Shown here in pieces: positions 1 to 64,000 of a stretch of DNA of 64,000 nucleotides. The stretch comes from an uncultured Acidobacteriota bacterium (GTDB taxonomy: Bacteria > Acidobacteriota > Blastocatellia > RBC074): the NCBI GenBank assembly GCA_963796275.1, contig CAWCKY010000004.1:1-64000 (forward strand), given 5' to 3'. Below the pieces are notes generated by a model. The model was not told where the DNA came from. It searched no databases and worked only from the letters and a program-made list of their open reading frames with translations. Each line of letters opens with the position of its first letter. Within the stretch, counting starts at the first letter, position 1. The position numbers were made by a program, and so were the translations under genes.

Positions 1-394
1 ACATGGTCCTTGATAGGCTTGATCTTGTTGCTGACATAGCCACCAGAACGATTATTCCTGGCAAAGGTAATGGTCTAAGATTCTGGCTTTGTCCCCAATC
101 CCAGATTCATCGTTTCAACGTTCGTTACTTTAGCTTTGGAAAGATTCTCCGAAAGAATTCTATAAGTCGAGGGACTTGGCTCGAAAGCAATCACCTTATG
201 CGCCAGAGATGAAAACAGTATCGCAGTCATGCCAATATTAGCGCCGATATCCACAACTACATCATCCGGTCCGATAAGCGTGCGATACAGTTCTACCATG
301 TGCGGTTCGAAGTTATCGCCGATTGCGTCCAGATAGTTGTCGTCAGATGAAAAGGAAATAAGTAATATCCCCTATCCTGATTCTTTTTTCTCAT
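1..394 (-). pseudogene. FkbM-family methyltransferase, frameshifted, runs off window start
   Basis: ORF 75-299 has [10 protein letters not shown] and AFEPSP motifs; upstream part (ATG at 394) and downstream part lie in other frames. Confidence 0.7.
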
Positions 395-777
395 AACAAC
401 CTACAATTTTATTCGACCATTTGCAATGTCTTTAAAACAACTTCTAGTATCCTATGGCTCTCGTTGATACCAAGATGCCTGGGAGAAACTGCATCAGGCG
501 TTTTTATTCGAATTTCCAAACAGACCATCCGCTAATACTAAACCCGCAGGAAGCCTGTAACTGTGTGGCGTAGGTAAGTTGCTACCATCCGCGAGACAGA
601 TTGCTGAGTAGCAATAGTGTTACCATTTCCCATGATCACCACTTTCTGGCGGGGTGTCATTTCTGGTTCATCAAAAACCCGTACGTCAGATTCAAAATCA
701 ATTCTTGCCCAATGTACCCGGAAATACGCATTAGGAACCCGTGCCTCCTCGGTCAGCGACCAGCATCCCCAATACAG

Positions 778-1917
778 CTATTGGCCACGGTGAGTCGCCA
801 CAAAAACAACCCCCCATGGTGTTTCTGCGCAGACATGCTTGCTAAGTTCCCAGCCGTATCTATGCATCAGATCCCTAAAATAGGATTCCCTAAATCCAAG
901 CTCACACCAACCAAATCGCCGTATCGCCCATAAAGACTCGCCATCCAGGCGAAACCCCCAGGGCATCGGAAAATCGTCCGTGATCGGTTCGGCTGCAAAC
1001 ACGACCTTCCCACCCGGCGCAACGACTTTTTTCAGTCTCTCGATTAACGAACGATGATCGGCGCAATGGTGAAAACACTCGAAAAAAAGCACGGCATCGT
1101 ATTGACGCTCAAGATCGTGGAGCAGGGAAAAGTCACCGTGGATCATCTCGACATCCAGATGCATTCGCCGCGCTCGCTCAGCAATCAGATCTAACCAGCG
1201 CTTTTCTATATCGATAGTCGAAACCTTATAACCCATCCGCGCGAGGAAAAGGGTCGTATTACCTGGCCCAGGGCCTAACTCTAAGACTGTGGACTTCGGC
1301 GGCAAGTTAAGAGTGCGAATAATATGCCCTATTGCTATCAGTTGATTGCCGACCGTCTGCGGGCTCTCTGTACAAAAAGGAAAAGGCTTATCAGCCATAG
1401 ACAGCGCATCAAATTTTGTTACCTCATTGCTTGGATGATAGGATTCGCCGTGTAAGTATCGATACAATTCAAACTGCAGATCGGCGTACTCCTTCGAATA
1501 GGGATCGTCAGGTAAATCAAACGGAAACTCCATCTTAAAAGTGGTGAAAACTCGACGTAACTCGTCGTCAGAAATGGCTGCTGCAGCATCGAGCTCCTGC
1601 ATAATTTGATCCAGCTCACTCAACGAGGACACAACTCTGATACCATTCCCATTTGATGTGGTCAGGTTCTGCTGCGCTGTACTCACCTTAGATGTCTCCT
1701 GCGCACGCGAGCCGGTAACTAATTCTTCCAACACACGCGATATAAGTTGATTTATCTCGCGTTGCTGGTCCAGATGCCTCAGTATCAGCTTGCGCAGAAC
1801 TCGCTTTACAAGATACTCGAACCGGCCGAGCACGCCCTTACGTCGTGCAAAGACATTACCGTAATTGCCCATACTTCGTTTGAACTCAGCCATGCTATCC
1901 GACAAATGCGTATCCAT
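778..1917 (-). CDS. Class I SAM-dependent methyltransferase (polysaccharide locus)
   Basis: 379 aa, VLELGPGPG SAM motif, DAVLFFECFHH. Confidence 0.8.
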   Translation of the reverse strand: MDTHLSDSMAEFKRSMGNYGNVFARRKGVLGRFEYLVKRVLRKLILRHLDQQREINQLISRVLEELVTGSRAQETSKVSTAQQNLTTSNGNGIRVVSSLSELDQIMQELDAAAAISDDELRRVFTTFKMEFPFDLPDDPYSKEYADLQFELYRYLHGESYHPSNEVTKFDALSMADKPFPFCTESPQTVGNQLIAIGHIIRTLNLPPKSTVLELGPGPGNTTLFLARMGYKVSTIDIEKRWLDLIAERARRMHLDVEMIHGDFSLLHDLERQYDAVLFFECFHHCADHRSLIERLKKVVAPGGKVVFAAEPITDDFPMPWGFRLDGESLWAIRRFGWCELGFRESYFRDLMHRYGWELSKHVCAETPWGVVFVATHRGQ

Positions 1918-1990
1918 AATCTTATATACTTTACACGCGGCGCAGTGCTCACCTGCCTGTCATGGCAAGCGGCACGCTGCACGCCTGTCA

Positions 1991-4900
1991 TCAATCCCCC
2001 ACGGGAATGTTGGGTTCGCTTTGGTTCATCACAACCATACCACTCCCATTTGATGCGGATGACGCTACGGGATATAGCCCGAGAAGCCACGAAACATCCG
2101 GCTCCAGAGCGCTCCAGTCTTCGAGTTCGAGCTTTTCGGCATGGAGGTTCAGTTCCAAATCGGTTTTTTTCGAAAGCTCAGGTAAAAGCTTATAGGGCAG
2201 TGTATTGCCAAGAATGATATTCAACAGGTTTCTTGCGCTCTCTGCCCATGTGAGATATGGCATGCCGTCGGATTTTGGGTGTTTCCCTTTTGTATAGAGT
2301 TGCAGCCACTCCTTTATGTCCTTGGCAAGCACCTCAGGCGATTTGCCGTTTGAGTAGTAAAAGACGCAATCTCCTCCTACCTCTCGAAAGACCGGAAGGT
2401 CCCTGGCGATGATCGGAATCTTGTGCTGCGCCGCTTCGATGAGTGGCAGGCCGAAGCCCTCTCCTTCGGAAGCCGCGATCAGACAAGTACTCGCGGCATA
2501 TACCTTGTCCAGATACTCATCGCTTATGCCGTCGAGCCAGAACAGGCGCCTGTTCAGTTCGGAGTGCGTGCGGAGCCAATCGCTGAGGCTCTCCATCATC
2601 CAACCTTGCTTGCCAACGATGACGAGATTGAGATCGTATTGATCCTGCCAAAGCGCCTCGAATGCCTGCAGAACTTGCGCATGGGCTTTCCGCGGTTCAA
2701 CGGTGCCGACCATCAGGAAGGTGTGGCGATTCATTATGCAGTCTAAGATGGCGCTCTCATCCGGCGGAAATCGCCTGACCGGCAAGGAATCAGCAATATC
2801 GGCGCCAATGTGGAACCAGTCGATTTCAAAAGGTCGTCGGAGTTCAGCGCTGTTTTCCTCCACCCAGGCAGCGAGCTGATTTGCTACTGTTTTAGATATA
2901 CACACGGCGCCGTCGCTTTCAGCGACCACCTTGAGCCATTGGGTGAAGCCCTCAGCGTTTCCTGGATGGAAATACTGAGGCATCTGGATACTCAATAGAT
3001 CGTAAACCAAAAACTCTACCCGCACCCCTTCCCTGCGCAAGACCTGATAAAACTCCCGGAGCCCGGCGACTACCTGGGGTTGCAGATCGAGTCCCAAAAA
3101 GATATCTCCGGGCGCATAGTCGATGGGCTCGTCTTGCAACGTGCTCCCCTGGTATCCGAGAAAGGCGTGGGTAAAACACCGAGCATACCGGTACCCTTGT
3201 ACTGTCGTGGCGTATACAGGCTCAACTCGATACCCTGCCGGCGGATGATTCAGCCATTCCTTAAGAATGTTGCGCACGACGCGCTGGATTCCGCTCCTGG
3301 CGTCACGCTGCGCCAGTTCAGAAATATCTATAAGCAGTTGCCGGCGCGGATAGTTCTCACGAACGATCGTGTACTCCAGTTTTTCCGCGCTTTCCTGCCA
3401 GGTTGACCAGCGCATCTGATCCGATTTAGGGTAAGTTCCCCTTCCATGCAGATCGAGCCAGATTTTGAGCGAGTTGGCCAGTTCGTGGTGGGTGTCGCCT
3501 GCGAAGTAGAAGGCGCACTCGCCGGCCACTTCGTGGAAGACGGGTATATCACGCGCAACAATAGGGATGCCATGGCGGGCCGCTTCGATAAGCGGGAGAC
3601 CAAAACCTTCATTGATACTTGCGGCGATCAGGCAAGCGCTGGCGGTGTAGACCTTTTGCAGGTATTCGTCGCTGATACCCTGCAGCCAGTAAAGACGTCG
3701 ATCCTTCTCGGGATGGCGCTGTATCTTTTCCACCAGGTTTTCGGTCTTCCATCCCTGCTGTCCCACAAACACGAGGTGAGAATCCAAACCTTCATCCCAG
3801 AGCAACTCGAGGGCGCCCAGAATCTGGTCTTGCCGTTTCCTCGGCTCCAGGGTCGCCACGCAGAGAAAACTGGGGCGGCTTTGAATAGCGCTCAGTACCT
3901 CTGTCGCATTCGACGGTAACCCCATTGATGGCCTGGAGTCTTCGATATCGGCGCCATTATGGACCCAGGTTATTTGAAAATTCGGCGCTCGACTGATGTT
4001 ATTCTCGGTGATCCAGTTGTCGAACACGTCGGCGGTCGCCTTCGACACGCAAATGGCGCCATCGGCGCCGGCGATCATTGCCAGCCACCGCTCGTGCATT
4101 TCGCTGATATCGGAATCCTTGAACAAACTCGCCAATTGAATGGGCAGCAGATCGTGGATAAGGAATTTGATGGTGACGCCATCGGACTGGAGCCGGCGGA
4201 AAAACTCCTGGTGTGTCAGTTGCACATGATGCTGCATGTCGAGGCCGAAAAAGACATCAGCGCGTTGCCAGTGTACCGGTTCATCGGTCACATTCTCGGC
4301 GGTCTGACCGAGGAAACGCTGCGTAAATTGTCGGGCGTAACCATAGCCCTCATCTGGCGTGGCATAGACCGGCTCGACCCGGAAGTCTTTGGGCGGAGAC
4401 TGGAGCAGCGCTTTCAAATAGCTTCGAACAACGCGTTGAACGCCTGTCGCGGCATCACGCTGTGAAAGTTCCGAGACATCGAGCAGCAACTGGCGTTCGA
4501 TACCCGTATTCTGGTTTTTCGCGAGACAGGCTGCGAGTTGTGTTGCGAGCGCAGGATCGGGAGAAGGCAGATGTCGTGCGACCGCATGGATGGTTCTAGT
4601 ATGGTTAACCGAACGGGCAAGGTAGCTGTATTGATCGGCCGCATTGGTTTGGAGTGACTCCCACGCCCTAATAGCTCGTTTCGCCGATTCATCCCAGGAA
4701 AACTTCTTCGCCTGCAGCAAACCATGTTCGCGTAGTGTGTTACGGAAAGCGCCGTCTTCCAGCGCCTGAGCCATTTTTCGCATTATGGCGGTAACATCGA
4801 AGGGGTCGAACTGAGCGGCGCCCAGCCCGATGACTTCCGGCAGGCTGGAAGTATTGGCGCCGATCACCGGCGCACCGCAGGCCATCGCCTCTAAAGCCGG

Positions 4901-5862
4901 CAGCCCGAAGCCTTCGTGCCATGAGGGAAAAACAAAAAGTTTACAAAGGTTATAGAGCTGGACTAGTTCTTCATCTGTGATATAGCCGGTAAAACGCAAC
5001 TCACCTGAATTGAGACCGGCCCTTTCCGCCTGAACCTTGAATTCGTTGACAAGCACCTCAGGCATCTTCCGGCCAGAACCAGGTGATGGCCGGCGCGCAA
5101 TGCGGCTGGCATGGCGGCGAATGCCCGAATGAGACGCGGCAGATTCTTACGTTCGTCGGCGCCTCCGGCGCAGAGGACGAAAGGACGAGTCAGGCAAAAC
5201 TTTTGGCGTAGTAATGCAGTACTCGTATCATCGACCATGATCGGACGGAAGTACGCATCTATGGCTATTGAAGTGTTGACGGCTCGGCTGACGGGGAGAT
5301 CAAGATAAACGAGCCCTTCTTGCCGCGAAGCATCGGAAATGGCGAGGTGAAGCGCCGCGTGTTTTAAGTATTCCAGCTTCCGTTGATAGTATTTGGCATA
5401 GAGCGGATTCGGCTTCAGGTAGTGATCCGGGTTGAGCAAAGGGATCAGATCGTAAAGCGTCACGCTGACGAGCGCGGTCTCATCAAAACGGCCGATGCTG
5501 GTGACGGCGTCGTCGCCATAGCCTTCGAACAGGCTGGAGATATGGATCACATCCGGCAACAAGCTGGACAGAAAAGCTTCTCGGATTTTTTCGGCCGCCT
5601 TGCGCCGTGAGTCATTGCCTGGCTCGCATTCCCGTACGGGTCCGGGCGTATACCAGACGCGGATATTTTCCTGCGGTAGCAGACAGTCGAAAGCCGCGCG
5701 GATGGGTTCGATGGTGTCCGGAAAAAGACCGTTCAAGGCGAGGATGATTTCATGCTCACCTCGGAGCTGCGCGACAGCCTGGGAAAATGATATCGTATAA
5801 CGCCCGATGCCCCGAAACTGGCTTTCGGTTTGCGCCCCCTGCATATCGATAACTATACGCAT
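1991..5862 (-). pseudogene. WbdA-like three-domain GT4 glycosyltransferase, one frameshift near 5068
   Basis: N-terminus MRIVIDMQGAQTESQFRGIGRY resembles WbdA; three EGFGLP GT4 motifs; ORFs 4963-5862 and 1991-5065 join as VLAG-KMPE if one base is restored. Confidence 0.8.
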
Positions 5863-5865
5863 CGT

Positions 5866-7195
5866 TTAACCTCCTCCCGATTCTTCTAAGCATTGCAATA
5901 ACGTCGCTGCGCTTTCCTTCCACGTGAGCCACGGCATATCGTCTGATTTCGGATGGCCGTTCCTGTCGCGCAGAGACAGCCATTCTCTGATCGCATTTGC
6001 CAACGCTTCAGGGTCATTACCCTTGAAATAAAAGGCGTGATCCCCCGCCACTTCCCGGAAAATCGGAAATGTCACGCGCAATAATTGGCAGCTTGTGGCG
6101 CCGCTTCGATGACCGGCAAGCCGAAACCTTCTCCATAAGAAGCCGCGATAAGGCAGGTGCTGGCGGTGTAAACTTTCTTTAGGTATTCATCGCTGATGCC
6201 TTCGAGCCAGAACAACCGCTTGTCGAGCTCCGGGTGACTGCGCAATTTACGGATGGTTTCCGGAATCGTCCGCCGCATCTCGTCCGGCAGATTACTGTCC
6301 ACCCCTCTTTCCCGACAATGACAAGGTTGATCTCCAGACCTTGCCGCCATAGCTGAGTGAAAGCTTCTAAAACATGCAAATAACCTTTGCGCGGCTCGAT
6401 CATGCCAACCATTAAGAAACTTGGACGGGATTGGAGCTGGCCCAGCGTCCATTCAACGTTGTCGGGCAGGCCGCGGCTGGCGGCAGTATTTTCGATGTCG
6501 GCGCCGTGATGTGAACAGGCAATGCGAAAGGGACGTCGACCGCTACATTCGAGCCCCGAATCTTTCAGCCATCTGGCAAAGTCGTTAGCGACGTCTTGCG
6601 AAACGCAGATTGCGCCATCAAACTTTGAGACCGCCTGGAGCCACTCAGTGTGACGCTCGTCCGCTCCCGGCGGGAATATGTCCGGCATTGTGATGGGTAG
6701 TAAATCGTGGACCATGAAATACACCCTTACACCCAGGTTGCGGTAATCCGCATACAACCCCTTGAGCTCTGCCTGAATTAGCAGATCGCCGGATATATCG
6801 AGTCCAATCAACAGGTCGCCGCACTCGGGTTCAACGATTTCATCTGTGAGAACATCCGCCGGCCACCCCAACAGGCCGAGGGTATCGCCGCCGGCGTAGC
6901 GGTAGCGCCAGTCCCCTTCTTCATTGCAGAGGTACACGGGTTCGACTCGGTCGCCGCCGGGCACGGCATCCAGCAGCGCCAGGGTCAGCGCGCGCGCCAC
7001 CCGTTCGATACCCGTTTTACGATCGATGAGGGCGGTAGCTGAGACATCGACAAACATGCGTCTGGCCCGGCGCCGTAACGGCAGCGTGGCGGCAAGCGTC
7101 TTCGAGAGGTCTTGAAGCTCGGTATCGTTATAACGCCCGGTGCCCCGAAACCGGCTTGTTGTTTGCGCTCCTTGCATGTCGATGACAATACGCAT
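5866..7195 (-). pseudogene. Second WbdA-like GT4, internally deleted and frameshifted
   Basis: Same MRIVIDMQGAQ start for ~22 aa then jumps into a late GT4 domain; remainder spread over ORFs 6179-7195, 6072-6452, 5866-6081. Confidence 0.75.
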
Positions 7196-7199
7196 CGTC

Positions 7200-8626
7200 T
7201 ATCCTCCTGATTCTTTTCGCTGGCGGCTTTCAGATGGAAGTAAATTTCGCGTGCACGAATGCAGCTATCGCTATTCGGCCGAGTTCTTCTCGCTGGCGGC
7301 TTTCAGTTCGAAGTAAATTTCGCGTGCGCGAGGCGATAGAGTCCACGAGTTCTTGTGGCGCCGCCATGACGGCCCATTGTAGCCGTTTGAATATTTGTTG
7401 AAGGATTCGCCATTCAGGCCTCTTGCAGCGTCAATCCTGCGCAACCTTGACTCCAATCGTGGATATTTTCCAAGCCGACGGAGCGCGACATTCTTTAGCC
7501 ATTGATCGGGATATGGCGAAAAGTATCGAACGGACTAACAGCTGGCGCAACAAGGCGCTGCAACAGTCGTTTCGCATTATCACGCAGGAGACGCGCAGTA
7601 CCGTTCAGCCGGCGAAGCGGCTCCGTAACGCGCCACGAATGACTGTTAAAGACTTGCCTGTAAGTAGCCTCGTAGCTTCGGCCTGCGCCGCCCGTTCTTC
7701 GGCCTGCCGAGCTTTGGTTTCGGCTTCCCGGGCGCGGGCTTCGACCTGGGCGCCAGTTGTTCCGCTTGCCGTGCTGAGGCTACGGCCTGCTGGGCCTTCA
7801 CTTCGGATAGCTCGGCAACTTCTTCGGCCTGCCGAGCTTTGGTTTCAGCTACCCGGGCGCGGGCTTCAGCCTGGCTGGCCCGTTGTTCGACTTCCTTAAC
7901 CATCGCTTCCGCTTCTTGAGCCCGGCGTTCCGACTCTAGCCGGTCGATTCTAACAAAATCATCAAATACATTGGGTGGTGCCTTAAAAGCGGCCTTCAGG
8001 TTTCCGTGTTCAAGCGCGATGTAATACCTGTTCAGCCCATCGAAGTAGACATATTCGTACCCCGCGTTCAGCAGCAAAGGCTCCCAGTCTGAGTAAGACT
8101 CTTCCTGGCTATTTGGCAATGTCGCCTCTACAAGTATGATCCAGGGACGTATCTTCCCGAAATCGGTTCCCTGGAAAACGGCCTTCTCCGCGCCCTCGAC
8201 ATCAATTTTGAGAAAATGTATCGGCGCCAGATGATACCTTTCGCATATACTGGAAAGGGTATCCATCTTCACGCGCAACTCACGACTCTGATAACCACGC
8301 TCCGCCACGTGCCGTTCAGCGAACTTTTCCTCCGCCGTCGAAAGCCCCGTGTCAGGTATCTCGTAGAGCAGGATTTCGCCCGGTTCGGCACCAAGAGCGA
8401 GTTGAAGGTTGATGTCTCGAGGACGCGCCTTTTGCAGGCATTCGAACCACTGTGGCACGGGTTCGACATTGATACCGCGCCATCCCCGCTCGTAAAACGC
8501 CTTGGTCACCGAGTCAAAGTCAGGGTCATTCGCGCCAACATCGATGTAGAAGCCCTGGTCAATGTGCTTCAGGGCACGCCAGAGCATGACATCTTCAAAA
8601 TTCTGCGCGTAGGAGATAAAGCTCAT
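7200..8626 (-). pseudogene. FkbM methyltransferase with coiled-coil tail (WbdD-like chain terminator), tail frameshifted
   Basis: MSFISYAQNFEDV, YIDVGANDP, LKIDVEGAE, then A/E/Q/R-rich repeats; C-terminal LSPRAREIYFELKAA in a separate frame (7271-7456). Confidence 0.7.
7211..7331. repeat. Imperfect tandem duplication, 73 bp period
   Basis: tcgctggcggctttcag..gaagtaaatttcgcgtgc at ~7211-7258 and ~7284-7331. Confidence 0.85.
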
Positions 8627-9856
8627 TGAGTCAGGCTCTCGATACTTGATACGGGGTTCGTTCCAAAGACATCCCGCGAATTGAGTCTTGTCGATATTGA
8701 TTACGTTGAAGACAAGCGCCAGGTCCCGCCATTCGTAGTTAGCGGTAAGATGTGTATCGCTATCCACCAGAGCGGTTTGAACCGAATAGCTGCCTATCCC
8801 TAAATTGACCGGAAAGGCGATGACGAATCGGTACTCGTCGCCCGGCCGCGGGTTGTGGATGACCTGCCCGGTGTGCCAGGTATTGGTCCCGTACATGACC
8901 TGTCCCAGCCGGTCCTTGATCCCGTATCCGAGCACCAGCGTTTCAACCGGCCGGTGGACCCTGACCTTGATCCGCAGTTCGACGGCATCTCCTACATTGA
9001 CGTATTCGGCCACTTCGCCTTTGCTATTGTAGAGGGCGATCTCCTCGACTCGGGCTTCGCCGGTGCCGGAGATGGTTTGCGCCTTACCGTCATCCAGCTT
9101 TACTACCTTGATGGTGGAGTCTCCCTTCTCAGCGATCATGGCGTTGTAGAAGTCAAATACCTCTTCCGGATTGCCGTCTTTGATAACCATGCCCTTTTCC
9201 AGCAGGATGGCCCGGTCGCAAAGGGTCTGGATAGCGCTGCGATCGTGAGAAACGATGAGCAGAGTGGAGCCCATCTCCTGAAACTCTCGGATGCGGTTGG
9301 CGCTTTTATGCTGGAAATAGGTATCCCCAACCGAAAGCGCCTCATCCACAATGAGTATCTCGGGGCGCCAGGCGGTAGCGACAGCAAACATCACGCGAAC
9401 CTGCATACCGCTGGAATACGTTCGCACCGGCTCGTCGAAGTATTCGCCGATCTCCGCGAATGATTCGATCTCGGGCATGGCCTTTTCGATCTCTTCCTGG
9501 GAAAACCCCATGAGGCCGGCGGTATGATAGGCGTTCCGACGCCCGGTAAACTCAGCATTGAAACCCATGCCCAGTTCGAGAAGGGCGGCGATGCGGCCGT
9601 TGATGCGCATCGATCCTTCCGTCGGACGCTGGGTGCCGGTAATCAGCTTGAGCAACGTGCTCTTGCCTGCGCCATTCTGCCCGACGATACCGATCGCCTT
9701 GCCCGGCTGAATACTGAAGTTGACATGACGAAGCACCCAGCGCTCCTCGATCGGCTTCACCGGGACGCCAAACCAGGAGAGCATCCGACGCGTTTCGCTG
9801 CCGTAACTCCGGTAGGCCTTCCCCAGGTTCTCTACGCGCAAAATGGGCTCACTCAT
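8623..9856 (-). CDS. wzt: Polysaccharide ABC transporter ATPase with C-terminal carbohydrate-binding domain
   Basis: GQNGAGKST Walker A, YSSGM signature, IVDEALSVGD, Wzt_C-type tail; reads in frame into the next gene in this sequence. Confidence 0.9.
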
Positions 9857-10674
9857 AAGGTGTCCACCATCTCAGGAGCGGCCTTACGGAAGAAGATCAG
9901 GGCGAAAATCGAAGACACGATCGCGAAGATAGCCGTGCCGGCTAACGGCAGCAATTTTGGCTGACTTCCGAATACCAGAATATTCTGGTAGGCGCTGACC
10001 AATGGGGTCAGCGGGTTGAGTAATAACCAGTCCTTGTAACGTTCAGAAAGTGCGTTCGGCACGTAAACGATCGGAGTAAGCCAGAACAAGAATTGCAGAA
10101 CAATTGGTACGACTTGCCCTACATCGCGGATGAATACATTGAAGACGCCGAGCAATAGCCCGAGGCCTGCTCCTAACATAACGTTAAGAACAATCAGCAC
10201 AGGCAGCCAGAGGGTGCTCCAGCCTGGTAGATGACCTAACAGCGCGAATACTGCAAGGATGGCGACAAACAACAAGAAATTGTTGACCAGCGCCGATCCG
10301 GAGACGATCAATGGCAGGCAAATGCGCGGGAACACCACTTTCTTGAGCAAGTTGCCGTTCTCGAGAAACACCGTCAACGACCGTGAGACGAGGTCGGAAA
10401 ACAACGACCAGGCCAGCATGCCCGCCATCAAATAAAGCGCATATTTAAATCGGTTATTTATCCCGGGCAGTTTGGCGGAGAGTACGGCGGAAAGAACAAA
10501 TGCGAAGATAACGACTTGGGCCAGCGGGTGGATCACCATCCATAGGCCACCCAACCGGCTGCGCGCAAAACGGCTTAGGAATTCATTTTTGATCGATGAA
10601 TAAATGAAATGGCGATAGCGCCAGGCTCTTATAAACATGTCGAACATAGTATGTGTGAAGCGAGATGGGCGCAT
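9853..10674 (-). CDS. wzm: Polysaccharide ABC transporter permease
   Basis: ABC-2 membrane protein, SRLGGLW..HPL and FWLTPIVY motifs, overlaps wzt start. Confidence 0.9.
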   Translation of the reverse strand: MRPSRFTHTMFDMFIRAWRYRHFIYSSIKNEFLSRFARSRLGGLWMVIHPLAQVVIFAFVLSAVLSAKLPGINNRFKYALYLMAGMLAWSLFSDLVSRSLTVFLENGNLLKKVVFPRICLPLIVSGSALVNNFLLFVAILAVFALLGHLPGWSTLWLPVLIVLNVMLGAGLGLLLGVFNVFIRDVGQVVPIVLQFLFWLTPIVYVPNALSERYKDWLLLNPLTPLVSAYQNILVFGSQPKLLPLAGTAIFAIVSSIFALIFFRKAAPEMVDTL

Positions 10675-11519
10675 GTTGCGCTCACGATGAAATCCCCTTG
10701 CTTAAGTGTTGAGTCCCTTAAGCAATTCTTAAGAACGGCTCCTTATTTATGGCCAAGGCACTCTCTGATAAGGAGGACACCAGATCGGCACAGCCTCATC
10801 ACCTGTTCCCTGAACGAACGTACAAGATTCGGAGTCTCTGATAACCTCTAAGTGTACTCTGATTCATGTCCGTGAGGAGCATTATAGACGTCTCAGTCAT
10901 CATGAGTGATGAATTTAATGGAGTTCTTTCAGAAATTAATTTGTGGTGCTCAATTCCGATCGCGTAATTTTCCCTACCCCCCAGCTAATACAAGGAAAAA
11001 CAGTAGTGGAAAAAATCCGAAATAGATATCCGTCTCCCCAGCGGCATTGGGTTTAGGAATCGACTGGTGGATCAATCCAGGACAAAAGTATTGTCACCCT
11101 CTTGTGGGTTTGCCTTCATGATAAATCCTCGCATCTATTTCGGTTCCACCGAGAATTGCATCGTTCAATAACCGATTGTCGTATGGGACTTCTTTTTCTC
11201 CCGAATCACCATAAAACTTTGGGAAAAAACGTCGGGTGGTATACTCGTACCGAAACATCACATCTTCAAAACGTAGTCATTAAAAGACATCTCCTTGCCG
11301 AAACCGATCATTAGAAACAGGCATCACTTTCATCCTCTCCATCTGACCATATCGCGGTAAGCAAGGCGCTCCGCTTGTAGCGAATCTCTGCGTGGGTTGC
11401 CCTCAGGCAGGCTGCGCCACTCATCATACAACTGGTGGCTGCGTCCAGCCGGCGGCATGTACTTCACCCAAAATATCATGGGCGACCGGTGGCATTTCTT
11501 TAGCATATATTTTTAGATT

Positions 11520-11640
11520 GTACGCTCGCTCAAAGCCCTCAGGACTCTGGTAACCCAAGGCAAAAAACGTGGGAGCACCCGATTGCAGTAACTTTAGGTG
11601 TAATGAAGGTCTCCATACGCACCACCTCGAAGTACGGGAT
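11520..11640 (-). mobile_element. IS3-family transposase C-terminal remnant
   Basis: Degraded translation SYCNRV..ALGYQSPEGFER resembles IS3 YNR.R.HSALGY.SP..FE. Confidence 0.55.
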
Positions 11641-11949
11641 GAAGATGATTGTCGGGCGGCGGCTTGTTTGATATTCTGAGATTCAGGCCTTGTTGTATCA
11701 AGCAAAAATGTAATAAATGGTTGTTCGTGTTATTTACACGGCAATATGAGCGAGTCGCTCGCGAAGCGACTGTTTCTCGGTGGGCAGACCTTGGTTGATC
11801 ATCCTTGACTTCACTCTGAATTAGCCTCGTTGCCCTGCTGAGCGTATGGATATCTCTCCGCCGCACCACATCTATCGACCCATTGATCGCGCTGCGTGCA
11901 AAGACGTTGGGCCTTCGGTGAGATGTCTGGATTTTTATCACAAGCGTAT

Positions 11950-12190
11950 TAAACTCAGCTTAGTTCCCCGAAAGCTCACGAGCGGCTGCAGAGAGAGAGA
12001 GTGCAGTCTCGAAGCGTTCAACCTATTCAACCGTCCCAACTTCGTCCCGTGGATATCTGACAACCGGGTCATCTATACCGCCGCGGATGCGATGACGGGC
12101 GTCGCGGTCATTCCCATTTATCGCGCAACTGACGTAAACTGCCAGCAGCTCGCGTCAGCTACAATTCGGGTTGAGGTTCCGCTGGTGGTA
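11950..12190 (+). pseudogene. 3' remnant of Oar-like TonB-dependent receptor
   Basis: EAFNLFNRPNF, then in another frame TASSSRQLQFGLRFRWW*, typical C-terminus of these receptors. Confidence 0.6.
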
Positions 12191-12290
12191 ATGCGGCGGT
12201 GAAGAGGGAAAATTCGAACGCACTCTACTTTTCGTTATTCAGTGGGTATATTTTTGTTAAGCATAACACTGGGAGTATTTCAGTTGGCTC

Positions 12291-12442
12291 CTAGTGCTAC
12301 TGTGTCACAAAACTCCTCGATTTCTTAGGAAATCGAGACAAGCCCCATTGATATTAAACTGACATCAAGAGGATGGCGGTACACAGATCGCATATGCGAA
12401 TTTCCACGGAAATTCGAGAATTTTGTGACACAGTAGCACTAG
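12291..12442. mobile_element. MITE with perfect terminal inverted repeat bounded by CTAG
   Basis: ctagtgctactgtgtcacaaaa (12291-12312) and ttttgtgacacagtagcactag (12421-12442); no ORF. Confidence 0.75.
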
Positions 12443-12448
12443 TTAACC

Positions 12449-12693
12449 GAGGACCGTGCAAATTCAAGTTGATTGTTATCAGTAGTTTCTGGTTGGCTCC
12501 GGAGGAGCCCGATGTTTATTAGCTTAGATGATAATGTTCATCGCAAGCTCCAGAGGAGCGAGATCTGAACGCCTATATACCGCTCCTCCGGAGCTTGCGA
12601 GGTTTGGATGATCGAGTGCTATAAATATTCCGCGCCGCTGGCGCTCGGGACCAAAAACATTGATTCCAATGATCTTTTATTTGCACAGTCCTC
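12449..12693. mobile_element. MITE, copy 1, with internal REP-like palindromes
   Basis: Ends gaggaccgtgcaaat / atttgcacagtcctc, flanked by 8 bp direct repeat agttaacc; near-identical copy at 49750-49993. Confidence 0.9.
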
Positions 12694-12846
12694 AGTTAAC
12701 CAACCTGGATGGTTGCTGTTCTCAGATTGTTATGGGCTATTTTGATGATGGTCGCCGTGGTTGAGTACACAGTCGATGGCCATATCATTGAGGACCTCAA
12801 TATTAGTCACCCAAAGTAGTCAACAAATAGATTTTCTGGAGGAAAT

Positions 12847-13563
12847 ATGGCAGCGAAAGAACGATTGGACTATGGAATCGGCGCGCCCGGTTACCTGATA
12901 ACGTTTGCCATTCTGGCAGCGGTTTCAGCGGTGTCCGCCGTTATCCTCGGCACCAAGGGATTCAGCATCCTATCTCTTATTGTTGGAGTTTTCTGCGGCT
13001 TTTGGATTTTTTGCGCTGCGATATGGATTCTTGGCAGCAGGGTCGGAAGTTTACATGCTCGCGACATTATTCTCTCCCGAATCGCGTGGCGTGGAGATGA
13101 GCGCGTTTTAGATGTCGGCTGTGGGCATGGACTTCTTCTCGTAGGGGCAGCGAAGAAGCTGACCACCGGTCGAGCAGTGGGGGTCGACATCTGGAATCAG
13201 GCCGACCAGTGGGATAATCACCCTGAAAACACCGCCAGGAATGCGCGAATCGAAGGAGTCGCCGATCGCGTCGAGATCCACACCTGCGACGCCAGCAAAC
13301 TAACCTTTCCGGATGAGTCTTTCGACATCGTCGTCTCGAGCGCGGCGCTCCACGATATGGTTGAGAGGGATAAGGTACTACGCGAAATCATTCGCGTATT
13401 GAAGCCTGGAGGTCAGATAGCAATCTACGACATCAAATACGTCCCCAAGTACCAGCAAACCTTTCTCGAGTCGGGAATGGAACAAGTGCGACACTGGGGT
13501 AAGCTCCGCTGGTACCTGCCCTTCGCCACCTTCCTGACAGCCATGAAACCCGGTAGACAGTAG
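12847..13563 (+). CDS. Membrane-anchored class I SAM methyltransferase
   Basis: Two N-terminal hydrophobic helices, VLDVGCGHG, FDIVVSS, LKPGG; GGAGG RBS. Confidence 0.85.
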   Translation: MAAKERLDYGIGAPGYLITFAILAAVSAVSAVILGTKGFSILSLIVGVFCGFWIFCAAIWILGSRVGSLHARDIILSRIAWRGDERVLDVGCGHGLLLVGAAKKLTTGRAVGVDIWNQADQWDNHPENTARNARIEGVADRVEIHTCDASKLTFPDESFDIVVSSAALHDMVERDKVLREIIRVLKPGGQIAIYDIKYVPKYQQTFLESGMEQVRHWGKLRWYLPFATFLTAMKPGRQ

Positions 13564-13619
13564 ACAGTAGGCAGAAAGCAGTATCCAAGGTTGAGTATAT
13601 CGCGAGTTGTTCGATGGAG

Positions 13620-13920
13620 GTTCAGCCCATCTCGTCAGCCCATTCTTGAGAGAATTCGCGCTACTGTGAAAAGGCGCCGGATGCGACTGAGAAGATTAGC
13701 TATCGAATTCCGATCTTTAGCCCTAAAGAAGGGGGCCTTCTGTATTTCGCCCCATTCAAGGCACATATCTGACCTCTACCCGCCTGTTCGCGGGCATGAA
13801 CGATCTGGTAGATACATGGGTCCGAATGGCAATCTCCGGTTTCCGCTGACCGAGCGGATTCCGTATGGATTGATCACCCGCATCGCCGAAACTTTTGCGA
13901 CGCGCATCGCGTGGGCCGCA
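13620..13920 (+). pseudogene. DUF1801/YdhG-like remnant
   Basis: ILERIRATV, LYPP, GNLRFPLTERIPYGLITRIA; central part out of frame. Confidence 0.55.
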
Positions 13921-13987
13921 GGCTATTTCATTGAGCCCAACGATTTCCTCCCAAGCGAAAAGCCGTTCGGGATTCCCAGTATGTTAT

Positions 13988-14833
13988 TCATAACCTTCTG
14001 CGGTCTCGATACCAGGGAGTTTCGAAACGAAGCATATTCGCCATGCTGCGGCTGGGATTCAGGAAACTCCTGATCAGCACACGCAACATCCGGTTCGAGA
14101 TTTTGTTTTCAAATTTATATATGACGAACCGGTCAAGAATATCTTCACCAACCAGCCATGTCGTCCCGAGGGTCGGCGTGATGACTAGATCAACCCAAGC
14201 CATCGGGTGCTTACTATTCTTGAACGGTTTCAAGCCGATGTTGCCAACAGAAGCTTCACTAAGTGGGCCGATTTCCCATTGTGTACTGAAGAGTACGGCA
14301 AACCCACCCGCCTTGAGCCGGCTATGCCAGTAAGCCTTACGCATAGCGAACTCCTGCCCTCTCCCTTTTGGGTCATTCTGAACCTGGATAAAACCAGCCA
14401 CTGCGCCTTGCATCGGGTGGCCAATATAGTCGGCTATAAACGGATCACCGTCATCCCACCCGCGCAAATTCCTGACTGACCGAAAATAGTCCTTAAAGAA
14501 AGGGCCCCGCAATTCCTCCCGTGTTCCCGATATGGTTGCAATATTGAAACTATGCATTATCGCGAGGAATAACAGAGACTGCTCGCCCGCTCCCTTCCAG
14601 TCGAAGCCCTTCGCTTTTCCGGCCCGCACACCATTTCCATTGCTGCTCTCGGGCGGAACCGGGTCCTGCATAGCGGAAGGGAGACGGTCTTTCTCAATGT
14701 GATTGGCATCAGGTTTATCAAATGTCAGATTTTCGCCCTGTTTCACCGGCAATGGAAGATTGATAACCTGAGCTGTACATGTCAGCGTGATAAAACAACT
14801 CATCAGAATCGCCAAAATTGCGATTTTGCCCAT
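13988..14833 (-). CDS. Exported hypothetical protein (DUF3943-like)
   Basis: Signal peptide, WDDGDPFIADYIGHPMQGA motif, GAGGAG RBS. Confidence 0.65.
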   Translation of the reverse strand: MGKIAILAILMSCFITLTCTAQVINLPLPVKQGENLTFDKPDANHIEKDRLPSAMQDPVPPESSNGNGVRAGKAKGFDWKGAGEQSLLFLAIMHSFNIATISGTREELRGPFFKDYFRSVRNLRGWDDGDPFIADYIGHPMQGAVAGFIQVQNDPKGRGQEFAMRKAYWHSRLKAGGFAVLFSTQWEIGPLSEASVGNIGLKPFKNSKHPMAWVDLVITPTLGTTWLVGEDILDRFVIYKFENKISNRMLRVLIRSFLNPSRSMANMLRFETPWYRDRRRL

Positions 14834-15535
14834 TTTTAAATTCTCCTCAGTGGATTAGAAGAAGCTTAATATTTACCGGGGTTAGAATGGGGTCAGAATG
14901 TTGGCGCAACACTATCGTGAGACGCGCCGGACGTCAAATCGTTGTGCCATCAGAATTTCAACCGCTGGGGCATCATTTCATTGATGATCGTCGTTCCTGC
15001 ATGAAGAGGGTCTGTCGGCGCTCATGTCGCCATTGGTGAGGCTGCTTGCCAGGAGGAATAAGAATTAAGAAATCTGATGAGACCCGCCAGCCGATTTGAC
15101 GTCCTATGCCGTAAATGGGCTGAAATTTCTCACTTACAAGCCTCTGCGACCATTTTCGTCTAGAATCAAAGCAAAATCTCACAAAAGTTACTGCCAAGGG
15201 ATTATTTGCGGCGATTGCGTTCAAGAGCGTCGTTGCGTTGCGACTGCTGGATCTGCGCGAGAGCGTCGAGATGATGCCCAGTATGATAGGTCAGCCTCAT
15301 TGAGCTTCAGGCAATCGGCTTATAGGATTGCGGCTTCGCTTCCGCCGCGTAGCGGGGCTAAGAATGTAGCCCTACGTTTATGGTCACTGAAAATAGATGC
15401 AACCACGTCATCCAGGGTAGGGGCAGACCAGTGTGTACCTACGTGGTTGCTTTACATTTTTCAGAAGAACATCAACGCCGGGTAGGTATTAGCGAGTAGG
15501 CGTTAAGCGTTTAACCTGAATGTCAATAGCAACGC

Positions 15536-15655
15536 TTGGCGTCGATCCTGATGACGTCCATGGCGACAGGGCTGACGTTGCTGCCTAATATCATCGGAGG
15601 GAATAAACCGGGACACGAGATCGAACACCCACAGGCAGTGGTGATTATTGGCGGC
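15536..15655 (+). pseudogene. C-terminal fragment of CusA/AcrB-type RND transporter
   Basis: ILMTSMATGLTLLP..GGNKPGHEIEHPQAVVIIGG resembles the RND TM11-12 motif. Confidence 0.55.
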
Positions 15656-15679
15656 TGGGAACAACCATGGCTATTTTTG

Positions 15680-16135
15680 TCATTGATAGTAAGTCGCTCC
15701 GCGGAACGTTCTCGTGAACGAGCGATAGGCCGGCTGCTTCGGGGTCGGACTCCGGCAGAGGCTGAGAGTCGAGTCCTTTATCGAGGATCGAGAGCATGCT
15801 GCTTCGCGTGGGCGAGGAGAGCGTGAGAGCGCGTTGGCAAGCGGCTTCCAGACGCCTTTGCCGAATTTTTTCTCGAGTGAAAGCAGACCGAGGCAGGAAC
15901 GAAAAGCCCATCTCCGGATGGGGTCGTTTGGTGAGCAGATGCTCAACGAGGTCGCGAGTAAAACGCCCGATGGAGATCGCCCAGTTGAGAAAACGACCTG
16001 GCGTCCATTCGAGATGAGCGCGATGAGATTAGGCATGTGCTCGGTGATGGTCGAATGGCCGCCCTTGCGATCAGAGCGCGGATGGACGGCGACGCGCTGG
16101 TTGTTGAGAAACACTCGATCGCCGTGGCTGTCGCG
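15680..16135 (-). mobile_element. IS21-family IstA C-terminal remnant
   Basis: RVAVHPRS..GGHSTITEHMP, RPHPEMG/FRSCLGLLSL, RLEAACQRAL, HENV/RGATYYQ over several frames; no istB. Confidence 0.8.
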
Positions 16136-16361
16136 CTCGCTTTTGAAGAAAAACCCGACATGCCTATTCCGCTTCCATAGACTGAGGCATCTCGATAGTG
16201 AAACCTGGTCGAAAAATTATCCTGCCTCTCTTATTAGTTCAGGCTTTGCATTCTTCACCTATCTCGATCACCAATCCCACCCACGGCGATTGCACCAATC
16301 TTGGCTCCGGAGAGTCTTTTCTCATGAAAATGATGCATCAGTAAAGTTGAGTAAAAATTGG

Positions 16362-16952
16362 TTATACCGACACCAAGTGCCCTTTGCCCCTTAGGGTTTG
16401 CAGGTCGATGTCTGCGATACATCGTACTTTGACATAGTCCAGGGTAAGCCCGCCTTCCAGATGAACCATTCCCGTTTGGTTCTCAAAATCAGCCTGGCTC
16501 AAATCGAGAGTGTCTCGATCAAGTCTTACTCCTAGTTCGGTGCCGCCCTTGGTCTCAGTAAATTTGATATGGAGATAACCCATATCGATCCGGTCCTTGA
16601 GAGCCGTGGCCGTCTTTTCCGGTCGCAAACTGGCTTCGACCGGATGGTCGCCGTCGCAAAGCTTCTCGACAAGGCTCTTCTCACGAGGTTTGTTCGGATC
16701 AGGCGGTGGAGGAGATGGTGGAGGATTCTTTGCCATCTCCTCCATCTTCTTCCGTAAACTTAACGGCCTCATATCGGTCCATACTTCTTTGATATAGGCC
16801 AGACACTCTGGCTTCAGACCGCTCTTTCCTACCTCTCTCCAACCAAGTGGTATCTCCTTATAGTCCGGCCATATGGAGTATTGTTCTTCGTGATTCATGA
16901 CAACTCTATAAACTGTCGCATCCTCTCTATCAGGATCATGTGAGCTCATCAT
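16362..16952 (-). CDS. mbtH: MbtH-like protein fused via Pro linker to a ~105 aa extra domain
   Basis: [35 protein letters not shown]; GGAGG RBS. Confidence 0.92.
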
Positions 16953-17016
16953 TTCCTCCTTGAAATTCTATGTTGATTCCGCTCCGACGGAACCTGGCAG
17001 TTAACGGAGATGACGT

Positions 17017-17104
17017 TCAGATTCATGTACTTCTTAAGAGCCTAGATTTGATATCCAGAGAAATGGCTTTGTGCCAAAAACTGTAAGACGTCGATCTATC
17101 TACT
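17017..17104 (-). pseudogene. Doubly deleted relic of the NusG-paralog gene
   Basis: 17017-17057 matches 52591-52631 (38/41); 17059-17104 matches ~52854-52899. Confidence 0.8.
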
Positions 17105-17263
17105 GAACTGGCACCGCGCATTTTCACCTCGAGCTGAATACCAATGGATTTTATGACAGGCTACTGACATACTGAGTTACATCCTAGAATCAAATAAATA
17201 AAAGCGAGCGCGGATATTGCCTGTTGCTTCTTGACTCCTTGCTTTCGTGAACCATCACTTACC

Positions 17264-17278
17264 GCAAGCGAAGTGCCA
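17264..17278 (-). promoter_or_regulatory. Sigma54 -24/-12 promoter for mbtH
   Basis: Minus strand TGGCAC-TTCGC-TTGC. Confidence 0.7.
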
Positions 17279-17399
17279 AAGCTCACCGCCACACGACAAG
17301 AACCCGAGCGAAGAGTGAAACTGCTTGACCCAGTTGAAGATGATGGTGATGGAGATGGCGATTGAAGAAGACCCCATGGCATCCGGCCGAGCCGCGTTA

Positions 17400-17508
17400 T
17401 ATCACCAATGATAATGACGTACACAAAGTTCAACTGGGCATAAGGTGCGAAGGTCTTGGCTGTCAAACGACTTCGGCACGCTTCCGGGCTGCTGTATCAA
17501 CGCTGATA
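17400..17508. promoter_or_regulatory. Two TATCA-N4-TGATA palindromes (putative enhancer)
   Basis: 17400-17413 and 17495-17508, conserved in the 53.5 kb copy. Confidence 0.6.
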
Positions 17509-17623
17509 TAACTATCTGAGCGCTGATCATGATCTGAGCTCGTCGGATAGCCATAATATTCGGTACCCTAGTTGGATTGTTGAAATGCTGTTCTCCCATG
17601 AAAATGTGGACTCGCCCAGGCTA

Positions 17624-20600
17624 TCAAGTTTCGCTTGTCTGGTGAATAGCCCGAGAAAGCGCTTCCCCAAGCGATGCAATGTAAGGAGATTCCATCATCG
17701 ATAGGTGATTGCCTGGTACAGTAATCGTTCGGATCTGCTCCGCCGGCAAGATCACCTCCCAGCTATGGTGTGTGGAAGTATAACCAGTATTCTCCATATC
17801 CTCTGCGATAAAAAGGTGAAGTGGAATGGGGATCGGATGGGCGATGTATCCCCTCGCCGCGGCTATATGATTTCGGTTGCGCTCCAGGTATCGGGCTGCT
17901 TCGTCGGCAGTTAGTCCTGCAGGTAACAGTTGGTATGCCTGGGTGCCTTCTTGCATTCGTGAGAGGGGGTCTTTGACATCAAAGGTAGTATCAGACAGTA
18001 ATTCGTTAGGAACTTTGGTTCCAGGCCCAAAATAGCTCCCATCGAGGCTTCCGAGGAACTCTACAGGCGCATCATCTCCGATCAGCTGGGTCGCGATCTC
18101 ATAGGCAAGAGTTCCACCAAATGACCAGCCAGCGATGCGGTATGGCCCGTCTGGCTGCACTGCGCGGATCATTCGTACCATCCGTGCCGCCATGGCTTGA
18201 ATTGTCTGCAAAGGCTTCTCCGAAAACCCAGGAGCTACCAATCCATAAACGGGAAAGCCGGAGGCAAGGTGAGAGGCAAGCTTCGGACCATAGAGAACCT
18301 CTCCCCAAATGTCATGCACCAGGAAGAGTGGCGGGTCTGCGCCGCCTGTACGCAGCGGTACTGCGACCGCCTCCTGCAATGAGTCCTCTATTCGGGACCG
18401 AACGTGGATAGCGAGAGATTCGACGGTTGGATATGTGAATAGATCGGTTACAGATATGTCGATATCGAGGGCCGTTTCTTGTTTGATTCGATTGACAAGC
18501 CTGGCTGCTAGCAGGGAATGGCCGCCAAGTTCGAAGAAAGTGTCAGAGCGGCCCACCCGCTCGAGATTGAGCGCCTTGGCCCAGATTCGGGCCAGTTGGG
18601 CTTCGACCTCGCCCACCGGCGGCTCGTAGACGCGCCTTACATAGGCCGCTCCTTCGGGAGCAGGTAGAGACTTCCTATCGAGCTTGCCGTTCGGAGTGAG
18701 CGGTAGAGAATCCAAATGGACGTAGGCCGAGGGAACCATGTATCCGGGCAACGCGGCTGAGAGATGGGCTTGCAACGCCGCTGCTCCGATCTCTTCGCCG
18801 GTGTAGTAGGCCACCAGCCGCCTGTCGCTCTCGTTATCCTCGCAGGCAATCACGACTGACTCACGCACATCGGGGTGACCGGCCAGCCGGGCCTCGATCT
18901 CACCCAGTTCGATCCGGAAGCCCCTGATCTTCATCTGGAAGTCGTTGCGACCCAGATACTCGATATTGCCATCTGGCAGCCAGCGGCCCAGGTCTCCCGT
19001 CTTGTAAATGTGTTCCCCCGCCTTCTCACCAAACGGATGTGGCAAGAAACACTCCGCCGTCAACTCGGGTCGATTAAAATAGCCCCACGCCACTCCTACT
19101 CCTCCGATATGGATCTCTCCGGGCACACCCACCGGTGACGGCTCAAGTCTCTCATCCACAATGTATATCTGCGTGTTCGCGATAGGCCGCCCAATTGCTA
19201 TATGCACCTGCGCTCCTGCCACAATCTTCCAATTCACCAATACCGCCGATGACCAGATGGTGGTCTCCGTCGGGCCATACACATTCCACAGCTTACCGAC
19301 CCTTTCGATAACACGCCCTGCCAGTTCAGCGGAGAGCGCCTCCCCGCCACACAAGGCTTTGAGGTTTGGTGAGCCATGCCATCCAGCATCAAGCAACAGG
19401 CGCCACGTGGAGGGCGTTGCTTGAACCATCGTCACTCCAGACATAGTGATCATCTCAGCCAGAGCTATTGGATCATGACTCTTCGCTCGCTCTACCAACA
19501 CAATTCTGGCACCGGAAATCATGGGCAGGAACAGCTCCAACCCGGCGATATCGAAGGCGAGTGTTGTCAACGCCAGCATACAATCGGTCGATGTGATGCC
19601 GACGAGATCATGCATGGAAGACAGTAAGTTAACGATCCCGGGATTCCCGACCATTACTCCCTTGGGCCGACCGGTGGAACCGGAGGTATATATGATATAA
19701 GCTAGGCTTCGTGCGTCTACCCTGGAGCGGGCGAGGTTACACTCGCTCTGAGCCGCCCATGAGACGGCGTCGGTGTCGAGATTTACAATAAGCAGGCCGA
19801 GAGTGTGCGTAGCCAGCACCGCTTTGACCGCACCGTGGGTGATCAAGACCGCCGCTTCGCTGTCCTTCAGCATGTAATCCAACCGCGCGGGCGGATAGGC
19901 TGGATCCAGTGGTACATAAGCACCGCCCGCTTTAAGCGTAGCCAGCAGTGCGACTATCAGTTCAATACCGCGCTCCATACAAATCGCCACCCGCACGTCA
20001 GGTCCCACACCCAGTTCACGCAGATGATGCGCTAACCGGTTGGCCCGCGCATTCAGCTCGCCGTAGCTGAGGCTTTGCTCCCCATACACCAAGGCAATAG
20101 TCTCCGGGCCCCGCTCCACCTGCTGTTCGAACAACTCGTGAACGTATTTCCCCTGCCAGGTGTTTGCCGTCGGAGAGTCTGCCTCGGTCGCATTCCATTC
20201 GATTAACACTTGGCGCCGTTCAGCCTCGCCCAGCAGTGGCAACCGGCCGACTGCCTGTGTTTCATCTGCCACCATTGCTGCCAGCAGCGTTTGCCAGTGC
20301 CCTAGATACCGTAAAACCGTCTCACGATCGAAGAGCGATGTCGCATATTCCAGACTTCCTATGATCTGTTCTCCCGACTCTTGCAGCGACAATGACAGAT
20401 CGAACTGCGCCGTGCTCCTCGGCGCAGGTAAGAGTTGGTGAGTCAATCCGGGAAGATCCGGCACTCCTTCCGGCGTACTCTGCCAGGCGAACATGGCCTG
20501 AAAAACCGGCGCGTGCGACAGGCTCCGCGGCGGCTGTACGATCTCTACTACCTGTTCGAAGGGGAATTCCTGATGCTCCTGCGCCTCCACTGTCCGCGAC

Positions 20601-21661
20601 TTGACGCGCCCCAGCAGCTCGCTTACTGCCGGTGAACCCGTGAAATCGATCCGCAACGCCAGGGTGTTGATGAAGCAGCCGATCAGCGGCTCAATCTCCG
20701 GATGCCTCCGGTTGGCAACGGGCGTGCCGATCACCACCTCCTCCTGACCCGACAGCCGCCCCAGAAGCGCTGCCCAACTCGCCAGCAGCGTCATGTAGAG
20801 CGTTGTACCCTGGCGTTGACCGAGCGCCTTGAGATCGCGCGTCAGGTCTGCACCCAGCTCGATCTCAAGAGCATCGCCCGCATAATTCTGGGGGGCCGGT
20901 CGCGCCCGGTCGGCAGGCAGTTTGAGCAGAGGGGGCGCTCCGGCTAGCGTGCTCTTCCAGTAGTCGGATTGCCGCCGCAAGACCTCACCGCTCAACCAGC
21001 GACGCTGCCAGGCCGCGTAGTCGGCGTACTGAACTGGTAAGGCCGGCAAGGATTCGGCTTCGCCATTGCGATAAGCCTTATAGAGCGCGCTCATCTCGTC
21101 GACCAGAATGCCCATCGACCAGCCGTCCGAGATGATGTGATGCATCGTCAGCAACAAGGCATGATCGTCCTCGGCCAGTTGTGCCAATCGCCCGCGAATC
21201 AGCGGACCACGCTGGAGATCGATGGGCTCAGCGGCTTCACGCGCAACGAGCCGCTGCAGCTCAGCCAGCGGGTTGGCGGCGTGACACAAGTCATGTTCCT
21301 GTAAAGCAAAGCCTCTATCCGCGGGCCCGATGAGCTGCACGGGACGATCGTCGATCTGGGAGAAAGTGGTGCGCAGGACCTCGTGCCGCTCGACAATGCG
21401 ATCAAGCGCCCGGCGCAATGCCGAGCGGTCGAGATCGCCCTTCAGGCGTATGCCGCCGGAGATGTGGTAAGCCTCGCTCGCCCCTTCGAATTGGGCCAGG
21501 AACCAGAGCCGCTGCTGCGCGAGCGAGAGTTCGAGCAGACCGTCCCTGTTTATTGGCGTGATCGGTAATGTAGGCGCCGATTTGCGCTTGATCTTCCTCG
21601 CCTGAGCCAAGGCTAAGACACGCTCACGGTCTACGGCCGTTAGATCTTTAAGTGATCGCAT
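17624..21661 (-). CDS. NRPS termination module C-A(Gly)-T-TE
   Basis: HHIISDG, code read as DILQLGVIWK, GGHSL, TE GWSFGG. Confidence 0.93.
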   Translation of the reverse strand: MRSLKDLTAVDRERVLALAQARKIKRKSAPTLPITPINRDGLLELSLAQQRLWFLAQFEGASEAYHISGGIRLKGDLDRSALRRALDRIVERHEVLRTTFSQIDDRPVQLIGPADRGFALQEHDLCHAANPLAELQRLVAREAAEPIDLQRGPLIRGRLAQLAEDDHALLLTMHHIISDGWSMGILVDEMSALYKAYRNGEAESLPALPVQYADYAAWQRRWLSGEVLRRQSDYWKSTLAGAPPLLKLPADRARPAPQNYAGDALEIELGADLTRDLKALGQRQGTTLYMTLLASWAALLGRLSGQEEVVIGTPVANRRHPEIEPLIGCFINTLALRIDFTGSPAVSELLGRVKSRTVEAQEHQEFPFEQVVEIVQPPRSLSHAPVFQAMFAWQSTPEGVPDLPGLTHQLLPAPRSTAQFDLSLSLQESGEQIIGSLEYATSLFDRETVLRYLGHWQTLLAAMVADETQAVGRLPLLGEAERRQVLIEWNATEADSPTANTWQGKYVHELFEQQVERGPETIALVYGEQSLSYGELNARANRLAHHLRELGVGPDVRVAICMERGIELIVALLATLKAGGAYVPLDPAYPPARLDYMLKDSEAAVLITHGAVKAVLATHTLGLLIVNLDTDAVSWAAQSECNLARSRVDARSLAYIIYTSGSTGRPKGVMVGNPGIVNLLSSMHDLVGITSTDCMLALTTLAFDIAGLELFLPMISGARIVLVERAKSHDPIALAEMITMSGVTMVQATPSTWRLLLDAGWHGSPNLKALCGGEALSAELAGRVIERVGKLWNVYGPTETTIWSSAVLVNWKIVAGAQVHIAIGRPIANTQIYIVDERLEPSPVGVPGEIHIGGVGVAWGYFNRPELTAECFLPHPFGEKAGEHIYKTGDLGRWLPDGNIEYLGRNDFQMKIRGFRIELGEIEARLAGHPDVRESVVIACEDNESDRRLVAYYTGEEIGAAALQAHLSAALPGYMVPSAYVHLDSLPLTPNGKLDRKSLPAPEGAAYVRRVYEPPVGEVEAQLARIWAKALNLERVGRSDTFFELGGHSLLAARLVNRIKQETALDIDISVTDLFTYPTVESLAIHVRSRIEDSLQEAVAVPLRTGGADPPLFLVHDIWGEVLYGPKLASHLASGFPVYGLVAPGFSEKPLQTIQAMAARMVRMIRAVQPDGPYRIAGWSFGGTLAYEIATQLIGDDAPVEFLGSLDGSYFGPGTKVPNELLSDTTFDVKDPLSRMQEGTQAYQLLPAGLTADEAARYLERNRNHIAAARGYIAHPIPIPLHLFIAEDMENTGYTSTHHSWEVILPAEQIRTITVPGNHLSMMESPYIASLGEALSRAIHQTSET

Positions 21662-21703
21662 AGCTTTCGTATCTCTATTGTATAGTCGTGATGTATTTGC
21701 GTC

Positions 21704-24448
21704 TTAAGAGGCGTCAAGTGCCGCGATAACCTGTGCCAGGTCGTCCGCGTCAAACTGTGCAAGTTGAGCCGTTACGATACATTCAGTAAGCATAGCGAGA
21801 TTTGGAAACTTGAAGACATCCGCCAAAGGGATATCAACAGCCATTTCTTGTTTGATTCGACCAACAAGAAGGGTGGCGAGCAGGGAGTGGCCGCCGAGTT
21901 CGAAGAAGTTGTCATGTCGCCCCACCCGCTCAACCTTGAGCAAGTCAGCCCAGATACGGGCCAGCCAGGTATCTACTTCGCCTACTGGCGGCTCATAGCC
22001 GTGCCTGACATAGGCTTCATCTGTAGGTGCGGGTAGCGCCCGGCGATCAATCTTACCGTTCGGCATCAGCGGCAAGGATTCGAGGTGGACATAGGCTGCA
22101 GGTATCATGTACTTGGGCAGCACCGAGGAAAGATGGGCGCGCAGCGCTTCAGCCGCGATCTCCTCACCTGTATAGAAGGCTACCATCCGTTTGCCCGCTT
22201 CGCCATCCTCGCGTACCAACACCACGGCCTCGCTCACTCCAGGATGCTCCGCCAATCTCGCCTCGACTTCACCCAATTCGATCCGGAAGCCGTGGATCTT
22301 CACCTGACGATCGCTGCGTCCGAGGAACTCCAGGTTGCCGCTCGGTAGGTGGCGCGCCAGATCACCGGTGTTATATAGCCGCAAGCCGGGTTTCACGCTA
22401 AATGGATTCGGAATCCATTTCTCCGCCGTCAGATCAGGACGCTGTAGATAGCCGCGCGCCAGACCGTCACCGCTGATATACAATTGGCCGACCACTCCCG
22501 CCGGCACCGGCTGCATGCAAGGATCAAGCAGGTAAATCTCGGTGTTGGCGATGGGACGACCAATAGTGGCAGGCCCAGTGGCGCTTCGTAATGCAAACGT
22601 GGAGTAAGTGGTGTCTTCCGAAGGACCGTAAAGATCGAAGACACGCCTGATGGTTTCTTGGCTATAGATATCCTCGACCATACGCGTTCGCAACAGTTCG
22701 CCCGCCAAGTTGACGGTTCGCACCGATGCTGGAATGCCGCCCATTCTTACGAGTTCTGCCATCGCCGAGGGAACCGTATTGACCAGTGTCACCTCATTGG
22801 CTGCGGGCAAACCAGGCAGCTGCAAAGCATTCTCCGCCAAGATCACTTTGCCGCCCCAGCTCAATGTCACAAACAACTCGAAGACTGAGAGGTCGAAACA
22901 GATGGAGGTCGAGGCTAGGACCCCCCTCAGGTCTTCTGCGGTGAAGACCTCCTTGGCCCAATGGATTAGCGCACTCACGTTTCGATGCTCGATCGCGACA
23001 CCTTTAGGTCTGCCCGTAGAGCCTGATGTGTATATCACATAGGCCAAGTTGCTAGCCTTCACGCTGCTTACAGGATTCTTCTTTTCCTCGACAGCAATAG
23101 CTTCCCAATCCACATCCAGACACACGACCCGAGCTCCATGCTCAGGGAGTCCAGCAATCAACCGCTCTTGCGTAAGCAATACAGGCGCCCGCGCATCTTC
23201 CAGAATGAGCCCCAAGCGCTCTCTCGGATATGCAGGATCGAGCGGCACGTAAGCTCCTCCCGCCTTGAGTACGGCCAGCAGCGCCACCACCATCTTCACG
23301 CCCCGCTCCAGGCAGATTGCTACTCGCGCCTCTGGCTCTACGCCCAATCCATGCAGATGATGCGCCAGTCGATTGGCTCGGACGTTCAACTCCAGATAAG
23401 TCAACTGCTCATCGCCGAATATAACGGCGATCGCTTCAGGGGATCGTTCTACTTGTGCCTCAAAAATTTGGTGAATAGACCGCTGCCGAGGGTAATCAAC
23501 GCGCGTATTATTCCATTCGATCAAGAGCTGGTTTTGTTCCATGGGCGATAAGAAAGATTGCGCCTGATGCCGGCAATACGGTTCTGAAGCAATCGATCTG
23601 AGCACTCTGTCATAGTAGCCATATATCCGCTTGACCTGTTCAATACACAAGATCTCGATGTCGAAGGTCAGCATCAGTATCAACTCGTGAGGGAACGATG
23701 CCGGGAATGGCCCTTTGTGAAAAATGGTCATGAGGGTGAAATTGGTTTCCCCCCAATCGATATTCCCATCATCAAGTATCTCTGCTTTGCCAGAACCAAT
23801 CGCTCTCTCGACTTCGTGGAAGTGTAAGTAAGTGAATAGCGTTTCAAAAATAGGCTCCTGCCCCCAGGCTTTTTGCAGCGCGGCCATTGGATATCGACGT
23901 AACGGAAGTAGCTCTTGCTCGGCCTCGAAGGTTTTCTGCACCAATTGCATCCAAGTAACATCCGACAGATTGAGCCTGAAGGGCAAAGTGTTGAGGAAGA
24001 GCCCTCGCACGTCGGCACCATCCACTACCTCGGGCCGACCATTGAACAAGAGCCCAGTAATAATGTCTGCTTGACCGCCGAGAATGCTCATTACTTTGAG
24101 GTGAGCCGCCAAGAGTATGCTCTTGATCGGCACATTGGCAGCACGCGCGAAACGCTTAAGCCCTTCGATAACATCATTCCGGATAGGAAAGTCCAGCTTT
24201 TTCTGCCTTGCGCCTTTGCCACTTCGCACCGGCCATTTGTAAAGTTGGCTGACTGCGAGAAGCTCGTCATCCTCTCTCTCTATGAATTCTTGATTGCTGA
24301 GAGAGGCGGGCCATCGCGGCAACTTTAGCGGGACGCAATCTTGGAGCTTTTTATCCCAGAATCGCCGAAATTCCTGGGACTCAAGCACCTGGCGTTCCAT
24401 AGCAACATAATCACGGAAACTCATCATGGGAGGAGTTTGATCAGGCAC
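21704..24448 (-). CDS. NRPS: C-terminal half of C domain, A(Ala), T
   Basis: Same frame as upstream gene beyond a TAA; code read as DLFNNALTYK; GGHSL. Confidence 0.85.
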   Translation of the reverse strand: MPDQTPPMMSFRDYVAMERQVLESQEFRRFWDKKLQDCVPLKLPRWPASLSNQEFIEREDDELLAVSQLYKWPVRSGKGARQKKLDFPIRNDVIEGLKRFARAANVPIKSILLAAHLKVMSILGGQADIITGLLFNGRPEVVDGADVRGLFLNTLPFRLNLSDVTWMQLVQKTFEAEQELLPLRRYPMAALQKAWGQEPIFETLFTYLHFHEVERAIGSGKAEILDDGNIDWGETNFTLMTIFHKGPFPASFPHELILMLTFDIEILCIEQVKRIYGYYDRVLRSIASEPYCRHQAQSFLSPMEQNQLLIEWNNTRVDYPRQRSIHQIFEAQVERSPEAIAVIFGDEQLTYLELNVRANRLAHHLHGLGVEPEARVAICLERGVKMVVALLAVLKAGGAYVPLDPAYPRERLGLILEDARAPVLLTQERLIAGLPEHGARVVCLDVDWEAIAVEEKKNPVSSVKASNLAYVIYTSGSTGRPKGVAIEHRNVSALIHWAKEVFTAEDLRGVLASTSICFDLSVFELFVTLSWGGKVILAENALQLPGLPAANEVTLVNTVPSAMAELVRMGGIPASVRTVNLAGELLRTRMVEDIYSQETIRRVFDLYGPSEDTTYSTFALRSATGPATIGRPIANTEIYLLDPCMQPVPAGVVGQLYISGDGLARGYLQRPDLTAEKWIPNPFSVKPGLRLYNTGDLARHLPSGNLEFLGRSDRQVKIHGFRIELGEVEARLAEHPGVSEAVVLVREDGEAGKRMVAFYTGEEIAAEALRAHLSSVLPKYMIPAAYVHLESLPLMPNGKIDRRALPAPTDEAYVRHGYEPPVGEVDTWLARIWADLLKVERVGRHDNFFELGGHSLLATLLVGRIKQEMAVDIPLADVFKFPNLAMLTECIVTAQLAQFDADDLAQVIAALDAS

Positions 24449-24451
24449 GGG

Positions 24452-27400
24452 TTAATGATGTAGCAAGGCGGCCATTCGATTGAGAATCTCGGCAAACATT
24501 GAGCTCGTACTCCACCCATCAGAAATAGCGTGCAACTCCGTCAACGAAAACTGATACGTGTTTTCTGAACGTAGATGCACGTATATTCGCATCAATGGAG
24601 GGCGTGATAACTCAAAAAACCTTTGCTTTTCAGTCTCGACAAAGATATCCAGCGCCTCTTCCTGTTCTTTGTAAGAGAGATGGCGCAGGTCTTTTAAGAC
24701 GATTGGCAAAGAAACTGTTTTATGCACTAACTGTAGCGGTTCGCTGTAGCCGGTGAGATCGAACGAAGTGCGTAACACTGCGTGACGCGCCACAATCTGC
24801 CTCATTGCCTCCTGCATCTCCCGCTCACCGAACTCCCCTCGTATGTGGTAGCTATTGATGTTGTGATAAGCTAAAGAATAGGGAGTTAATTCCAAGTGGT
24901 AGAGCATGCCTGCTTGCAGCATCGTGAGTGGGTATGCGTCCTCGATATCTGCCGGGAGACGCTCCCGATCTACCTGATTGATGAGCCCGAATGGCTCTGT
25001 TCGAATATCAGGTGATCCATGTGATTCGGATAAGGATGACTTTTTGGATAGGTTGGCAATGGTTTGGTGTTCGAATATGTCTTCAACCGTAAAATTGAAT
25101 CCTTTTTCATTTGCCAGCGCCACCACTTTTACACTTCGGATGGAATCACCACCGAGGGCGAAGAAGTTGTCGTAAATTCCAATTTGCTCAAGGCCTAGAA
25201 CCTCAGCCCAGATTGCCGCCAGGACCTCTTCTTCTGAGCTGCGAGGCGCAACATAAGCCTCCTCCGAATCGGGACGCAATTTGCCAGTTTCCGGCAGGGC
25301 GCTACGATCAATCTTGCCATTAGCCGTCAGCGGCATCTCTTCCAGCACCACGATTCTCTCGGGAATCATAAACTCCGGCAGTCTCTCTTCCAGATAAGCT
25401 CTCAATTCTCGACTCTTTACTCGAGCTTCCTCTCCCCTTCTCCTCTCCTCCGACACATATGCCACGATCCGCCTCTCTCCCTTCTCTTCCTGAAACACTA
25501 CTGCCACTTCTCCCACTCCCTCGTGCCGGTTTAGCGTTTCCTCAATCTCTCCCAACTCGATCCGATACCCTTTCAGTTTCACTTGCTGATCTCTACGGCC
25601 CAGATATTCTATTTCTCCGTTCCAGCGGTAGCGCGCCAGGTCGCCCGTTCGATAGAATCGCCCTCCTCCTTCCTCAATATGTGGATTCGGTATGAACTTC
25701 TCTGCCGTCTGATCCGCTCTCCCGACATACCCTCGACACACACCTTCTCCCCCTATGTACAATTCTCCGCTCTCCCCTACTCCGACCGGCTCCTGCTTCT
25801 CGTCTAAGATATAGAGTTTCGTATTAGAGATCGGACGGCCGATCGGCACTGCGCCTTCGATCTCATCCCCAGCTTTCACTTCATACACACAGCAACCAAC
25901 CACCGTTTCGGTAGGGCCATATTCATTGATCAATCGCGTCTCCGGCGCATAGCTTTGCCACTTCCTCAACCGCTCCCCATGGAGAGCCTCTCCGCCGATC
26001 ACCAGCGCGTTGGTCCGTCCACCGAACTCTTCGATTGGTATCCACTGATTCAATACTTCCAGATGCGATGGCGTCAGTTTTACCAAACTCAGAGAATTGA
26101 CTCGCCTCAATGCTGCACTCAGCCCACTTATTCCCTCACTCTCTTTCACCAAAATCAGTCGACCTCCCATCAGTAGCGGCGGATACAGCGCTGTCACCGT
26201 TAGATCAAAGCCCAGCGGCGAATGCAGCAAACTCCCTTCTCCTGCTTCAACTCGATATTCCCGGAGGCTCCAGGCCAGATAATTGCGCAAGCCTCTTTGC
26301 GTGATCATTGTCCCCTTCGGCTGCCCCGTTGATCCCGACGTGTAGATCACGTACGCCAGATTCTCCGCCTCTAACCTTACTCCCAGATTATCCGCTCCAT
26401 GTCTCTCGATTAAACTTCTCTCTCGATCGAGACAGATCACCTCCGCCTCACTTTCGGGTAAGGCTCTCAGCAAATTCTCTTCTGTCAGCACTATCCTCGC
26501 CCCGGCATCTTTGAGCATATAGCTCAACCGCTGCTTCGGATAATTCGCATCTAACGGCACATAAGCCCCCCCTGCTTTCAGCACTCCCAGGAGCGAGATC
26601 ACCATTTCAAATGATCGCTCGAGCAGGATTCCTACCGCCACATCTGGTCCTACCCCTCGTTCCTTCAAGAGCCACGCCAGACGATTGGCTCGCTCATTCA
26701 ACTCGCGATAACTAATCCGTTCGTGAGCAAATTCGATTGCCACACTCTCCGGCGTGCGCTCGACCTGTGATTCGAGCCATTCTGTAATCGATTGCGGCGC
26801 TTCCCACCTGACTTCAGTCTGATTCCACTTATGAAGTTGCTGCTCCCGCTCCCTGGCGCTGACCATAGACAACTCATCTAACCGCCGCTCCGGCCGTGCC
26901 GCAGTGCTCGCGACGATGGTCAAATACTGTTCCGCCAGACGCTCGATCGCTCCTCGTTCATACATTGTCGCGTCATAGCTGAACTCCGCTCGCAATTCCT
27001 TCCCGCGCTTTTCGCACTTCAGCTTCAACTGATAACGATCCACACATGCTGCTTGCCTCATCATCGAAAACGAAACGTTGCCGATACGCAGCGGTTCCGC
27101 ATACTCGGCAAATTCGAAGCCCACCGGGAAGAAATTCACCTTTGCGGTATTCCCGTCATTCTCCGACCATGAAAAACTTTCTTGCCATTTGTAACAGTCG
27201 CGCAAAGATTGACTGACCTGAGTCAGGATTTCATTAAATGTGTTGGTCTTATCAAACTGGCAAGAGACAGGCAGCGTTCTAGTAAATAATCCGAGCGCGC
27301 CTTGTAATTTATCAGGTATTCTCCCATCACATTCGTAACCAATCGTGATCTCGCGCCGCTCTGTGAGCTTCCAGAGCACCGTTTGCCAACAAGCGAGCAG

Positions 27401-28162
27401 GAACTCTTTCTTCAAAATTCCGCATTTCTGCTCAATCGAGTTCAACGCCGCAGTCAGCTCAGAGCCGATGACCAGGCTATGAGACAATAATGTGTTCTCT
27501 GGGTTCTTCTTACCTTCGGCTCTAAAAGGCAGCTTTAATACAGAGCTACTCGACAATTCTCTCTTATTCCAGAATTCTCTACCCGGGATCACGCTTTCCT
27601 GCTGTAACAATTCGTTTTGCCATTCTGCGAGTTGGACATAACTGACCACCTCGCAATCCGTTTCCTGACCTTTAATACAAAGGTCATAGCAATAACCAAT
27701 TTCACGCATTAGATTGTTGAGCGTCTGAGCGTCAGCACACAAAGTCGGAATTGTAAGAAGCAGGAGGTGAGTATTAGAAGGTAGCTTGACCAGACAGACT
27801 TGCAAAAGCGAAGGGCCTTCGAACTTAAAGCTAAGGTTTTTCTCTTCCTCAATTAGCCGCTCGATCTTGGTTTCTCGCTCGCGCGGCTTTACCCCAGTCA
27901 GGTCAAATTCTTTGATGGATGCCTCCGCGGATTCTGCAACTACTTGAAGCGGGGCTTCCATCCCCGGTAAGTCATGAAAGCTTGTGCGCAGAATCTCATG
28001 CCGCTGCACGACTTTCTGTAATGCCGCATCTAAAACAAGCTTATCCAGCTTACCTCTTATCAACACCGCGCATTGTGCGCAATAAGTGGAGTTATACTGC
28101 CGTAACATCCACAACCTCGCTTGGAGACTGGAAAGTCGAAAGCCTTCGATATAATCGTGCAT
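24452..28162 (-). CDS. NRPS: pseudo-C (interface-like), A(Asn), T, N-terminal half of C
   Basis: First C has PTLCADA for HHxxxDG; code read as DLTKVGEVGK; T GGDSI; second C LHAISDG. Confidence 0.9.
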   Translation of the reverse strand: MHDYIEGFRLSSLQARLWMLRQYNSTYCAQCAVLIRGKLDKLVLDAALQKVVQRHEILRTSFHDLPGMEAPLQVVAESAEASIKEFDLTGVKPRERETKIERLIEEEKNLSFKFEGPSLLQVCLVKLPSNTHLLLLTIPTLCADAQTLNNLMREIGYCYDLCIKGQETDCEVVSYVQLAEWQNELLQQESVIPGREFWNKRELSSSSVLKLPFRAEGKKNPENTLLSHSLVIGSELTAALNSIEQKCGILKKEFLLACWQTVLWKLTERREITIGYECDGRIPDKLQGALGLFTRTLPVSCQFDKTNTFNEILTQVSQSLRDCYKWQESFSWSENDGNTAKVNFFPVGFEFAEYAEPLRIGNVSFSMMRQAACVDRYQLKLKCEKRGKELRAEFSYDATMYERGAIERLAEQYLTIVASTAARPERRLDELSMVSAREREQQLHKWNQTEVRWEAPQSITEWLESQVERTPESVAIEFAHERISYRELNERANRLAWLLKERGVGPDVAVGILLERSFEMVISLLGVLKAGGAYVPLDANYPKQRLSYMLKDAGARIVLTEENLLRALPESEAEVICLDRERSLIERHGADNLGVRLEAENLAYVIYTSGSTGQPKGTMITQRGLRNYLAWSLREYRVEAGEGSLLHSPLGFDLTVTALYPPLLMGGRLILVKESEGISGLSAALRRVNSLSLVKLTPSHLEVLNQWIPIEEFGGRTNALVIGGEALHGERLRKWQSYAPETRLINEYGPTETVVGCCVYEVKAGDEIEGAVPIGRPISNTKLYILDEKQEPVGVGESGELYIGGEGVCRGYVGRADQTAEKFIPNPHIEEGGGRFYRTGDLARYRWNGEIEYLGRRDQQVKLKGYRIELGEIEETLNRHEGVGEVAVVFQEEKGERRIVAYVSEERRRGEEARVKSRELRAYLEERLPEFMIPERIVVLEEMPLTANGKIDRSALPETGKLRPDSEEAYVAPRSSEEEVLAAIWAEVLGLEQIGIYDNFFALGGDSIRSVKVVALANEKGFNFTVEDIFEHQTIANLSKKSSLSESHGSPDIRTEPFGLINQVDRERLPADIEDAYPLTMLQAGMLYHLELTPYSLAYHNINSYHIRGEFGEREMQEAMRQIVARHAVLRTSFDLTGYSEPLQLVHKTVSLPIVLKDLRHLSYKEQEEALDIFVETEKQRFFELSRPPLMRIYVHLRSENTYQFSLTELHAISDGWSTSSMFAEILNRMAALLHH

Positions 28163-28379
28163 TTATACCTCCATGACGTAGCACCGCTTTTGATTCTTTG
28201 ATTTCAGCAGAAGTATTGTCGTGATGAATCAGTACTGCCTAGTTCCTTCCGACAAGCTGGCAGACAATGAAATGAGAATTGCAAAGAAGCATCGTTTGCA
28301 GCAATGTTATAATTGCATCTATTTGTAGCCTGGAGCGCACGTGGCTCGAGTACTCTCCAAGATGGGATAATGAGGCGTA

Positions 28380-31300
28380 TCAAATATCGGAATAGGATGA
28401 CATTTCACCCATTGCGACTAACAGTTTCCGTTCTCCTGTAAATGGAGTGCGACCATGCGCCGACAGCATGTTGTCAAGCATGAGCACATCCCACCTCTGC
28501 CATGGGAAACTCACTTCTAATTTCTGGTATATTTCCAGAATTTCTTCCATCACAGAATCTTCGATAACAGAGCCATCGCCGTAATAGCAGTTTCGCGGTA
28601 GGTTTTCCTCTCTGAACAGCGTCCTGAGAGATCCGCGCGTGATTCGGTCCAGGCAGTAAGGATGCCAGAGCTGTGCTTGATTAAACCACACCATCTCTCC
28701 AGTGTGCGGATGTCTACCGACAGCGGGGCGAACGGATCGAGTCACCAATCGATCACCATCTTTCCATTCGAAGTCGATTCTGTCCGCTCGACATCGTCTC
28801 TCGACTTCGGTCTTCGAAGACGTCTGGAAAATCTTTTGCCAGTCCAGCTCGAAGTTATCTCCATAATTTCTGACATACATAACCCCTTTTCGAATAAACT
28901 TTTCCCTAATCGTCAGAGAAATGGACTCGAACACCTTACGGCTATCAACGATTGGCGTTTCCCCCCCTTCATCTGCCGGTTTGGAACAACAGAACCAAAT
29001 TTTCCTTGGCCATTGGTGATTGAATGAGTTTTCGTTATGCCATAGCAATCGCAGATAAGTCGGATAATACACAGGCGTGTAGACGTTGCCGCTAATCGTT
29101 TCGCGCGAATGTTCACCATTTTCGCTGAATAATTCCGGGCAGATCGTTTTGGCGAATCGTTCGAAATCACCCGCCAATGGCAGGCTGAATCCTCGGAAAA
29201 GCAACGCTCCGTGCTTGCCAAGCTCACGCTCAATCAATTCGCGATTGTTCCTGCCCAATTCAATCAAGTCCACGTCTTTAAACCTCGGCTCGATGACTAA
29301 CGGAGCCGAGAAGTCCGGCCGCAACAGGCTGGTCCGCACGATCTTCTCTGCGGACAATTGACCCAATTCAGGTTTAGCGGTTTGGAATCGTTTGAGATTG
29401 TTATCCGCGCGTAAGCTCGCCTCTTCTCTCAATCGCTCTTGTTCGAAGACAACCATCGTTCGTTCGATCTCAGCCATTGAGGCGTGCGGCTGTTCAATAA
29501 CGAACTGCAGGATTCTTTCAAAGAGCTCGCTCAGTCGCATGACGAATGCGGCGTCGAACAAATCCGTGTTGTATTCGATTAATCCTTCGAGCCCGCCTCC
29601 CTTCTCCCAAAACAACAGAGTCAGATCGAATCTCGAAACGTCATTCTTGATGGGAAAACTCGTCAGCGAGAGATTGGTGAGTTCCAGTGGCGGCATCGGG
29701 GCGTTCTGCAAAACCAGTTTCACCTGAAAGATGGGTGAGTATTTCAAGCTTCGCTCCGGCTTCAATACTTCCACCAGTTTATCGAATGGTAAGTCCTGAT
29801 GCGCATATGCATCCAGCGCGACCTCTCGAACACGACGGAGGATTTCCCGAAATGTCGGCTCACCGGAGAGGTCCGTTCGCAAAGCCAGTTGGTTGACAAA
29901 AAAGCCGACCAGGTTTCCAGTTTCAACCCGGTTCCGGTTGGCGATGTCGGTTCCTACCACCAGGTCTTCCTGTCCGCTATAGTGATAGAGCAGGACATTA
30001 AAGGCAGCCAGCAAGGTCATGAAGAGAGTAGCGTTCTCATCGCGACCTAGCTTCTTCATCGCATCGGTCAAGTCTTTTGATATCGCCATCGAGTGTACGG
30101 CTCCGCGAAAGCGCTGCTTTTCCGGGCGCGTCCGATCCGAAGACAATTCCAGCACGGGGGCGGCGCCTTTCAGTTGCCGCTTCCAGTACTCCACCAGGCG
30201 TTCAAGCATTTCGCCTTGCAATTGGGTCCGCTGCCATACGGCGTAATCGCCATATTGAATGGGGAGGTCCGGCAACGGCGCCGGTCGCCCTTCACAGAAG
30301 GCATCGTAAAGCGCTGCCAGCTCTTGCGCGAACACGCCCAACGACCATCCATCAGAGATGATGTGGTGGATGGTTATCAACAGCATATGTTCATCGAGTT
30401 TCAGTCGGAATAATTTGATTCGAAGTAACGGCCCCAAAGACAGGCTGAATGGCTGGCCGGCATCCGCAGCCGCCCGCTGTTGGATATTCTCTTCGATCTC
30501 TATTTCAGACAAGTCGCTCAAGTCTTCCACAGACAGCATCCAAGGTCCGAATCCATCTATCACCTGTACGGGGTCTCCACGCTTGCTGACCAACCTCGTG
30601 CGTAAGCTTTCATGCCGCTTGATGATTTCGCCTAGAGACCGCTCTAGAGCTACGATATCAAGAGCGCCTTTGAGCCGTATCCCGCCGGAAATATTGTTAG
30701 ACGCACTGCCGGGCGATAATTGATCTAAAAACCACAGTCGCTGTTGTGCGAACGAAAGCGGCAGATCTCTATCCCGTGGCACGGCAACGATCGGCGGGGT
30801 GCCCAGAGCGAGGCCGGCCCGGATATCCTCATCAATACTGCTCGCCAACATCGACACCGTGGGGTGCTCGAATAAACGGCGTAATGGCACTTCAATTCGG
30901 AAGGTATTGTGGATCCGCGCAATTACAGTTGTCGCCATCAACGAATGCCCGCCCAGATCGAAGAAATTATCGTGTATCCCCACGCAATTGATACCGAGCA
31001 CTGCCTGCCAGATTCCACATAACAACTCTTCCGTCGGCGTGCGCGGCGTCATCCGCACTTCGTTGGTGACAACCCGATCTGTTCCGATCTCCACTAGGGC
31101 GTTGAGGTCGACTTTGCCGTTCGGCAATAACGGCAGCGAGTCGAGCACGATGATCGCCGAGGGAACCATATGCTCCGGCAGTCTCCGCCGTAACTTCGCT
31201 CGCAGTTCGTTCTCGCTCGGCGCCTCCGTTCCCCCATACACGACATACCCCACCAATCGCGCTCCTTCTTCCCCGCCCTCCCGCACCAACGCCGCACTCT

Positions 31301-33983
31301 GACTCACTCCTCCCTCTTTGCGCAACGCCTGCTCCACCTCCCCCAGTTCGATCCGATGGCCTCGCAGCTTCACCTGATGGTCCGCTCTCCTCAGATACTC
31401 CAACTCTCCCCCCGCTCTTCTCACCACCAGATCTCCCGTCCGGTACAACCTCTCCCCTTTTTCTCCGAACGGATTCGGCACATACCTCTCTGCCGTTGCA
31501 TCAGGATGCCCCAAATAGCCTCGCCCCAATCCTTTTCCTCCCAAGTACAACTCTCCCTCGCATCCCACACCCGCCAGTATCAGTCCATCTTCCAGTACAT
31601 ACGCCTGCATATTAGAGATCGGAAATCCGATCGCCACGCTTCTCTCTTCCCGCCCTTGTTCTCCTTCCCAAGACATCGCATCTATGCATGTCTCCGTCGG
31701 CCCATACAAATTGATCAACGGCGTTTGCTTCAGCGTCTCCCGGAAACGCCTCCACAGATCGATGCTCAGCTTCTCTCCTCCGCTGTATACCCGCTTCAGC
31801 TCACGGCAGTTTTTCATGCCTTCTTCTTCTATCAGAATTCCCAACATTGTCGGCACCACCTGCAGTACGCTTACCTCTTCCTTCTTGATCGTCTCCACCA
31901 GATACCGCGAATCCTGATGCCCTCCCGGCTCAGCCATGATCAAGACTCCCCCGGATAAAAGCGGCGCATAAAACTCCCAGACCGACGCATCAAAGCTGAA
32001 CGGCGTCTTTTGCAGCACTCGATCATCTGCTTCCAGAGGATATTCTTTTTGCATCCACTCCATGTGGTTCCAGATCGCCCCCTGCGTGATCATCACTCCC
32101 TTCGGCTGCCCCGTCGATCCCGAGGTATAGATCACATACGCCAGGTTCTCCTCCGTTACTTCGATTCCCAGGTTCTCTCCATTTTCCTCCTCCAGCCGCA
32201 CCCAATCCCGATCTACACAGATCACCTCTTCAACCCATTCCGGGACAGAACCCAATAACTTCTCCTGCGTTAGCACCACCCCCACTCCCGCATCCTGCAC
32301 CATGTATCTCAACCGCTCGCTCGGATAGCTCGCATCTAGCGGTAAGTAGGCCCCTCCAGCTTTGAGCACGGCCAGCAGCGCCACCACCAGCTCACACGAT
32401 CTCTCCATCTGAACTCCCACTAGCATCTCCGGCCCCACTCCCAATCGCCGCAGCTGTCGCGCCAGACGGTTCGCTCGCTCGTTCAGCTCTCGATAGGTCA
32501 GACTCCCAGAACCATCCTCGATCGCCCTCTTTTCCCCGCTTCGCTCGACTTGCTCTTCAAACCATTCGTGCAGCACACGGAACCTTCCCCATTCGACTGC
32601 CGTTCGATTCCAATTGATCAGCAATTCTTCGCGTATCCCCGATCCGACCAGTTCCAGCTCTCTCCACTCTTTTTCGGCACTGTTCACTGCGCTCCCGACC
32701 ACGCTCAGATATTGTTCGGCGACTCGCTCGATCACGGCTTTCTCGTATCTCGCCCCTTCATACTGCAGCTCAGCGCGGAGCTCTTTCCCTTGCCTTTCAC
32801 ACCACAGCTTGATTTTGAAATTCCCTTCTTTCATTCGTCTCCCGCATACTCTCCAGACCAAGCCACGGCTTCGTTCCTCATCTTCAGCTCTAACGTACTC
32901 GAATCCGTACTCCAATCCTCTTCGCCACTCCGATTCCTCTCGAATGCTCGCCGCCACTCCTCGGAAGCAGTCTTGCCACGTCCGGTGCTCTTCCAGCCTC
33001 TCGCTCGTTTCATGCACTAGATGGCTCAGACTCGCATTGCTCGCTCCCTCAAATCTCATCGGCAGCCAGCGTTCGAATAATCCAAAAGCTCCTTCCAACT
33101 CGACGTCCGTTCTCCCATCGAACCGCACAACCACTGACTTCAGTCTTCCTCCCGTCAACTTCCACAACAGCACTTGCCAGCAAGCCAGCAGCACTGGTTC
33201 CTCACTCGTTCCCAGGATATCGGAGAGTCTCGCCACACCCGCCGCAAGTTCCTTCCCCAGATTTACTCTCACCGGACTCGATTCCCGCTCACGCTCCCAA
33301 CCTTCTACCTCAAGCGCCAGTCGACCGTTGGCTTCCGCTTCCGTCGATTGGCCTCGCCAATAGGCTCGGCCTTCGGACGCTTCCTCGCTCTCCTCCAGTT
33401 CGCGCTGCCACGCCGCATACGCCGCATATTGCACCACATCTGCTTCAGCCTCTTCCATCTCCTTACATCCTTCACGCAGCCTCTCATACCTCCAGGCCAA
33501 CTCACTCATCAGATTGACCCAGCTCTTGCGATCCACGCTCAATCTTGGCAGGCTGAGCAGCAATCTGGTCTCCTGCCTATCTTGACGCTGCAGACAGGCT
33601 TGTAAGGCTGGTTCGCTGCCGTCCACCGCTCCTTCCTCCATCGTCTCGACCACGCGATCGCCCCACGTCGTATCACCAGTCTCACACGCCTCCCGTTCTT
33701 CTCTCCATCCCAAGGCGCAGGATTCGCTCACCACCTGCCACGGCTGACTCATGCCGGCTGAGAGCCGATACCCGGTCCGCAGAATCTGATGCCTGGCCAC
33801 CGTCTCTTCCAACGCTCTTCGCAGTGCTTCGCTCTCGACCTCACCGGTCAGCACGATCTCGCACAATTCGCGCGGTGTCGGCCCAGCCAGCGCCGACAGT
33901 TCCCTCCACGCTTCCAACTGTTGCTGTGAGATCTGGTAGCCGGTTACCGCCTGCTGTTCTATCAATGTACTTTCATCTCCCAT
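28380..33983 (-). CDS. NRPS: pseudo-C, A(Gln), T, C, fused TauD-type hydroxylase
   Basis: First C PRLSVDR; code read as DAWQYGLIDK; HHIISDG; C-terminal WHNENSF..DNMLSAHGR. Confidence 0.92.
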   Translation of the reverse strand: MGDESTLIEQQAVTGYQISQQQLEAWRELSALAGPTPRELCEIVLTGEVESEALRRALEETVARHQILRTGYRLSAGMSQPWQVVSESCALGWREEREACETGDTTWGDRVVETMEEGAVDGSEPALQACLQRQDRQETRLLLSLPRLSVDRKSWVNLMSELAWRYERLREGCKEMEEAEADVVQYAAYAAWQRELEESEEASEGRAYWRGQSTEAEANGRLALEVEGWERERESSPVRVNLGKELAAGVARLSDILGTSEEPVLLACWQVLLWKLTGGRLKSVVVRFDGRTDVELEGAFGLFERWLPMRFEGASNASLSHLVHETSERLEEHRTWQDCFRGVAASIREESEWRRGLEYGFEYVRAEDEERSRGLVWRVCGRRMKEGNFKIKLWCERQGKELRAELQYEGARYEKAVIERVAEQYLSVVGSAVNSAEKEWRELELVGSGIREELLINWNRTAVEWGRFRVLHEWFEEQVERSGEKRAIEDGSGSLTYRELNERANRLARQLRRLGVGPEMLVGVQMERSCELVVALLAVLKAGGAYLPLDASYPSERLRYMVQDAGVGVVLTQEKLLGSVPEWVEEVICVDRDWVRLEEENGENLGIEVTEENLAYVIYTSGSTGQPKGVMITQGAIWNHMEWMQKEYPLEADDRVLQKTPFSFDASVWEFYAPLLSGGVLIMAEPGGHQDSRYLVETIKKEEVSVLQVVPTMLGILIEEEGMKNCRELKRVYSGGEKLSIDLWRRFRETLKQTPLINLYGPTETCIDAMSWEGEQGREERSVAIGFPISNMQAYVLEDGLILAGVGCEGELYLGGKGLGRGYLGHPDATAERYVPNPFGEKGERLYRTGDLVVRRAGGELEYLRRADHQVKLRGHRIELGEVEQALRKEGGVSQSAALVREGGEEGARLVGYVVYGGTEAPSENELRAKLRRRLPEHMVPSAIIVLDSLPLLPNGKVDLNALVEIGTDRVVTNEVRMTPRTPTEELLCGIWQAVLGINCVGIHDNFFDLGGHSLMATTVIARIHNTFRIEVPLRRLFEHPTVSMLASSIDEDIRAGLALGTPPIVAVPRDRDLPLSFAQQRLWFLDQLSPGSASNNISGGIRLKGALDIVALERSLGEIIKRHESLRTRLVSKRGDPVQVIDGFGPWMLSVEDLSDLSEIEIEENIQQRAAADAGQPFSLSLGPLLRIKLFRLKLDEHMLLITIHHIISDGWSLGVFAQELAALYDAFCEGRPAPLPDLPIQYGDYAVWQRTQLQGEMLERLVEYWKRQLKGAAPVLELSSDRTRPEKQRFRGAVHSMAISKDLTDAMKKLGRDENATLFMTLLAAFNVLLYHYSGQEDLVVGTDIANRNRVETGNLVGFFVNQLALRTDLSGEPTFREILRRVREVALDAYAHQDLPFDKLVEVLKPERSLKYSPIFQVKLVLQNAPMPPLELTNLSLTSFPIKNDVSRFDLTLLFWEKGGGLEGLIEYNTDLFDAAFVMRLSELFERILQFVIEQPHASMAEIERTMVVFEQERLREEASLRADNNLKRFQTAKPELGQLSAEKIVRTSLLRPDFSAPLVIEPRFKDVDLIELGRNNRELIERELGKHGALLFRGFSLPLAGDFERFAKTICPELFSENGEHSRETISGNVYTPVYYPTYLRLLWHNENSFNHQWPRKIWFCCSKPADEGGETPIVDSRKVFESISLTIREKFIRKGVMYVRNYGDNFELDWQKIFQTSSKTEVERRCRADRIDFEWKDGDRLVTRSVRPAVGRHPHTGEMVWFNQAQLWHPYCLDRITRGSLRTLFREENLPRNCYYGDGSVIEDSVMEEILEIYQKLEVSFPWQRWDVLMLDNMLSAHGRTPFTGERKLLVAMGEMSSYSDI

Positions 33984-33984
33984 A

Positions 33985-35067
33985 TCAAATGTCCGTCCTT
34001 TCATATGGTTCGGCCATACCGAAAATGATCTTTCTCTCGCCCCTGAATGACCAGCGTCCGTGCGCGGTCAGCATATTGTCGAGAATGATGACGTCGCCGC
34101 GCTCCCACTCGAAGGCCTTGCTGTTTTCCAGATATGCAGCCCTCAACTCGTCCATGACCGGCGCTTCGATCTCGGATCCGTCCCCGTAGTAGGTATTGTT
34201 GGGCAGATCTTCTACTTTGAACTCCGCGAGCAGAGCATTACGGATCGCAGGTAAGAGCGTCGAAATATGAAAGAATGCCACGTGGTTGAACCAAACCTTT
34301 TCGCCGGTTCGTGGATGCTCAACCACGGCCGGTCGTACCTGGCGAGTGCGCAGACGGTCGCCGTCTCTCCATTCACAATCGATGCCGGCTTGGCGGCAAT
34401 ATCTTTCGACTTCGTCTTTTTCAGTGGTTTGAAAAACCGTCTGCCAGGGCAAGCCAAAGCCATTTCCGAAGTTGCGAACATACATCCATTTCTTTTCGAG
34501 AAAGCGTTCTCTGATCTCCGGAGATATACTCCGGAAAATTTTGCGCGTATCGGCAATCGGCGTCCCCCCTCCCTGCTCGGCCGGAATCAAACAACCGAAG
34601 TAAAGCTTCATCGGCAGAGTTTTGGCATAGGAGTGTTCGTTGTGGGGGAAGATATCTTGCTCCGCGGGATAATCGGTCGAGGTATAGACATTACCGATCA
34701 CGCTGCTGCGAGGAGATGAGCGTTCGCGGTACTCCATCACCTCTCCTGAAATCGCTCGGATCAATTGCTCAAACTCATCCGCCGAATTCATCTGAAAATT
34801 CCGGAGGAGAACGGCGCCACTCCGTCGGCACCAGGTTTCGATGAAGTCCCGGTGGTGCGCGGCCCAGTCAATCAGGCGGACCCCTTCGACGGCAGGCTTA
34901 ACGACCAGCGGGAGTGTGCCGTCGGCATCGAGGTATTCCGTATAAATCAGGCACTCCTCCAGCATGTTGACAGCTTTGGGCTGCGCCATTTTTCCCCGCG
35001 AAGCCCATAAGCTCTGTTTCTCCGGATCCTTCCTTTGTTCAGCACTCATTGCCATCCCTCCCGTCAA
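33985..35067 (-). CDS. Standalone TauD/SyrP-like Fe(II)/2OG beta-hydroxylase
   Basis: PHNEHSY, GGGTPIAD, WFNH, DNMLTAHGR. Confidence 0.9.
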   Translation of the reverse strand: MTGGMAMSAEQRKDPEKQSLWASRGKMAQPKAVNMLEECLIYTEYLDADGTLPLVVKPAVEGVRLIDWAAHHRDFIETWCRRSGAVLLRNFQMNSADEFEQLIRAISGEVMEYRERSSPRSSVIGNVYTSTDYPAEQDIFPHNEHSYAKTLPMKLYFGCLIPAEQGGGTPIADTRKIFRSISPEIRERFLEKKWMYVRNFGNGFGLPWQTVFQTTEKDEVERYCRQAGIDCEWRDGDRLRTRQVRPAVVEHPRTGEKVWFNHVAFFHISTLLPAIRNALLAEFKVEDLPNNTYYGDGSEIEAPVMDELRAAYLENSKAFEWERGDVIILDNMLTAHGRWSFRGERKIIFGMAEPYERTDI

Positions 35068-35172
35068 AAAGAGTTCATGATCTGGCTCTCAAGTAGATAC
35101 TCTCCTCGAAATACGTCTCAGCACCACCTAGACGTCAGCCGCTCCCGTCACCCTCAAGTTGGGACGATGGGC

Positions 35173-38100
35173 TTATTTATTTTGTTTCGGGACGTCCGCA
35201 ACTCCTTTGAGCATTTTTCGGCGCGCCGCTGCAAATTTACTTCGATTCTGAAGGCGCTCCTGTCGATCATCCTCTTCGAGGGCAACAAAAAGCTCGTCGA
35301 CCATCACGGCTGAGCGCGCAGCGATTATGTGGAGCAGCGTTTTCAACCTGAGCCCGATCCGCTTAATCGTGGATGCGTCGAAAAGCTCCGTGTTGTAACG
35401 GAACTTGCCGATCATTCCGGCTTCAGCCTCTATCATATAAAGGCTCAGATCGAAGACGGACGTACTGTTATCAAATTCCGCAAGTTGCAGTTTCAAATCC
35501 CCGGCTTCCAGGAACTGCGTTTGCGCATTGCGCAAGCCGAACATCACCTGGAAGAGCGGATTACGGCCCAGATCGCGTTCGGGCCGTAACACTTCCACCA
35601 GTTTGTCAAATGGCAAATCCTGGTGGGCATAAGCGCCGAGAGTTGTCTCTTTGACTTGCCTCAACAGGTCGTCAAAATTCTGCCCCTTCCTGATCCGGAC
35701 ACGTAAGACCAGTTGGTTGACGAACAGTCCGATCAAGGCCTCGCTCTCTAGCCGATTCCGGTTTGCGACGTCCGTGCCGATGAGCAGGTCTTCCTCACTT
35801 GACCAATAACTGAGCAGCACCGCAAAAGACGCCAGCAAAGTCATAAACATTGTGGTTTCTTCCCGGCTGCTCAATGTCTTGATCGCTTCCGTCAGACTAT
35901 GGGAAATATCTAGATAGTAGGCTGCCCCCTTGAAAGACTGCACCAGCGGACGTTGCCGATCGGACGGCAATTCCAGTACGAGCGGCGCATCTGCGAGTTG
36001 CTCCTTCCAGTAAGAGAGCTGCCGGTCGAATACAATGCCGTTCATTTGCTCCCTTTCCCACGCCGCGTAATCGGCAAACTGAATTGAAAGTTCAGGGAGG
36101 GGAGAAGGTCGTTCATGCACGAAAGCTTCATAGAGAGTCGCCAGCTCGCGCACGAAGACTCCAATGGACCACCCATCGGAGATGATGTGAGGCAAGGTTA
36201 CCAGCAACATATGCCGTTCGCCCTCTAAGCGCAGCAATCTGAAACGCGCCAACGGCCCTAGTCTCAGATCAACCGGTTTTCTTGCCTCGGCGATTGCTAG
36301 TTGCTCTGCCATCGCTTCTCGTTCGCTCTCAGGCAACCCGCTCAAATCCTCGATCTGTAAAGTAATGTCCAGAGCCTCATTGATAATCTGGACCGGTCTC
36401 CCATCCTTAAAATCAATGGTCGTACGCAAGGCCTCGTGCCGCCGAATGATTTCGCCGAGACTTTGTTCCAATGGACTAAGATCGAGTTGTCCGATCAGAT
36501 GAATGACACCGGACGAGTTGTATGCCGTACTTCCAGGCGCCAGTTGATCCAAAAACCAGAGACGCTGTTGGGCAAAAGAGAGAGACAAATCCTGATTGCG
36601 GTCGATCGGCGGTATGGGCGAGGTAGCATTCCACGCCATTGCGCCAGCAACCTCAATCTCCTTGGCCAATTCGGCCACGACTGGTTTCTCGAAGAAAGTG
36701 GAGAGGGAGACTTCGATTCGGAATCTTTCGCGCAACCGCGAAACTACTTGCGCTGCTAATAGCGAATGCCCGCCCAATTGGAAGAAGTTGTCGTAGACAC
36801 CGACTCGAGACCCCCCGAGGACTTCTGTGAGAATTTCAACCAGCGCCTTCTCCACTGGAGTCCTCGGGGCGACATAATGATCGTCCGATTCAGAGAATGT
36901 TCGCGTCGCAAGAGGCAGCGCGCGCCGGTCTACTTTCCCACTTGGCGTCATCGGCAATTCGTCAAGTCTGACGAAGGTCGAAGGGATCATGTAATCCGGC
37001 AACCTCTGTTTCAGCGCATCCCGCAATTCATCTATAAGTTCTCCTCCCCAAGCCGATTGTCGCGGCACAACATAAGCAACCAGACGCTTATCGCCGCCGG
37101 ATTCCTCGCGAGCAGCAACCACTGCTGCTTTGATTGCCGGGGAGCTGCACAACGCGGTCTCAATCTCGGCAAGTTCGATACGGAACCCCCTGATCTTGAC
37201 TTGATGATCCATGCGCCCGAGAAATTCGATCTGCTCATCCTCTTGAAAACGGGCAATATCACCGGTCCGATAGAAACGCGCACCCGGCTCTAGGCTGAAG
37301 GGATCCGGCACAAACTTCTCCGCTGTCTGCTCGGTATCGTTAAGATATCCCCGCGCTAGCAGCGGCCCCCCAATGCACAGCTCTCCCCGAGTCCCAAGCG
37401 GCTTCAAATTTCCTTGCCGATCTAAAATATAGATGGCCCGCCCGGCAAGTGGGCGTCCTATCGGGACGCGAGTCACGGAGTCCTGTTCGCCATAATGTGG
37501 AGGTACGTCGAAGAGTGTGGAGGTGATCGTCGTCTCCGTCGGCCCATACGCATTTAATAATCTCGACGACCCCATTGCGCTCTGTAGCCACTGTCGCACA
37601 GTGGCTATGGGCATGGCATCTCCGCCAACAATGATCAGCCTGAGCTGCGTTTCCAATCCGTGCGTCTCAGTAAATTCCCGTGTGAGTACAGTCCAATAAG
37701 CCGGTGGCACATTGGCCACAGTGATACCATATCGTTCCACCTGATGATAAAAATCTGTCGTCTCCCACCGCTGCTCGTCGCGCAGCACCAGCGTCGCCCC
37801 GCTGAAGAGCGTTGCCAGTATCTGCTCGATTGAGACATCGAAACTCAGAGAAGCGAACTGGAGCATGCGATCATTCGACTGTAGTGCAAATGACTCTCCG
37901 ATCCGAGCCAGATGGTTGACCGCTGCTTCGTGAGAGATGCATACGCCTTTAGGGCTGCCGGTCGAACCCGATGTGTAAATAACGTATGCCAGATTCATCC
38001 CGGTAATACACGATTCAAGATTAACCGTGGATTCCTGCGCAATCCCTCCCCAATCTGAATCGAGACAAATGATTTCGGAGGCGACAGCAGAGGCTGGGAG

Positions 38101-39813
38101 ATTGAAGATAAGATGCTGTTCGATTAAGAGCACGGATGGGCCAGTGTCTGTAAGCATATAAGACAATCGCTCTTGCGGAGACTTCGGATCGAGCGGCACA
38201 TATACGCCGCCTGCTTTCAGTATTCCAAGTAGTGAGACCACTGTTGCGATAGAACGATTGGCGCAAACACCGACTGTGACTTCGGGTCCGACCCCCAACC
38301 CACGTAAACGATGTGCGAGTTGATTGGCTCGCTCGTTCAAATCACAATAGCTGATCACTTCATCTCCCAACACTATGGCTATCCTCTCAGGAGCGCGATC
38401 GACTTGGGCTTCGAACATCTCAGACAAGGTACATCTCAAAGGCACGGCGGAGCTGATGGCATCACCGACAGCCAGCAATTGACGTTGCTCCTCCTCGGTC
38501 AACAGCGACAGATTGGAAAGGCGCTGTTCAGATCCAGTAATGACGGTCTCGATCAGGGTCTTCAAATATCCGAGCGTCCGGCCCATAGCTTCCCGCTGAA
38601 AAGTAGAGCCGTCATGAGCAAGGCGTAAGACAAATTGGGGTGACTCCGAAACTTCGAGGACGGTGGGGTAGTCATTTTTTATGTCTACGTGATGGCGGCG
38701 AATTGTTATATCTCTGACAAACCATGGCAAAGGTAGAGTGTGCTCATAGTCATTGAAAGCCAGCGCGCTCTCGAACAAACTTTGATCAGGTTCAACATCG
38801 CTCCAGTCTCGGATTTTTGCCAGCGGGATATGCTCAAATCGGTTGGTCTCAATATATTGATCTTGCAGCCGGTTGAGCCATGAAATCACGGTGGCGCCGG
38901 CTGTGATCTCGACTCGAACCGGTACGAAGTTGCTGAACGCACCAACGGCAAGTTCTCCTCCAGGCCACGAAGATGGACGGTCCGACAAGCATATTCCGAA
39001 GACAATCTCCGTTGAATCAATGTAACGACCGAGGAGTAATGCCCATATACCTGAGAGTATAGTCCTTATGCTCAATTGATGGCGTTGCGCGAAAGCTCTG
39101 AGCGCGGCGCAGGTATTTGTAGAAAGCTCAATCTCTTCTTCTTGGTCTCGGCTGTGGTTGCCTGGTAACGGATGTATGCTCAGCGAGTCCGGTGCACGGA
39201 GCGCTGGCAGCGCATCCGTCCAAAACTCTTTAGCATCAGTTAGTTCTTGCCGTTTCAGCCAGGCAAAATAATCTTTGTATATATAAGTGTGCTTCGATTT
39301 GAATTCCCGCGCATCACATATCGCGTCATAGCATGCAAATAGATCCATCAAGATGATCTGTTGCGACCTTCGATCCAGTAACAATCCGTGATAACTCCAG
39401 ACAAAGTAATGTGTCTTTACAGTCATACGAATGAGATGAACGCGGAGCGGCGGCGATCTTCTCAGATCGAACCTGACCTCGCGCTCCGCTGTCAAAAACT
39501 GCTCCATCCGATGTTCCTGTTCACTTGCAGGCAACGTGCTCCAATCGTACCATTCCAGTGGTATCACCACTTCTCGCAGCACGACTTGTAGCGGTTCATT
39601 TAAATTCTCCCAGGAAAACAGGACGCGCAAAGCCTGATGCTGCCGTAGTATTCGCTGCCAGATCTGCTCGAAAGCGGTAACGTTCAAATCACCATCCAGG
39701 AGATAACTGCAGAGCCGCACGGGTAACGAACCAGGAGATTTCAGTTCGCGGCGCAGAATCTCCTGTTGAATAGGCGTAAGCCTATAGATATCTTCGATAT
39801 TCTCTACTTTCAT
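35173..39813 (-). CDS. NRPS: pseudo-C, A(Arg-like), T, C
   Basis: First C YHGLLLDR; code read as DVENIGAITK; GGHSL; second C PHIISDG. Confidence 0.92.
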   Translation of the reverse strand: MKVENIEDIYRLTPIQQEILRRELKSPGSLPVRLCSYLLDGDLNVTAFEQIWQRILRQHQALRVLFSWENLNEPLQVVLREVVIPLEWYDWSTLPASEQEHRMEQFLTAEREVRFDLRRSPPLRVHLIRMTVKTHYFVWSYHGLLLDRRSQQIILMDLFACYDAICDAREFKSKHTYIYKDYFAWLKRQELTDAKEFWTDALPALRAPDSLSIHPLPGNHSRDQEEEIELSTNTCAALRAFAQRHQLSIRTILSGIWALLLGRYIDSTEIVFGICLSDRPSSWPGGELAVGAFSNFVPVRVEITAGATVISWLNRLQDQYIETNRFEHIPLAKIRDWSDVEPDQSLFESALAFNDYEHTLPLPWFVRDITIRRHHVDIKNDYPTVLEVSESPQFVLRLAHDGSTFQREAMGRTLGYLKTLIETVITGSEQRLSNLSLLTEEEQRQLLAVGDAISSAVPLRCTLSEMFEAQVDRAPERIAIVLGDEVISYCDLNERANQLAHRLRGLGVGPEVTVGVCANRSIATVVSLLGILKAGGVYVPLDPKSPQERLSYMLTDTGPSVLLIEQHLIFNLPASAVASEIICLDSDWGGIAQESTVNLESCITGMNLAYVIYTSGSTGSPKGVCISHEAAVNHLARIGESFALQSNDRMLQFASLSFDVSIEQILATLFSGATLVLRDEQRWETTDFYHQVERYGITVANVPPAYWTVLTREFTETHGLETQLRLIIVGGDAMPIATVRQWLQSAMGSSRLLNAYGPTETTITSTLFDVPPHYGEQDSVTRVPIGRPLAGRAIYILDRQGNLKPLGTRGELCIGGPLLARGYLNDTEQTAEKFVPDPFSLEPGARFYRTGDIARFQEDEQIEFLGRMDHQVKIRGFRIELAEIETALCSSPAIKAAVVAAREESGGDKRLVAYVVPRQSAWGGELIDELRDALKQRLPDYMIPSTFVRLDELPMTPSGKVDRRALPLATRTFSESDDHYVAPRTPVEKALVEILTEVLGGSRVGVYDNFFQLGGHSLLAAQVVSRLRERFRIEVSLSTFFEKPVVAELAKEIEVAGAMAWNATSPIPPIDRNQDLSLSFAQQRLWFLDQLAPGSTAYNSSGVIHLIGQLDLSPLEQSLGEIIRRHEALRTTIDFKDGRPVQIINEALDITLQIEDLSGLPESEREAMAEQLAIAEARKPVDLRLGPLARFRLLRLEGERHMLLVTLPHIISDGWSIGVFVRELATLYEAFVHERPSPLPELSIQFADYAAWEREQMNGIVFDRQLSYWKEQLADAPLVLELPSDRQRPLVQSFKGAAYYLDISHSLTEAIKTLSSREETTMFMTLLASFAVLLSYWSSEEDLLIGTDVANRNRLESEALIGLFVNQLVLRVRIRKGQNFDDLLRQVKETTLGAYAHQDLPFDKLVEVLRPERDLGRNPLFQVMFGLRNAQTQFLEAGDLKLQLAEFDNSTSVFDLSLYMIEAEAGMIGKFRYNTELFDASTIKRIGLRLKTLLHIIAARSAVMVDELFVALEEDDRQERLQNRSKFAAARRKMLKGVADVPKQNK

Positions 39814-39875
39814 CTATTATGTTCCTTACCAAGCTATTCAAAGGTGTTTGCTGGAATGGTCGAGGATATACGAAC

Positions 39876-41492
39876 CTATCTTCCGGAAGCATCGGCTTCG
39901 AGGTAAGTGTCGAATCGCCCAAATAGGCGTTGAGCATCTAGGAATCCTGCTTCACGAGCCTTTTGAATCAGTTTATTGGCCTCTTTAATTTGAATAGATT
40001 CTTCTGACAACCCTAATCCCATGCCGTACTGGAACCACGGCTCACTTCCCATGGCATATATATATACCCGCTTTCCGCCGACCGCCTCGAGCAGCGCCCA
40101 TGCAGCTTTTGCGTTGCTGCCTTTCGTCCGTCTACTAATGTCATGATCGTGTTGAATCCTGGATGGGAGTAATGCCCCATAAAGCCATGAAAGCGGCGCG
40201 CCCACACATTCCATCCCCAAAAAAACAGTTTCAATATCGCCGATCGATCGACGAAGATGTTCGTATAGTCGCCGGTCGAGACAATTAGAGTCAGCCGCGA
40301 ATAAAATGCTCTCCTTTCCAATGCGAATGGCATATGCGCTCTTGCCGTGAGGGAGATCGGCATGCTCTCCTAAAAACGGGACGGCGATGATTTCACCATT
40401 TGGCAGCTCAATCGACTCCAGAGAATCCAACTCGATCACATTTTTAAATCCTATCTGATAGGCCAGCAGTTTCAGCGAAGGATCCGTGTAGAACAGGCTG
40501 AAGTTCTTTGGTACAACCAGGCAGTCGATGCGATGCCGCAAGCGAAGCAGCGTTTCAGGAACAAAGTGATCATGATGGGCGTGTGTAATGAGCGCGAAGT
40601 CAATCTTCTTTGGCAACTCTCGATAGGTGATACGCTCTAATCCGCCGTCTCGAGGCATAACCCCAACCCAGGGATCGGTCATGATAGAGATTCCATTCCA
40701 TTCGACCAAGACACAGGCATGTCCCAGATACCTGATGCGGAGCTTCGGTTCTCGCCACGGTTCAAGTGGCATATTGTGCTCTGACGATAAAAACGGCAGA
40801 AGCGCCTCTTCCTGCCGCTGACCGAGCTCCAGCACTTCGCGAATATGACCCAGAGGTCGCGGCGAGAGCTCAATCCTGAAGAGTTCATCTATCTCCGGGC
40901 TTTCGAATGATACTCGCCAGTCGATTTCATCTTCGTTGAGTAAATGCGGCGTGCTCAGGAAAAAGGGCCGCGAATTATCTCGCTGAACCATAAAAAAACG
41001 CAGTGACTGGAGTATTCTGTTATAGTAAGGGCTTGCGTAAAGCAACCCTTCCATCAGACGTAGAATCGGGTGATTGTAGTAATCGTAGACTAACTCTGTG
41101 TAACCGCGAAGACACTCAGATAATCTCTCATAAAAAGGCTCGAGGCTTTGCCCCTTCGCTTCGTGCGCCAGGCACTCATAAGCTTCGGTGATAGCCTTTG
41201 CCAATTCGAGGTTAGAATACTGGCGTTGCATTGAGCCGAGTAATGCCCGAACCTCATCTGCGCGCTCCAATGGCGCGTCAACAAAAGGTCCACCAACTAG
41301 CCTCGGGTTTTGGCAGGCCTTGATGTGGATCTCTGGATTTTCCATGTAAGACGAGAGAGTCTTGATCTGATAATGCCTCAGATGCATGCTGTAGGGAGCC
41401 GGGGCAATCAAATCCGACCACACGGCCCATTGATTAATTAACGGCTCGACCACAGTTGAATCCGCAAGACGATATGTTGTTTGGGATGACAC
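39876..41492 (-). CDS. CmlA-like diiron MBL-fold beta-hydroxylase 2
   Basis: EPLINQW, GGPF, THAHHDH, FLGEHADL, AADS; GTG start after GGAGG. Confidence 0.85.
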   Translation of the reverse strand: MSSQTTYRLADSTVVEPLINQWAVWSDLIAPAPYSMHLRHYQIKTLSSYMENPEIHIKACQNPRLVGGPFVDAPLERADEVRALLGSMQRQYSNLELAKAITEAYECLAHEAKGQSLEPFYERLSECLRGYTELVYDYYNHPILRLMEGLLYASPYYNRILQSLRFFMVQRDNSRPFFLSTPHLLNEDEIDWRVSFESPEIDELFRIELSPRPLGHIREVLELGQRQEEALLPFLSSEHNMPLEPWREPKLRIRYLGHACVLVEWNGISIMTDPWVGVMPRDGGLERITYRELPKKIDFALITHAHHDHFVPETLLRLRHRIDCLVVPKNFSLFYTDPSLKLLAYQIGFKNVIELDSLESIELPNGEIIAVPFLGEHADLPHGKSAYAIRIGKESILFAADSNCLDRRLYEHLRRSIGDIETVFLGMECVGAPLSWLYGALLPSRIQHDHDISRRTKGSNAKAAWALLEAVGGKRVYIYAMGSEPWFQYGMGLGLSEESIQIKEANKLIQKAREAGFLDAQRLFGRFDTYLEADASGR

Positions 41493-41623
41493 TTCTCCTC
41501 CTCTACCGCATTTCTTTGCTGTTAACAACTAGATGTATTAACGCCTCGATAATGGTTTCTCTAATAGGCTTCGCAATAGGCTCTTGCGCAGAGAGAAGGC
41601 GGACCAAGAGATGGGGTTGGCGA

Positions 41624-43216
41624 TCAATGCGCATAAAGAATTTCCTTCTGCCCGAAGAGTCTCTCAGCTTTAATCCCCTTGCTGGCACAGCTTTTCAACA
41701 ACATGTTCGAGGAAACTATTTGCTTAGATTGCTCCGTGTATTTGAGGCTCATTATGTATGTCAACCATGGTTCCTGCCCCATAGCATAGACATATACCTC
41801 CTCACAGCCTAGTTGATTTACTATTCCCATAGCCTGGTCGTAGTCTGAGCCGGATAGCTTTCTGGAGTGGTCCATCTTCCTGTCTACGGGCCTGGTTATC
41901 AGCGGTCCATACAACCATGTTAAAGGCGCGCCATCGCATTCCATGCCTAGGAAGAGCACATCGACTCTTCCCATCAGTGAAAATATGTGCGCGTACAGTT
42001 TGGGCTCGATATTTGCTGAATCCGCGGCAAACATAAATGATTTGCCATTGAGATTGATCAGGTGTGCGATCTTACTGTTGATGCTCAAATCTGCATGCTC
42101 GCCTAAAAAGGGTATACCGGTTATCGTTCCTCCAGTAATATCAATAACCTCCAGCGGTTCGATCTCCCTAACATCCTTGAATCCGACATTTTGAAAGACC
42201 AGCTTGAGGGAGGGGTCCTGGAGAGAGCCACCTCCACTTCTGGGCAATATGACCGTCTTAACCTTATGCTTCAACTGCAACAATGATTCCAACATAATGT
42301 GGTCTTGATGCCCGTGCGTGATTAGTACGTAGTCTACAACCTCCGGCAGGTCGCGGAACGTAAAGCGTGGGATACCATTGTCGTAGGCGTAGCTGAGCAA
42401 TGGATCGATAAGTATGAAGACGTTCTTAGTCTCTACAGAGATACAAGCATGGCCGTAATACCGCAGTCTGACGCCATCGTTAGTGTAGCGCGAGCGTTCC
42501 GGCGGAGCTTCTTCGGTTAAGAACGTTTGAAACAGAGTCATATCTTCTGGTTGTAGTTTCAGTAGCTCGTTAATGTAGCCGATCGGTTGGGGATAGCTTC
42601 TCATCTTAAATAATTCATCAATAGCACGGTGAGCGAAAGGTATTTGCAATAGCAATGACCCGGGATTCGGCAGTCTTGGCGTGCTCAGCGCGAAGCCGCG
42701 GTAATCATCGTTGATAAGCGATAAGGATAGACTCTGCGACGAGGGATTATAATACTTACTCTTGTAGAGCAGCCCTTCTATGAATTTGATGGACGGGTTG
42801 TCATTCAGGTCGTATACCAACTCGACGTATCCCTTCAGGCATTCGGGGACCTGCAGATACAAAGGTTCAATGCAATAGCCATTCGCCTGAGACCTCAAAA
42901 GGGAGTCAACGGCCCGGGTCGAATCGGCAAAATCGATCATGTGGCTATGTTCTTTGAGCGTCTTATTCAGCAGGGCTTCTATCTCATTGACTCGTTCGCC
43001 TTGGTAGTCAATGAACGGGCCGCCAAGCAATGCCGGGCTCTTGACCGCTTTGGCATGAACTTGAGGTGCGGAAATGTAGGACTTCATTATTTTGATATGC
43101 TGATTGGCGATATTCATCGCCGCCGCCGCGGGGGCGATTAAATGGGACCATGCATACCACTGGTTGAATAATGGTTCCATCAGAACATTTTGCTTTAGGT
43201 AATGCCTTGTTGCCAT
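41624..43216 (-). CDS. CmlA-like diiron MBL-fold beta-hydroxylase 1
   Basis: EPLFNQWYAW, LLGGPF, THGHQDH, FLGEHADL, YAMGQEPW. Confidence 0.88.
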   Translation of the reverse strand: MATRHYLKQNVLMEPLFNQWYAWSHLIAPAAAAMNIANQHIKIMKSYISAPQVHAKAVKSPALLGGPFIDYQGERVNEIEALLNKTLKEHSHMIDFADSTRAVDSLLRSQANGYCIEPLYLQVPECLKGYVELVYDLNDNPSIKFIEGLLYKSKYYNPSSQSLSLSLINDDYRGFALSTPRLPNPGSLLLQIPFAHRAIDELFKMRSYPQPIGYINELLKLQPEDMTLFQTFLTEEAPPERSRYTNDGVRLRYYGHACISVETKNVFILIDPLLSYAYDNGIPRFTFRDLPEVVDYVLITHGHQDHIMLESLLQLKHKVKTVILPRSGGGSLQDPSLKLVFQNVGFKDVREIEPLEVIDITGGTITGIPFLGEHADLSINSKIAHLINLNGKSFMFAADSANIEPKLYAHIFSLMGRVDVLFLGMECDGAPLTWLYGPLITRPVDRKMDHSRKLSGSDYDQAMGIVNQLGCEEVYVYAMGQEPWLTYIMSLKYTEQSKQIVSSNMLLKSCASKGIKAERLFGQKEILYAH

Positions 43217-43412
43217 TGATATCTCCTAAGGTCTCATCCGGCCATAGGCAAGGAGTTCCCAGCCACCGAACCGTTCGGCGCGAATACCAGTGCCGCAGTT
43301 TTGTATAACTGAAGGTTGTGAGAATGAGAGAAAAAAAGACAGATCGATCGCGGTACGATCCCAGGTAGAATCACAATTCAAACGCCAGCCCAAACCCAAG
43401 CATTGGGTTGCT

Positions 43413-46400
43413 TCACTGTCGCCCAAGACCGGACAAATTACTGATGAGATTTTCAAAATCCCTTTGGCTTAATTCCGCCTCGGGGAAATCGCTAACGGCG
43501 AGGCCTCCGCTTTCAGTTCCAGTCAAGAGTTGGAGGGCTGATAAAAGTTGATCAGGATTGTTGACTATGCTCTCCAACAATCGCTGGTATTTCCCGGTCA
43601 TCCCAGCAATCGTCTCTCGCTCAAAGAGATTGACGTTATACTTGAACGAACAACTCAATCCTTCTTCGATCTCTTCCATGGTCAGGATTAGTTCGAATTC
43701 TGCCGTTTCGTTGTCTATCGGAAGCAAGCTGACCTCAAGTTCTCCAAGCTTCAATGATGGTATCGGCGCGTTTTGTAACACGCACAAAATCTGGATAAAC
43801 GGCGTCTGAGTCAATCCCCGCTCGGGATGCAAAGCTTCGACAACCTTTCCAAATGGGACATGCTGATGAGCAATTGCGTCAATCGTGATCTCCCTAACAC
43901 GTCCAAGCAATTCACGGAAGCTCGGGTCGCCTGATAAATCAATACGCAACGGTAACAAATTGACGAAAAAGCCGATCAGGCCTTCTGTCTCAGAAAGATT
44001 GCGGTTTGCGACGTCGGTGCCGACGATAAGGTCTTCTTGTCCGGTATAACGATAGAGGAGTGTTTGGAATGCCGCGAGCAACGTCATAAACAATGTCGCC
44101 CCTTCTCGCTGACTCAAATCCTTGAGACCCTCAGTTATAGCAATCGGCAATACAAACCGTTCGCACGCTCCCTGGATGCCCATTTTGCCGTGATGCGCTC
44201 GGTCGAACGGAAGTTTCGTTACCAAAGGAGCCCCGGCCAACTGGCGCTGCCAGTAAGCAAGTTGCGATTCCAACACCTCCCCCTGGAGCCAATCGCGCTG
44301 CCAGACGGAATAGTCGCCATACTGGATCGCCAATTCCGGCAATGGCGAAGGCATCTTAGATGAGAAGGCTTCATATAACGTCGCCAATTCATGGACCAAC
44401 ACGCCCATCGACCACCCGTCGCAAGCAATATGGTGAATCGTTATAACCAACACATGCTCTTCTTCATCGAGCCGTAATAACCGCGCCCTCATCAGTGGAC
44501 CATTGGATAAATCGAAAGGTTGTCTGACCTCTATCGTCGTTTGTTGTAAAGCAACCGACATGCGGTTGGTTTCCAGTTCTATATTCAGGTTGATTATATG
44601 TAGGTTCACCGGCGTTGCTTTCCCGACCACCTGAACCGGTCGTCCGGCCAATGATGTATATGTGGTTCGCAAAGATTCGTGACGCCTCACGATCTCATTG
44701 AGCGTCAGCTGCAACGCATCCATGTTCAGCCTTCCCCTAATGAGAAGTGCTCCAGGCAGGTTATAGGCGATATTGCCCGGCTCCAGTTGTTCAATGAACC
44801 AGAGGCGTTCCTGAGCGAATGAAAGCGGCAGATCTGGACCACGCTCCGCCGGCTTTATCGGAGGAACCTGCGTTTGCCTCGTGCTCTTTACTCGATCAAT
44901 ACACTCTGACAGGCTGGCGATGGTCGGATGCTCAAACAGTTGGCGGAACATCAGGTCTATCCCAAGAATGTCGCGCAGATGCGAGATCAGCCTCGAGGCG
45001 AGTAACGAATCCCCGCCGAGGGAAAAAAAGTTATCATGCCTACCGATACTCTCCACACCCAGTACTTTAGTCCATAACACTGTCAGCGATCTCTCGGAAG
45101 GGCTGATCGCCAGGCCACGGTTAGTGATCCGGGATCGAGTCCGCTCACCTCTGCTTATGCTACTTGACAATATTTCCAAGAGATCTACTTTTCGAATAAC
45201 ATCCAGACTACCATTCAGAAACCTCTCCATTGTTGCGCGCCGTTGTATCTTCCCGCTGGATGTCTTGCTAATCGAGCCCGGTTTAATCAGGACAACCTGG
45301 TGCACTTGTATCTCGTGCTCTTCCGCGATTGCCTCATATATTCTCCACACAATCTCATCATCATCCAGATTCCGGATTGCAGATCGCTCCAGCTCCTGTA
45401 CGATTACTAGTTGCTCCTCTCCATCCACTTCAATTGTGAACGCAGTTCCGCATCCCGCTCTGAGCGCCGGATCACTTCGTTCCGCCGTCAACTCAATATC
45501 CTGCGGATGATGATTTCGCCCTCGAATGATGATCAAATCCTTCAAACGGCCAATAATGTAAAGGTTCTCCTCCAAGGTGAATCCCAGATCACCCGTTCGA
45601 AGGAATCGCGTCTTGTCCCATCCAGTCAGTCGTGCGTTGAACGTTCGTTCTGTCTCCTCAGGGCGATCCCAATATCCATGGGCAACGCTCGGACCTGACA
45701 GCCAGATTTCGCCGACTTGTCCCTCCTGGCATTCGATTAAAGATTGGGGGTCTGCAATGACGAGTCTCTGTCCGCCATAGACCTTTCCGCAACTAACTAG
45801 GGTCCTGGTTCCTATGTCGTTTTGTGAGGCGAGAACAACTCGATTGTCTTCAAGGGCTGACTTCTGAACCTGACAAATGACGGGGCCGGAACTCGGTCGT
45901 GATGCGGTCACCGCCAGCGTTGCTTCGGCAAGTCCATACCCTGAAAACAATCCCTCGCGACGGAATCCGCACTCTTCGAAAGCTTTTGCAAACCGCTCTA
46001 ACGTATCATAACGAATTGGTTCGGAACCGTTGAAGGCCACTTTCCAACTACTCAGGTCCAGCTTCGCTCGTTCTTTCCGAGTGATCCTGTGAACACAAAG
46101 ATCATAAGCGAAATTCGGGCCGCCGCTAATCGTGGCCTGGTAGCGATTGATGGCCTGCAGCCAACGGACGGGGCGCTGGAGAAAGGCCGCCGGTGACATA
46201 AAGACGCAAGAAGCACCGCTATAAACCGCCTGCAGCGCGTTACCAATGAGTCCCATATCGTGATAAAGCGGCAGCCAACAGACGATCACACTCTGCTCCG
46301 AGACTTCATATGCCTCTTGTAACACTCCCTCATTGTGAAGCAGGTTTCCGTGACTCACCATGACACCCTTTGGCACAGAGGTCGACCCGGATGTGTACTG

Positions 46401-46940
46401 AAGGAAAGCCAGATCACCGCTCGTAAGTTGTGGGCGCGTCCACCGCTCGGTCCATTTAGATCGAGGATCATTAATGATGGTATCTGTGGCCAGCCATAGG
46501 GGTGGCTTCAAGCCCGGAGAGCGTTCGAAGTGTCGCTCGAAACCCGACAAGACTTGAGCTGTGGTCAATGTAGCCATTGCCTCAGTATCTGTGATAATTG
46601 CTTGCAGTCGCGTCAAGTTTCGATTGTGCCGAGGTGGGTACGCCGGAACGGCCACTGCTCCCGCATACAAACAACCGAAGAATGTACTCAGATAATCCAA
46701 TCCTGGAGGATAGAATAGAAGGATGCGCTGTCCGGAAGCTCCCATAGACTGTAGCCAGGCGCCAAGCGCCCGCGCTTGTTGATCCAGTTCCCGGTAAGTC
46801 AGGCACCCGTTTTCTTCTTCTCCTTCAATCAGGAACCTATAGGCAATTCTCTCCGGTTGATGCTCCGCCCTGCGCTGCAGAAGCTCCACCAGTGTCGCCG
46901 CGTTGAATGGCGAGCAATTAACGTCGGTCGAATATTTCAT
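43413..46940 (-). CDS. Lipoinitiation protein FAAL-ACP-C
   Basis: AFLQYTSGST, WLPLYHDMGLIG, GYGLAEATL, ACP GGDSLL, C HHIACDG. Confidence 0.92.
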   Translation of the reverse strand: MKYSTDVNCSPFNAATLVELLQRRAEHQPERIAYRFLIEGEEENGCLTYRELDQQARALGAWLQSMGASGQRILLFYPPGLDYLSTFFGCLYAGAVAVPAYPPRHNRNLTRLQAIITDTEAMATLTTAQVLSGFERHFERSPGLKPPLWLATDTIINDPRSKWTERWTRPQLTSGDLAFLQYTSGSTSVPKGVMVSHGNLLHNEGVLQEAYEVSEQSVIVCWLPLYHDMGLIGNALQAVYSGASCVFMSPAAFLQRPVRWLQAINRYQATISGGPNFAYDLCVHRITRKERAKLDLSSWKVAFNGSEPIRYDTLERFAKAFEECGFRREGLFSGYGLAEATLAVTASRPSSGPVICQVQKSALEDNRVVLASQNDIGTRTLVSCGKVYGGQRLVIADPQSLIECQEGQVGEIWLSGPSVAHGYWDRPEETERTFNARLTGWDKTRFLRTGDLGFTLEENLYIIGRLKDLIIIRGRNHHPQDIELTAERSDPALRAGCGTAFTIEVDGEEQLVIVQELERSAIRNLDDDEIVWRIYEAIAEEHEIQVHQVVLIKPGSISKTSSGKIQRRATMERFLNGSLDVIRKVDLLEILSSSISRGERTRSRITNRGLAISPSERSLTVLWTKVLGVESIGRHDNFFSLGGDSLLASRLISHLRDILGIDLMFRQLFEHPTIASLSECIDRVKSTRQTQVPPIKPAERGPDLPLSFAQERLWFIEQLEPGNIAYNLPGALLIRGRLNMDALQLTLNEIVRRHESLRTTYTSLAGRPVQVVGKATPVNLHIINLNIELETNRMSVALQQTTIEVRQPFDLSNGPLMRARLLRLDEEEHVLVITIHHIACDGWSMGVLVHELATLYEAFSSKMPSPLPELAIQYGDYSVWQRDWLQGEVLESQLAYWQRQLAGAPLVTKLPFDRAHHGKMGIQGACERFVLPIAITEGLKDLSQREGATLFMTLLAAFQTLLYRYTGQEDLIVGTDVANRNLSETEGLIGFFVNLLPLRIDLSGDPSFRELLGRVREITIDAIAHQHVPFGKVVEALHPERGLTQTPFIQILCVLQNAPIPSLKLGELEVSLLPIDNETAEFELILTMEEIEEGLSCSFKYNVNLFERETIAGMTGKYQRLLESIVNNPDQLLSALQLLTGTESGGLAVSDFPEAELSQRDFENLISNLSGLGRQ

Positions 46941-46950
46941 TCTGCTAGTT

Positions 46951-47739
46951 TTAGACCTGCGCTTCCCGTAGGTTGATGAGGTTTAAGGTTAAACTCATGC
47001 ACGTCAGTCCGGCCTCAGCTTTCTCAAATTCTGAAATGTCGAGTATAGCTACTTGGAAGCCACGTTGTTCCACCAACGCGCGCGTTTGCGGATAACCGGA
47101 GGGAAGCAGCACGATTTTTCCTACAGACAGGGTATTAGCCGCCCATGGCTCCGTGGCAGGCACCTCTATGATCTCTGCCCATTCAAACGGACGAGCATCA
47201 ATCCACGAGCGGTTAAGAAGCACTGTGTTACGGCCCAGGTATGAACACCCTGTTGATAAATGTAAGCACCCATTTACTCTGACAGATCGTACATCGTAAC
47301 CATAGGGCGCCAAGATCATTCGCAACTGTGCAATCCCTTCTGTATTAGTACGACTTGATTCGCCGAGATAGAGGGTGCGGCCGATCCGTATCACATCGCC
47401 GCCTTCCAATGTCGCTGGCGGCTCGAGATATTTCAGAGGGCGGTGCCTCGCCAATACAGGAACTAAGCTATTGATTTCATCTCGCCTCCGCGAAGCCCCC
47501 ATTCGGGCAATGACAGCAAGTTCATCGACCACAACTGCGGTGTCTTCAATGAAAACGGCGTCTGGCAATGCTGGCTCTGGTGGGAGAGAAATTACCTTAA
47601 CTCCATTCTGTTTCAAGAACAGTTCATACGATTGATGTTGTCGAATGGCCTTGGAAATGTCTATCTGGACGCGGTTCAAATAGGTCAATTCACAGTTCCC
47701 GATACTGTGACTGACTTGGCGCGTAAACGCGGTCGGCAT
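46951..47739 (-). CDS. DDAH-like amidinotransferase-superfamily hydrolase
   Basis: DAVFIEDTAVV, LEGGDV, LHL, C-terminal GLTCMS. Confidence 0.85.
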   Translation of the reverse strand: MPTAFTRQVSHSIGNCELTYLNRVQIDISKAIRQHQSYELFLKQNGVKVISLPPEPALPDAVFIEDTAVVVDELAVIARMGASRRRDEINSLVPVLARHRPLKYLEPPATLEGGDVIRIGRTLYLGESSRTNTEGIAQLRMILAPYGYDVRSVRVNGCLHLSTGCSYLGRNTVLLNRSWIDARPFEWAEIIEVPATEPWAANTLSVGKIVLLPSGYPQTRALVEQRGFQVAILDISEFEKAEAGLTCMSLTLNLINLREAQV

Positions 47740-47847
47740 TTTTCTCCTTCTTCTGTTACTCTCTCTTCGGCTACTTCGGATGACGCAAAACTAACGCTAT
47801 AGTTTAACTTCCCTTCGTTTAAACAATGTTCATACCATATTCAATTG

Positions 47848-49560
47848 TCAGGCTGGGGACAAAATCGGCGGGTTACTATACGTTGCAGATATTTTCTTTT
47901 CTGCTTTCTCTTCCTCTGTAATGAGACGATCTGAGATCAATTGGCCATCCTCAAGCTTAATGAGACGATCAGCTATGTAATAGTAGCGATCATCGTGGCT
48001 GACCACCAACACGGTTTTACCTTTGGATTTCAGCTCTGGCAAAAGTTGTAGATAAAAGACATCCTTGAACTGAGGATCCTGATCTGCAGCCCATTCGTCG
48101 AATATATATATAGGCCGGTCTTCGAGATATGCAGTCAGTAGTGCCAGGCGTTTGCGTTGGCCCTGCGACAACTCAGTGGTCGAAAGCAATCCATTTTTTA
48201 TCTGAACCTTATGGTCAAGTTGAAGCTGGGCTATATATTCGCGAGCCTGTGCATCGAGTCCCGGACGATCAAGCCCATATAGGCCATCAAACAGATAGAA
48301 GTCAGAAAACACGGCAGAGAAATGCTGGCGATAATAATCCCGATTCTGATTGCTTACCGGCTGCCCATCGAAGATTATCTCTCCACTTTCAGGCGCATAA
48401 AGAGCGGAAATCAGTTTAATGAGTGTTGTTTTACCGCTCCCATTACCTCCAGTAATAAAGACTATTTCTCCAGGATTCAATTTCAAATCTATCGGTCCGA
48501 GAGTAAAGTTGCTGTTTTCGCGTTCGCGATGATAAGTGTGAGTGACATTGATAAGGTCTACTTTCTTCCAGGGAAGAGTCGAATTTGCAAGTGGAGGCGC
48601 ATCATTCTCACTTATCTTGGCTGTGAGCAAATTCTCCAATTCACCGAGCTGATCTATTGCGATCTCGGCTTGACTGATTACTGGGTACGTATTAAGCACA
48701 AATTGAAGAGGGTGAATCATATAAAGAATGACGATAACGTATCCAGTGAGCACCTCAGTGGTTGCTCCTTGAAAGTTTGGGAGATTGAAAATTAGCAACC
48801 CAATCACTACAAAAACCAACAACTCTCCCCAATTTTCAGCAATAGCATAATTAGTCGTTGCGGCGATTCGGTCACGGGCAACGGCGGCAGCGGTAGCCTG
48901 TACATTCTGAGAGAAAAATGTTTCCCGGCGCTGGCGATGAAGTTTGAGCTCCTTGCTACCATCGACCAGGGCGTGAAAATGTTTGAGCAATAAAGTCCAA
49001 GAATCACGAGCGAGCATGTAATATTTATCGGCTCTTTGTGCAAGCACAGAGTAACCAAGGCCGCCCAGGGTAAAGATTCCAACTACTGTGAGGAGTAAAA
49101 TCCACGAGAGCCAACCCATATAAACCAGACAACCCAGTACAATCGCTGTGTTTATGCAAAGATTTGGCAGATTAAACAAGGCAGCCACAATTTTCGGAAT
49201 GTCATCGGTCAACGAGGCCATCAACCGGCTGGAGCCAATAGCCTCAAGGTCCCGTAAAGGAGAGGCGAGAATCCCGCGACTTAATTGTATTCGTAAACTG
49301 TACGCTGTCCCTTTGGCGAAGCGCCTGAGAGTAATCTGAAACACTGCCTTGCTGACAGCGAATAATGCACAGGCGGCGAAGAAACTCCACACTGGGGTTG
49401 CGCCAGGGGAGTTGCTTTGTTTCAATGCGCGGCTGGCCAAAGCCAACACAATCGTGTTACTTATCCCGCCCACAATGCCTACCAACATCATAATAACGAT
49501 GAAGCTTTTCGATCGGCTGGTGCTTGTGGAGTGTCGGAGAAAGAATGAAAATAGCTTCAT
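47848..49560 (-). CDS. Cyclic-peptide export ABC transporter (PvdE/SyrD family)
   Basis: GGNGSGKT, LSQGQRKRLAL, FDEWAADQDP. Confidence 0.92.
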   Translation of the reverse strand: MKLFSFFLRHSTSTSRSKSFIVIMMLVGIVGGISNTIVLALASRALKQSNSPGATPVWSFFAACALFAVSKAVFQITLRRFAKGTAYSLRIQLSRGILASPLRDLEAIGSSRLMASLTDDIPKIVAALFNLPNLCINTAIVLGCLVYMGWLSWILLLTVVGIFTLGGLGYSVLAQRADKYYMLARDSWTLLLKHFHALVDGSKELKLHRQRRETFFSQNVQATAAAVARDRIAATTNYAIAENWGELLVFVVIGLLIFNLPNFQGATTEVLTGYVIVILYMIHPLQFVLNTYPVISQAEIAIDQLGELENLLTAKISENDAPPLANSTLPWKKVDLINVTHTYHRERENSNFTLGPIDLKLNPGEIVFITGGNGSGKTTLIKLISALYAPESGEIIFDGQPVSNQNRDYYRQHFSAVFSDFYLFDGLYGLDRPGLDAQAREYIAQLQLDHKVQIKNGLLSTTELSQGQRKRLALLTAYLEDRPIYIFDEWAADQDPQFKDVFYLQLLPELKSKGKTVLVVSHDDRYYYIADRLIKLEDGQLISDRLITEEEKAEKKISATYSNPPILSPA

Positions 49561-49749
49561 CGATAATAACTCTTGTCAAGTAAAATGAAGAATTTGTATA
49601 AAGCCCGGAAACATGTGGCTCGCAGTCGGGATTACTGCGGTTTCGCAATCATCGCAGTGCATCCGCTGCGAAAGTCCGCACGCGCTCCGTGCGCCGGTTC
49701 TAGGGCTAAACCCTGCTTCGATCGAGGGTTTGATCGTGCCTCTTTTAAT

Positions 49750-49993
49750 GAGGACTGTGCAAATTAAAGTTGATTGTTATTAGTAGTTTCTGGTTGGCTC
49801 CGGGGGAGCCCGATGTTTATAGCTTAGATGATAATGTTCATCGCAAGCTCCAGAGGAGCGACATCTGAACGCCTATATACCGCTCCTCCGGAGCTTGTGA
49901 GGTTTGGATGATCGAGTACTATAAATATTCCGCGCCGCTGGCGCTCGGTACCAAAAACATTGATTCCAATGATCTTTTATTTGCACAGTCCTC
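49750..49993. mobile_element. MITE, copy 2, inside the NRPS operon
   Basis: Perfect 15 bp TIR gaggactgtgcaaat, flanked by 9 bp direct repeat tcttttaat. Confidence 0.9.
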
Positions 49994-50062
49994 TCTTTTA
50001 ATAGGTCATCCGTTGTTTGTTATTCGGATTTTGGTGAGAAAAACGTGTAATTTAACATTACG

Positions 50063-52417
50063 TTAGAATGAATAGGTCTTACTGACATAAGTTGTATCAC
50101 TATAAGGAAACCAGCTAGAAATTAACTCACCAGGCCTTGGGTTGGAGACTAGCTCGTCCAAGGCAGGCAAATCGTAAGAAAGGTCTGTCACCTTTAATTT
50201 GATCGGCAATGACGCTTTGGTAACTAAGACCAAATCCAATCCTGCCTCTGGAAGAGGTAGATATCGTAAGCCCCATTGACCAGCTCCTCCTCCGTTCGCG
50301 GTTTTGCCATTGATTGTGGCGCTTATAACTTCTGCACCATGGTCCAAAAGGATGAAGATTATCGGGGCCTTTCTTGGGGATTTAATATTGAAATGCGAGG
50401 TTTTCACTGTCCCGCTAATGCTCTGACTCACTAAAGATATCTCGGGCACCGCGAGCTCTTTTATTGGAGCTTGAGCGCTTAGAAATGCGGGATAGGTCGA
50501 GGGAATGAAATTATCGAGCGGCCCAAGTTTTACGTGATCAGTTAGGAATCGATTGGTCCAGGCATTTAGTCTATGATCCATAGTTGCCCATATGGCCTTA
50601 CCTGAATCTGCGTTCATGGCATAGAATAGACTGCTCGGTCGCGGATGCTCTCGATCAATACGCGCTGTGAAGATGGCGGCACTAATAAACGCCACGCTCA
50701 AAATCAATGAAATCCATGGCAATAACCAGCGATCCGACATCCTGGTCCGATTCAATGCCTGATCCAAATGCGGAATGAATAACCCCGTAACTAACACCAC
50801 CAATAAAATAATGACCGGAGCCAGTGAGATGCCGAATGCCAATGATATTAGATAAATCATCGGACTCCACAATATGACCCCTGGTAGCGCGCCTGCCAAT
50901 GGAAGAAGCCTATTCTTAAAGAATGCCCCGAATGTATCGCCGATAAACATTCGGCCCCCCAAGGCGACCAAGCTAAACAATAAGGGCCAAACGAACAAAT
51001 AGCTGCCACCCGGTATAAAGATGCTTGTGGCTATCAATGGAAATAACCACCAGAATATTGCCCCCATGGCGAGGTCTAACGTGGATATCTTCTTTTGCCA
51101 GTGGCCATAAAACATGGAGAGAACAGTGAGAACCAAAGCTGCATAACCAATCAAATAATATCCGCTGTTATAAGTATCTCCTTGTGGAAACGCCTTATAG
51201 TCAGGATAGAGCATACCGATTAGCAGCGAAGCAAACGCGACAATAATTGGCGAAATCATCAGCGTCATAAGGAAAATGCCGATTCCTCGCATCAAACCTG
51301 GCCCAGACAGCATCCTTCGCCGAATACCCAGAATCGATAATCCAATATAGAGGGCAGAGACCAGAGCTGCTAAAGGTTTGGCCCAACCGTCAGAGTAATG
51401 GACCAGGCCCCACCCCGGTAGATCGAAATACACCTTGTTGTTATTTGTCGCGGTTTTCGACAGATCCATTGCGCCTAGACGTTTGGAAAGCGCAAGGGCA
51501 TACGCCCCCTGGTGTTGCAAACTGCGTTCGTCAATGTTTTCGAGGCTGTCCAGCATGGTATGGTAATGCGTGTGGCCCGAGATATAGGCGAAATTCAACC
51601 CCGCCCAGCCTGCCCTTTTAAAAACCGAGAAATCTGTGTCGTTTGGTAAAAGCCTATAGATTTCTTGAGAGAGTGAATTAGCAACTGGGTGAGGTGCGGC
51701 CTGCGCCAGTTCATCGATTAGCCAGCCATTTCCATCACTCGTCTCAAACATTATCGCAGGCCCGGAATTGCCGCGTGCCTCAAAGTTTAAAACCACTCCG
51801 ACATTGAAGGCTAACGGATGTTCGGCGACAAAAGCTCTCGCACCAAGCAATCCCGCTTCCTCTCCATCTGTAAACAAAAAGATCACATCATTTTTTAGCG
51901 GCGGACTGTTTCGTAAAGCTCTCAAGGTTTCCAGCATTGCTGCAACCCCGGCTCCATCATCGCTTGCTCCAGGGCTGGACGGAACAGAGTCATAATGGCT
52001 GACCAACACGATCGATTCGCTGTTACCAGTTCCACCTAACATAGCGACGATATTTTCTATCGTAGCAGCCTTAATTAGCCCGCTGCGATCATTACTGGTC
52101 ACCGTGGAATTTTGAATCTGAGGTGATAGCCCAAGACTGGAGAGCTGTTGATATATGTAGTCTCGCACGGCACGATGCTCGGCTGAACCCTGTGGATGAG
52201 GGCGCTTGGCGATCACTCGTAAATGCGCCATTGCCCTTGCCGAGGAAAACTCCCCAATCGGTGCATTGTCTGGCACTGCGTGCGGCGGATCGAGATGTCC
52301 AATTGCTAATCTCCCAATTAGCAAGATCACTGAAATTGATAGGAGAATAGCATAAGAGCTTGTAGCACTCAGTGCGACAACTTGCTCCGACTCTTTCGAT
52401 GTAAATGTATCTGCCAC
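50063..52417 (-). CDS. Polytopic membrane M28 metallopeptidase
   Basis: SHYDS, GASDDGAG, DGEEAGLLGA, YHT, then ~9 hydrophobic helices. Confidence 0.88.
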   Translation of the reverse strand: MADTFTSKESEQVVALSATSSYAILLSISVILLIGRLAIGHLDPPHAVPDNAPIGEFSSARAMAHLRVIAKRPHPQGSAEHRAVRDYIYQQLSSLGLSPQIQNSTVTSNDRSGLIKAATIENIVAMLGGTGNSESIVLVSHYDSVPSSPGASDDGAGVAAMLETLRALRNSPPLKNDVIFLFTDGEEAGLLGARAFVAEHPLAFNVGVVLNFEARGNSGPAIMFETSDGNGWLIDELAQAAPHPVANSLSQEIYRLLPNDTDFSVFKRAGWAGLNFAYISGHTHYHTMLDSLENIDERSLQHQGAYALALSKRLGAMDLSKTATNNNKVYFDLPGWGLVHYSDGWAKPLAALVSALYIGLSILGIRRRMLSGPGLMRGIGIFLMTLMISPIIVAFASLLIGMLYPDYKAFPQGDTYNSGYYLIGYAALVLTVLSMFYGHWQKKISTLDLAMGAIFWWLFPLIATSIFIPGGSYLFVWPLLFSLVALGGRMFIGDTFGAFFKNRLLPLAGALPGVILWSPMIYLISLAFGISLAPVIILLVVLVTGLFIPHLDQALNRTRMSDRWLLPWISLILSVAFISAAIFTARIDREHPRPSSLFYAMNADSGKAIWATMDHRLNAWTNRFLTDHVKLGPLDNFIPSTYPAFLSAQAPIKELAVPEISLVSQSISGTVKTSHFNIKSPRKAPIIFILLDHGAEVISATINGKTANGGGAGQWGLRYLPLPEAGLDLVLVTKASLPIKLKVTDLSYDLPALDELVSNPRPGELISSWFPYSDTTYVSKTYSF

Positions 52418-52596
52418 TGCAACACTCTTACGAAAGTTATCTCTTCAAGCTGAACTCACAGACCTGAGGTATATCACCTGGATTCTTGAATGGCGATTTG
52501 TTGAAGGAACAGGTTTATGTTTGTGTAGTCGCTACATATCGTTTTTGATTTTACGCCACAAATTTGGTATCAGTTCTCAAGGCAGATACGTCAGAT

Positions 52597-53169
52597 TCAT
52601 GTCCCTCTTAAGAGCCTAGATGTGATATCCAATTTGTCGCTAAGCTTGGTTTCATTTCCATTTGGGTCAGGAACTATTGTTACTACGGTGCCTTCATCAA
52701 GCTGAATTGCTACTGACCTCTGCAGTAAAGTTACGGAGATGACCAACCGCTTCTTATTGTCGTTTTGACATATAGCCCCCTGAACACCGGCTAGAGGACC
52801 TGTCTCTACAAGAACTACCGTTCCATCAGGGAGATAGTTCCATGGCTCTCGTAAGAAATGGCTCCGTGCTAAAAGCTGTAAGGCATCGATCTCTTCTACA
52901 GCTATTTCCGCAGGCTTCCCGCCAAACCCAACTATTCTGGTGACTCCCTTAGTTGCAATTACTTTGCCCATGGCCGAAGGACTGAGGTAGCAGAAAACAT
53001 AGGTAGAGAAAAGTGGCAACTCTATCTCTACTGTACGGTCTGACCATTTTCGCTTCTGCCGGTATGTCGGTGTAAAACACTCATAGCCTTTTTGTCCGAG
53101 CAGATAACTTATTTTCTTTTCATTCCTTGGCATAGTCTGTATAGCAAACCATGACTGCACAGTATTCAT
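52597..53169 (-). CDS. Specialized NusG paralog (UpxY/RfaH/LoaP-like antiterminator)
   Basis: WFAIQT..EKK, RKWSDR..PLF..YVF, KOW-like GPLAGVQG, RLVISVTLLQRSVA; first gene of long operon. Confidence 0.88.
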   Translation of the reverse strand: MNTVQSWFAIQTMPRNEKKISYLLGQKGYECFTPTYRQKRKWSDRTVEIELPLFSTYVFCYLSPSAMGKVIATKGVTRIVGFGGKPAEIAVEEIDALQLLARSHFLREPWNYLPDGTVVLVETGPLAGVQGAICQNDNKKRLVISVTLLQRSVAIQLDEGTVVTIVPDPNGNETKLSDKLDITSRLLRGT

Positions 53170-53236
53170 ATCAAGCTATCCCCTGAACTGGCACCACGCA
53201 TTTTTACGTCGAGCTGAATACCAGTGGATTTTATGA

Positions 53237-53248
53237 CAGGCTACTGCC
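53237..53248 (-). promoter_or_regulatory. ops-like antiterminator loading site
   Basis: GGCAGTAGCCTG vs E. coli ops GGCGGTAGCGTG (10/12), ~68 nt before the NusG-paralog ATG. Confidence 0.55.
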
Positions 53249-53349
53249 ATCCTGAGTCACATCGTAGAACTCAGGCAAATAAAAGCGAACACAGATATTG
53301 CCCTTGACTCGTTATTTCCGTGAAGCACTACTTGCCGCAAGTATTTATG

Positions 53350-53364
53350 GCAATCGAGGTGCCA
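53350..53364 (-). promoter_or_regulatory. Sigma54 -24/-12 promoter of NRPS operon
   Basis: Minus strand TGGCAC-CTCGA-TTGC followed by AT-rich tract; bEBP gene adjacent. Confidence 0.82.
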
Positions 53365-53486
53365 AAGCTCACCTCCGCATGGCGAGAGCTCGAGCGAAGA
53401 GCGAAATTGCTTGACCCGGTTGAAGATGATGGTGATGAAGGATGGCGATAGAAGAATATCCCGTGGCATCCGGCCGAGCCGCGCAA

Positions 53487-53595
53487 TATCACCAATGATA
53501 ACGCCTGGCGGAAAATTCAACCGGGCGTAAGGTGCTAAGGTCTTGGTTGTTCAACGGCTTCGGCACGCTGCCGGACTGCTGTATCAATGCTGATA
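53487..53595. promoter_or_regulatory. Two TATCA-N4-TGATA palindromes (putative enhancer)
   Basis: 53487-53500 and 53582-53595, same 95 bp spacing as the 17.4 kb copy. Confidence 0.62.
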
Positions 53596-53650
53596 TAATT
53601 ACTTGAGCGATGATCATCATCTGAGCTTGCTGGAGTGGTAGGTGGCGTGC

Positions 53651-55606
53651 TCACTTATTGAGCGCCGCTTTTGGTTTCAGCTTGCGGACCAGATGCTCGA
53701 CTTCGGCCCTTAGCTCCAGTTCGTTGATCAGACGATGGAGGTTGGGCGGTTTGATGCCGAGCAAGCCAGCAGCCTCGCTCAGGTTGCCCGTAGCCTGGTT
53801 GATAGCTTCACGGATCACACGTTTTTTAGCCTCTTCGGCCGCTTGTCTGGCAACTAGATTGATGTCGAGGCCGGGCGCGCCTGTGAGTGGAGCCAGGGCA
53901 CGAATCTCTTCGGGCAGATCTGCCGGCGCGATGAATTCAGTCGTCTCTGTTGATCCTGCATCGTGGTGTAGCACCGCATAGTAGATGGCGCTCTCTAACT
54001 CGCGCACATTGCCCGGCCAATGGTAGTTTTTCAAACAGGCTAAGGTTTCGGGGGCAATCAGCGTCACGGGCGGGTGGCGTTTCGCGCCATACTTCCTGGC
54101 GAAGTGCCGGGCAAGCAGTTCAATATCCTCACGATGATCCCGCAGCGGGGGCAAAGGGATAGGAAAGACCTTGAGCCTGTAATAAAGGTCTTCGCGGAAG
54201 GTACCAGCCTTGACGGCGGCCTCGAGATCACGATTGGTCGCGATGAGCATCCTGACGTCCACCCGGATCGAGCGCGTGCCGCCAAGTCGCTCGAATTCAG
54301 GTTTGACCTCAGAGTCCACAGGCAGCACCCGAAGCAGCTTGGCCTGCAGCGACAAGGGCATCTCGCCGATCTCATCGAGGAAGACAGTGCCGCCGTTCGC
54401 CGCTTCCAGCTTCCCTTTCTTTACTTGTATGGCCGCCCCGGTAAAGGCGCCCGGTTCGTGGCCGAAGAGTTCGTTCTCCAGCAAGGTCTCCGGGATCGCC
54501 GCGCAGTTGATCGCCATAAACGGCTGACCGGCGCGCCGGCTGCGGTCATGGACGGCGCGGGCCACCAACTCCTTACCCGTGCCACTCTCGCCAAGGATCA
54601 AGACGGTGGCGTCAGAAGAGGCCGCCCTGGCAATCTTCTCATGCACCTCAGTAATCTTCTGACTCTCACCGATGATACGGTGCTGGGACTGCAGTTCGGC
54701 GCCGAGCCGCCGGGTCTCCTGCTCTAGCCACTCAGCGCGCCAGGCTTTTTCTAACGCATTGGCGGACAGGTCGGCGATGGCCGTCACCAGGTCTATCTGA
54801 TGATCGTCGAAGCGACCGTGTTGATCATCGACGGTCAGATAAATGACGCCAAGCACCTGTCCATCAGTGATCAGCGGGACGACGAGCAACGACTGCGGCG
54901 GATCGCCATCGGTGAAGAGCATCGAACGACGTTCATACCGCGCCCGTTGAACGGGAAGGCGTTGAACTTGAATAGTGGAGTCCATCGCCGGCGGCCGAGC
55001 CTTGACCGCTTCTTCGGTCAACTCTTCAGCTTCGTCTACGAAACGGAGAAGAACTCCTCGGTCGGCGGGAACGATCTCAAAGATAGAGTCGAGCAATTGC
55101 CGCGCGAGCGCACGGGGCTTGCGGATGGCATTGATCGCCCGGCTGATCTTCAGCAACTCGTTCAGATCGCGGGCAAGTGAAGCAGCCGGCGGCAACGCGG
55201 CTGCTACTTTCGCCGGATCCAGGTAGAGCACGTCTTCCAGGCGGCGCAGGATGGTTGCGCCGATGGCAGTCGTGTCGTCACTGAACTGCACGAAGCCCGC
55301 AGGTTGTGGAACTTCGCCCTCGCCGAGCAAAAAGATGAAGACGGAATCAGCAACGGTGAGTAGATCGAAATGCGCTAACGTACGCTTCTTCACCGGCTCG
55401 TTATTGATAAACGTGCCGTTGGTGCTCAAGTCTTCGATCTCGAATTGATTCCCGACTCTGCGGATCACACAATGCTGCCGTGACACCAGATCACCGCCGA
55501 GGCATAGTTGATTGGACGGCGCGCGCCCGACAAAACATTCGTTACTATCGAGAATCACGGCCCTGCCCTTCAACAAACCGGCCACCTCTATCAGCTTAGG
55601 AGACAT
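53651..55606 (-). CDS. FHA-GAF-AAA+-HTH sigma54 enhancer-binding protein
   Basis: FHA VGR..VSRQH..STNGTF; [31 protein letters not shown]; ATG at 55606 after GGAGG. Confidence 0.93.
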
Positions 55607-55750
55607 CTTTTCCTCCAAAAACAAAACTGGTCTCTGACTGTGAAATTCCGTAAGCCCTGTGGGCCCTGGCACGATCGAGCCTGTCGATTGGCACATAGCG
55701 CATGACGGGCTGCGCTGAAAAACCGGGCTCGTCTGAATTCGATTTCCAAT

Positions 55751-56554
55751 CTACTTATGAATTAAATCAACGTTCATCATGAGGATCCCGGCCCAGAGGG
55801 AGACGTTCATCTTGACTTTGGCCGGACTGGGTGCTCCCGGTGGCAGCCCCACGTCACGCCGGATATGATCGCGCTCGGTCGGAGTTTGGGCCTGACCAAA
55901 TTTTCGGCTCTGACTCTCGCGAGCGGCGGTGTCCGCCCAAGCCAAAAGCTGTTTCCATTGCGCGGCGGATGGACGCCATGGACAGGCCTCCTGGTTATCA
56001 CGACAAAATGCGGTCAGCTGCTCCCCGGTCAGGATATCCGGCAACCGCTCGCGCGTAACAAATAGATAGAAACGTTCGATCGCCACGGCCTGGTTGAAGT
56101 GAAACCAACGAAACTCCGGATCCTCCTCGCGGCTCGAAGGAACTTCTCTGGGCACATGCGCCTTAACGAAATTATGGCCGCCCTGCAAGCGGGCGTCTGG
56201 GAAGAGCATCTTCGCCGGGCCGTCATTCTCGACATGAAAGACATAGAGATAACCGGTGATATTCGACTCGATCATAAAACGCACGGCGTCTCCCTCACGA
56301 AACGCGCGCCTGGCATTGACGCGCACTGCCGCTTCGCGCGGCCCTCGCTTTAAGAGCGTAAATCCGAGACCAATGGGCCCTGCGGGTCGAGATTGAGCTT
56401 GAGTCTTGGACTTTGAGAGATGGGTCACCACCTTGTCTCGCGTGCTCACGAAGTTGCGTACAACCTCGTCATCGTTCTCTCTTTGCGCCAGCGCTGCCGG
56501 CGCCAAACAGGTCAGAAGTATGATGGCCGCAACGCCGAAATAGCTTGATTTCAT
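55751..56554 (-). CDS. Exported DUF4384-like protein
   Basis: Signal peptide; FREGDAVRF..GYLYVF..LFP; start overlaps kinase stop. Confidence 0.75.
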   Translation of the reverse strand: MKSSYFGVAAIILLTCLAPAALAQRENDDEVVRNFVSTRDKVVTHLSKSKTQAQSRPAGPIGLGFTLLKRGPREAAVRVNARRAFREGDAVRFMIESNITGYLYVFHVENDGPAKMLFPDARLQGGHNFVKAHVPREVPSSREEDPEFRWFHFNQAVAIERFYLFVTRERLPDILTGEQLTAFCRDNQEACPWRPSAAQWKQLLAWADTAARESQSRKFGQAQTPTERDHIRRDVGLPPGAPSPAKVKMNVSLWAGILMMNVDLIHK

Positions 56555-58338
56555 CTTTGATCTCTTCTTTCTCTACCCCCAAGACCGAGATTGACCTCAA
56601 ATAGAAACGGCGCGCCGCTCGCGCGTTCCCCCGAGATGGCGACGATAGATTGAGAGCCTTGCGTATCAATGCGCACGTGCTGTCCAAACCTTCTCCGTAA
56701 CTCGGCCAATTCGGCCTCCTCCTCCGCTGTCAAGGCATGATCAGCGGCCTCGGCCAGAAAACGTGGCTGGGCTAATGGCTCGGGCGTGAAGATGATGGTA
56801 TAGGTTCGGAAGCTTGCGCCACGTGCGACTTCGATCCACTTATCCACTCGTGACGGGAAGCCATAGTCTGTTCCGGCAGCGAGCAGGTTGCCCTTCACTC
56901 CCCATGCTGAATTCGGTTGTGCGGTCAAAAACGTGGTGCGCGCCGCTCGCTCGCCCGGCGCGACGATATAGAGATAGCCGCGCCAACTCGGCACAAAATG
57001 AAACTTCAGCCATCGGCCTCTGACAACCGGATTGGCGCCCGCGACGCGCTCCGCTCTACCAGTCTCCGGCTCCACCTCCAAGTAGTATCGCATGGCCTCA
57101 ACTAATGGCCCGGATCCCGGCGTCGAACTGTCGGGGCGCGTGATGATGGTCTCTCCAGCCGGCGGATTAGCCACGCTCGAACCTGGCAGACGACTTAAGC
57201 GCCAATACGCCAGTGCGGCAATCACCGGAAGCAAAAGACACAAAGCAATACACGCTGTCCGGGCGCCGCCCAAACGAGACCAGGCGGCAACGGCAACCTG
57301 CTCATCAACGCCGGGCGCTGCGGATGGCAGAGCAATCCGCCCGGCATTAGTGGCTTCCAAGCCCGATGATTTCGTTGCATCGCGAGCGGCGGTCGCTGGC
57401 TCTTCGCGCAGGGAAACGCTCTCCATCCACGAACCGTCAATAGATGTTGCGGTGTCGTGATAATCCGGAGCGTGCGGCTGGGCTGCCGCGCGCAATGCCC
57501 GGCGCATTTCGGTCGCGGTCGCCGGACGCTCATCGGGAAGATGAGCCAGGGCGCGCATCAGCACAACGGCGACGGCTTCAGGTACTTGCCCATTCAGTTC
57601 ATTGGCTGGTCGCAATGGATCTGGCCGCCGCTCTAGCGCTGCCGTTGTGCGCGTCAGCGCATCCGCTGGGAGACGCCCCGTGATCAATCGATAGACGGTC
57701 GCGGCCAGCGAATAAAGATCACTACGCGGATCGGTTCCAGTGCCACGAATCTGCTCCAGCGGCGCATAATTGCGCGTATAACCAGGCAGGCTCTCGTCGA
57801 TCTCCTCGTCCATCTGGGACACCTCGGTCGCCGTCCCTTTAGCCAGCCCGAAGTCGAGCAAAATGACATCTCCTTGCTCGGTCAATTTTAAGTTCTGCGG
57901 CTTGATATCTCGATGGACAACCGGCGGCTGATGACCGTGCAAGTATTCGAGCGCATCGAGCAGTTGATCAGCCCAGCGCAGAACCTGGTTCACGGCGAAG
58001 GCTTCACCGGTCTCCTGTATCTTTTCAGCCAGCAGTTCTTCCAGGTCTTTTCCCAGAAACAACTGCATGACAAGATACTGCGCTTCCCCTTCTGTGAAAT
58101 GATCCGTAACGTGCGGAAATACACGGTGGCGGAGCCGATGCAGCAACCTTGCTTCGCGTGTAAAAGCCTGGCGGAACTTCGCCTGAGTGAAGTAAGCCTC
58201 TTTCACCGCAACCCGGCTGCGAAACAGCCGGTCCTCGGCAAGATAAACGCTCCCCATCCCGCCCTGTTTGAGCAGAGACAAGATGCGATAGCGATTCTGC
58301 AGCACAGTGTCAGCTGCTAGTTTGCCAGATCCCATCAT
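56551..58338 (-). CDS. Membrane Hanks-type Ser/Thr kinase with extracytoplasmic domain
   Basis: GGMGSVY, VAVKE, HRDIKPQN, DFGLAK, YAPLEQ, one TM helix. Confidence 0.93.
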   Translation of the reverse strand: MMGSGKLAADTVLQNRYRILSLLKQGGMGSVYLAEDRLFRSRVAVKEAYFTQAKFRQAFTREARLLHRLRHRVFPHVTDHFTEGEAQYLVMQLFLGKDLEELLAEKIQETGEAFAVNQVLRWADQLLDALEYLHGHQPPVVHRDIKPQNLKLTEQGDVILLDFGLAKGTATEVSQMDEEIDESLPGYTRNYAPLEQIRGTGTDPRSDLYSLAATVYRLITGRLPADALTRTTAALERRPDPLRPANELNGQVPEAVAVVLMRALAHLPDERPATATEMRRALRAAAQPHAPDYHDTATSIDGSWMESVSLREEPATAARDATKSSGLEATNAGRIALPSAAPGVDEQVAVAAWSRLGGARTACIALCLLLPVIAALAYWRLSRLPGSSVANPPAGETIITRPDSSTPGSGPLVEAMRYYLEVEPETGRAERVAGANPVVRGRWLKFHFVPSWRGYLYIVAPGERAARTTFLTAQPNSAWGVKGNLLAAGTDYGFPSRVDKWIEVARGASFRTYTIIFTPEPLAQPRFLAEAADHALTAEEEAELAELRRRFGQHVRIDTQGSQSIVAISGERASGAPFLFEVNLGLGGRERRDQR

Positions 58339-58381
58339 TATGCTGGCGCGCGTGGCCAGATCGCCACGCCGTCCTCAGTCC

Positions 58382-61300
58382 TTATCGTTTGCCTTCCAGG
58401 TTCGCCCACTCCCCCGCCTGGATAAAGCTCGCCCAGTAAAATGGATGCTGGCGAGCTTTGCGTTTCAGCATCTCGAGTTGCACGCGCCGCAGCCCATCGC
58501 TTCGCCCCTCGCCGTGTTGCAATGCCTTGTAGTACTCGATCATCAATTCCCGCGTACCCAGATCAGAGACCGACCACAGACTCATCACCTGCGTCTCCGA
58601 TCCGGCCAGCGCCAGCGCACGCCGTAGTCCAAAGACCCCTTCGCCATTCTTCACCTCGCCCACGCCCGTGTCGCAAGCCGAGAGCACGACCAACTTCGTC
58701 CCCCATAAATCCAGCCCCGCAGTTTCTAGCGCCATCAGGACGCCATCGTCTCCGTGATCGGCGCTGCCCCGGCGTCGATTGACACCAGCTAGCGCCAGTC
58801 CTGAACGCAGCAGTGGGTTCTCAACCGGCTGATCAGAGGACGACACAGACCGGACCGTCACCGCGCCCATATCGCGCGCGCCAACCAGCTCAAGCTTTTG
58901 ATCCCGGAGGAAAAATCCATGCGTCGCCACGTGGAGAATGCTCGGACCGTGGAGTTCCTTGAGCGCCGCCTCGGTAGCCTGCTCTCTCGTCAACACTGTT
59001 GCCTGGGGCAGAATCGCTTTGAGCGTCTGCGCCTCGCCCGCCGTCCCGACCAATGGCGGGAAAAAGACGCCAGACAGGTTGAGTGCGCCGGCGGATTGCG
59101 GAGACCCGGGCGGTAGCCCGATATCTCGGCCACTTGACGCGGCCGCTCTCTCACCGTAAGCGGGATTGGCCACAATCACTACCCTCTGCTCGCCCGGCCG
59201 GTCAACAGACGTCCGCAGCAGTTCACGACCGCTCGTCAGATAGCTGATCGAATAGCGTTCGACCAGGTAGTGACCTTGCCGGTCAACGAGGGCGGCGAAT
59301 GGAACAAGATTGAGCAAACCGTCAGGCGCGATCAGCAGACGCCGGATATCCCCCAACCCTGACTGCGCTAATCCCAACACGGGCCGCATCACCTGCTCAT
59401 CCACCACGCGCGCCAGTCGCTTGACGTCCCTCCGGCGCGGATTGCGCAGCGCCCGGCGCCAGGCAGTCATCGCCCGATCAATCGGCGCGGCCTCGCCCAG
59501 GTCGATCCACCTCGCCTCGCCTCGCGCAGCCAGCCAATAGGCGAGGTAGCGCGGCGGCATCTTGTTCTTATTGTTCCGCAGGTCCCTCGGCGTGTAGACG
59601 GCAAATTCGACCAGGGCGCTGTCAGAGGGGAGAGCTTCCTGGACGGCAGCCAGCGTGACCGGTTGAACTTGCGTGCGAAACTCCGGGCGGCGGGCACTCA
59701 AGGCCGATTCCAATTCCTCAACTTTGTCTTCGCGCAGTTTGAGTCGCGCCCGGTAGGTCTCAGGCTTATCCGTTCCCAACTCTCCGAGGGTGAGCGCAGC
59801 CAACTGTGAGCGCGCCTCGGCGAGTTGATCAAAGAGCGTCTGGTCTTCAGGTGCCGCGCGACGTCGCGCTGCGGCGATCGTGTCGGCCATCACATCGAGT
59901 CCACGCCCTTTCCGGCGGAGCAGAGTCGTGAAAGCCAGTTCGAGCGCCTGAGGATATTGCGGGAGGGCTTGACTATGAAGCGAGAGAGTGAAATTGGTTT
60001 GTTCCGAGAAGAGGGCGAGGTAAGCGAGTATCTGGCGTTCAGAGCCGGTGGCGAGATTGAGCGTGAGGTTGCGTTCACCGAGGGAGTTGGCGCGAGACAG
60101 AACTTTGACGGCTTGAGCGAAATCGCCTTTTGCCGTATAAAGCGCGGCCAGATTGTCAAGAAACCCCACGACATCGGGATGTTCTGGCCCCATCGCATTC
60201 TCCAGGATGGCCAGCGCCCGTTGGAACAACGCCTCAGCTTTCGCATACTCACCCTTCTCTCGATAGAGAACTGCAAGTCTATCCATAGAATGAGCGACAT
60301 CGGGGTGCTCAGGCCCTAGCGCTTTCATCTGTATGGACATCGCTCGTTGAAATAGTGTCTCCGCCTTCACATAGTCCCCCCGGTCGCGATAGAGGATGGC
60401 AAGGTTGCTGAGGGGATTCGCAACCCTTGGATCGTCTGGCCCCAAGGCTTTCTCCCGAATGTCTACTGTCCGTCGAAGTAGTCGCTCTGCCTGCTCAAAG
60501 TCGCCGCTGTCGAAGTAGAATTGCGCCATATTGTTGAGGGTAGAGGCAATATCGAGGTGATCCGGCCCCAGCGTTTTCTCACTGATCGCCAGTGCGCGCT
60601 GATAGAGTTCTTCAGCCTTCACGTAGTCTCCCTTGCTGCTGTAGAGATAGGCGATGCTGTGGAGAATTAGAGCGACCCTGGGGTGTTCTGGTCCCAGAGC
60701 CTTCTCCGAAATGGCCAGCGCGCGTAGGCCCAGCTGTTCCGCTTTCGTGTAGGCGCCTCTCCCGCGGTACAAGAGGGTGAGGTTCATGAGAGATTGCGCG
60801 ACATCGGGATGACCCGGACCTAGGACCTTCTCCCGAATGGCGAGCGCTCGTTGATAGAGAGACTCGGCCTCCGCATATTCGCCCATACGGGCATAGACAT
60901 TGGCAAGATTGTTGAGAGAGTTCGCGACATTGGAATGTTGCGGCCCCAGCGCTTTCTCAAGGATGGCCAGCGGGCGTTGAAACAGTTGTTTTGCTTTTAG
61001 GTATTCACCTCTATGGAGAGAGATGACCGCAAGGTTGTTGAGAGTTTTAGCGACATCGGGATGTTCCGGCCCCAAGACCTTCTCCCGGATGGCGAGCGCT
61101 CGCTCGTAGAGTGGCTCGGCCTTCGCATATTCGCCCTTATTCCAGTAGAGGTTGCCGAGGACGTTGAGAACCTCAGCCGCATCGCGATGTTCCAGCCCTA
61201 ATAGCCTCTCACGAATCCCCCGCGAACGTTCAATTAACGGAAGCGCTTCTCCATGCCTGCCTGCGCCTATCAGTTTGAGCCCCTCTTGAAGCAGCTTGCG

Positions 61301-61858
61301 CGCCTCGTGCAAAGCGCGGTCATTCTCATCCGCGGCGCGCAGCTCCTCGATCCAAATCTCATAGTCTCCTGCCGGCGCCTGCTTCTGCCCTGGCCGTACT
61401 GTCAGCCCATAGGCACCTGACGATTCGGCTACATGCGACAACAATTCCTGTCCCTGGCTCCTGCCTTCCATGTCGAACTCCGCGATCTGCTCGCCGCCTG
61501 GTCCTGACAGTCGCGCCACAACGTCAATGCCTTGCTGCTCGATGATCACCTTCAGATATTGACCGGCGCTCAGCCTGATCTGATAAGTTTGGCTATGATC
61601 ACCCGCCAATTCGCGTTTAATGGGTTGGCCAGGCTCAAGCAGAAGCGCCTCTTTCTCATTATCGGCTTTGCTGCTGGCATCACGCGGCGCTTGAGTTGGC
61701 TGTTGGCCAGGTCTCGCGAGTATGTACCCCAAAGTGTTCACCGAGAGAGCTATGGCCAATGAGCAGAAGAACAGGCAAAGGGATTTAGCCAAGCTTTGAG
61801 ATGTGAACTGCTGGTTAGGTCCGTTTAAAGCTGAGTCGGGTCGGCTTCGATCAGTCAT
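58382..61858 (-). CDS. PPC-like + TPR + CHAT (caspase-like) protease
   Basis: N-terminal hydrophobic segment, ~9-10 42-aa TPRs (LGPEHPDVA), catalytic HVATHGF and LSACDTG, HPFYWASF. Confidence 0.9.
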   Translation of the reverse strand: MTDRSRPDSALNGPNQQFTSQSLAKSLCLFFCSLAIALSVNTLGYILARPGQQPTQAPRDASSKADNEKEALLLEPGQPIKRELAGDHSQTYQIRLSAGQYLKVIIEQQGIDVVARLSGPGGEQIAEFDMEGRSQGQELLSHVAESSGAYGLTVRPGQKQAPAGDYEIWIEELRAADENDRALHEARKLLQEGLKLIGAGRHGEALPLIERSRGIRERLLGLEHRDAAEVLNVLGNLYWNKGEYAKAEPLYERALAIREKVLGPEHPDVAKTLNNLAVISLHRGEYLKAKQLFQRPLAILEKALGPQHSNVANSLNNLANVYARMGEYAEAESLYQRALAIREKVLGPGHPDVAQSLMNLTLLYRGRGAYTKAEQLGLRALAISEKALGPEHPRVALILHSIAYLYSSKGDYVKAEELYQRALAISEKTLGPDHLDIASTLNNMAQFYFDSGDFEQAERLLRRTVDIREKALGPDDPRVANPLSNLAILYRDRGDYVKAETLFQRAMSIQMKALGPEHPDVAHSMDRLAVLYREKGEYAKAEALFQRALAILENAMGPEHPDVVGFLDNLAALYTAKGDFAQAVKVLSRANSLGERNLTLNLATGSERQILAYLALFSEQTNFTLSLHSQALPQYPQALELAFTTLLRRKGRGLDVMADTIAAARRRAAPEDQTLFDQLAEARSQLAALTLGELGTDKPETYRARLKLREDKVEELESALSARRPEFRTQVQPVTLAAVQEALPSDSALVEFAVYTPRDLRNNKNKMPPRYLAYWLAARGEARWIDLGEAAPIDRAMTAWRRALRNPRRRDVKRLARVVDEQVMRPVLGLAQSGLGDIRRLLIAPDGLLNLVPFAALVDRQGHYLVERYSISYLTSGRELLRTSVDRPGEQRVVIVANPAYGERAAASSGRDIGLPPGSPQSAGALNLSGVFFPPLVGTAGEAQTLKAILPQATVLTREQATEAALKELHGPSILHVATHGFFLRDQKLELVGARDMGAVTVRSVSSSDQPVENPLLRSGLALAGVNRRRGSADHGDDGVLMALETAGLDLWGTKLVVLSACDTGVGEVKNGEGVFGLRRALALAGSETQVMSLWSVSDLGTRELMIEYYKALQHGEGRSDGLRRVQLEMLKRKARQHPFYWASFIQAGEWANLEGKR

Positions 61859-62129
61859 AATTTCACTACTGCACTCGGCGCCGCGAGGGCAATGGTCAAA
61901 CGCACAGGGAAGCGGTTTGTTGAGCAGGGTCTGGAGTCTCAATGAGCGGCCTCGCCCAAGCAAGCAGCCCGAGTTTTATGTCAAAACGAAAGCCCACTTG
62001 GTTTGCGGTTGCAGCGACGCTCTAGAAGGCCAGACTCGCTGACGATGCGGCTGATTACCGACCGGCCGGCCGAGTAGCCAATCTTTTGTGAGACAGTCCA
62101 GCAGACGCTCAAAAAACGAGTTCAAACTT

Positions 62130-62366
62130 CGATTGAGGGGGGAGTGCTATGGTTGAGGGGGAGTGGCCCATTCCGACGGTTAGTAGCAAGTTCGCCTTGG
62201 CCATGGAAGAGGCACTTCGTTTATCTATCACGCCAAACGCCCGAAAGTCAACTTCGATAAGTCGAACGGCAAAACGACTCCGGGCGCAGCGACGTTCGCT
62301 CCACGACATCAGTGCGAGCGGACAATTGCCGGCGGATGCGTTCGGCCAGTCTCTCGTTATATGCCA
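62130..62366 (-). pseudogene. TfoX-like remnant
   Basis: MAYNERLAERIRRQL..DVVE start, then loses frame. Confidence 0.45.
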
Positions 62367-62597
62367 TAAAATCCCTCCAGACCTTGGAATGGGTTGAGAT
62401 CAAAATGCAGCGAGAGGATAGCACAAGCATAGATTGAGTCTCATAGTACTTTCGCCGTTCCAGAACTCGTCACGAAAGACATATACTTCAGATGCGTGGG
62501 AACTGCCCCGATCCAATTAACAGCCGCGCTCCAATATGAATATGCGGTTACTGAAACGGCCGGTTTTTTTCAACGGCCAAACATCGAAGGAAGGGTC

Positions 62598-63299
62598 ATG
62601 AATTTAAATAATGCATCGATACTCGTAACAGGCGGCGCGTCGGGGATTGGACTGGAGACCGCCCGGTTGTTGCTCTCTCAGGGAGCGAAGGTCGCCATCT
62701 GCGGGCGTAACTCAGAAAGACTGGAGAAGGCGGCGGCAAGCGTGGGAGCGCTCCCGATCTGCGCTGATGTAAGCGTGGAAGCGGACGTCAAGCGGATGGT
62801 ACAGACTGTCATCGCGGAATTTGGCGATTACAATGTGCTCGTCAACAACGCAGGGTATGGTTACTTCGCCCCTCTCATCGAACAGGATATGGATCAGTTC
62901 AGCCGCCTGTTTCTGACTAATGTGACTGGCGCGATGCTCGTCGCCCGCGAGTCTGCCCGCTACTTCATCAGCCGCCTACGCGGGAACATCATCAACATTT
63001 CTTCGACCGCGGGGTCGAAAGGATTTCCGGGAGGTACGGCCTATGCGGCCAGTAAGTTTGCGTTGACCGGAATGACCGAATGTTGGCGCGCGGAACTGCG
63101 CAGATACAACATCCGAGTCATGCAGATCAATCCGAGTGAAGTCTTGACCGATTTCTTCCAGGCCGCCGGCATGGAGCAAAAAGCGAGCGAAAGAAAACTC
63201 CGCCCACAGGAGATTGCGCACGCCATCGCCAGCGCGCTTCAGATAGATGATCGAGGGTTCGTTACTGATTTGACAGTCTGGGCAACCAACCCCGATTGA
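62598..63299 (+). CDS. Short-chain dehydrogenase/reductase
   Basis: TGGASGIG, NNAG, YAASK. Confidence 0.92.
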   Translation: MNLNNASILVTGGASGIGLETARLLLSQGAKVAICGRNSERLEKAAASVGALPICADVSVEADVKRMVQTVIAEFGDYNVLVNNAGYGYFAPLIEQDMDQFSRLFLTNVTGAMLVARESARYFISRLRGNIINISSTAGSKGFPGGTAYAASKFALTGMTECWRAELRRYNIRVMQINPSEVLTDFFQAAGMEQKASERKLRPQEIAHAIASALQIDDRGFVTDLTVWATNPD

Positions 63300-63559
63300 A
63301 GCAGCATGCGCGTAAGGATACGGCTGACCGATAAGACGGCTCCGAAGTACGGCCTGAACCGGCCCTCATAGCAATGATGACAAGCTCGATGGCAGAGACA
63401 AGTCGCGACGGCATACACGGCCCACCGCCTCACGATCTTCCAGGCCTGAGTTGGAATTTGCCGGTGGAAAAACCGGTATTCATTGGAATTGCCCCGATTT
63501 AGTGGACAGTTTTGGTCTTGGGTAGTTTATGCCACCCCCTGATATCTCCGTCAGGCGGT

Positions 63560-64000
63560 TCAGTTTTCATTCAACGCGCGCATCGGGTCTTGTTGCGCGG
63601 CGCGGCGCGCGGGCCACAGGATCGCCAACAGGCCGATGACCGCCATCACGCCGCAGGCTGCCGCGAGCGTTACGAGATCGAACGGCGGCACGCCGTGCAA
63701 TTGGCTCGCCAATGTTTGGGCAACAACGGTGGCGGCGAACAAACCGCCGATAATGCCAAGCCCCAAGACCGATCCGCTCTGCCGCAAAAACAGCCGCAGA
63801 ATCGCGCCAGGCGTAGCGCCGAGCGCGATACGAATGGCGACTTCGCGTTCGCGCTGTTGCACGGCATACGCGGTGACGCTATAGATGCCGAGCAAGGCCA
63901 GCAGCGCGGCGAACATGGCAAAGCCTGTCAGCAGTGACATCAGAAAGCGAGGCGCGGCCAAAAGCTTTTCGGCTTCGCGGTCAAGCGTATTTTCGTGACT
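63560..64000 (-). CDS. ADOP/FtsX-family ABC permease, 3' part
   Basis: GIYSV.AYAV.QR.RE.AIRIALGA, PARRAA..DPM.AL. Confidence 0.88.
   Translation of the reverse strand, partial: SHENTLDREAEKLLAAPRFLMSLLTGFAMFAALLALLGIYSVTAYAVQQREREVAIRIALGATPGAILRLFLRQSGSVLGLGIIGGLFAATVVAQTLASQLHGVPPFDLVTLAAACGVMAVIGLLAILWPARRAAQQDPMRALNEN

Follow-up and report, generated by a model that had tools for sequence, protein, structure and literature searches.

The window analysed here, the whole stretch of 64,000 nucleotides, carries what appears to be an NRPS cluster for a five-amino-acid lipopeptide in a soil bacterium, in which three successive breaks between proteins share one arrangement but draw on two different lineages of His-less C-like domains. 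At each break the upstream protein ends in a C domain, hydroxylase units are encoded or fused, and the next NRPS protein begins with a C-like domain in which HHxxxDG is absent. Judged from sequence, hand-offs 2 and 3 are ordinary interface-domain/TauD cassettes of an already known kind, and hand-off 1 is a look-alike with a different hydroxylase family that does not figure in the papers found.

The genes were read on the minus strand in the order FAAL-T-C / CmlA / CmlA / pseudoC-A-T-C / TauD / pseudoC-A-T-C-TauD / pseudoC-A-T-C... (Table 1). The Pfam domains and motif coordinates confirmed the three C / hydroxylase / His-less C-like hand-offs in one assembly line that a preliminary description of this DNA had proposed. 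The terminal C domains had also been held to be active; the upstream proteins do end in C, but the C domain of g4 reads PH, not HH. The genes g5 and g6 share a 20-base overlap at the start of g6, and the ORF with an MbtH-like domain is probably the 3' edge of the cluster.

Table 1. Features of the cluster, with positions in the window and the domain matches or motifs by which they were recognised.
Feature	Position	Strand	Match or motif
Arginine deiminase / DDAH-fold protein directly upstream of g1	46951-47739	minus	ADI E 3.3e-11, DDAH_eukar E 3.1e-10
g1, FAAL-T-C lipo-initiation protein	43413-46940	minus	Pfam AMP-binding, DIP2-like AMP domain, PP-binding, Condensation
g1 C domain	about 43491-44855	minus	HHIACDG at 44415-44435
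g2, CmlA-type non-heme diiron hydroxylase, first paralogue	41624-43216	minus	CmlA_N E 6e-94 + Lactamase_B_2
g3, CmlA-type non-heme diiron hydroxylase, second paralogue	39876-41528	minus	CmlA_N E 4.4e-78 + metallo-beta-lactamase fold
g4, pseudoC-A-T-C	35173-39813	minus	Pfam
g4_N, N-terminal pseudo-C of g4	38467-39810	minus	Condensation 220.7 bits, profile positions 2-456 of 456; YHGLLLDR at 39370-39393
g4 A-T-C remainder	35173-38433	minus	A code DVENIGAITK; Pfam
g4 C-terminal C domain	35248-36612	minus	PHIISDG at 36172-36192; second His present
g5, stand-alone TauD-type Fe/2-oxoglutarate hydroxylase	33985-35067	minus	TauD E 1.3e-45
g6, pseudoC-A-T-C-TauD	28380-34004	minus	Pfam
g6_N, interface domain of g6	32613-33962	minus	Condensation 126.4 bits; PRLSVDR at 33528-33548
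g6 A-T-C-TauD remainder	28380-32579	minus	A code DAWQYGLIDK; Pfam
g6 C domain	29427-30788	minus	HHIISDG at 30348-30368
g6 fused TauD	28410-29276	minus	TauD E 6.3e-43
g7, pseudo-C, A, T and partial C	24452-28162	minus	Lower bound is the in-frame TAA within the C domain
g7_N, interface domain of g7	26828-28162	minus	Condensation 209.7 bits; PTLCADA at 27728-27748
g7 A and T domains	25046-26794	minus	A code DLTKVGEVGK; Pfam
CmodAA-like C domain across g7 end / g8 start	23516-24958	minus	LHAISDG at 24515-24535; TAA at 24452-24454
g8 A and T domains	21704-23482	minus	A code DLFNNALTYK; Pfam
g9, C(HHIISDG)-A-T-TE termination module	17624-21661	minus	A code DILQLGVIWK; Pfam
ORF with MbtH-like domain	16362-16952	minus	MbtH E 9e-22

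In the aligned catalytic columns, g4_N reads HGLLLDR, g6_N PRLSVDR and g7_N PTLCADA. The three domains had been described as one kind, but trees of 454 and 474 C-like domains placed them in two lineages. g6_N and g7_N were sisters (support 0.91-0.97) inside a clade of 123 domains (support 1.0), every one of which is N-terminal and without HHxxxDG (123/123 in both cases), most of them reading P[AS]LCAD. This clade was sister (0.993) to eight Burkholderiaceae domains that directly follow C-TauD fusions, in 8 of the 8 fusions examined; these references were obtained by searching for the fused TauD first and then reading the next gene. That procedure replaced a direct search of Burkholderiaceae with g7_N, in which just 2 of 150 genomes gave matches, all of them ordinary C-like ones at about 1e-39. 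Pyoverdine synthetases were also tried as interface references and rejected, as g4_N matches them via internal active domains (YTSHHILMDGWS), not interface domains.

CcsL of the cyanochelin B cluster has PSLCADA in its N-terminal domain, whose best matches were members of the 123-domain clade (40-44% identity); identity between g7_N and the CcsL N-terminus was 33.9%. The assignment of g6_N and g7_N as interface domains is made on our own trees, gene context and this CcsL domain. Their positions agree with it: g6_N comes after the g4 C domain and the g5 TauD, and g7_N after the C-TauD end of g6. g4_N occupies the same N-terminal position, but the enzymes before it are of the CmlA type instead of TauD. 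The proposal that all three are interface domains held for g6_N and g7_N, by phylogeny, gene context and a TauD directly upstream, but not for g4_N, which is a degenerate DCL-type domain; the C-domain phylogeny suggested as a check was likewise favourable for the former two, in the interface lineage, and unfavourable for the latter, which fell among active HHxxxDG domains.

Upstream DNA was readable for 19 interface-type domains. A C-terminated ORF lay upstream of 18 of them, and a TauD unit was the nearest recognised upstream domain in 13, including one, C6 (PSLCADN), in which the TauD is 2.6 kb away with two ORFs without Pfam matches between. In the other six, three of which belong to this genome, TauD was not directly upstream, and CmlA was directly upstream of none of the 19. 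The specificity code was readable for 117 of the 123 clade modules: Asp-like in 51, Gln-like in 20, Asn-like in 15 and DSKDLG[VL]VDK in 14.

When the 9.46 Mb genome was searched with HMMs, 67 full-length C-like domains were found, eight of them missing the second His and all eight N-terminal in their ORF. The genome holds five TauD and two CmlA units of the hand-off kind, all within two NRPS clusters. Iteration of the pattern, pointed out in the preliminary description, is not unusual: five further interface-clade domains of the same genome lie in another cluster, and other Acidobacteriota contigs carry two such domains each.

Both hydroxylase families look intact, as far as their conserved residues tell. 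The products of g2 and g3, with CmlA_N and a metallo-beta-lactamase fold carrying HxHxDH, belong to the CmlA type; they are 40% identical, the HxHxDH stretch is kept in both, and the His, Asp and Glu columns were invariant in a 38-sequence CmlA alignment. The nearest relatives of g2 (64% identical) are in Pyrinomonadaceae MAGs and those of g3 are at loci L069 (61%) and L074 (56%). The g5 protein and the fused TauD of g6 share 45% identity over 335 residues, and HNE...AHGR, which includes the iron-binding His/acid...His residues, is aligned in both. The g6 TauD is 41-45% identical to NRPS-associated TauDs of Burkholderiaceae.

g4_N lay nested, outside the interface grouping, in a 66-member clade (support 0.929) with HHxxxD[GA] in 61 members, and its best PDB matches were McyB 8hlk (1e-75), PvdL, TycB and SrfA-C. 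By its motif and relatives, g4_N is a decayed DCL-type C domain, not an interface domain. A homologue, P0009, has the same pseudoC-A-T-C architecture, HG motif and A code as g4; the two are 45.5% identical in the pseudo-C versus 62-64% in the A, T and C domains. The contig of P0009 was not recovered by a metagenome scan seeded with g4_N, P0009 and P0079. One other full-length pairing of CmlA with a His-less DCL-type C was found, at the CmlA / C-A-T locus L145 (DPLILDE, later HRLILDS), with a query seeded on g4_N, so that it is not an unbiased sample. The catalytic-His losses in these DCL-type junction domains read HG in g4 and P0009, and DP and HR in L145.

Among 80 CmlA loci mapped in public genomes, 20 had an NRPS ORF within 2.5 kb downstream, which started with a C with both His in 11 cases, half a C in two, A in five, TauD in one and FAAL in one; a full-length His-less C started none of the 20. 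The CmlA / His-less C pairing was also found in none of three further Acidobacteriota genomes. Predicted-complex scores for g4_N (residues 1-445) with the g3 CmlA were 0.01 and 0.00, against a mark of 0.32, in a comparison run without control pairs, and weigh neither for nor against binding. A literature search that drew largely on journals available without subscription turned up no description of a diiron hydroxylase served by a dead C-fold adaptor. Tentatively, and with the odds somewhat against it, repeatedly His-less DCL-type C domains at split C/A junctions may form a second, convergent 'interface' class, as adaptors dedicated to CmlA-type diiron enzymes.

The substrates of the three modules had been proposed as Arg, Gln and Asn. 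Gln and Asn fit hand-anchored codes, DLTKVGEVGK of g7 looking Asn-like, but the reading of DVENIGAITK of g4 as Arg is tentative, as are the Ala and Gly calls among the codes of the cluster; the residue of module 1 is probably basic. The g6 code DAWQYGLIDK is one residue off the published Gln code DAWQFGLIDK (PMC8313283). In a search for the codes, that Gln reference was the only one matched, and no paper was found for DVENIGAITK, DAWQYGLIDK, DLTKVGEVGK, DLFNNALTYK or DILQLGVIWK.

Position 24452 had been taken as a gene end, but it belongs to an in-frame TAA inside a C domain and is no normal gene end. The DNA at the stop reads cat cat taa ccc gtg, the TAA being aligned to a Lys of McyA; in the assembly sequence the domain is therefore not an intact single polypeptide. 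The sole sequencing run found, from soil, holds 0.04 of the sampled words. This C domain matched McyA 8jbr (5.4e-113, 381 bits) and AmbE 7r9x (4.5e-51, 177 bits) best, followed by McyB 8hlk (169 bits) and PvdL (about 108 bits), and surfactin, bacitracin and tyrocidine C domains scored lower; in the same PDB list these three and PvdL gave about 3e-30 or weaker. By this overall likeness to McyA and AmbE, the C domain that follows module 3 is classed as CmodAA, the dehydrating type. A beta-hydroxy-Asn would then probably be dehydrated to a dehydro residue if the domain is intact, and the third hydroxylation may be cryptic; given the TAA, the line may instead be broken there. In AMB biosynthesis, TauD-type hydroxylation is described as preceding dehydration (as cited in PMC13638107). 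Unlike its AmbE and McyA counterparts, the domain found here is interrupted by a TAA and stands behind an interface/TauD module with an Asn-like code.

The best explanation of this arrangement, and in our judgement a reasonably probable one, combines split C/A modules, an upstream C acting in trans, a dead C-fold adaptor and hydroxylation on the carrier. The first three elongation modules would be split between C and A, with the working C at the end of the upstream protein acting in trans, a catalytically dead C-fold domain kept before A in the downstream protein, and the hydroxylase encoded or fused at the break. In the order of events that we infer, the amino acid would first be loaded onto the downstream T domain, where it would escape use in cis, since the C-fold domain beside it is without the catalytic His; the T-bound amino acid would be beta-hydroxylated and then joined to the chain by the upstream C. 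The dead domain may bind the upstream C, the hydroxylase and T, as an adaptor or docking platform. This part would be played in modules 2 (Gln-like) and 3 (Asn-like) by genuine interface domains with the g5 and g6-fusion TauDs, and in module 1 by a DCL-type C that decayed independently and is accompanied by two diiron hydroxylases of the CmlA type. That a single module 1 would have two CmlA paralogues counts against this explanation, as do the rarity of the CmlA pairing among the mapped loci, the six interface-type domains that are not directly preceded by TauD, the adaptor-free action of characterised diiron hydroxylases and the possibility that the TAA breaks the line behind module 3.

The role of interface domains was recently shown to depend on context: in glidomide a stand-alone hydroxylase is reported to require the interface domain, whereas in myxoglucamide the domain was dispensable in vitro (PMC13638107, section 2.9, where glidomide is cited). 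Published work has thus gone both ways on the refuting condition set in the preliminary description, hydroxylases acting without these domains. The myxoglucamide result implies that the dead domain may not recruit the hydroxylase at all. The dead C-folds could instead be structural stand-ins that keep the C:A platform and dock the trans C, with the hydroxylases finding T unaided and their genes lying there simply since the break leaves time for tailoring of the loaded carrier. This would agree with the greater regularity of C-terminated ORFs than of TauD units directly before interface-type domains (18 versus only 13 of 19), with the reduction of the N-terminal element to its C-terminal lobe after CmlA at L009 and L069 and again, at L069, after a C-TauD fusion, and with the diiron hydroxylases of hypeptin, which are described as acting on plain modules (PMC8252469). 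We nevertheless consider it unlikely: besides the glidomide result, the clade codes are almost only of the Asp/Asn/Glu/Gln/His type, a bias that indicates a connection with hydroxylation, not general docking.

For hand-off 1 alone, g4_N could be a recently inactivated relic without function, its adjacency to CmlA coincidental and CmlA acting directly on g4 or another T domain. The faster divergence of g4_N than of the rest of the protein in the comparison with P0009, its active DCL-type relatives, and a CmlA gene that in L074 precedes an N-terminal DCL-type C with HHLLLDG still present would all be compatible with such a history. However, full length and the same His-to-Gly change are kept in a homologue as distant as P0009, which argues for selection, and L145 offers a second independently decayed example directly after CmlA, so that we find a relic improbable. 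Least probable is a decaying pseudogene array whose arrangement has no present function. The CmodAA-like domain is interrupted by an in-frame TAA, and no ribosome-binding site is evident ahead of the GTG that comes next; this, and the 14 split NRPS domains of the genome, 12 of them by frameshifts, would speak for such an array, but all other ORFs of the cluster are intact across about 29 kb, and the frameshifts elsewhere may be assembly errors.

Three forms of the hand-off stand next to one another in the operon: an interface domain is paired with a free TauD in one and with a fused TauD in another, and in the remaining one an unrelated dead C accompanies two diiron enzymes. The operon is thus a compact natural test bed for the dead domain as enzyme recruiter, as C dock or as a delay to condensation. 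For genome mining, the lineage of an N-terminal His-less C domain should decide its type, instead of all such domains being treated as one lump. The P[AS]LCAD clade marks Asp, Asn, Glu, Gln and His modules that are hydroxylated by TauD-type enzymes, also far outside siderophores. If the convergent class is real, a dead C domain with a trans oxygenase would be a design rule that applies to assembly lines in general and can be invented anew, and diiron hydroxylases would gain a genomic marker.

Interface (I) domains in cassettes with TauD-type beta-hydroxylases are said to have been described by Reitz et al. in PNAS in 2019. Such cassettes are found in cyanochelin B (CcsK/CcsL and CcsFGH/CcsI), where CcsL, specific for Asp, stands behind CcsK, a free-standing hydroxylase, and beta-OH-Asp results (PMC12628792). 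They are also described for myxoglucamide (MxgA/MxgB) and, as cited there, glidomide (GlmF), together with a C-terminal TauD-type domain that couples on-carrier beta-hydroxylation of Glu to condensation by the upstream C (PMC13638107). Hand-offs 2 and 3 resemble these in a C or C-TauD end followed by an N-terminal His-less C-fold before the A domain that activates the residue destined for hydroxylation, whereas the codes here are Gln- and Asn-like and those in the papers Asp, His and Glu, and the predicted product is no obvious siderophore. Gln- and Asn-like codes are, even so, common in the uncharacterised members of the clade (20 and 15 of 123).

The CmlA family hydroxylates T-bound amino acids, and the characterised members covered in the account of hypeptin use A-T or C-A-T, with no adaptor in that account, whose authors regard the way in which trans hydroxylases choose their carrier as still open (PMC8252469). 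g2 and g3 share domain architecture and HxHxDH with CmlA/CmlP, HynC (hypeptin), FrsH and the teicoplanin enzyme. Those systems have ordinary modules, whereas two paralogues stand here at a break between a C and a decayed DCL-type pseudo-C. Glycopeptide NRPSs carry an X domain, of degenerate C/E fold, that recruits P450 Oxy enzymes. Like the dead domains proposed here, it is a dead C-superfamily platform for trans oxygenases on carrier-bound substrates, but it lies at the end of the last module and serves another oxygenase family; the likeness meant here is one of logic.

Every large ORF from 16 kb to 53 kb of the window lies on the minus strand. The preliminary description had claimed three hand-offs (1, 2 and 3, at the breaks before the NRPS genes g4, g6 and g7), in which a C domain is followed by hydroxylase genes and then by a C-like domain without the HHxxxDG His. 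This was borne out by the Pfam domain order, by the motif positions and by the matches of g4_N, g6_N and g7_N, the N-terminal His-less domains of these genes, which cover the whole Condensation profile (220.7, 126.4 and 209.7 bits, respectively). The C domains upstream of the breaks carry, in order, HHIACDG, PHIISDG and HHIISDG, and the metal motifs of the cluster's hydroxylases are intact, with 40% identity between the two CmlA-type enzymes, g2 and g3. At each of the cluster's three split C/A junctions, the cis position is taken by a dead C-fold domain, and hydroxylase genes lie at the break. The MbtH-like domain takes up only residues 7-56 of its 196-residue ORF, and a Pfam search of the rest gave no match.

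Features of the NRPS gene cluster and its surroundings, with the A-domain code of each module
Feature	Position	Strand	A-domain code	Basis or remark
FHA-GAF sigma-54 activator	53651-55696
NusG-like paralogue	52597-53169			just upstream of the cluster
NusG-like gene, M28 peptidase, ABC exporter	upstream end of the array, followed by the DDAH-fold gene	minus		Pfam
Arginine-deiminase/DDAH-fold gene	46951-47739	minus		Pfam
g1, FAAL-T-C	43413-46940	minus		Pfam
g2, CmlA-type diiron hydroxylase	41624-43216	minus		Pfam
g3, CmlA-type diiron hydroxylase	39876-41528	minus		Pfam
g4, C-like-A-T-C	35173-39813	minus	DVENIGAITK	Pfam
YHGLLLDR of g4_N	39370-39393
g5, stand-alone TauD	33985-35067	minus		Pfam
g6, C-like-A-T-C-TauD	28380-34004	minus	DAWQYGLIDK	Pfam
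PRLSVDR of g6_N	33528-33548
g7, C-like-A-T and initial part of a C domain	24452-28162	minus	DLTKVGEVGK	Pfam
PTLCADA of g7_N	27728-27748
CmodAA-like C domain	23516-24958	minus		after the g7 T domain; in-frame TAA at 24452-24454
g8, remainder of the g7 C domain, A-T	21704-24448	minus	DLFNNALTYK	Pfam
g9, C-A-T-TE	17624-21661	minus	DILQLGVIWK	Pfam
MbtH-like ORF	16362-16952	minus		Pfam

The DDAH-fold gene directly precedes the FAAL gene g1, and a guanidino residue in module 1 may be the target of its product. The NusG-like paralogue adjoins the gene for the sigma-54 activator, and both may be transcription factors specific to the cluster.

From 8000 candidates scored, 293 proteins were collected as relatives of g4_N (E <= 1e-5), and from 7997 candidates, 1605 as relatives of g7_N. 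The near-full-length C-like domains of the matches listed were placed in a tree with those of the cluster (n=454). In this tree, g6_N and g7_N are sisters within a clade of 123 domains (support 1.0), all of them N-terminal and none with HHxxxDG, most often with P[AS]LCAD in its place (e.g., PALCADA 23 times and PSLCADA 16 times). The g4_N domain was placed elsewhere, beside its relatives P0009 (HGLLMDE) and P0079 (SSLLIDD), in a clade made up nearly wholly of HHxxxDG domains; many of its members come right after an E-like domain of their own protein, and the clade is therefore DCL-type by context. The best solved relatives of g4_N were McyB, PvdL, TycB, bacitracin synthase 3 and SrfA-C, and the PDB matches of g7_N were all distant (best E 6e-26).

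Interface references were built from gene context, using Burkholderiaceae C-TauD fusions and the cyanochelin B cluster. When 151 Burkholderiaceae genomes were searched with the TauD domain of g6, 39 gave a match, and all 8 matches in ORFs of at least 1520 residues were taken as the set. In 8/8, the gene after the C-TauD fusion encodes an NRPS that opens with a weakly scoring C-like domain without the second His, then A-T (motifs HPLAADG in four, HPLALDG, HALAIDG, SRLVADE and RAWLFDE). These eight domains form one clade (0.997), sister to the clade of 123 (0.993), in an enlarged tree of 474 domains in which g4_N stayed in the DCL-type clade (HHxxxD[GA] in 61/66, support 0.929). The g7_N domain is 33.9% identical to the N-terminus of BAU16061 (plasmid AP017310.1), directly upstream of which lies a TauD gene. 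In PMC12628792, this protein is CcsL of the cyanochelin B cluster, which is Asp-specific, is preceded by the free-standing hydroxylase CcsK and accounts for a beta-OH-Asp of the solved structure. The N-terminal motif of CcsL is PSLCADA, and its best matches are members of the clade of 123 (40-44% identity).

Because of tree position, post-C-TauD context and the CcsL match, g6_N and g7_N are classed as interface domains, and g4_N is not. The earlier proposal that the pseudo-C domains are of the interface kind holds in this reading for hand-offs 2 and 3; it fails for hand-off 1, where a DCL-type domain stands next to CmlA enzymes.

The window is positions 1-64000 of contig C4 in the host genome (9.46 Mb, 7 contigs), which was scanned in six frames with HMMs made from the cluster's own domains. 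The second His was absent from 8 of the 67 full-length C-like domains, all eight being N-terminal in their ORFs, and the five TauD and two CmlA units were all confined to two NRPS clusters. The second cluster, a hybrid PKS/NRPS of roughly 100 kb (contig C6, 126000-230000), contains five interface-clade domains (PSICADA, PALCADA, SALCADR, PSLCADA and PSLCADN) and only three TauD units. Iteration, to which the preliminary description had drawn attention, is thus not special to the window. A full reducing PKS module directly precedes one of the C6 interface domains, and Carbamoyltransferase, OTCase, PALP and OCD genes are located within that cluster.

CmlA was present in 4/401 sampled genomes, the host included, and the succession of CmlA and a His-less C-like domain was absent from the three further Acidobacteriota genomes with CmlA. 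A survey of public genomes covered the loci of the best 80 of 238 CmlA relatives: most actinomycetotal copies adjoin A-T(-TE) units, and those of Pseudomonadota and Acidobacteriota are usually at a T/C break. An NRPS ORF was found within 2.5 kb downstream at 20 of the 80 loci, starting with a C domain with both His (11), A (5), TauD (1), FAAL (1) or a C domain reduced to its C-terminal half (2, L009 and L069); a full-length His-less C start was found in 0/20. The sole other full-length case found was the metagenome locus L145, with the order CmlA / C-like(DPLILDE)-A(Asn-like)-T-C-A(DVENIGAITK)-T-C / C-like(HRLILDS)-A(Asn-like), whose two dead domains are nearest to active DCL-type domains; as g4_N had seeded the query that retrieved it, it gives no frequency. 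P0009, the closest relative of g4, shares its architecture, HG change and A code. The two are 45.5% identical in the dead domain, against 62-64% for A, T and C, so the dead domain of g4 is relaxed yet retained. The g2 and g3 enzymes fall in different CmlA subgroups, g2 being nearest to L001-L005 (64%; the nearest CmlA relatives, from Pyrinomonadaceae MAGs) and g3 to L069 (61%) and L074 (56%). Going by these Pyrinomonadaceae relatives, the host is probably an acidobacterium of the same group. At five proteobacterial loci (L056, L075, L076, L079 and L080), CmlA lies between NRPS genes and the adjacent A code is DSALIAEVWK, which we take to be His-like, so His may be the residue that a diiron enzyme beta-hydroxylates at these loci.

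The specificity codes were anchored by hand, and reading them as Asn, Ala, Gly or 'basic' is our working assumption. Among the modules of the clade of 123, the most frequent codes are Asp-like (51), Gln-like (20), Asn-like (15) and DSKDLG[VL]VDK (14). The earlier Gln call for g6 fits its code, which is one residue off the Gln code published in PMC8313283. The assembly line is predicted to make acyl-X(OH)-Gln(OH)-Asn(OH or dehydro)-Ala-Gly.

The C domain after the T domain of g7 was compared with the PDB by reading through its stop as X. It matched McyA 8jbr at 5.4e-113 (381 bits), AmbE 7r9x at 4.5e-51 and, near AmbE, McyB 8hlk at 1.1e-48, whereas the C domains of PvdL and of the surfactin, bacitracin and tyrocidine synthetases in that list reached about 3e-30 at best. 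The C domains of 8jbr and 7r9x are of the CmodAA class, and hand-off 3 would lead into a dehydrating-type C domain. As cited in PMC13638107, AMB biosynthesis has an analogous TauD-type beta-hydroxylation, and the title under which the AmbE structure study is cited there speaks of a 'dehydrating condensation domain'. The TAA falls between the lobes of the domain (cat cat taa ccc gtg), where McyA has Lys; the nearest start listed after it, a GTG, is two codons on, with no ribosome-binding site evident before it. In the genome, adjacent ORFs share 14 split NRPS domains of the A, C or T type (contigs C1, C2, C4 and C6), 12 of them split by frameshift, and this TAA is the sole in-frame stop within a contiguous domain among them. 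The TAA is either a real nonsense mutation or an error, and the domain splits reflect either assembly indel errors or widespread NRPS gene decay.

At the three junctions, the residue would be loaded and then hydroxylated on its carrier, only after hydroxylation would the upstream C domain condense it in trans, and the dead C-fold domain would act as an adaptor. In the main rival reading, the dead domain does not recruit the hydroxylase but stands in as a docking site or platform. Upstream context was read for 19 interface-type domains: seven from the host genome, seven from three other genomes of the phylum (match at E <= 1e-60 in 4/301 genomes, the host included, with 5 candidates scored per genome), CcsL and four from other loci (L003, L140, L141 and L146, the last three assigned by motif alone). 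The contig-edge domains of L069 and L143, whose upstream DNA is absent, are outside the 19. In favour of the stand-in, the upstream ORF was C-terminated in 18/19, whereas TauD, fused or free, was the nearest recognised upstream domain in 13/19, one of these being PSLCADN of C6, whose TauD is 2.6 kb off with two ORFs without a Pfam match between; half-C variants at junctions point the same way. CmlA was directly upstream in 0/19. According to PMC13638107, such coupling was shown directly in the myxoglucamide system (FAAL-ACP-C-Ox / I-A-PCP), where condensation requires hydroxylation and hydroxylation is complete only with condensation, and the interface domain is dispensable in vitro, unlike that of glidomide; because of this discrepancy, the stand-in reading is kept as a less probable alternative to the adaptor reading.

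At L140 and L146 (also L141 and L143), stand-alone DCL-type C proteins have HF replacing HH (HFIVMDG, HFIIIDG), and the next genes open with a C domain of which just the C-terminal half is present, then A-T. Such a pairing is another kind of degenerate junction.

No description of the hand-off 1 arrangement was found in a literature search that took in few subscription journals, or in the passages on diiron hydroxylases of the hypeptin and marinocyclin papers. Hand-offs 2 and 3 are of the same kind as the described interface/TauD cassette, which antiSMASH 8 annotates (PMC12230676), and are new members of it, whereas hand-off 1 follows the same logic with different parts, pairing two diiron enzymes with a DCL-type C domain that has decayed.

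Follow-up and report, generated by a model that had tools for sequence, protein, structure and literature searches.

Tandem CmlA-type diiron hydroxylases ahead of a catalytically dead, DCL-derived condensation domain in a putative lipopentapeptide cluster

The window analysed here, a 64,000-nucleotide stretch of Acidobacteriota DNA, carries an NRPS cluster that, on balance, we think somewhat probable to be a lipopentapeptide cluster organised in three C / hydroxylase(s) / pseudo-C-A-T units, with the diiron hydroxylase MBL2 serving module 1. The nearest relatives point to an acidobacterial producer of the Blastocatellia/Pyrinomonadaceae kind. Two of these three units, one with a Gln-like and one with an Asn-like module, would pair TauD-type dioxygenases with canonical I domains, and the first would employ CmlA-type diiron hydroxylases instead of TauD. 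The cluster comprises the following features:

52597..53169, minus strand: NusG/UpxY-like antiterminator at the cluster head (Pfam NusG; 103 bits with the NCBIfam UpxY family, whose cut-off is 100)
50063..52417, minus strand: M28-family peptidase, 784 aa (Pfam Peptidase_M28, E 1.6e-49)
47848..49560, minus strand: ABC exporter (501 bits with the NCBIfam model for cyclic peptide export ABC transporters, whose cut-off is 286)
46951..47739, minus strand: DDAH (dimethylargininase)-like guanidino-group-modifying enzyme (Pfam ADI/DDAH; NCBIfam dimethylargininase)
43413..46940, minus strand: FAAL-ACP-C lipoinitiation protein (Pfam AMP-binding(FAAL-like)-PP-Condensation)
41624..43216, minus strand: MBL1 (P0001), CmlA-type diiron hydroxylase of the trans-acting subfamily, 530 aa
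39876..41492, minus strand: MBL2 (P0242), CmlA-type diiron hydroxylase of the in-line subfamily, 538 aa
38449..39813, minus strand: dead DCL-derived C-like domain, NRPS1 residues 1-455, motif HGLLLDR
35173..38448, minus strand: remainder of NRPS1, with A (DVENIGAITK), T and C (PHIISDG)
33985..35067, minus strand: stand-alone TauD-type dioxygenase (20-nt overlap with the NRPS2 start)
28380..34004, minus strand: NRPS2, with I domain (PRLSVDR), A (DAWQYGLIDK, Gln-like), T, C and a fused TauD
24452..28162, minus strand: NRPS3, with I domain (PTLCADA), A (DLTKVGEVGK, Asn-like), T and the N-lobe of a C domain
21704..24448, minus strand: NRPS4, with the C-lobe of NRPS3's split C domain, A (DLFNNALTYK, Ala-like) and T
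17624..21661, minus strand: NRPS5, with C, A (DILQLGVIWK, Gly-like), T and TE
16362..16952, minus strand: MbtH-like protein

The three units read C / MBL1, MBL2 / dead C-A-T, then C / TauD / I-A-T, and finally C-TauD / I-A-T; the NRPS3 reading frame ends at an in-frame TAA, which leaves the N-lobe of its C domain in NRPS3 and the C-lobe in NRPS4. The C domain of the FAAL-ACP-C protein is intact (HHIACDG) and groups with LCL-type domains in the tree. The DDAH-like gene lies 10 nt upstream of the FAAL gene and matches the NCBIfam dimethylargininase models at E 4e-59 and 200 bits, under their cut-off of 340. The span marked by the original prediction, 38500-43216, covers the two MBL genes in full and all but a small part of the dead domain (38449-39813).

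MBL1 (41624-43216, minus strand) and the 550-aa open reading frame of MBL2 (39876-41528, minus strand) match Pfam CmlA_N (PF18456) with E-values of 6e-94 and 4.4e-78, which exclude a chance explanation; the match spans positions 1-231 of 232 in each protein and is accompanied by MBL-fold domains (Lactamase_B_2 and Lactamase_B_3). The MBL2 frame is open to a TTG at 41528, and the true start is most likely the GTG at 41492, which has GGAGG ahead of it and gives 538 aa. The two enzymes share 40% identity (210/524) and each retains HxHxDH (THGHQDH, THAHHDH) and GEHADL, so that Pfam and the alignments agree with the original prediction in placing two enzymes with these ligand motifs between FAAL-ACP-C and an NRPS module. 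The diiron ligands of CmlA are reportedly three His, two Asp and one Glu. An eight-sequence alignment covering both types has H316, H318, D320, H321, E388 and D413 (P0002 numbering) invariant, and the ligand positions of MBL1 and MBL2 align with the HxHxDH, GEH and AADS residues of CmlA (PDB code, 4JO0). The available part of the hypeptin work describes E377 as functionally important. The best solved match is PDB 8A90, a 'non-heme diiron monooxygenase' by the depositor's name only (7e-140 for MBL1, 2.6e-106 for MBL2), and CmlA/CmlP of chloramphenicol biosynthesis, 4JO0, with the same CmlA_N and MBL-fold architecture, gives full-length alignments at 1.3e-117 and 2.5e-89, both structures aligning with the MBLs over about 520 residues. 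MBL2 deviates in 2 of 177 subfamily-conserved columns (median 4) and MBL1 in 14 of 225 (median 6, 90th percentile 11, maximum 21), mostly conservatively and with two changes near ligands, N378S and N401A; the MBL1 frame is open and all its ligands are kept. Both enzymes look functional by these measures.

The pair had been described as divergent paralogs, which holds insofar as two CmlA-type genes are present, but not in the sense of a local duplication: judging from their identities, MBL1 and MBL2 are members of two old subfamilies with different gene syntax. The 80 loci surveyed split into 20 MBL2-type (48-65% identity to P0002, 35-41% to P0001) and 60 MBL1-type (45-66% to P0001, 39-47% to P0002). 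MBL2 subfamily genes sit immediately upstream of an NRPS gene with a matching first-module A domain. Specifically, the next gene in 17 of the 20 MBL2-type loci is an NRPS that opens with a C-type domain followed by A (in one of these, L004, it begins 1.6 kb further along), the C-type domain being a C-lobe alone in 7 and full in 10, one of them truncated by the contig end; two other loci lie on contigs that stop too early for the syntax to be read, and one has a C-A gene upstream instead. The downstream C domain is intact in 10 of the 20, so MBL2-type enzymes need no dead C domain. A DVENIGAITK module directly follows MBL2 in four other genomes (L001, L002, L013 and L014), each time with MBL1 absent, and L001 and L002 hold the closest relatives of MBL2 (64-65%). 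MBL1-type genes neighbour free A-T proteins or stand at the margins of clusters, mostly non-collinear with their target, and their partner codes are often aliphatic on free A-T (DAFFFGVTFK, DALWLGGTFK, DAFWLGGTFK and similar). In the survey of MBL-pair co-occurrence suggested by the original prediction, a direct tandem was seen in none of the 36 further genomes of the class that are positive for CmlA_N; of the 80 loci, 1 has a second copy nearby, which is not adjacent. In the congeneric genome G621 there is no MBL2 ortholog, the best match reaching 51%.

NRPS1 comprises 1546 aa with the N-terminus MKVENIEDIYRLTPIQQ, and its first C-like domain displays HGLLLDR in place of HHxxxDG, the second His being replaced by Gly and the Gly by Arg. 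The TauD-linked I domains, as far as described in the available literature (Reitz et al. 2019 via citing papers; MxgB; GlmF of glidomide), share with this domain a C fold devoid of the second His and a position flanked on one side by a functional C domain and on the other by the A-T whose residue is hydroxylated, a hydroxylase gene or domain filling the gap. Here that gap, between FAAL-ACP-C and dead C-A-T, is occupied by two CmlA-type enzymes and no TauD-type partner. Besides this difference, the two true I domains of the cluster start with ..GYQISQQQ and ..GFRLSSLQ (motifs PRLSVDR and PTLCADA), and the phylogeny separates them from the NRPS1 domain: the eight I domains linked to TauD make up a single clade (SH-aLRT 100) that excludes it, whereas the NRPS1 domain and that of its ortholog P0127 group at 100, join the intact DCL of L002 at 95 and are nested in a 22-row DCL-like clade (98). 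A tree constrained to hold the pair within the I clade is worse by 78.45 lnL (p-AU 0.0045, for a group named only after the tree was viewed). Two relatives in the same DCL-like clade, L004_13217_1380 and L042_3600_1594, come straight after E-like (HHLxVDG) domains. The intact HHxxxDG and upstream donor module of a DCL are absent from NRPS1, its motif being lost and the upstream protein having its own intact C domain. On sequence grounds, the dead domain is a descendant of DCL-type domains with an origin separate from the TauD-linked I domains, facing diiron and not α-KG enzymes; the tree and the AU test thus bear out both the DCL-like character and the independent origin originally proposed for it.

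P0127 is 57% identical to NRPS1 overall, with the motif HGLLMDE and the same DVENIGAITK code; by domain the identity is 45% in the dead domain, 65% in A, 59% in T and 62% in C. The dead domain is full-length in both orthologs, with a 6-residue gap only, and the loss of the catalytic His also in P0127, at 45% identity in this domain, indicates that the dead domain is maintained. Its stronger divergence (45% against 59-65% for the remainder of NRPS1) could reflect either relaxed constraint or a change of role. For P0245, which shares 76% identity with MBL2, the recorded contig has the same length (24884) and the same sources as that of P0127, and these matches would place the two on one contig.

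The residue of module 1 is probably basic, of the Arg, Lys or Orn type, in line with the original prediction. The code DVENIGAITK, taken by motif anchoring, is not aromatic and is acidic at position 239, on what we take to be the GrsA numbering, presumably as in known basic-residue codes; the DDAH-like gene lies in the same operon. No paper containing this code was found in a literature search.

MBL2 would hydroxylate the T-bound residue of module 1, with the beta carbon as the likeliest site, either ahead of the residue's N-acylation by the FAAL-ACP-C protein's C domain or in a step coupled to it. Because that upstream protein supplies the working C domain, the dead domain would now act as a scaffold or interface beside the hydroxylase, I-like in role and of independent origin. 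MBL1 may have been recruited additionally and, by its position, would most likely act on the carrier-bound residue of module 1, either in a second oxidation or as a partner subunit. The accessible portions of the literature offer several precedents, including (i) CmlA, which acts on a carrier-bound amino acid, (ii) FrsH of FR900359, where Leu-S-T is hydroxylated before N-acylation by a starter C domain, and (iii) myxoglucamide, in which FAAL-ACP-C-Ox and I-A-PCP couple hydroxylation and condensation. In the same partial account the myxoglucamide I domain is dispensable in vitro, and an I-like position is thus no proof of recruitment.

The known diiron systems differ from this arrangement. CmlA works as one enzyme on an aromatic substrate; here enzymes of two subfamilies precede a dead C domain, an A-T and a non-aromatic code. 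We know of no C-like domain on the NRPS partner of CmlA. The X domain of glycopeptide NRPSs is also a C-type domain without catalytic activity; it brings P450 Oxy enzymes to the carrier-bound substrate, but it stands in the last module before TE and serves cross-linking chemistry with a P450 partner. In the FrsH and HynC systems, as far as the available text describes them, a single diiron enzyme acts in trans on one or several modules, the hypeptin cluster having HynC alongside one α-KG enzyme, and no pseudo-C partner is described. The same partial sources give Leu substrates for FrsH and HynC, and the statement of the original prediction that the CmlA family is best known for aromatic residues is accurate only with that extension.

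An unlikely yet plausible alternative is that cassette shuffling left the dead C domain behind as a mere relic, retained for A-domain folding or for docking to the upstream protein, and that MBL1 is redundant or a remnant from when two cluster types merged. The intact DCL after MBL2 in L002, to which the dead domain is most closely related, suggests that an MBL2 plus DCL-A-T-C cassette was placed behind FAAL-ACP-C; the faster evolution of the domain would agree, as would the gene GC, which ranges from 0.45 to 0.58 inside the cluster and lies at 0.57-0.59 in the genes on either side, and an MBL1 divergence exceeding that of 90% of its subfamily. M28-peptidase homologs adjoin MBL1-type genes in L040, L047 and G717, and in L040 and L047 M28, ABC, FAAL and MBL1 occur together with MBL2 absent. 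G717, which repeats the unit of the favoured reading as DCL / MBL2 / C-lobe-A(Tyr-like) and has an MBL1 gene after the TE, contains another dead DCL-like start domain (PGILFDRRS), with no hydroxylase gene directly upstream. Against a mere relic, the His is lost in both full-length orthologs, MBL1 keeps its ligands and frame, and hydroxylase/C-lobe fusions, which also speak for the favoured reading, indicate that MBL2-type enzymes are physically connected with C-like parts that have no catalytic function. Three of the 120 MBL2 homologs among the matches listed (P0355, P0359 and P0360) are fused to a C-lobe-only Condensation domain, and in L010 MBL2 is fused to a full C domain; PF00668 occurs in none of the 120 MBL1 homologs among the matches listed.

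It is rather unlikely that the dead DCL-like domain is a convergent docking site from which both MBLs act on one Arg-type residue, sequentially or as a heterodimer. Both MBL genes lie in a single C-to-dead-C gap, whereas the TauD units hold one TauD each, and the intact ligands of both enzymes, the DDAH-like gene and the independent origin of the domain all agree with such a reading. The same holds for L040, where an MBL1-type gene adjoins the basic-like DVEDLGGITK-TE, whose A domain is the closest there to A1 (52%). CmlA is also said to dimerise through its N-terminal domain. On the other hand, MBL2 does without MBL1 at DVENIGAITK in the four loci given above, no MBL1 homolog of at least 60% identity, among the matches listed, is recorded on a contig equal in length to that of P0127, and the direct tandem has no second instance in the survey.

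That MBL1 acts elsewhere, hydroxylating the residue of the Gln-like or of the Asn-like module a second time or oxidising the ACP-bound fatty acyl chain, and that MBL2 alone serves module 1, is improbable: MBL1 does directly follow the FAAL-ACP-C gene, its relatives are mostly non-collinear and often paired with aliphatic codes, and HynC, in the available part of the hypeptin report, serves two modules (Tyr and Leu), but each of these two modules is already equipped with its own TauD and I domain, the other codes are Ala-like and Gly-like, and the CmlA-family literature, in the portions at hand, gives no example in which a member of the family works on an acyl chain lacking an alpha-amine.

Returning to the favoured reading of three hydroxylase units, the cluster places both hydroxylase classes in one architectural slot, and its predicted product would be a heavily hydroxylated, uncharacterised lipopentapeptide. 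According to the available parts of the hypeptin and FR900359 papers, NRPS engineering still faces the question of how a tailoring enzyme working in trans locates its proper carrier domain, and our literature search found no paper tying I domains to diiron hydroxylases, the known ties being with α-KG dioxygenases. Taken with the fusion loci, the cluster allows a general rule of the form C / hydroxylase / pseudo-C-A-T to be tested directly, and it supplies a sequence signature from which the module served by a diiron hydroxylase could be predicted. A wider generalisation, that non-catalytic C-type pieces before A-T are a second class of I domain, arisen separately from the TauD-linked one and reserved for in-line diiron beta-hydroxylases, serving in this cluster two enzymes for double oxidation or as a heterodimer on a basic residue, seems to us quite unlikely. 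The pieces concerned are the full dead DCL-like domain described here, C-lobe-only domains elsewhere and hydroxylase-fused C-lobes; the three C-lobe fusions P0355, P0359 and P0360 also share an acidic C-terminal tail.

The cluster is transcribed from high to low coordinates, with every gene of interest on the minus strand, and comprises the following features.

Features of the cluster in order of transcription
52597-53169, minus strand, NusG/UpxY-like antiterminator at the cluster head
50063-52417, minus strand, M28 peptidase
47848-49560, minus strand, ABC exporter of the cyclic-peptide type
46951-47739, minus strand, dimethylargininase-like protein (200 bits, under the 340-bit cut-off)
43413-46940, minus strand, FAAL-ACP-C
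41624-43216, minus strand, MBL1, CmlA-type
39876-41528 (open reading frame), minus strand, MBL2, CmlA-type, probable start GTG 41492
35173-39813, minus strand, NRPS1, 1546 aa
33985-35067, minus strand, stand-alone TauD
28380-34004, minus strand, NRPS2, 1874 aa, with a fused TauD at its end
17624-28162, minus strand, three more NRPS genes, with a TE at the end
16362-16952, minus strand, MbtH-like gene

The organization is that of one unit used three times, comprising (i) a C domain, (ii) a hydroxylase, (iii) a non-catalytic C-like domain, (iv) an A domain, and (v) a T domain, with the diiron enzymes occupying the slot held by TauD enzymes in the other two units, an arrangement that argues for a hydroxylase interface in the dead C domain that opens NRPS1 (residues 1-455). 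On balance, and with moderate confidence, MBL2 is considered the in-line hydroxylase of the basic-like residue of module 1, the dead DCL-derived domain an I-like, non-catalytic partner that arose independently and has been maintained, and MBL1 an added second diiron enzyme. The intergenic spacers of the biosynthetic core range from -20 to 217 nt. In a promoter and terminator scan of 39700-43500, the stretches separating MBL1, MBL2 and NRPS1 were free of terminator-like sites, the spacer between FAAL and MBL1 contained two, and promoter-like sites were less frequent than in shuffled sequence. The GC content is 0.45-0.58 in the cluster genes versus 0.57-0.59 in the upstream regulatory genes.

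The observed tandem of CmlA-like enzymes ahead of a dead-C module is borne out, both proteins displaying a CmlA_N domain and an MBL fold with the expected motifs and giving full-length alignments to both PDB 8A90 and CmlA (4JO0). In an alignment spanning both subfamilies, the HxHxDH, GEH and AADS positions are invariant and coincide with H305, H307, D309, H310, E377 and D403 of CmlA. By every feature that can be judged from sequence, MBL1 and MBL2 are members of the CmlA family. The hypeptin paper confirms, through its E375D analogue, a functional importance of CmlA E377. The probable MBL2 start, GTG 41492, is preceded by GGAGG and agrees with the protein-collection entry of 538 aa; the source genome (9.46 Mb, 7 contigs) holds no further CmlA_N match. 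MBL2 conforms very closely to its subfamily, deviating at 2 of 177 conserved columns (median 4), and MBL1 falls in the top decile of its own, with 14 deviations at 225 conserved columns (median 6, 90th percentile 11). The MBL1 changes are mostly conservative, with N378S and N401A near ligand residues, and this divergence would fit either altered specificity or relaxed constraint. The lyngbyapeptin diiron oxygenase, which belongs to another fold family, was set aside as a comparison.

The description of the two enzymes as divergent paralogs holds in that they are distinct (40% identical), but they represent two subfamilies and no recent duplication, a tandem event of that kind being rejected in view of this identity and the closer similarity of each protein to outside sequences. 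A one-genome-per-species scan found 609 relatives, and the 80 best loci were retained. By tblastn they separate cleanly: L001-L020 (MBL2-type) share 48-65% identity with MBL2 and 35-41% with MBL1, and L021-L080 (MBL1-type) share 45-66% with MBL1 and 39-47% with MBL2. Among these 80 loci the two types also show their own gene syntax. The gene next to an MBL2-type gene is an NRPS that opens with a C-type domain and continues with an A domain in 17 of 20 loci (in L004 it begins 1.6 kb further on), the remainder being two contigs too short to judge and one locus whose C-A gene lies upstream. MBL1-type genes are found ahead of free A-T proteins whose codes are of aliphatic type, behind a TE, or adjacent to ABC and M28 genes, and only in L048 and L068, out of 60, directly precede a C-starting NRPS.

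When every C-like domain of the window is aligned, the C motifs of FAAL-ACP-C, NRPS2 and NRPS5 are seen to be intact, and three N-terminal domains have lost their second His, HGLLLDR (NRPS1), PRLSVDR (NRPS2) and PTLCADA (NRPS3). The C-terminal C domain of NRPS1 (35173-36600) reads PHIISDG, with the first His replaced by Pro and the catalytic second His kept, and HHIISDG in P0127, the NRPS1 ortholog. The C domain divided between NRPS3 and NRPS4 carries the motif LHAISDG; an in-frame TAA at 24452-24454 (24446-24454, minus strand) splits it near the boundary of the N- and C-lobes, with a GTG start 3 nt past that TAA in the same frame (..ALLHH-stop-P V PDQTPPMMSFRDY..). A nonsense mutation, an error in sequencing, or a C domain that is genuinely split could account for this; as it stands, NRPS4 resembles the C-lobe-A-T modules of other loci.

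The best database relative of the dead domain is P0127 (1552 aa, 57% identical overall), with the motif HGLLMDE, the same A code as NRPS1, and the same altered N-terminal motif QQEIL in place of QQGMLFH. Among the other relatives listed that start with a domain of this type, the second His is intact except in P0196 (SSLLIDD). A second dead DCL-like NRPS start domain occurs in another genome (G717:C2:52061-53998, L086), reading PGILFDRRS, with DRRS common to the HGLLLDRRS of the window and with a MacB/FtsX-type transporter gene upstream.

The original prediction of a pseudo-C domain that is DCL-like and unlike the TauD-linked ones is confirmed by an IQ-TREE phylogeny of 53 C-type domains. Eight TauD-linked I domains, including the two of the window, form one clade (SH-aLRT 100), whereas the NRPS1 dead domain pairs with that of P0127 (100), then joins the intact DCL-like domain following the MBL2-type gene in L002 (95), the trio being nested in a 22-row clade (98) that includes domains directly after E-like domains. 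Constraining the NRPS1 pair to the I clade lowers the log-likelihood by 78.45 units (p-AU 0.0045), a test weakened because the constrained group was named after the tree had been seen; tree and test together support the independent origin that had been proposed. A long branch of the NRPS2 I domain was flagged in the quick tree. A metagenome scan with both dead-domain orthologs returned four loci; each lies in a TauD/I cluster and encodes a free-standing DCL-like protein, with identities of 31-34%. The best 150 of 70465 matches in a protein-representative search with the dead domain were megasynthases, ranked by their summed C domains, an order unsuited to tracing further dead variants.

Several arrangements argue for the dead domain as a hydroxylase interface. 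A version of the unit with an MBL2-type gene and a C-like domain reduced to its C-terminal lobe (~residues 195-450 of a C domain) occurs in G717 and in seven of the 20 MBL2-type loci among the best 80 of 609 (L004, L005, L006, L008, L009, L010 and L016). In homolog searches covering proteins of 0.55-1.75 times the query size, 3 of the 120 MBL2 homologs listed are hydroxylase-C-lobe fusions, and none of the 120 MBL1 homologs listed carries a Condensation domain. The MBL2-type hydroxylase of L010 is fused to a full C domain. In addition, P0245, 76% identical to MBL2, stands on a contig record matching that of P0127 in size and sources, so that the two presumably share a contig. Against an interface, a full downstream C domain is found in ten of the same 20 loci (L001, L002, L003, L007, L013, L014, L015, L017, L018 and L019), with HHxxxD intact in the nine in which it is whole, L019 being cut by the contig end. 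The myxoglucamide I domain is reported to have been dispensable in vitro; the dead domain is evolving more rapidly than the domains beside it (45% identity between NRPS1 and P0127 versus 65% for A, 59% for T and 62% for C); and the dead start domain of G717 has no hydroxylase gene directly upstream. A predicted complex of the dead domain (residues 1-455) and MBL2, computed with alignments, scored 0.00 and weighs neither way. Overall, the original interpretation is partly supported, with docking, double oxidation and a heterodimer as its hypothetical elements.

The C-lobe-only modules open with ~260 aa of C-terminal lobe, which lacks the HHxxxDG region, followed by an A domain, and lie directly downstream of MBL2-type genes, one further case being G717:C2:26580-30539. 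Their A domains are Tyr-like where readable and Pro-like in L004, L016 being cut by the contig end. The three fusions, P0355, P0359 and P0360 (804-850 aa), comprise an MBL2-type hydroxylase and a C-lobe-only Condensation match, and look like complete proteins because all have a common acidic C-terminal tail, ..[DE]D[QE]F.F; the full-C fusion of L010 (L010:216-3416) has 1067 aa.

The A-domain codes were extracted by anchoring on the A4, A5 and A10 motifs, with positions mapped to GrsA numbering. The five modules read DVENIGAITK (A1, the A domain of NRPS1), DAWQYGLIDK, DLTKVGEVGK, DLFNNALTYK and DILQLGVIWK, the last four being presumably Gln-like, Asn-like, Ala-like and Gly-like. Glu at position 239 is typical of basic-residue codes. 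For the predicted Arg-type module, the code is clearly not aromatic, and with this Glu the residue of module 1 is probably basic-like; for Arg itself, the dimethylargininase-like gene, which lies upstream of the FAAL gene at a distance of 10 nt, gives a weak hint at an Arg-derived residue. Among the best 80 of 609 loci, DVENIGAITK directly follows the MBL2-type gene in L001, L002, L013 and L014, the first two holding the closest MBL2 relatives; downstream of other MBL2-type genes the codes are Tyr-like (DASTIAAVCK and variants), Thr-like or of further kinds, and the subfamily is therefore not tied to one substrate. A full-text literature search for DVENIGAITK and variants returned no relevant paper, the single match being an unrelated code.

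The role of MBL1 may be a second oxidation, participation in a heterodimer, redundancy, or action on another target. Among the modules, the Gln-like and the Asn-like one each have a TauD enzyme and an I domain of their own, leaving the Ala-like and Gly-like codes; position and the exclusion of other modules point to residue 1 as the MBL1 target, with the acyl chain as a less likely alternative. In L040, an MBL1-type gene adjoins a module of basic-like code, DVEDLGGITK-TE, in the company of ABC and M28 genes; no other A domain of that genome comes closer to A1 (52%), and none exceeds that identity in the genomes behind L040, L047, L048, L063 and L076. Among 400 other genomes of the phylum, three carry CmlA_N, with one match each and no tandem; among 400 other genomes of the class, none of 36 positive genomes has two matches within 2 kb, and four (G621, G717, G549 and G564) have two on one contig 16-42 kb apart. 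Because many assemblies are fragmented, the absence of tandems is to be read as not found in the genomes searched. G717 combines one MBL2-type and one MBL1-type gene in a single cluster with two C-lobe-A(Tyr-like) modules, and both types in one pathway are therefore not unique to the window.

A second copy lies in reach in one of the best 80 of 609 loci, L053, an alphaproteobacterial MAG contig with two MBL1-type genes (L053:3-1574 and 5707-7344) ~4 kb apart on opposite strands. P0034 and P0268, both recorded on one 3451-nt 'ena' contig, form a possible tandem. The congeneric genome G621 (87% complete) holds 10 matches to MBL2 and 6 to CmlA_N, spread over different contigs, with no MBL2 relative above 51% identity; the cluster is therefore not shared within this sample of the genus.

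The carrier-bound substrates reported for characterised CmlA-family members are p-aminophenylalanine, Tyr and Leu; with Leu among them, 'aromatic only' is too narrow. Compared with I domains, the dead domain is alike by position but differs in clade and partner class, two defining features, and is therefore not to be filed as an I domain. In the cluster, a DCL-derived dead C domain stands next to diiron hydroxylases. The literature searched, mostly outside subscription journals, yielded no paper that connects diiron hydroxylases to interface domains or to inactive C domains, and the view that this link is not in print is only as strong as those searches.

At the cluster head, the NusG paralog at 52597-53169 is UpxY/RfaH-like, and L029, L062, L067 and L074 likewise have NusG-like genes in the vicinity of their MBL1-type genes. 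Downstream of the cluster, positions 1-11000 of the window comprise a polysaccharide-type region with GT4 glycosyltransferases, a Wzt-like ABC ATPase-FkbM methyltransferase fusion and an ABC-2 permease, which seems unrelated to the hydroxylase finding.

Follow-up and report, generated by a model that had tools for sequence, protein, structure and literature searches.

A Predicted Transenvelope Sensory Gene Quartet of Blastocatellia with a Putative Sigma54 Promoter Cassette

Introduction

Sigma54 enhancer-binding proteins carrying an FHA domain have reportedly been described in Myxococcus xanthus, and enhancer-binding proteins of the same species are said to be linked to secondary-metabolite production. 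Type VI secretion is under threonine-phosphorylation control by the PpkA kinase, Fha1 and PppA. Specialised paralogs of NusG adjoin long operons, for example UpxY at capsule loci of Bacteroides, LoaP at polyketide genes of Bacillus, TaA for the antibiotic TA of Myxococcus, and RfaH with its ops element (PMC7819879). In the type III-E Craspase, Csx30 is a substrate of the TPR-CHAT protease Csx29 and a binding partner of Csx31 and RpoE (10.1101/2022.08.17.504292). The type III-E module comprises Cas7-11 with crRNA in addition to Csx29, Csx30, Csx31 and RpoE. Here we describe a locus of Blastocatellia that can be compared with each of these systems.

Gene Organization

The window, a 64,000 nt stretch of DNA, belongs to a 9.46 Mb MAG of a soil member of the Blastocatellia (Acidobacteriota). 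The original prediction for this DNA comprised a co-oriented quartet of genes (CHAT protease, Ser-Thr kinase, DUF4384 protein, and a sigma54 activator with an FHA domain), a leader with palindromes, a sigma54 promoter and an ops-like site, then a NusG paralog and a long biosynthetic operon, with the cassette recurring before mbtH. Each of these elements was recovered, and every domain claimed for the quartet was matched by Pfam. The features are as follows.

58382..61858, minus strand: TPR-CHAT protease, 1158 aa (Pfam; start codon and N-terminus inspected)
56551..58338, minus strand: Hanks-type Ser/Thr kinase, 595 aa (Pfam)
55751..56554, minus strand: DUF4384 protein, predicted secreted, 267 aa (Pfam)
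53651..55606, minus strand: FHA-GAF-AAA+(GAFTGA)-HTH_8 sigma54 enhancer-binding protein, 651 aa with the probable start codon (Pfam)
53170..53650, minus strand: leader 1, about 480 bp, with palindromes, predicted sigma54 promoter and ops-like hairpin element
52597..53169, minus strand: specialised NusG paralog, UpxY family, 190 aa (Pfam NusG and NCBIfam NF033644)
17624..52417, minus strand: biosynthetic (NRPS) genes, about 35.5 kb, downstream of the NusG paralog (Pfam)
16953..17623, minus strand: leader 2, duplicate cassette
16362..16952, minus strand: MbtH-domain protein with a C-terminal extension (Pfam)

The genes of the quartet are tightly packed, with 43 bp between the stop codon of the CHAT gene and the start of the kinase gene, a 4 bp overlap between the kinase and DUF4384 genes, and 54 or 144 bp from the DUF4384 stop to the activator start, depending on the start codon chosen. 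An alternative activator ATG lies at 55696, but the start is probably at 55606, because 16 orthologues span 649–672 aa. For the CHAT gene, 61858 is the probable ATG position, matching the end coordinate of the original prediction. The G+C content is 0.47–0.49 at 48–54 kb versus 0.56–0.61 at 54–62 kb, and the position of this step, at the leader, fits a later insertion of the NRPS cluster. CRISPR or Cas domains were absent from the Pfam matches of the larger ORFs of the window.

The NusG paralog (Pfam NusG, E 2e-16) passes the UpxY model NF033644 narrowly, scoring 103 bits where the cut-off is 100. Assignment to RfaH (TIGR01955, 74.6 bits, cut-off 144.5) or to LoaP (NF033641, 51.6 bits, cut-off 125) was rejected. 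According to Pfam, the cluster encodes a membrane M28 peptidase, an ABC transporter and an amidinotransferase-like protein. The NRPS opens with an AMP-binding/DIP2-like loading domain; also present are further C-A-T modules, a terminal TE, and two each of CmlA-like beta-hydroxylases and TauD domains. The C-terminal extension of the MbtH protein, about 130 aa in length, is without a family match.

Proteins of the Quartet

The TPR-CHAT protein has an N-terminal TM anchor (residues 25–48), a beta-rich domain, about nine TPR_12 repeats and a CHAT domain (PF12770, E 2e-78), the latter with a His in the motif LHVATHG and a Cys in LSACDTG. These residues, H980 and C1062, which we take to be the CHAT catalytic dyad, are invariant in all four aligned TPR-CHAT proteins. 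The kinase consists of a kinase domain (residues 1–290; Pkinase, E 9e-33), a variable linker, a TM segment (355–382) and a DUF4384-like ectodomain (405–595). Across the 11 kinases aligned, K46, H142-R143-D144 and D162-F163-G164 are invariant, as is Thr330 (TNAGR) of the linker. The ectodomain of the window kinase was detected as DUF4384-like by hhalign only (82% probability, E 1e-5, against a DUF4384 alignment), while that of a relative is matched directly by Pfam (35.7 bits). The small protein scores well above the cut-off for DUF4384 (PF14326, 46.3 versus 27 bits, E 5e-12), carries a signal peptide in its hydrophobic N-terminus (residues 3–25), and has a modeled structure with an Ig-like beta-sandwich core, for which fold searches returned only a generic fold (best Z 7.4). 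Sequence comparison shows the predicted kinase ectodomain and the small protein to carry paralogous DUF4384 domains.

A hydrophobic N-terminal segment (KD ≥ 1.6) is found in 42 of 48 TPR-CHAT proteins. In those from kinase-DUF4384-TPR-CHAT triads this is a classical signal peptide, and in the window protein it is an anchor, not clearly a cleavable signal peptide; orthologues of the window type have four to five Lys/Arg residues before the hydrophobic segment and one after it, and charge count alone predicts the orientation of the window anchor. Sequence and comparison show predicted export or anchor signals in the TPR-CHAT protein, the DUF4384 protein and the ectodomain of the kinase, and these, together with the kinase TM segment, strengthen the envelope-sensing role first proposed. 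It could be argued that the TPR-CHAT protein is cytoplasmic and that its target is either the kinase linker or the FHA-GAF region of the activator; activation would then be by proteolysis and not by phosphorylation, much as Csx29 cuts Csx30 to free a sigma-factor complex. The window protein does have an anchor in place of an obvious signal peptide, and the type III-E TPR-CHAT protein cleaves Csx30, some C-terminal domains of which are DUF4384 (10.1101/2022.08.17.504292). This reading is nevertheless improbable given the signal peptides of the triad-type proteins, the Lys/Arg bias of the window type, the signal peptide of the DUF4384 protein, and the position of the kinase DUF4384 domain beyond the TM segment.

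The activator contains FHA (PF00498, E 2.6e-16), GAF, Sigma54_activat (PF00158, E 1e-67), AAA_lid_14 and HTH_8 domains (Pfam). The Walker A sequence GESGTGKE and the GAFTGA motif are invariant in 10 of 10 sequences, and the same is true of FHA residues G27 R28, S42 R43 H45, N63 and N68, which are presumably the phospho-Thr binders. At the level of sequence, the predicted catalytic residues of the kinase, FHA, AAA+/GAFTGA and CHAT domains are shown to be intact and conserved. An rpoN gene is present in the genome (PF04552, 198 bits, C3:1419712-1420188), and it yields about 45 activator matches in addition to this gene and its FHA-GAF paralog. In a quick tree, the 14 quartet activators form one clade (SH-aLRT 100) with those of L022 and L023 as sisters (92), the in-genome FHA-GAF paralog is separate, and the L079 activator falls outside the quartet clade; activators adjoining kinase/DUF4384 genes cluster.

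Leaders and Promoter Cassette

Leader 1 contains two TATCA-N4-TGATA palindromes (53582–53595 and 53487–53500) 95 bp apart, and a third palindrome, GATGATCATC, was read off the sequence at 53609–53618. An exact TGGCAC-N5-TTGC (53350–53364, minus strand) is followed by the ops-like 12-mer GGCAGTAGCCTG at 53237–53248. The corresponding elements of leader 2 are palindromes at 17495–17508 and 17400–17413, an exact promoter at 17264–17278 (minus strand), and GTCAGTAGCCTG at 17157–17168, upstream of the MbtH-domain gene. At both leaders, the TGGCAC-N5-TTGC pattern is on the coding strand and upstream of the gene, as for a predicted sigma54 promoter, and sits about 136 bp past the palindromes (-24/-12 type). 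Leader 1 aligns with 17096–17540 at 81% identity over 460 nt, or 85% over 278 nt, and had no other match in the genome. Counting nn positions as free, GGCAGTAGCCTG agrees at 11 of 12 positions with GGCGGTAGnnTG, taken here as the E. coli ops consensus. In the leader of the sister genome G001 the element reads GGCGGCAGCCTG, with pair-preserving changes, and it is conserved as a small hairpin.

The numbers of promoter and ops-like motifs are at chance level. Allowing at most one mismatch, the promoter gave 4 matches versus 4.36 expected and the ops-like 12-mer 30 genome matches versus about 42, so that the latter is not enriched; exact promoter patterns number 27 genome-wide versus about 18 expected. 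The arrangement, however, surpasses chance, because palindrome pairs within 300 bp occur only twice in the genome, once in each leader, and because the cassette is kept in relatives.

Conservation in Related Genomes

As judged from gene order, the quartet is a real, conserved unit in close metagenomic relatives. Of 16 contigs extending 1 kb or more past the DUF4384 gene, 13 have an activator there and three (L111, L112 and L117) had no activator match; a kinase match lies upstream in 17 of 18 contigs with at least 600 bp there. Quartet order is kept at 60–85% protein identity, and is the same in G001.

Eleven contigs had enough sequence (the complete activator gene plus 300 bp or more past it), and in all 11 the activator is directly followed by the palindrome/sigma54 cassette or some part of it. 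Nine were detected by blastn, the match running through the promoter in six, and the other two (L114, L116) have a P2-like palindrome and TGGCAC-N5-TTTC. The promoter of the relatives is TGGC[AG]C-N5-TTTC, that is, with TTTC and not TTGC at -12, and the distance from P2 to the promoter is 135–138 bp in eight copies, including that of the window. The palindromes are the best-conserved blocks of the cassette alignment. As in the window, L106 has two cassette copies, each before one of two paralogous genes.

The genes behind the cassette in the closest metagenomic relatives encode a sensor histidine kinase or secreted proteins of beta-propeller type (WD40, DUF4394-CBM6 or FG-GAP), and no NRPS was found there. 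In G001, the cassette precedes a NusG paralog (67% identical) with an MbtH-fusion gene (85% identical) immediately behind it, all on a separate contig, and nothing cassette-like follows the activator gene, so adjacency of cassette and activator is not universal. The proposal that the quartet is wired to biosynthetic operons finds support in the window, where the cassette occurs twice before NRPS-related genes with a NusG paralog at their head, but does not generalize. Likewise, the suggested neighborhood survey bore out the conservation of the quartet and of the cassette after the activator, but the link to NusG paralog and MbtH was confined to the window and G001, which are of the same genus.

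These data bear on whether the adjacency of activator and cassette is incidental, with another of the roughly 45 sigma54 activators, or a route independent of sigma54, driving both leaders. The abundance of such activators, the chance-level motif counts, and the separate contigs of cassette and activator gene in G001 speak for this, yet we rate it as very unlikely, given that part of the cassette follows the activator orthologue in every adequate contig, that the palindromes are conserved though the downstream genes differ, and that no sigma70-like promoter was found in either leader. The link between the activator and its putative cassette is well supported by these comparisons.

The kinase-DUF4384-TPR-CHAT triad is widespread in Blastocatellia without the activator. 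TPR-CHAT is downstream in 44 of the 52 triad loci with room for it. Only 5 of 69 loci have an FHA-type activator close by, so the kinase does not depend on the activator as output. With most loci (L027, for example) lacking the activator, the triad might be a separate, adjacent envelope module (e.g., for surface-protein processing or a cell-death-type response), and the activator might control the cassette in response to signals arriving through its own GAF domain or from an unlinked kinase. A variant that has lost the kinase domain but retains an intact activator ORF points the same way. Against this, the presumed phospho-Thr-binding residues of the FHA domain are invariant in 10 of 10 and the only kinase of the unit adjoins, quartet order persists at the identities given above, and an activator is found near kinase-DUF4384 genes in four distinct gene orders (L021, L022, L023 and L079). 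The kinase-less variant seems to be a case of decay and not a working alternative, because, in addition, its CHAT gene is split and its leader is interrupted by an IS. A separate module consequently seems unlikely.

Proposed Mechanism

On balance, and with moderate confidence, we favor reading the locus as a transenvelope sensory module of Blastocatellia with, as its output, a sigma54 activator that has its own portable promoter cassette. An extracytoplasmic signal would alter the state of the DUF4384 kinase, probably through the exported TPR-CHAT protease, which would bind or cleave either the kinase ectodomain or the DUF4384 partner. The kinase would then autophosphorylate, Thr330, which is invariant in the linker, being a candidate site, and the FHA domain of the activator would read phospho-Thr, the GAF domain serving as a possible second input. 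Both the protease step and the link from kinase to FHA domain are inferred. The activator may assemble on the palindromes and open the sigma54 promoters, after which the UpxY-family NusG paralog could load at the conserved ops-like hairpin in the 5' UTR and sustain RNA polymerase processivity across some 35 kb, while the second cassette would boost mbtH expression. The NRPS wiring itself is likely to have arisen recently, at the level of the genus, by co-option of the cassette, which elsewhere would drive secreted proteins. A role in damage- or competitor-induced defense is speculation. The cluster is of a peptide-antibiotic type, and the sensor quartet offers a testable means of activating a silent cluster.

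A bolder reading, tentative and on the doubtful side, is that the triad represents a new class of transenvelope device, in which an exported, caspase-like protease would gate a Hanks kinase by cutting its secreted DUF4384 paralog (a decoy or co-receptor) or the ectodomain. One lineage would have acquired an FHA-sigma54 activator together with an enhancer/promoter cassette complete in itself. Duplication of this cassette would then bring new genes, even a whole NRPS cluster, into the regulon.

Comparison with Known Systems

The window activator resembles the FHA activators of M. xanthus in joining an FHA domain to an AAA+ sigma54 activator, in its presumed input from a Hanks kinase, and in the predicted sigma54 control of natural-product genes. 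It differs in belonging to the Acidobacteriota, in its extra GAF domain, in its adjacent, dedicated kinase with a DUF4384 ectodomain, accompanied by a secreted DUF4384 paralog and an exported TPR-CHAT protein, and in the portable cognate promoter cassette that can be identified. As in PpkA/Fha1, envelope cues would be relayed to an FHA protein by a membrane-bound Hanks kinase whose sensor domain is periplasmic, but there the FHA protein acts post-translationally on the apparatus, whereas here the FHA domain is part of a transcription activator.

Like the specialised NusG paralogs (PMC7819879), the window paralog is the first gene of its presumed target operon, with a 5' leader, a biosynthetic operon of about 35 kb and an ops-like 12-mer. 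It scores below the cut-offs of both RfaH and LoaP, and departs from such systems in its sigma54-type promoter and in a leader element conserved as a small hairpin. With Craspase, cited here as an analogy, the locus shares the genetic coupling of a TPR-CHAT protein to a DUF4384-containing partner and a transcription-initiation factor. It differs in that the Pfam matches of the larger window ORFs include no CRISPR or Cas domain, in using a sigma54 activator instead of an ECF sigma factor, in the kinase interposed between them, and in the predicted location of the protease and DUF4384 parts outside the cytoplasm.

Quartet Genes and Their Conservation

The genome that carries the window is 9.46 Mb long in 7 contigs, and the window is the opening 64 kb of contig C4 (CAWCKY010000004.1). 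The closest relatives of its proteins are assigned to Blastocatellia (phylum Acidobacteriota). Four tandem minus-strand genes at 53.6–61.9 kb make up what is here called the quartet, and a 480 bp non-coding stretch separates the stop codon of the last of these, the activator gene, from a gene for a NusG paralog.

Quartet genes, leaders and MbtH-fusion gene in the window
58382–61858, minus: TPR-CHAT protein, 1158 aa, likely start ATG 61858
56551–58338, minus: Hanks-type Ser/Thr kinase, 595 aa
55751–56554, minus: DUF4384 protein, 267 aa, its gene sharing a 4 bp overlap with the kinase gene
53651–55606, minus: sigma54 activator (FHA-GAF-AAA+-HTH_8), probable start ATG 55606
53170–53650: leader 1, before the NusG paralog gene
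16953–17623: leader 2, before the MbtH-fusion gene
16362–16952: MbtH-fusion gene, 196 aa

The activator start was placed at ATG 55606 because 16 orthologues measure 649–672 aa. In alignments, Lys46, HRD and DFG of the kinase are kept in 11/11 sequences, the FHA residues of the activator (Gly-Arg, Ser-Arg-x-His and Asn) together with Walker A and GAFTGA in 10/10, and the His/Cys pair of the CHAT domain in 4/4. Thr330 and Gly333 are the sole invariant residue pair in the variable linker of the kinase. All of the items that the original prediction had reported as observed (the genes and their linkage, the leader motifs, the NusG paralog, the biosynthetic genes and the recurrence before mbtH) proved to be correct.

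A survey of the quartet took its most specific member, the DUF4384 protein, as query. Metagenome contigs at 68–85% identity retain the order CHAT, kinase, DUF4384, activator. Of 18 contigs that extend 600 bp or more upstream of the DUF4384 gene, 17 have a kinase match before it; of 16 that extend 1 kb or more downstream, 13 have the activator after it and three (L111, L112 and L117) lack it. The relatives are mostly short metagenome contigs, and these counts overstate independence since several are near-identical (L103/L105/L113 and L114/L115). Gene order is identical in the sister genome (G001), at 62–74% identity. A quick maximum-likelihood tree, from which L001 was omitted because it duplicates L021, grouped 14 quartet activators as a clade (SH-aLRT 100), with the activators of loci L022 and L023, also near kinase-DUF4384 genes, as its sister (92); an FHA-GAF paralog in the window genome (C4:250576) fell in a separate clade and L079 was not placed. 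None of the 19 loci (16 genomes) of other FHA-GAF activators of the family lies beside a quartet; some kinase occurs within 10 kb in five of these, and a kinase with a CHAT gene in one (L008).

Two further observations concern these genes. The FHA-GAF paralog of the window genome (C4:250300–252537) is 43–46% identical, and several TATCAAT/ATTGATA-type palindromes (TATCAATTTTGATA at 250508) lie in its upstream region; these may be a related binding site of its own. In four contigs (L103, L104, L105 and L113) the CHAT gene is broken up into two ORFs and the kinase gene is cut to its ectodomain (residues 421–595), while the activator ORF remains intact. The leader match ends after the first palindrome in L103, L105 and L113, the sequence beyond it in L105 contains what by eye are transposase-like remnants, and the L104 contig stops within the activator gene. 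To judge from these features, this version of the system is a decaying copy.

Leader Sequences and the Cassette

Leader 1 holds a 10 bp palindrome, GATGATCATC, two TATCA-N4-TGATA palindromes spaced 95 bp apart, an exact sigma54 promoter match (TGGCAC-N5-TTGC) 136 bp past the second of these two, and an ops-like site, GGCAGTAGCCTG, about 100 nt beyond the promoter. The TATCA-N4-TGATA palindromes and promoter are here called the cassette. Transcript 5' ends are predicted some 12 nt downstream of 53350 in leader 1 and of 17264 in leader 2. About 460 bp of this leader is repeated at 81% identity as leader 2, which has both palindromes with the 95 bp spacing retained, the exact promoter and GTCAGTAGCCTG, and precedes the MbtH-fusion gene. 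Neither leader has a sigma70-like promoter or an intrinsic terminator on the coding strand. Neither 5' UTR gave a significant z-score on RNA folding (-1.79 and -0.10), and the only structure common to both is a small hairpin at the ops-like site.

The motif counts by themselves are not above chance. The promoter pattern with one mismatch is at expectation, its exact form occurs 27 times across the whole genome against about 18 expected, and for the ops-like 12-mer there is no enrichment (30 matches in the genome, about 42 expected). The arrangement does exceed chance, because the only two palindrome pairs in the genome are those of the two leaders, the leader has no further match in the rest of the genome, and other organisms have kept the cassette. 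A further palindrome, at C4:439749, falls within TPR coding sequence; it was judged a chance match. Alignment of the two leaders (53325–53364 against 17250–17278) also revealed a 13 nt insertion, ATTGCCATAAATA, directly after TGGCACCTCG in leader 1. In leader 1 it is this insertion that provides a TTGC properly spaced for the -12 element, and the ancestral CTTGCGG of leader 2 (CTTTC in relatives) is displaced 13 nt downstream; promoter spacing is thus preserved despite the indel.

Genes Downstream of the Leaders

The NusG paralog directly after leader 1 (190 aa) narrowly passed the UpxY-family model (103 bits, cut-off 100), and neither the RfaH nor the LoaP model was passed. Below it come genes for a membrane M28 peptidase, an ABC transporter and an amidinotransferase-like protein, followed by an NRPS line with an AMP-binding/DIP2-like loading domain, two CmlA-type hydroxylases, two TauD domains and a terminal thioesterase that ends at 17624. 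G+C content is 0.47–0.49 over the first cluster genes (48–54 kb) and 0.56–0.61 over the quartet (54–62 kb), with the step at the leader.

The MbtH-fusion protein consists of an MbtH domain (residues 7–56), a proline-rich linker and a C-terminal domain of about 130 aa without a Pfam match; its ortholog in the sister genome (contig L127, 204–791) is 85% identical. Long ORFs are scarce in the stretch of roughly 5.6 kb from the ABC-2 permease gene to the MbtH gene (10700–16360), and those tested (13988–14833, 15680–16114, 15834–16394 and 11594–11941) matched no Pfam family, the exception being a methyltransferase at 12847–13563 on the plus strand. The region 778–10674 is an O-antigen/polysaccharide export-type block with an ABC-2 permease and methyltransferases, a Wzt-like ATPase whose Wzt_C domain is fused to an FkbM methyltransferase, and a 1024 aa triple GT4 glycosyltransferase that weakly matches 'GT4 in conflict systems'.

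Cassettes in Relatives

In eleven contigs of relatives the activator gene is complete and followed by 300 bp or more of sequence. The leader was matched by blastn in nine, through the promoter in six, and the remaining two (L114 and L116) have a palindrome like the second one of the cassette and TGGCAC-N5-TTTC. The palindromes are the best-kept alignment blocks, and their distance to the promoter is 135–138 bp in eight copies. The gene behind the cassette encodes a 1216 aa WD40 protein in L120 and L101, an FG-GAP protein in L109 and a Reg_prop/HisKA_3 sensor kinase in L114, while in L106 there are two DUF4394-CBM6 proteins with one cassette copy each; all of these have a hydrophobic N-terminus. 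No NusG paralog, M28 peptidase or NRPS was found behind the cassette in these contigs. The quartet had been predicted to be wired to a NusG-NRPS operon, and that arrangement stands for the window, but the cassettes of relatives precede other genes. As far as sequence and comparison reach, the cassette belongs to the activator and not to the NRPS.

In the sister genome there is nothing cassette-like downstream of the activator gene. A separate 3.4 kb contig (C907, here L127) of that genome carries the palindromes, TGGCAC-N5-TTCC, a NusG paralog (67% identical) and then the MbtH fusion (85% identical). The 5' UTR has a ~230 nt insertion relative to that of the window and retains the ops-like block (GGCGGCAGCCTG), in which two changes both preserve a 5 bp hairpin. 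The window genome differs from this unit in having NRPS genes between NusG and MbtH and a second cassette copy. On this comparison the NRPS link is genus-level, and in the simplest history a NusG-paralog/MbtH unit of this genus would have come under the control of an activator-owned cassette, an order of events that we infer. The same contig has a divergent gene (2368–3423) with a hydrophobic N-terminus, later stretches of which resemble, by eye, the N-terminal domain and TPR of the window CHAT protein; the contig does not extend far enough to include a CHAT domain.

The Kinase-DUF4384-CHAT Module

A DUF4384 profile found 80 genome loci, 69 of them with a full-length relative. A kinase gene lies directly upstream in 64/69. 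Of the 52 loci with 4 kb or more of room, 44 have a TPR-CHAT gene immediately downstream; in two loci it is upstream. An FHA-type activator is nearby in only 5/69. A complete Pyrinomonadaceae chromosome has these three genes, the triad, alone, and there the DUF4384 ectodomain of the kinase is scored by Pfam. Of 201 genomes sampled from the class, 61 have the family, as do 23 of 62 genera, a tally that takes in the unpublished genomes G139 and G203; a separate tally (21/41 genomes) includes the unpublished G004.

The DUF4384 protein has a signal peptide, a single transmembrane segment divides the kinase domain from a DUF4384-like domain, and 42 of 48 TPR-CHAT N-termini have a hydrophobic segment, most resembling classical signal peptides. 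Two window-type orthologues (L113 and L110) have 4–5 Lys/Arg ahead of this segment and one behind. By hydropathy and charge counts, therefore, the protease, the kinase ectodomain and the small DUF4384 paralog probably meet outside the cytoplasmic membrane. Complex prediction for the kinase ectodomain (405–595) and the DUF4384 protein (25–267) scored 0.01 against a mark of 0.32, a 'no answer' that speaks neither for nor against. The DUF4384 model is a generic beta-sandwich without a Foldseek match in the PDB at E ≤ 0.001. In the wide VIA-align search its best match was the Ig-like domain of Pycsar AGS-C (Z 7.4), followed by filamin, RbmA and macroglobulin domains; with Z within the range of generic beta-sandwiches, these were rejected as a functional lead. 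A search of sequencing runs listed no RNA run, and one soil DNA run with 0.16 of the words.

Proposed Mechanism

Sequence and comparison establish the parts and their conservation, the activator's ownership of the cassette and its two copies; rpoN is present in the window genome. A signal outside the membrane would alter the DUF4384 kinase, probably via the exported protease, although a protease acting upstream of the kinase is a tentative and rather doubtful step. The kinase would then autophosphorylate, the Thr330/Gly333 linker being a candidate docking site for the FHA domain, and signaling from kinase to FHA domain is slightly favored. Through the FHA domain, this phosphorylation could make the AAA+ ring assemble on the palindromes, with the GAF domain as a second possible input. 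Action of the activator on the cassette is likely, and the sigma54 promoters of both cassettes would then fire. The NusG paralog, translated first, may load at the hairpin/ops-like site and carry RNA polymerase through about 35 kb; NusG paralogs that adjoin antibiotic or capsule operons, and act on long operons by such loading, are described in PMC7819879.

Comparison with Known Systems

The comparison shows the growth of a regulon by copying of a 300 bp enhancer/promoter cassette, and defines an uncharacterized envelope module of three genes, common within a single bacterial class. Biosynthetic clusters abound in the large-genome soil Acidobacteria, and to our knowledge nobody has yet been able to switch these on. 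The window brings together a specific activator, its likely DNA sites, a promoter and an antiterminator in one place, and so offers a concrete route to heterologous activation, with an N-terminally truncated activator, RpoN and the NusG paralog. Myxococcus provides known examples of FHA-type sigma54 activators and of secondary metabolism under sigma54 control. A term search of one paper on such large-genome Acidobacteria of soil (PMC9723581) returned no mention of sigma factors, kinases or NusG. Searches of open-access papers and bioRxiv gave no description of this module or of the triad, and we did not find in that literature the combination of an exported protease and a DUF4384 kinase with its paralog, an FHA activator and a portable cassette. 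Fusions of DUF4384 to bacterial kinases appear in a kinome survey (10.1101/2025.01.12.632604). Type III-E CRISPR systems are a further known parallel, in which a TPR-CHAT protease is linked with a sigma factor and a partner that bears DUF4384 (10.1101/2022.08.17.504292).
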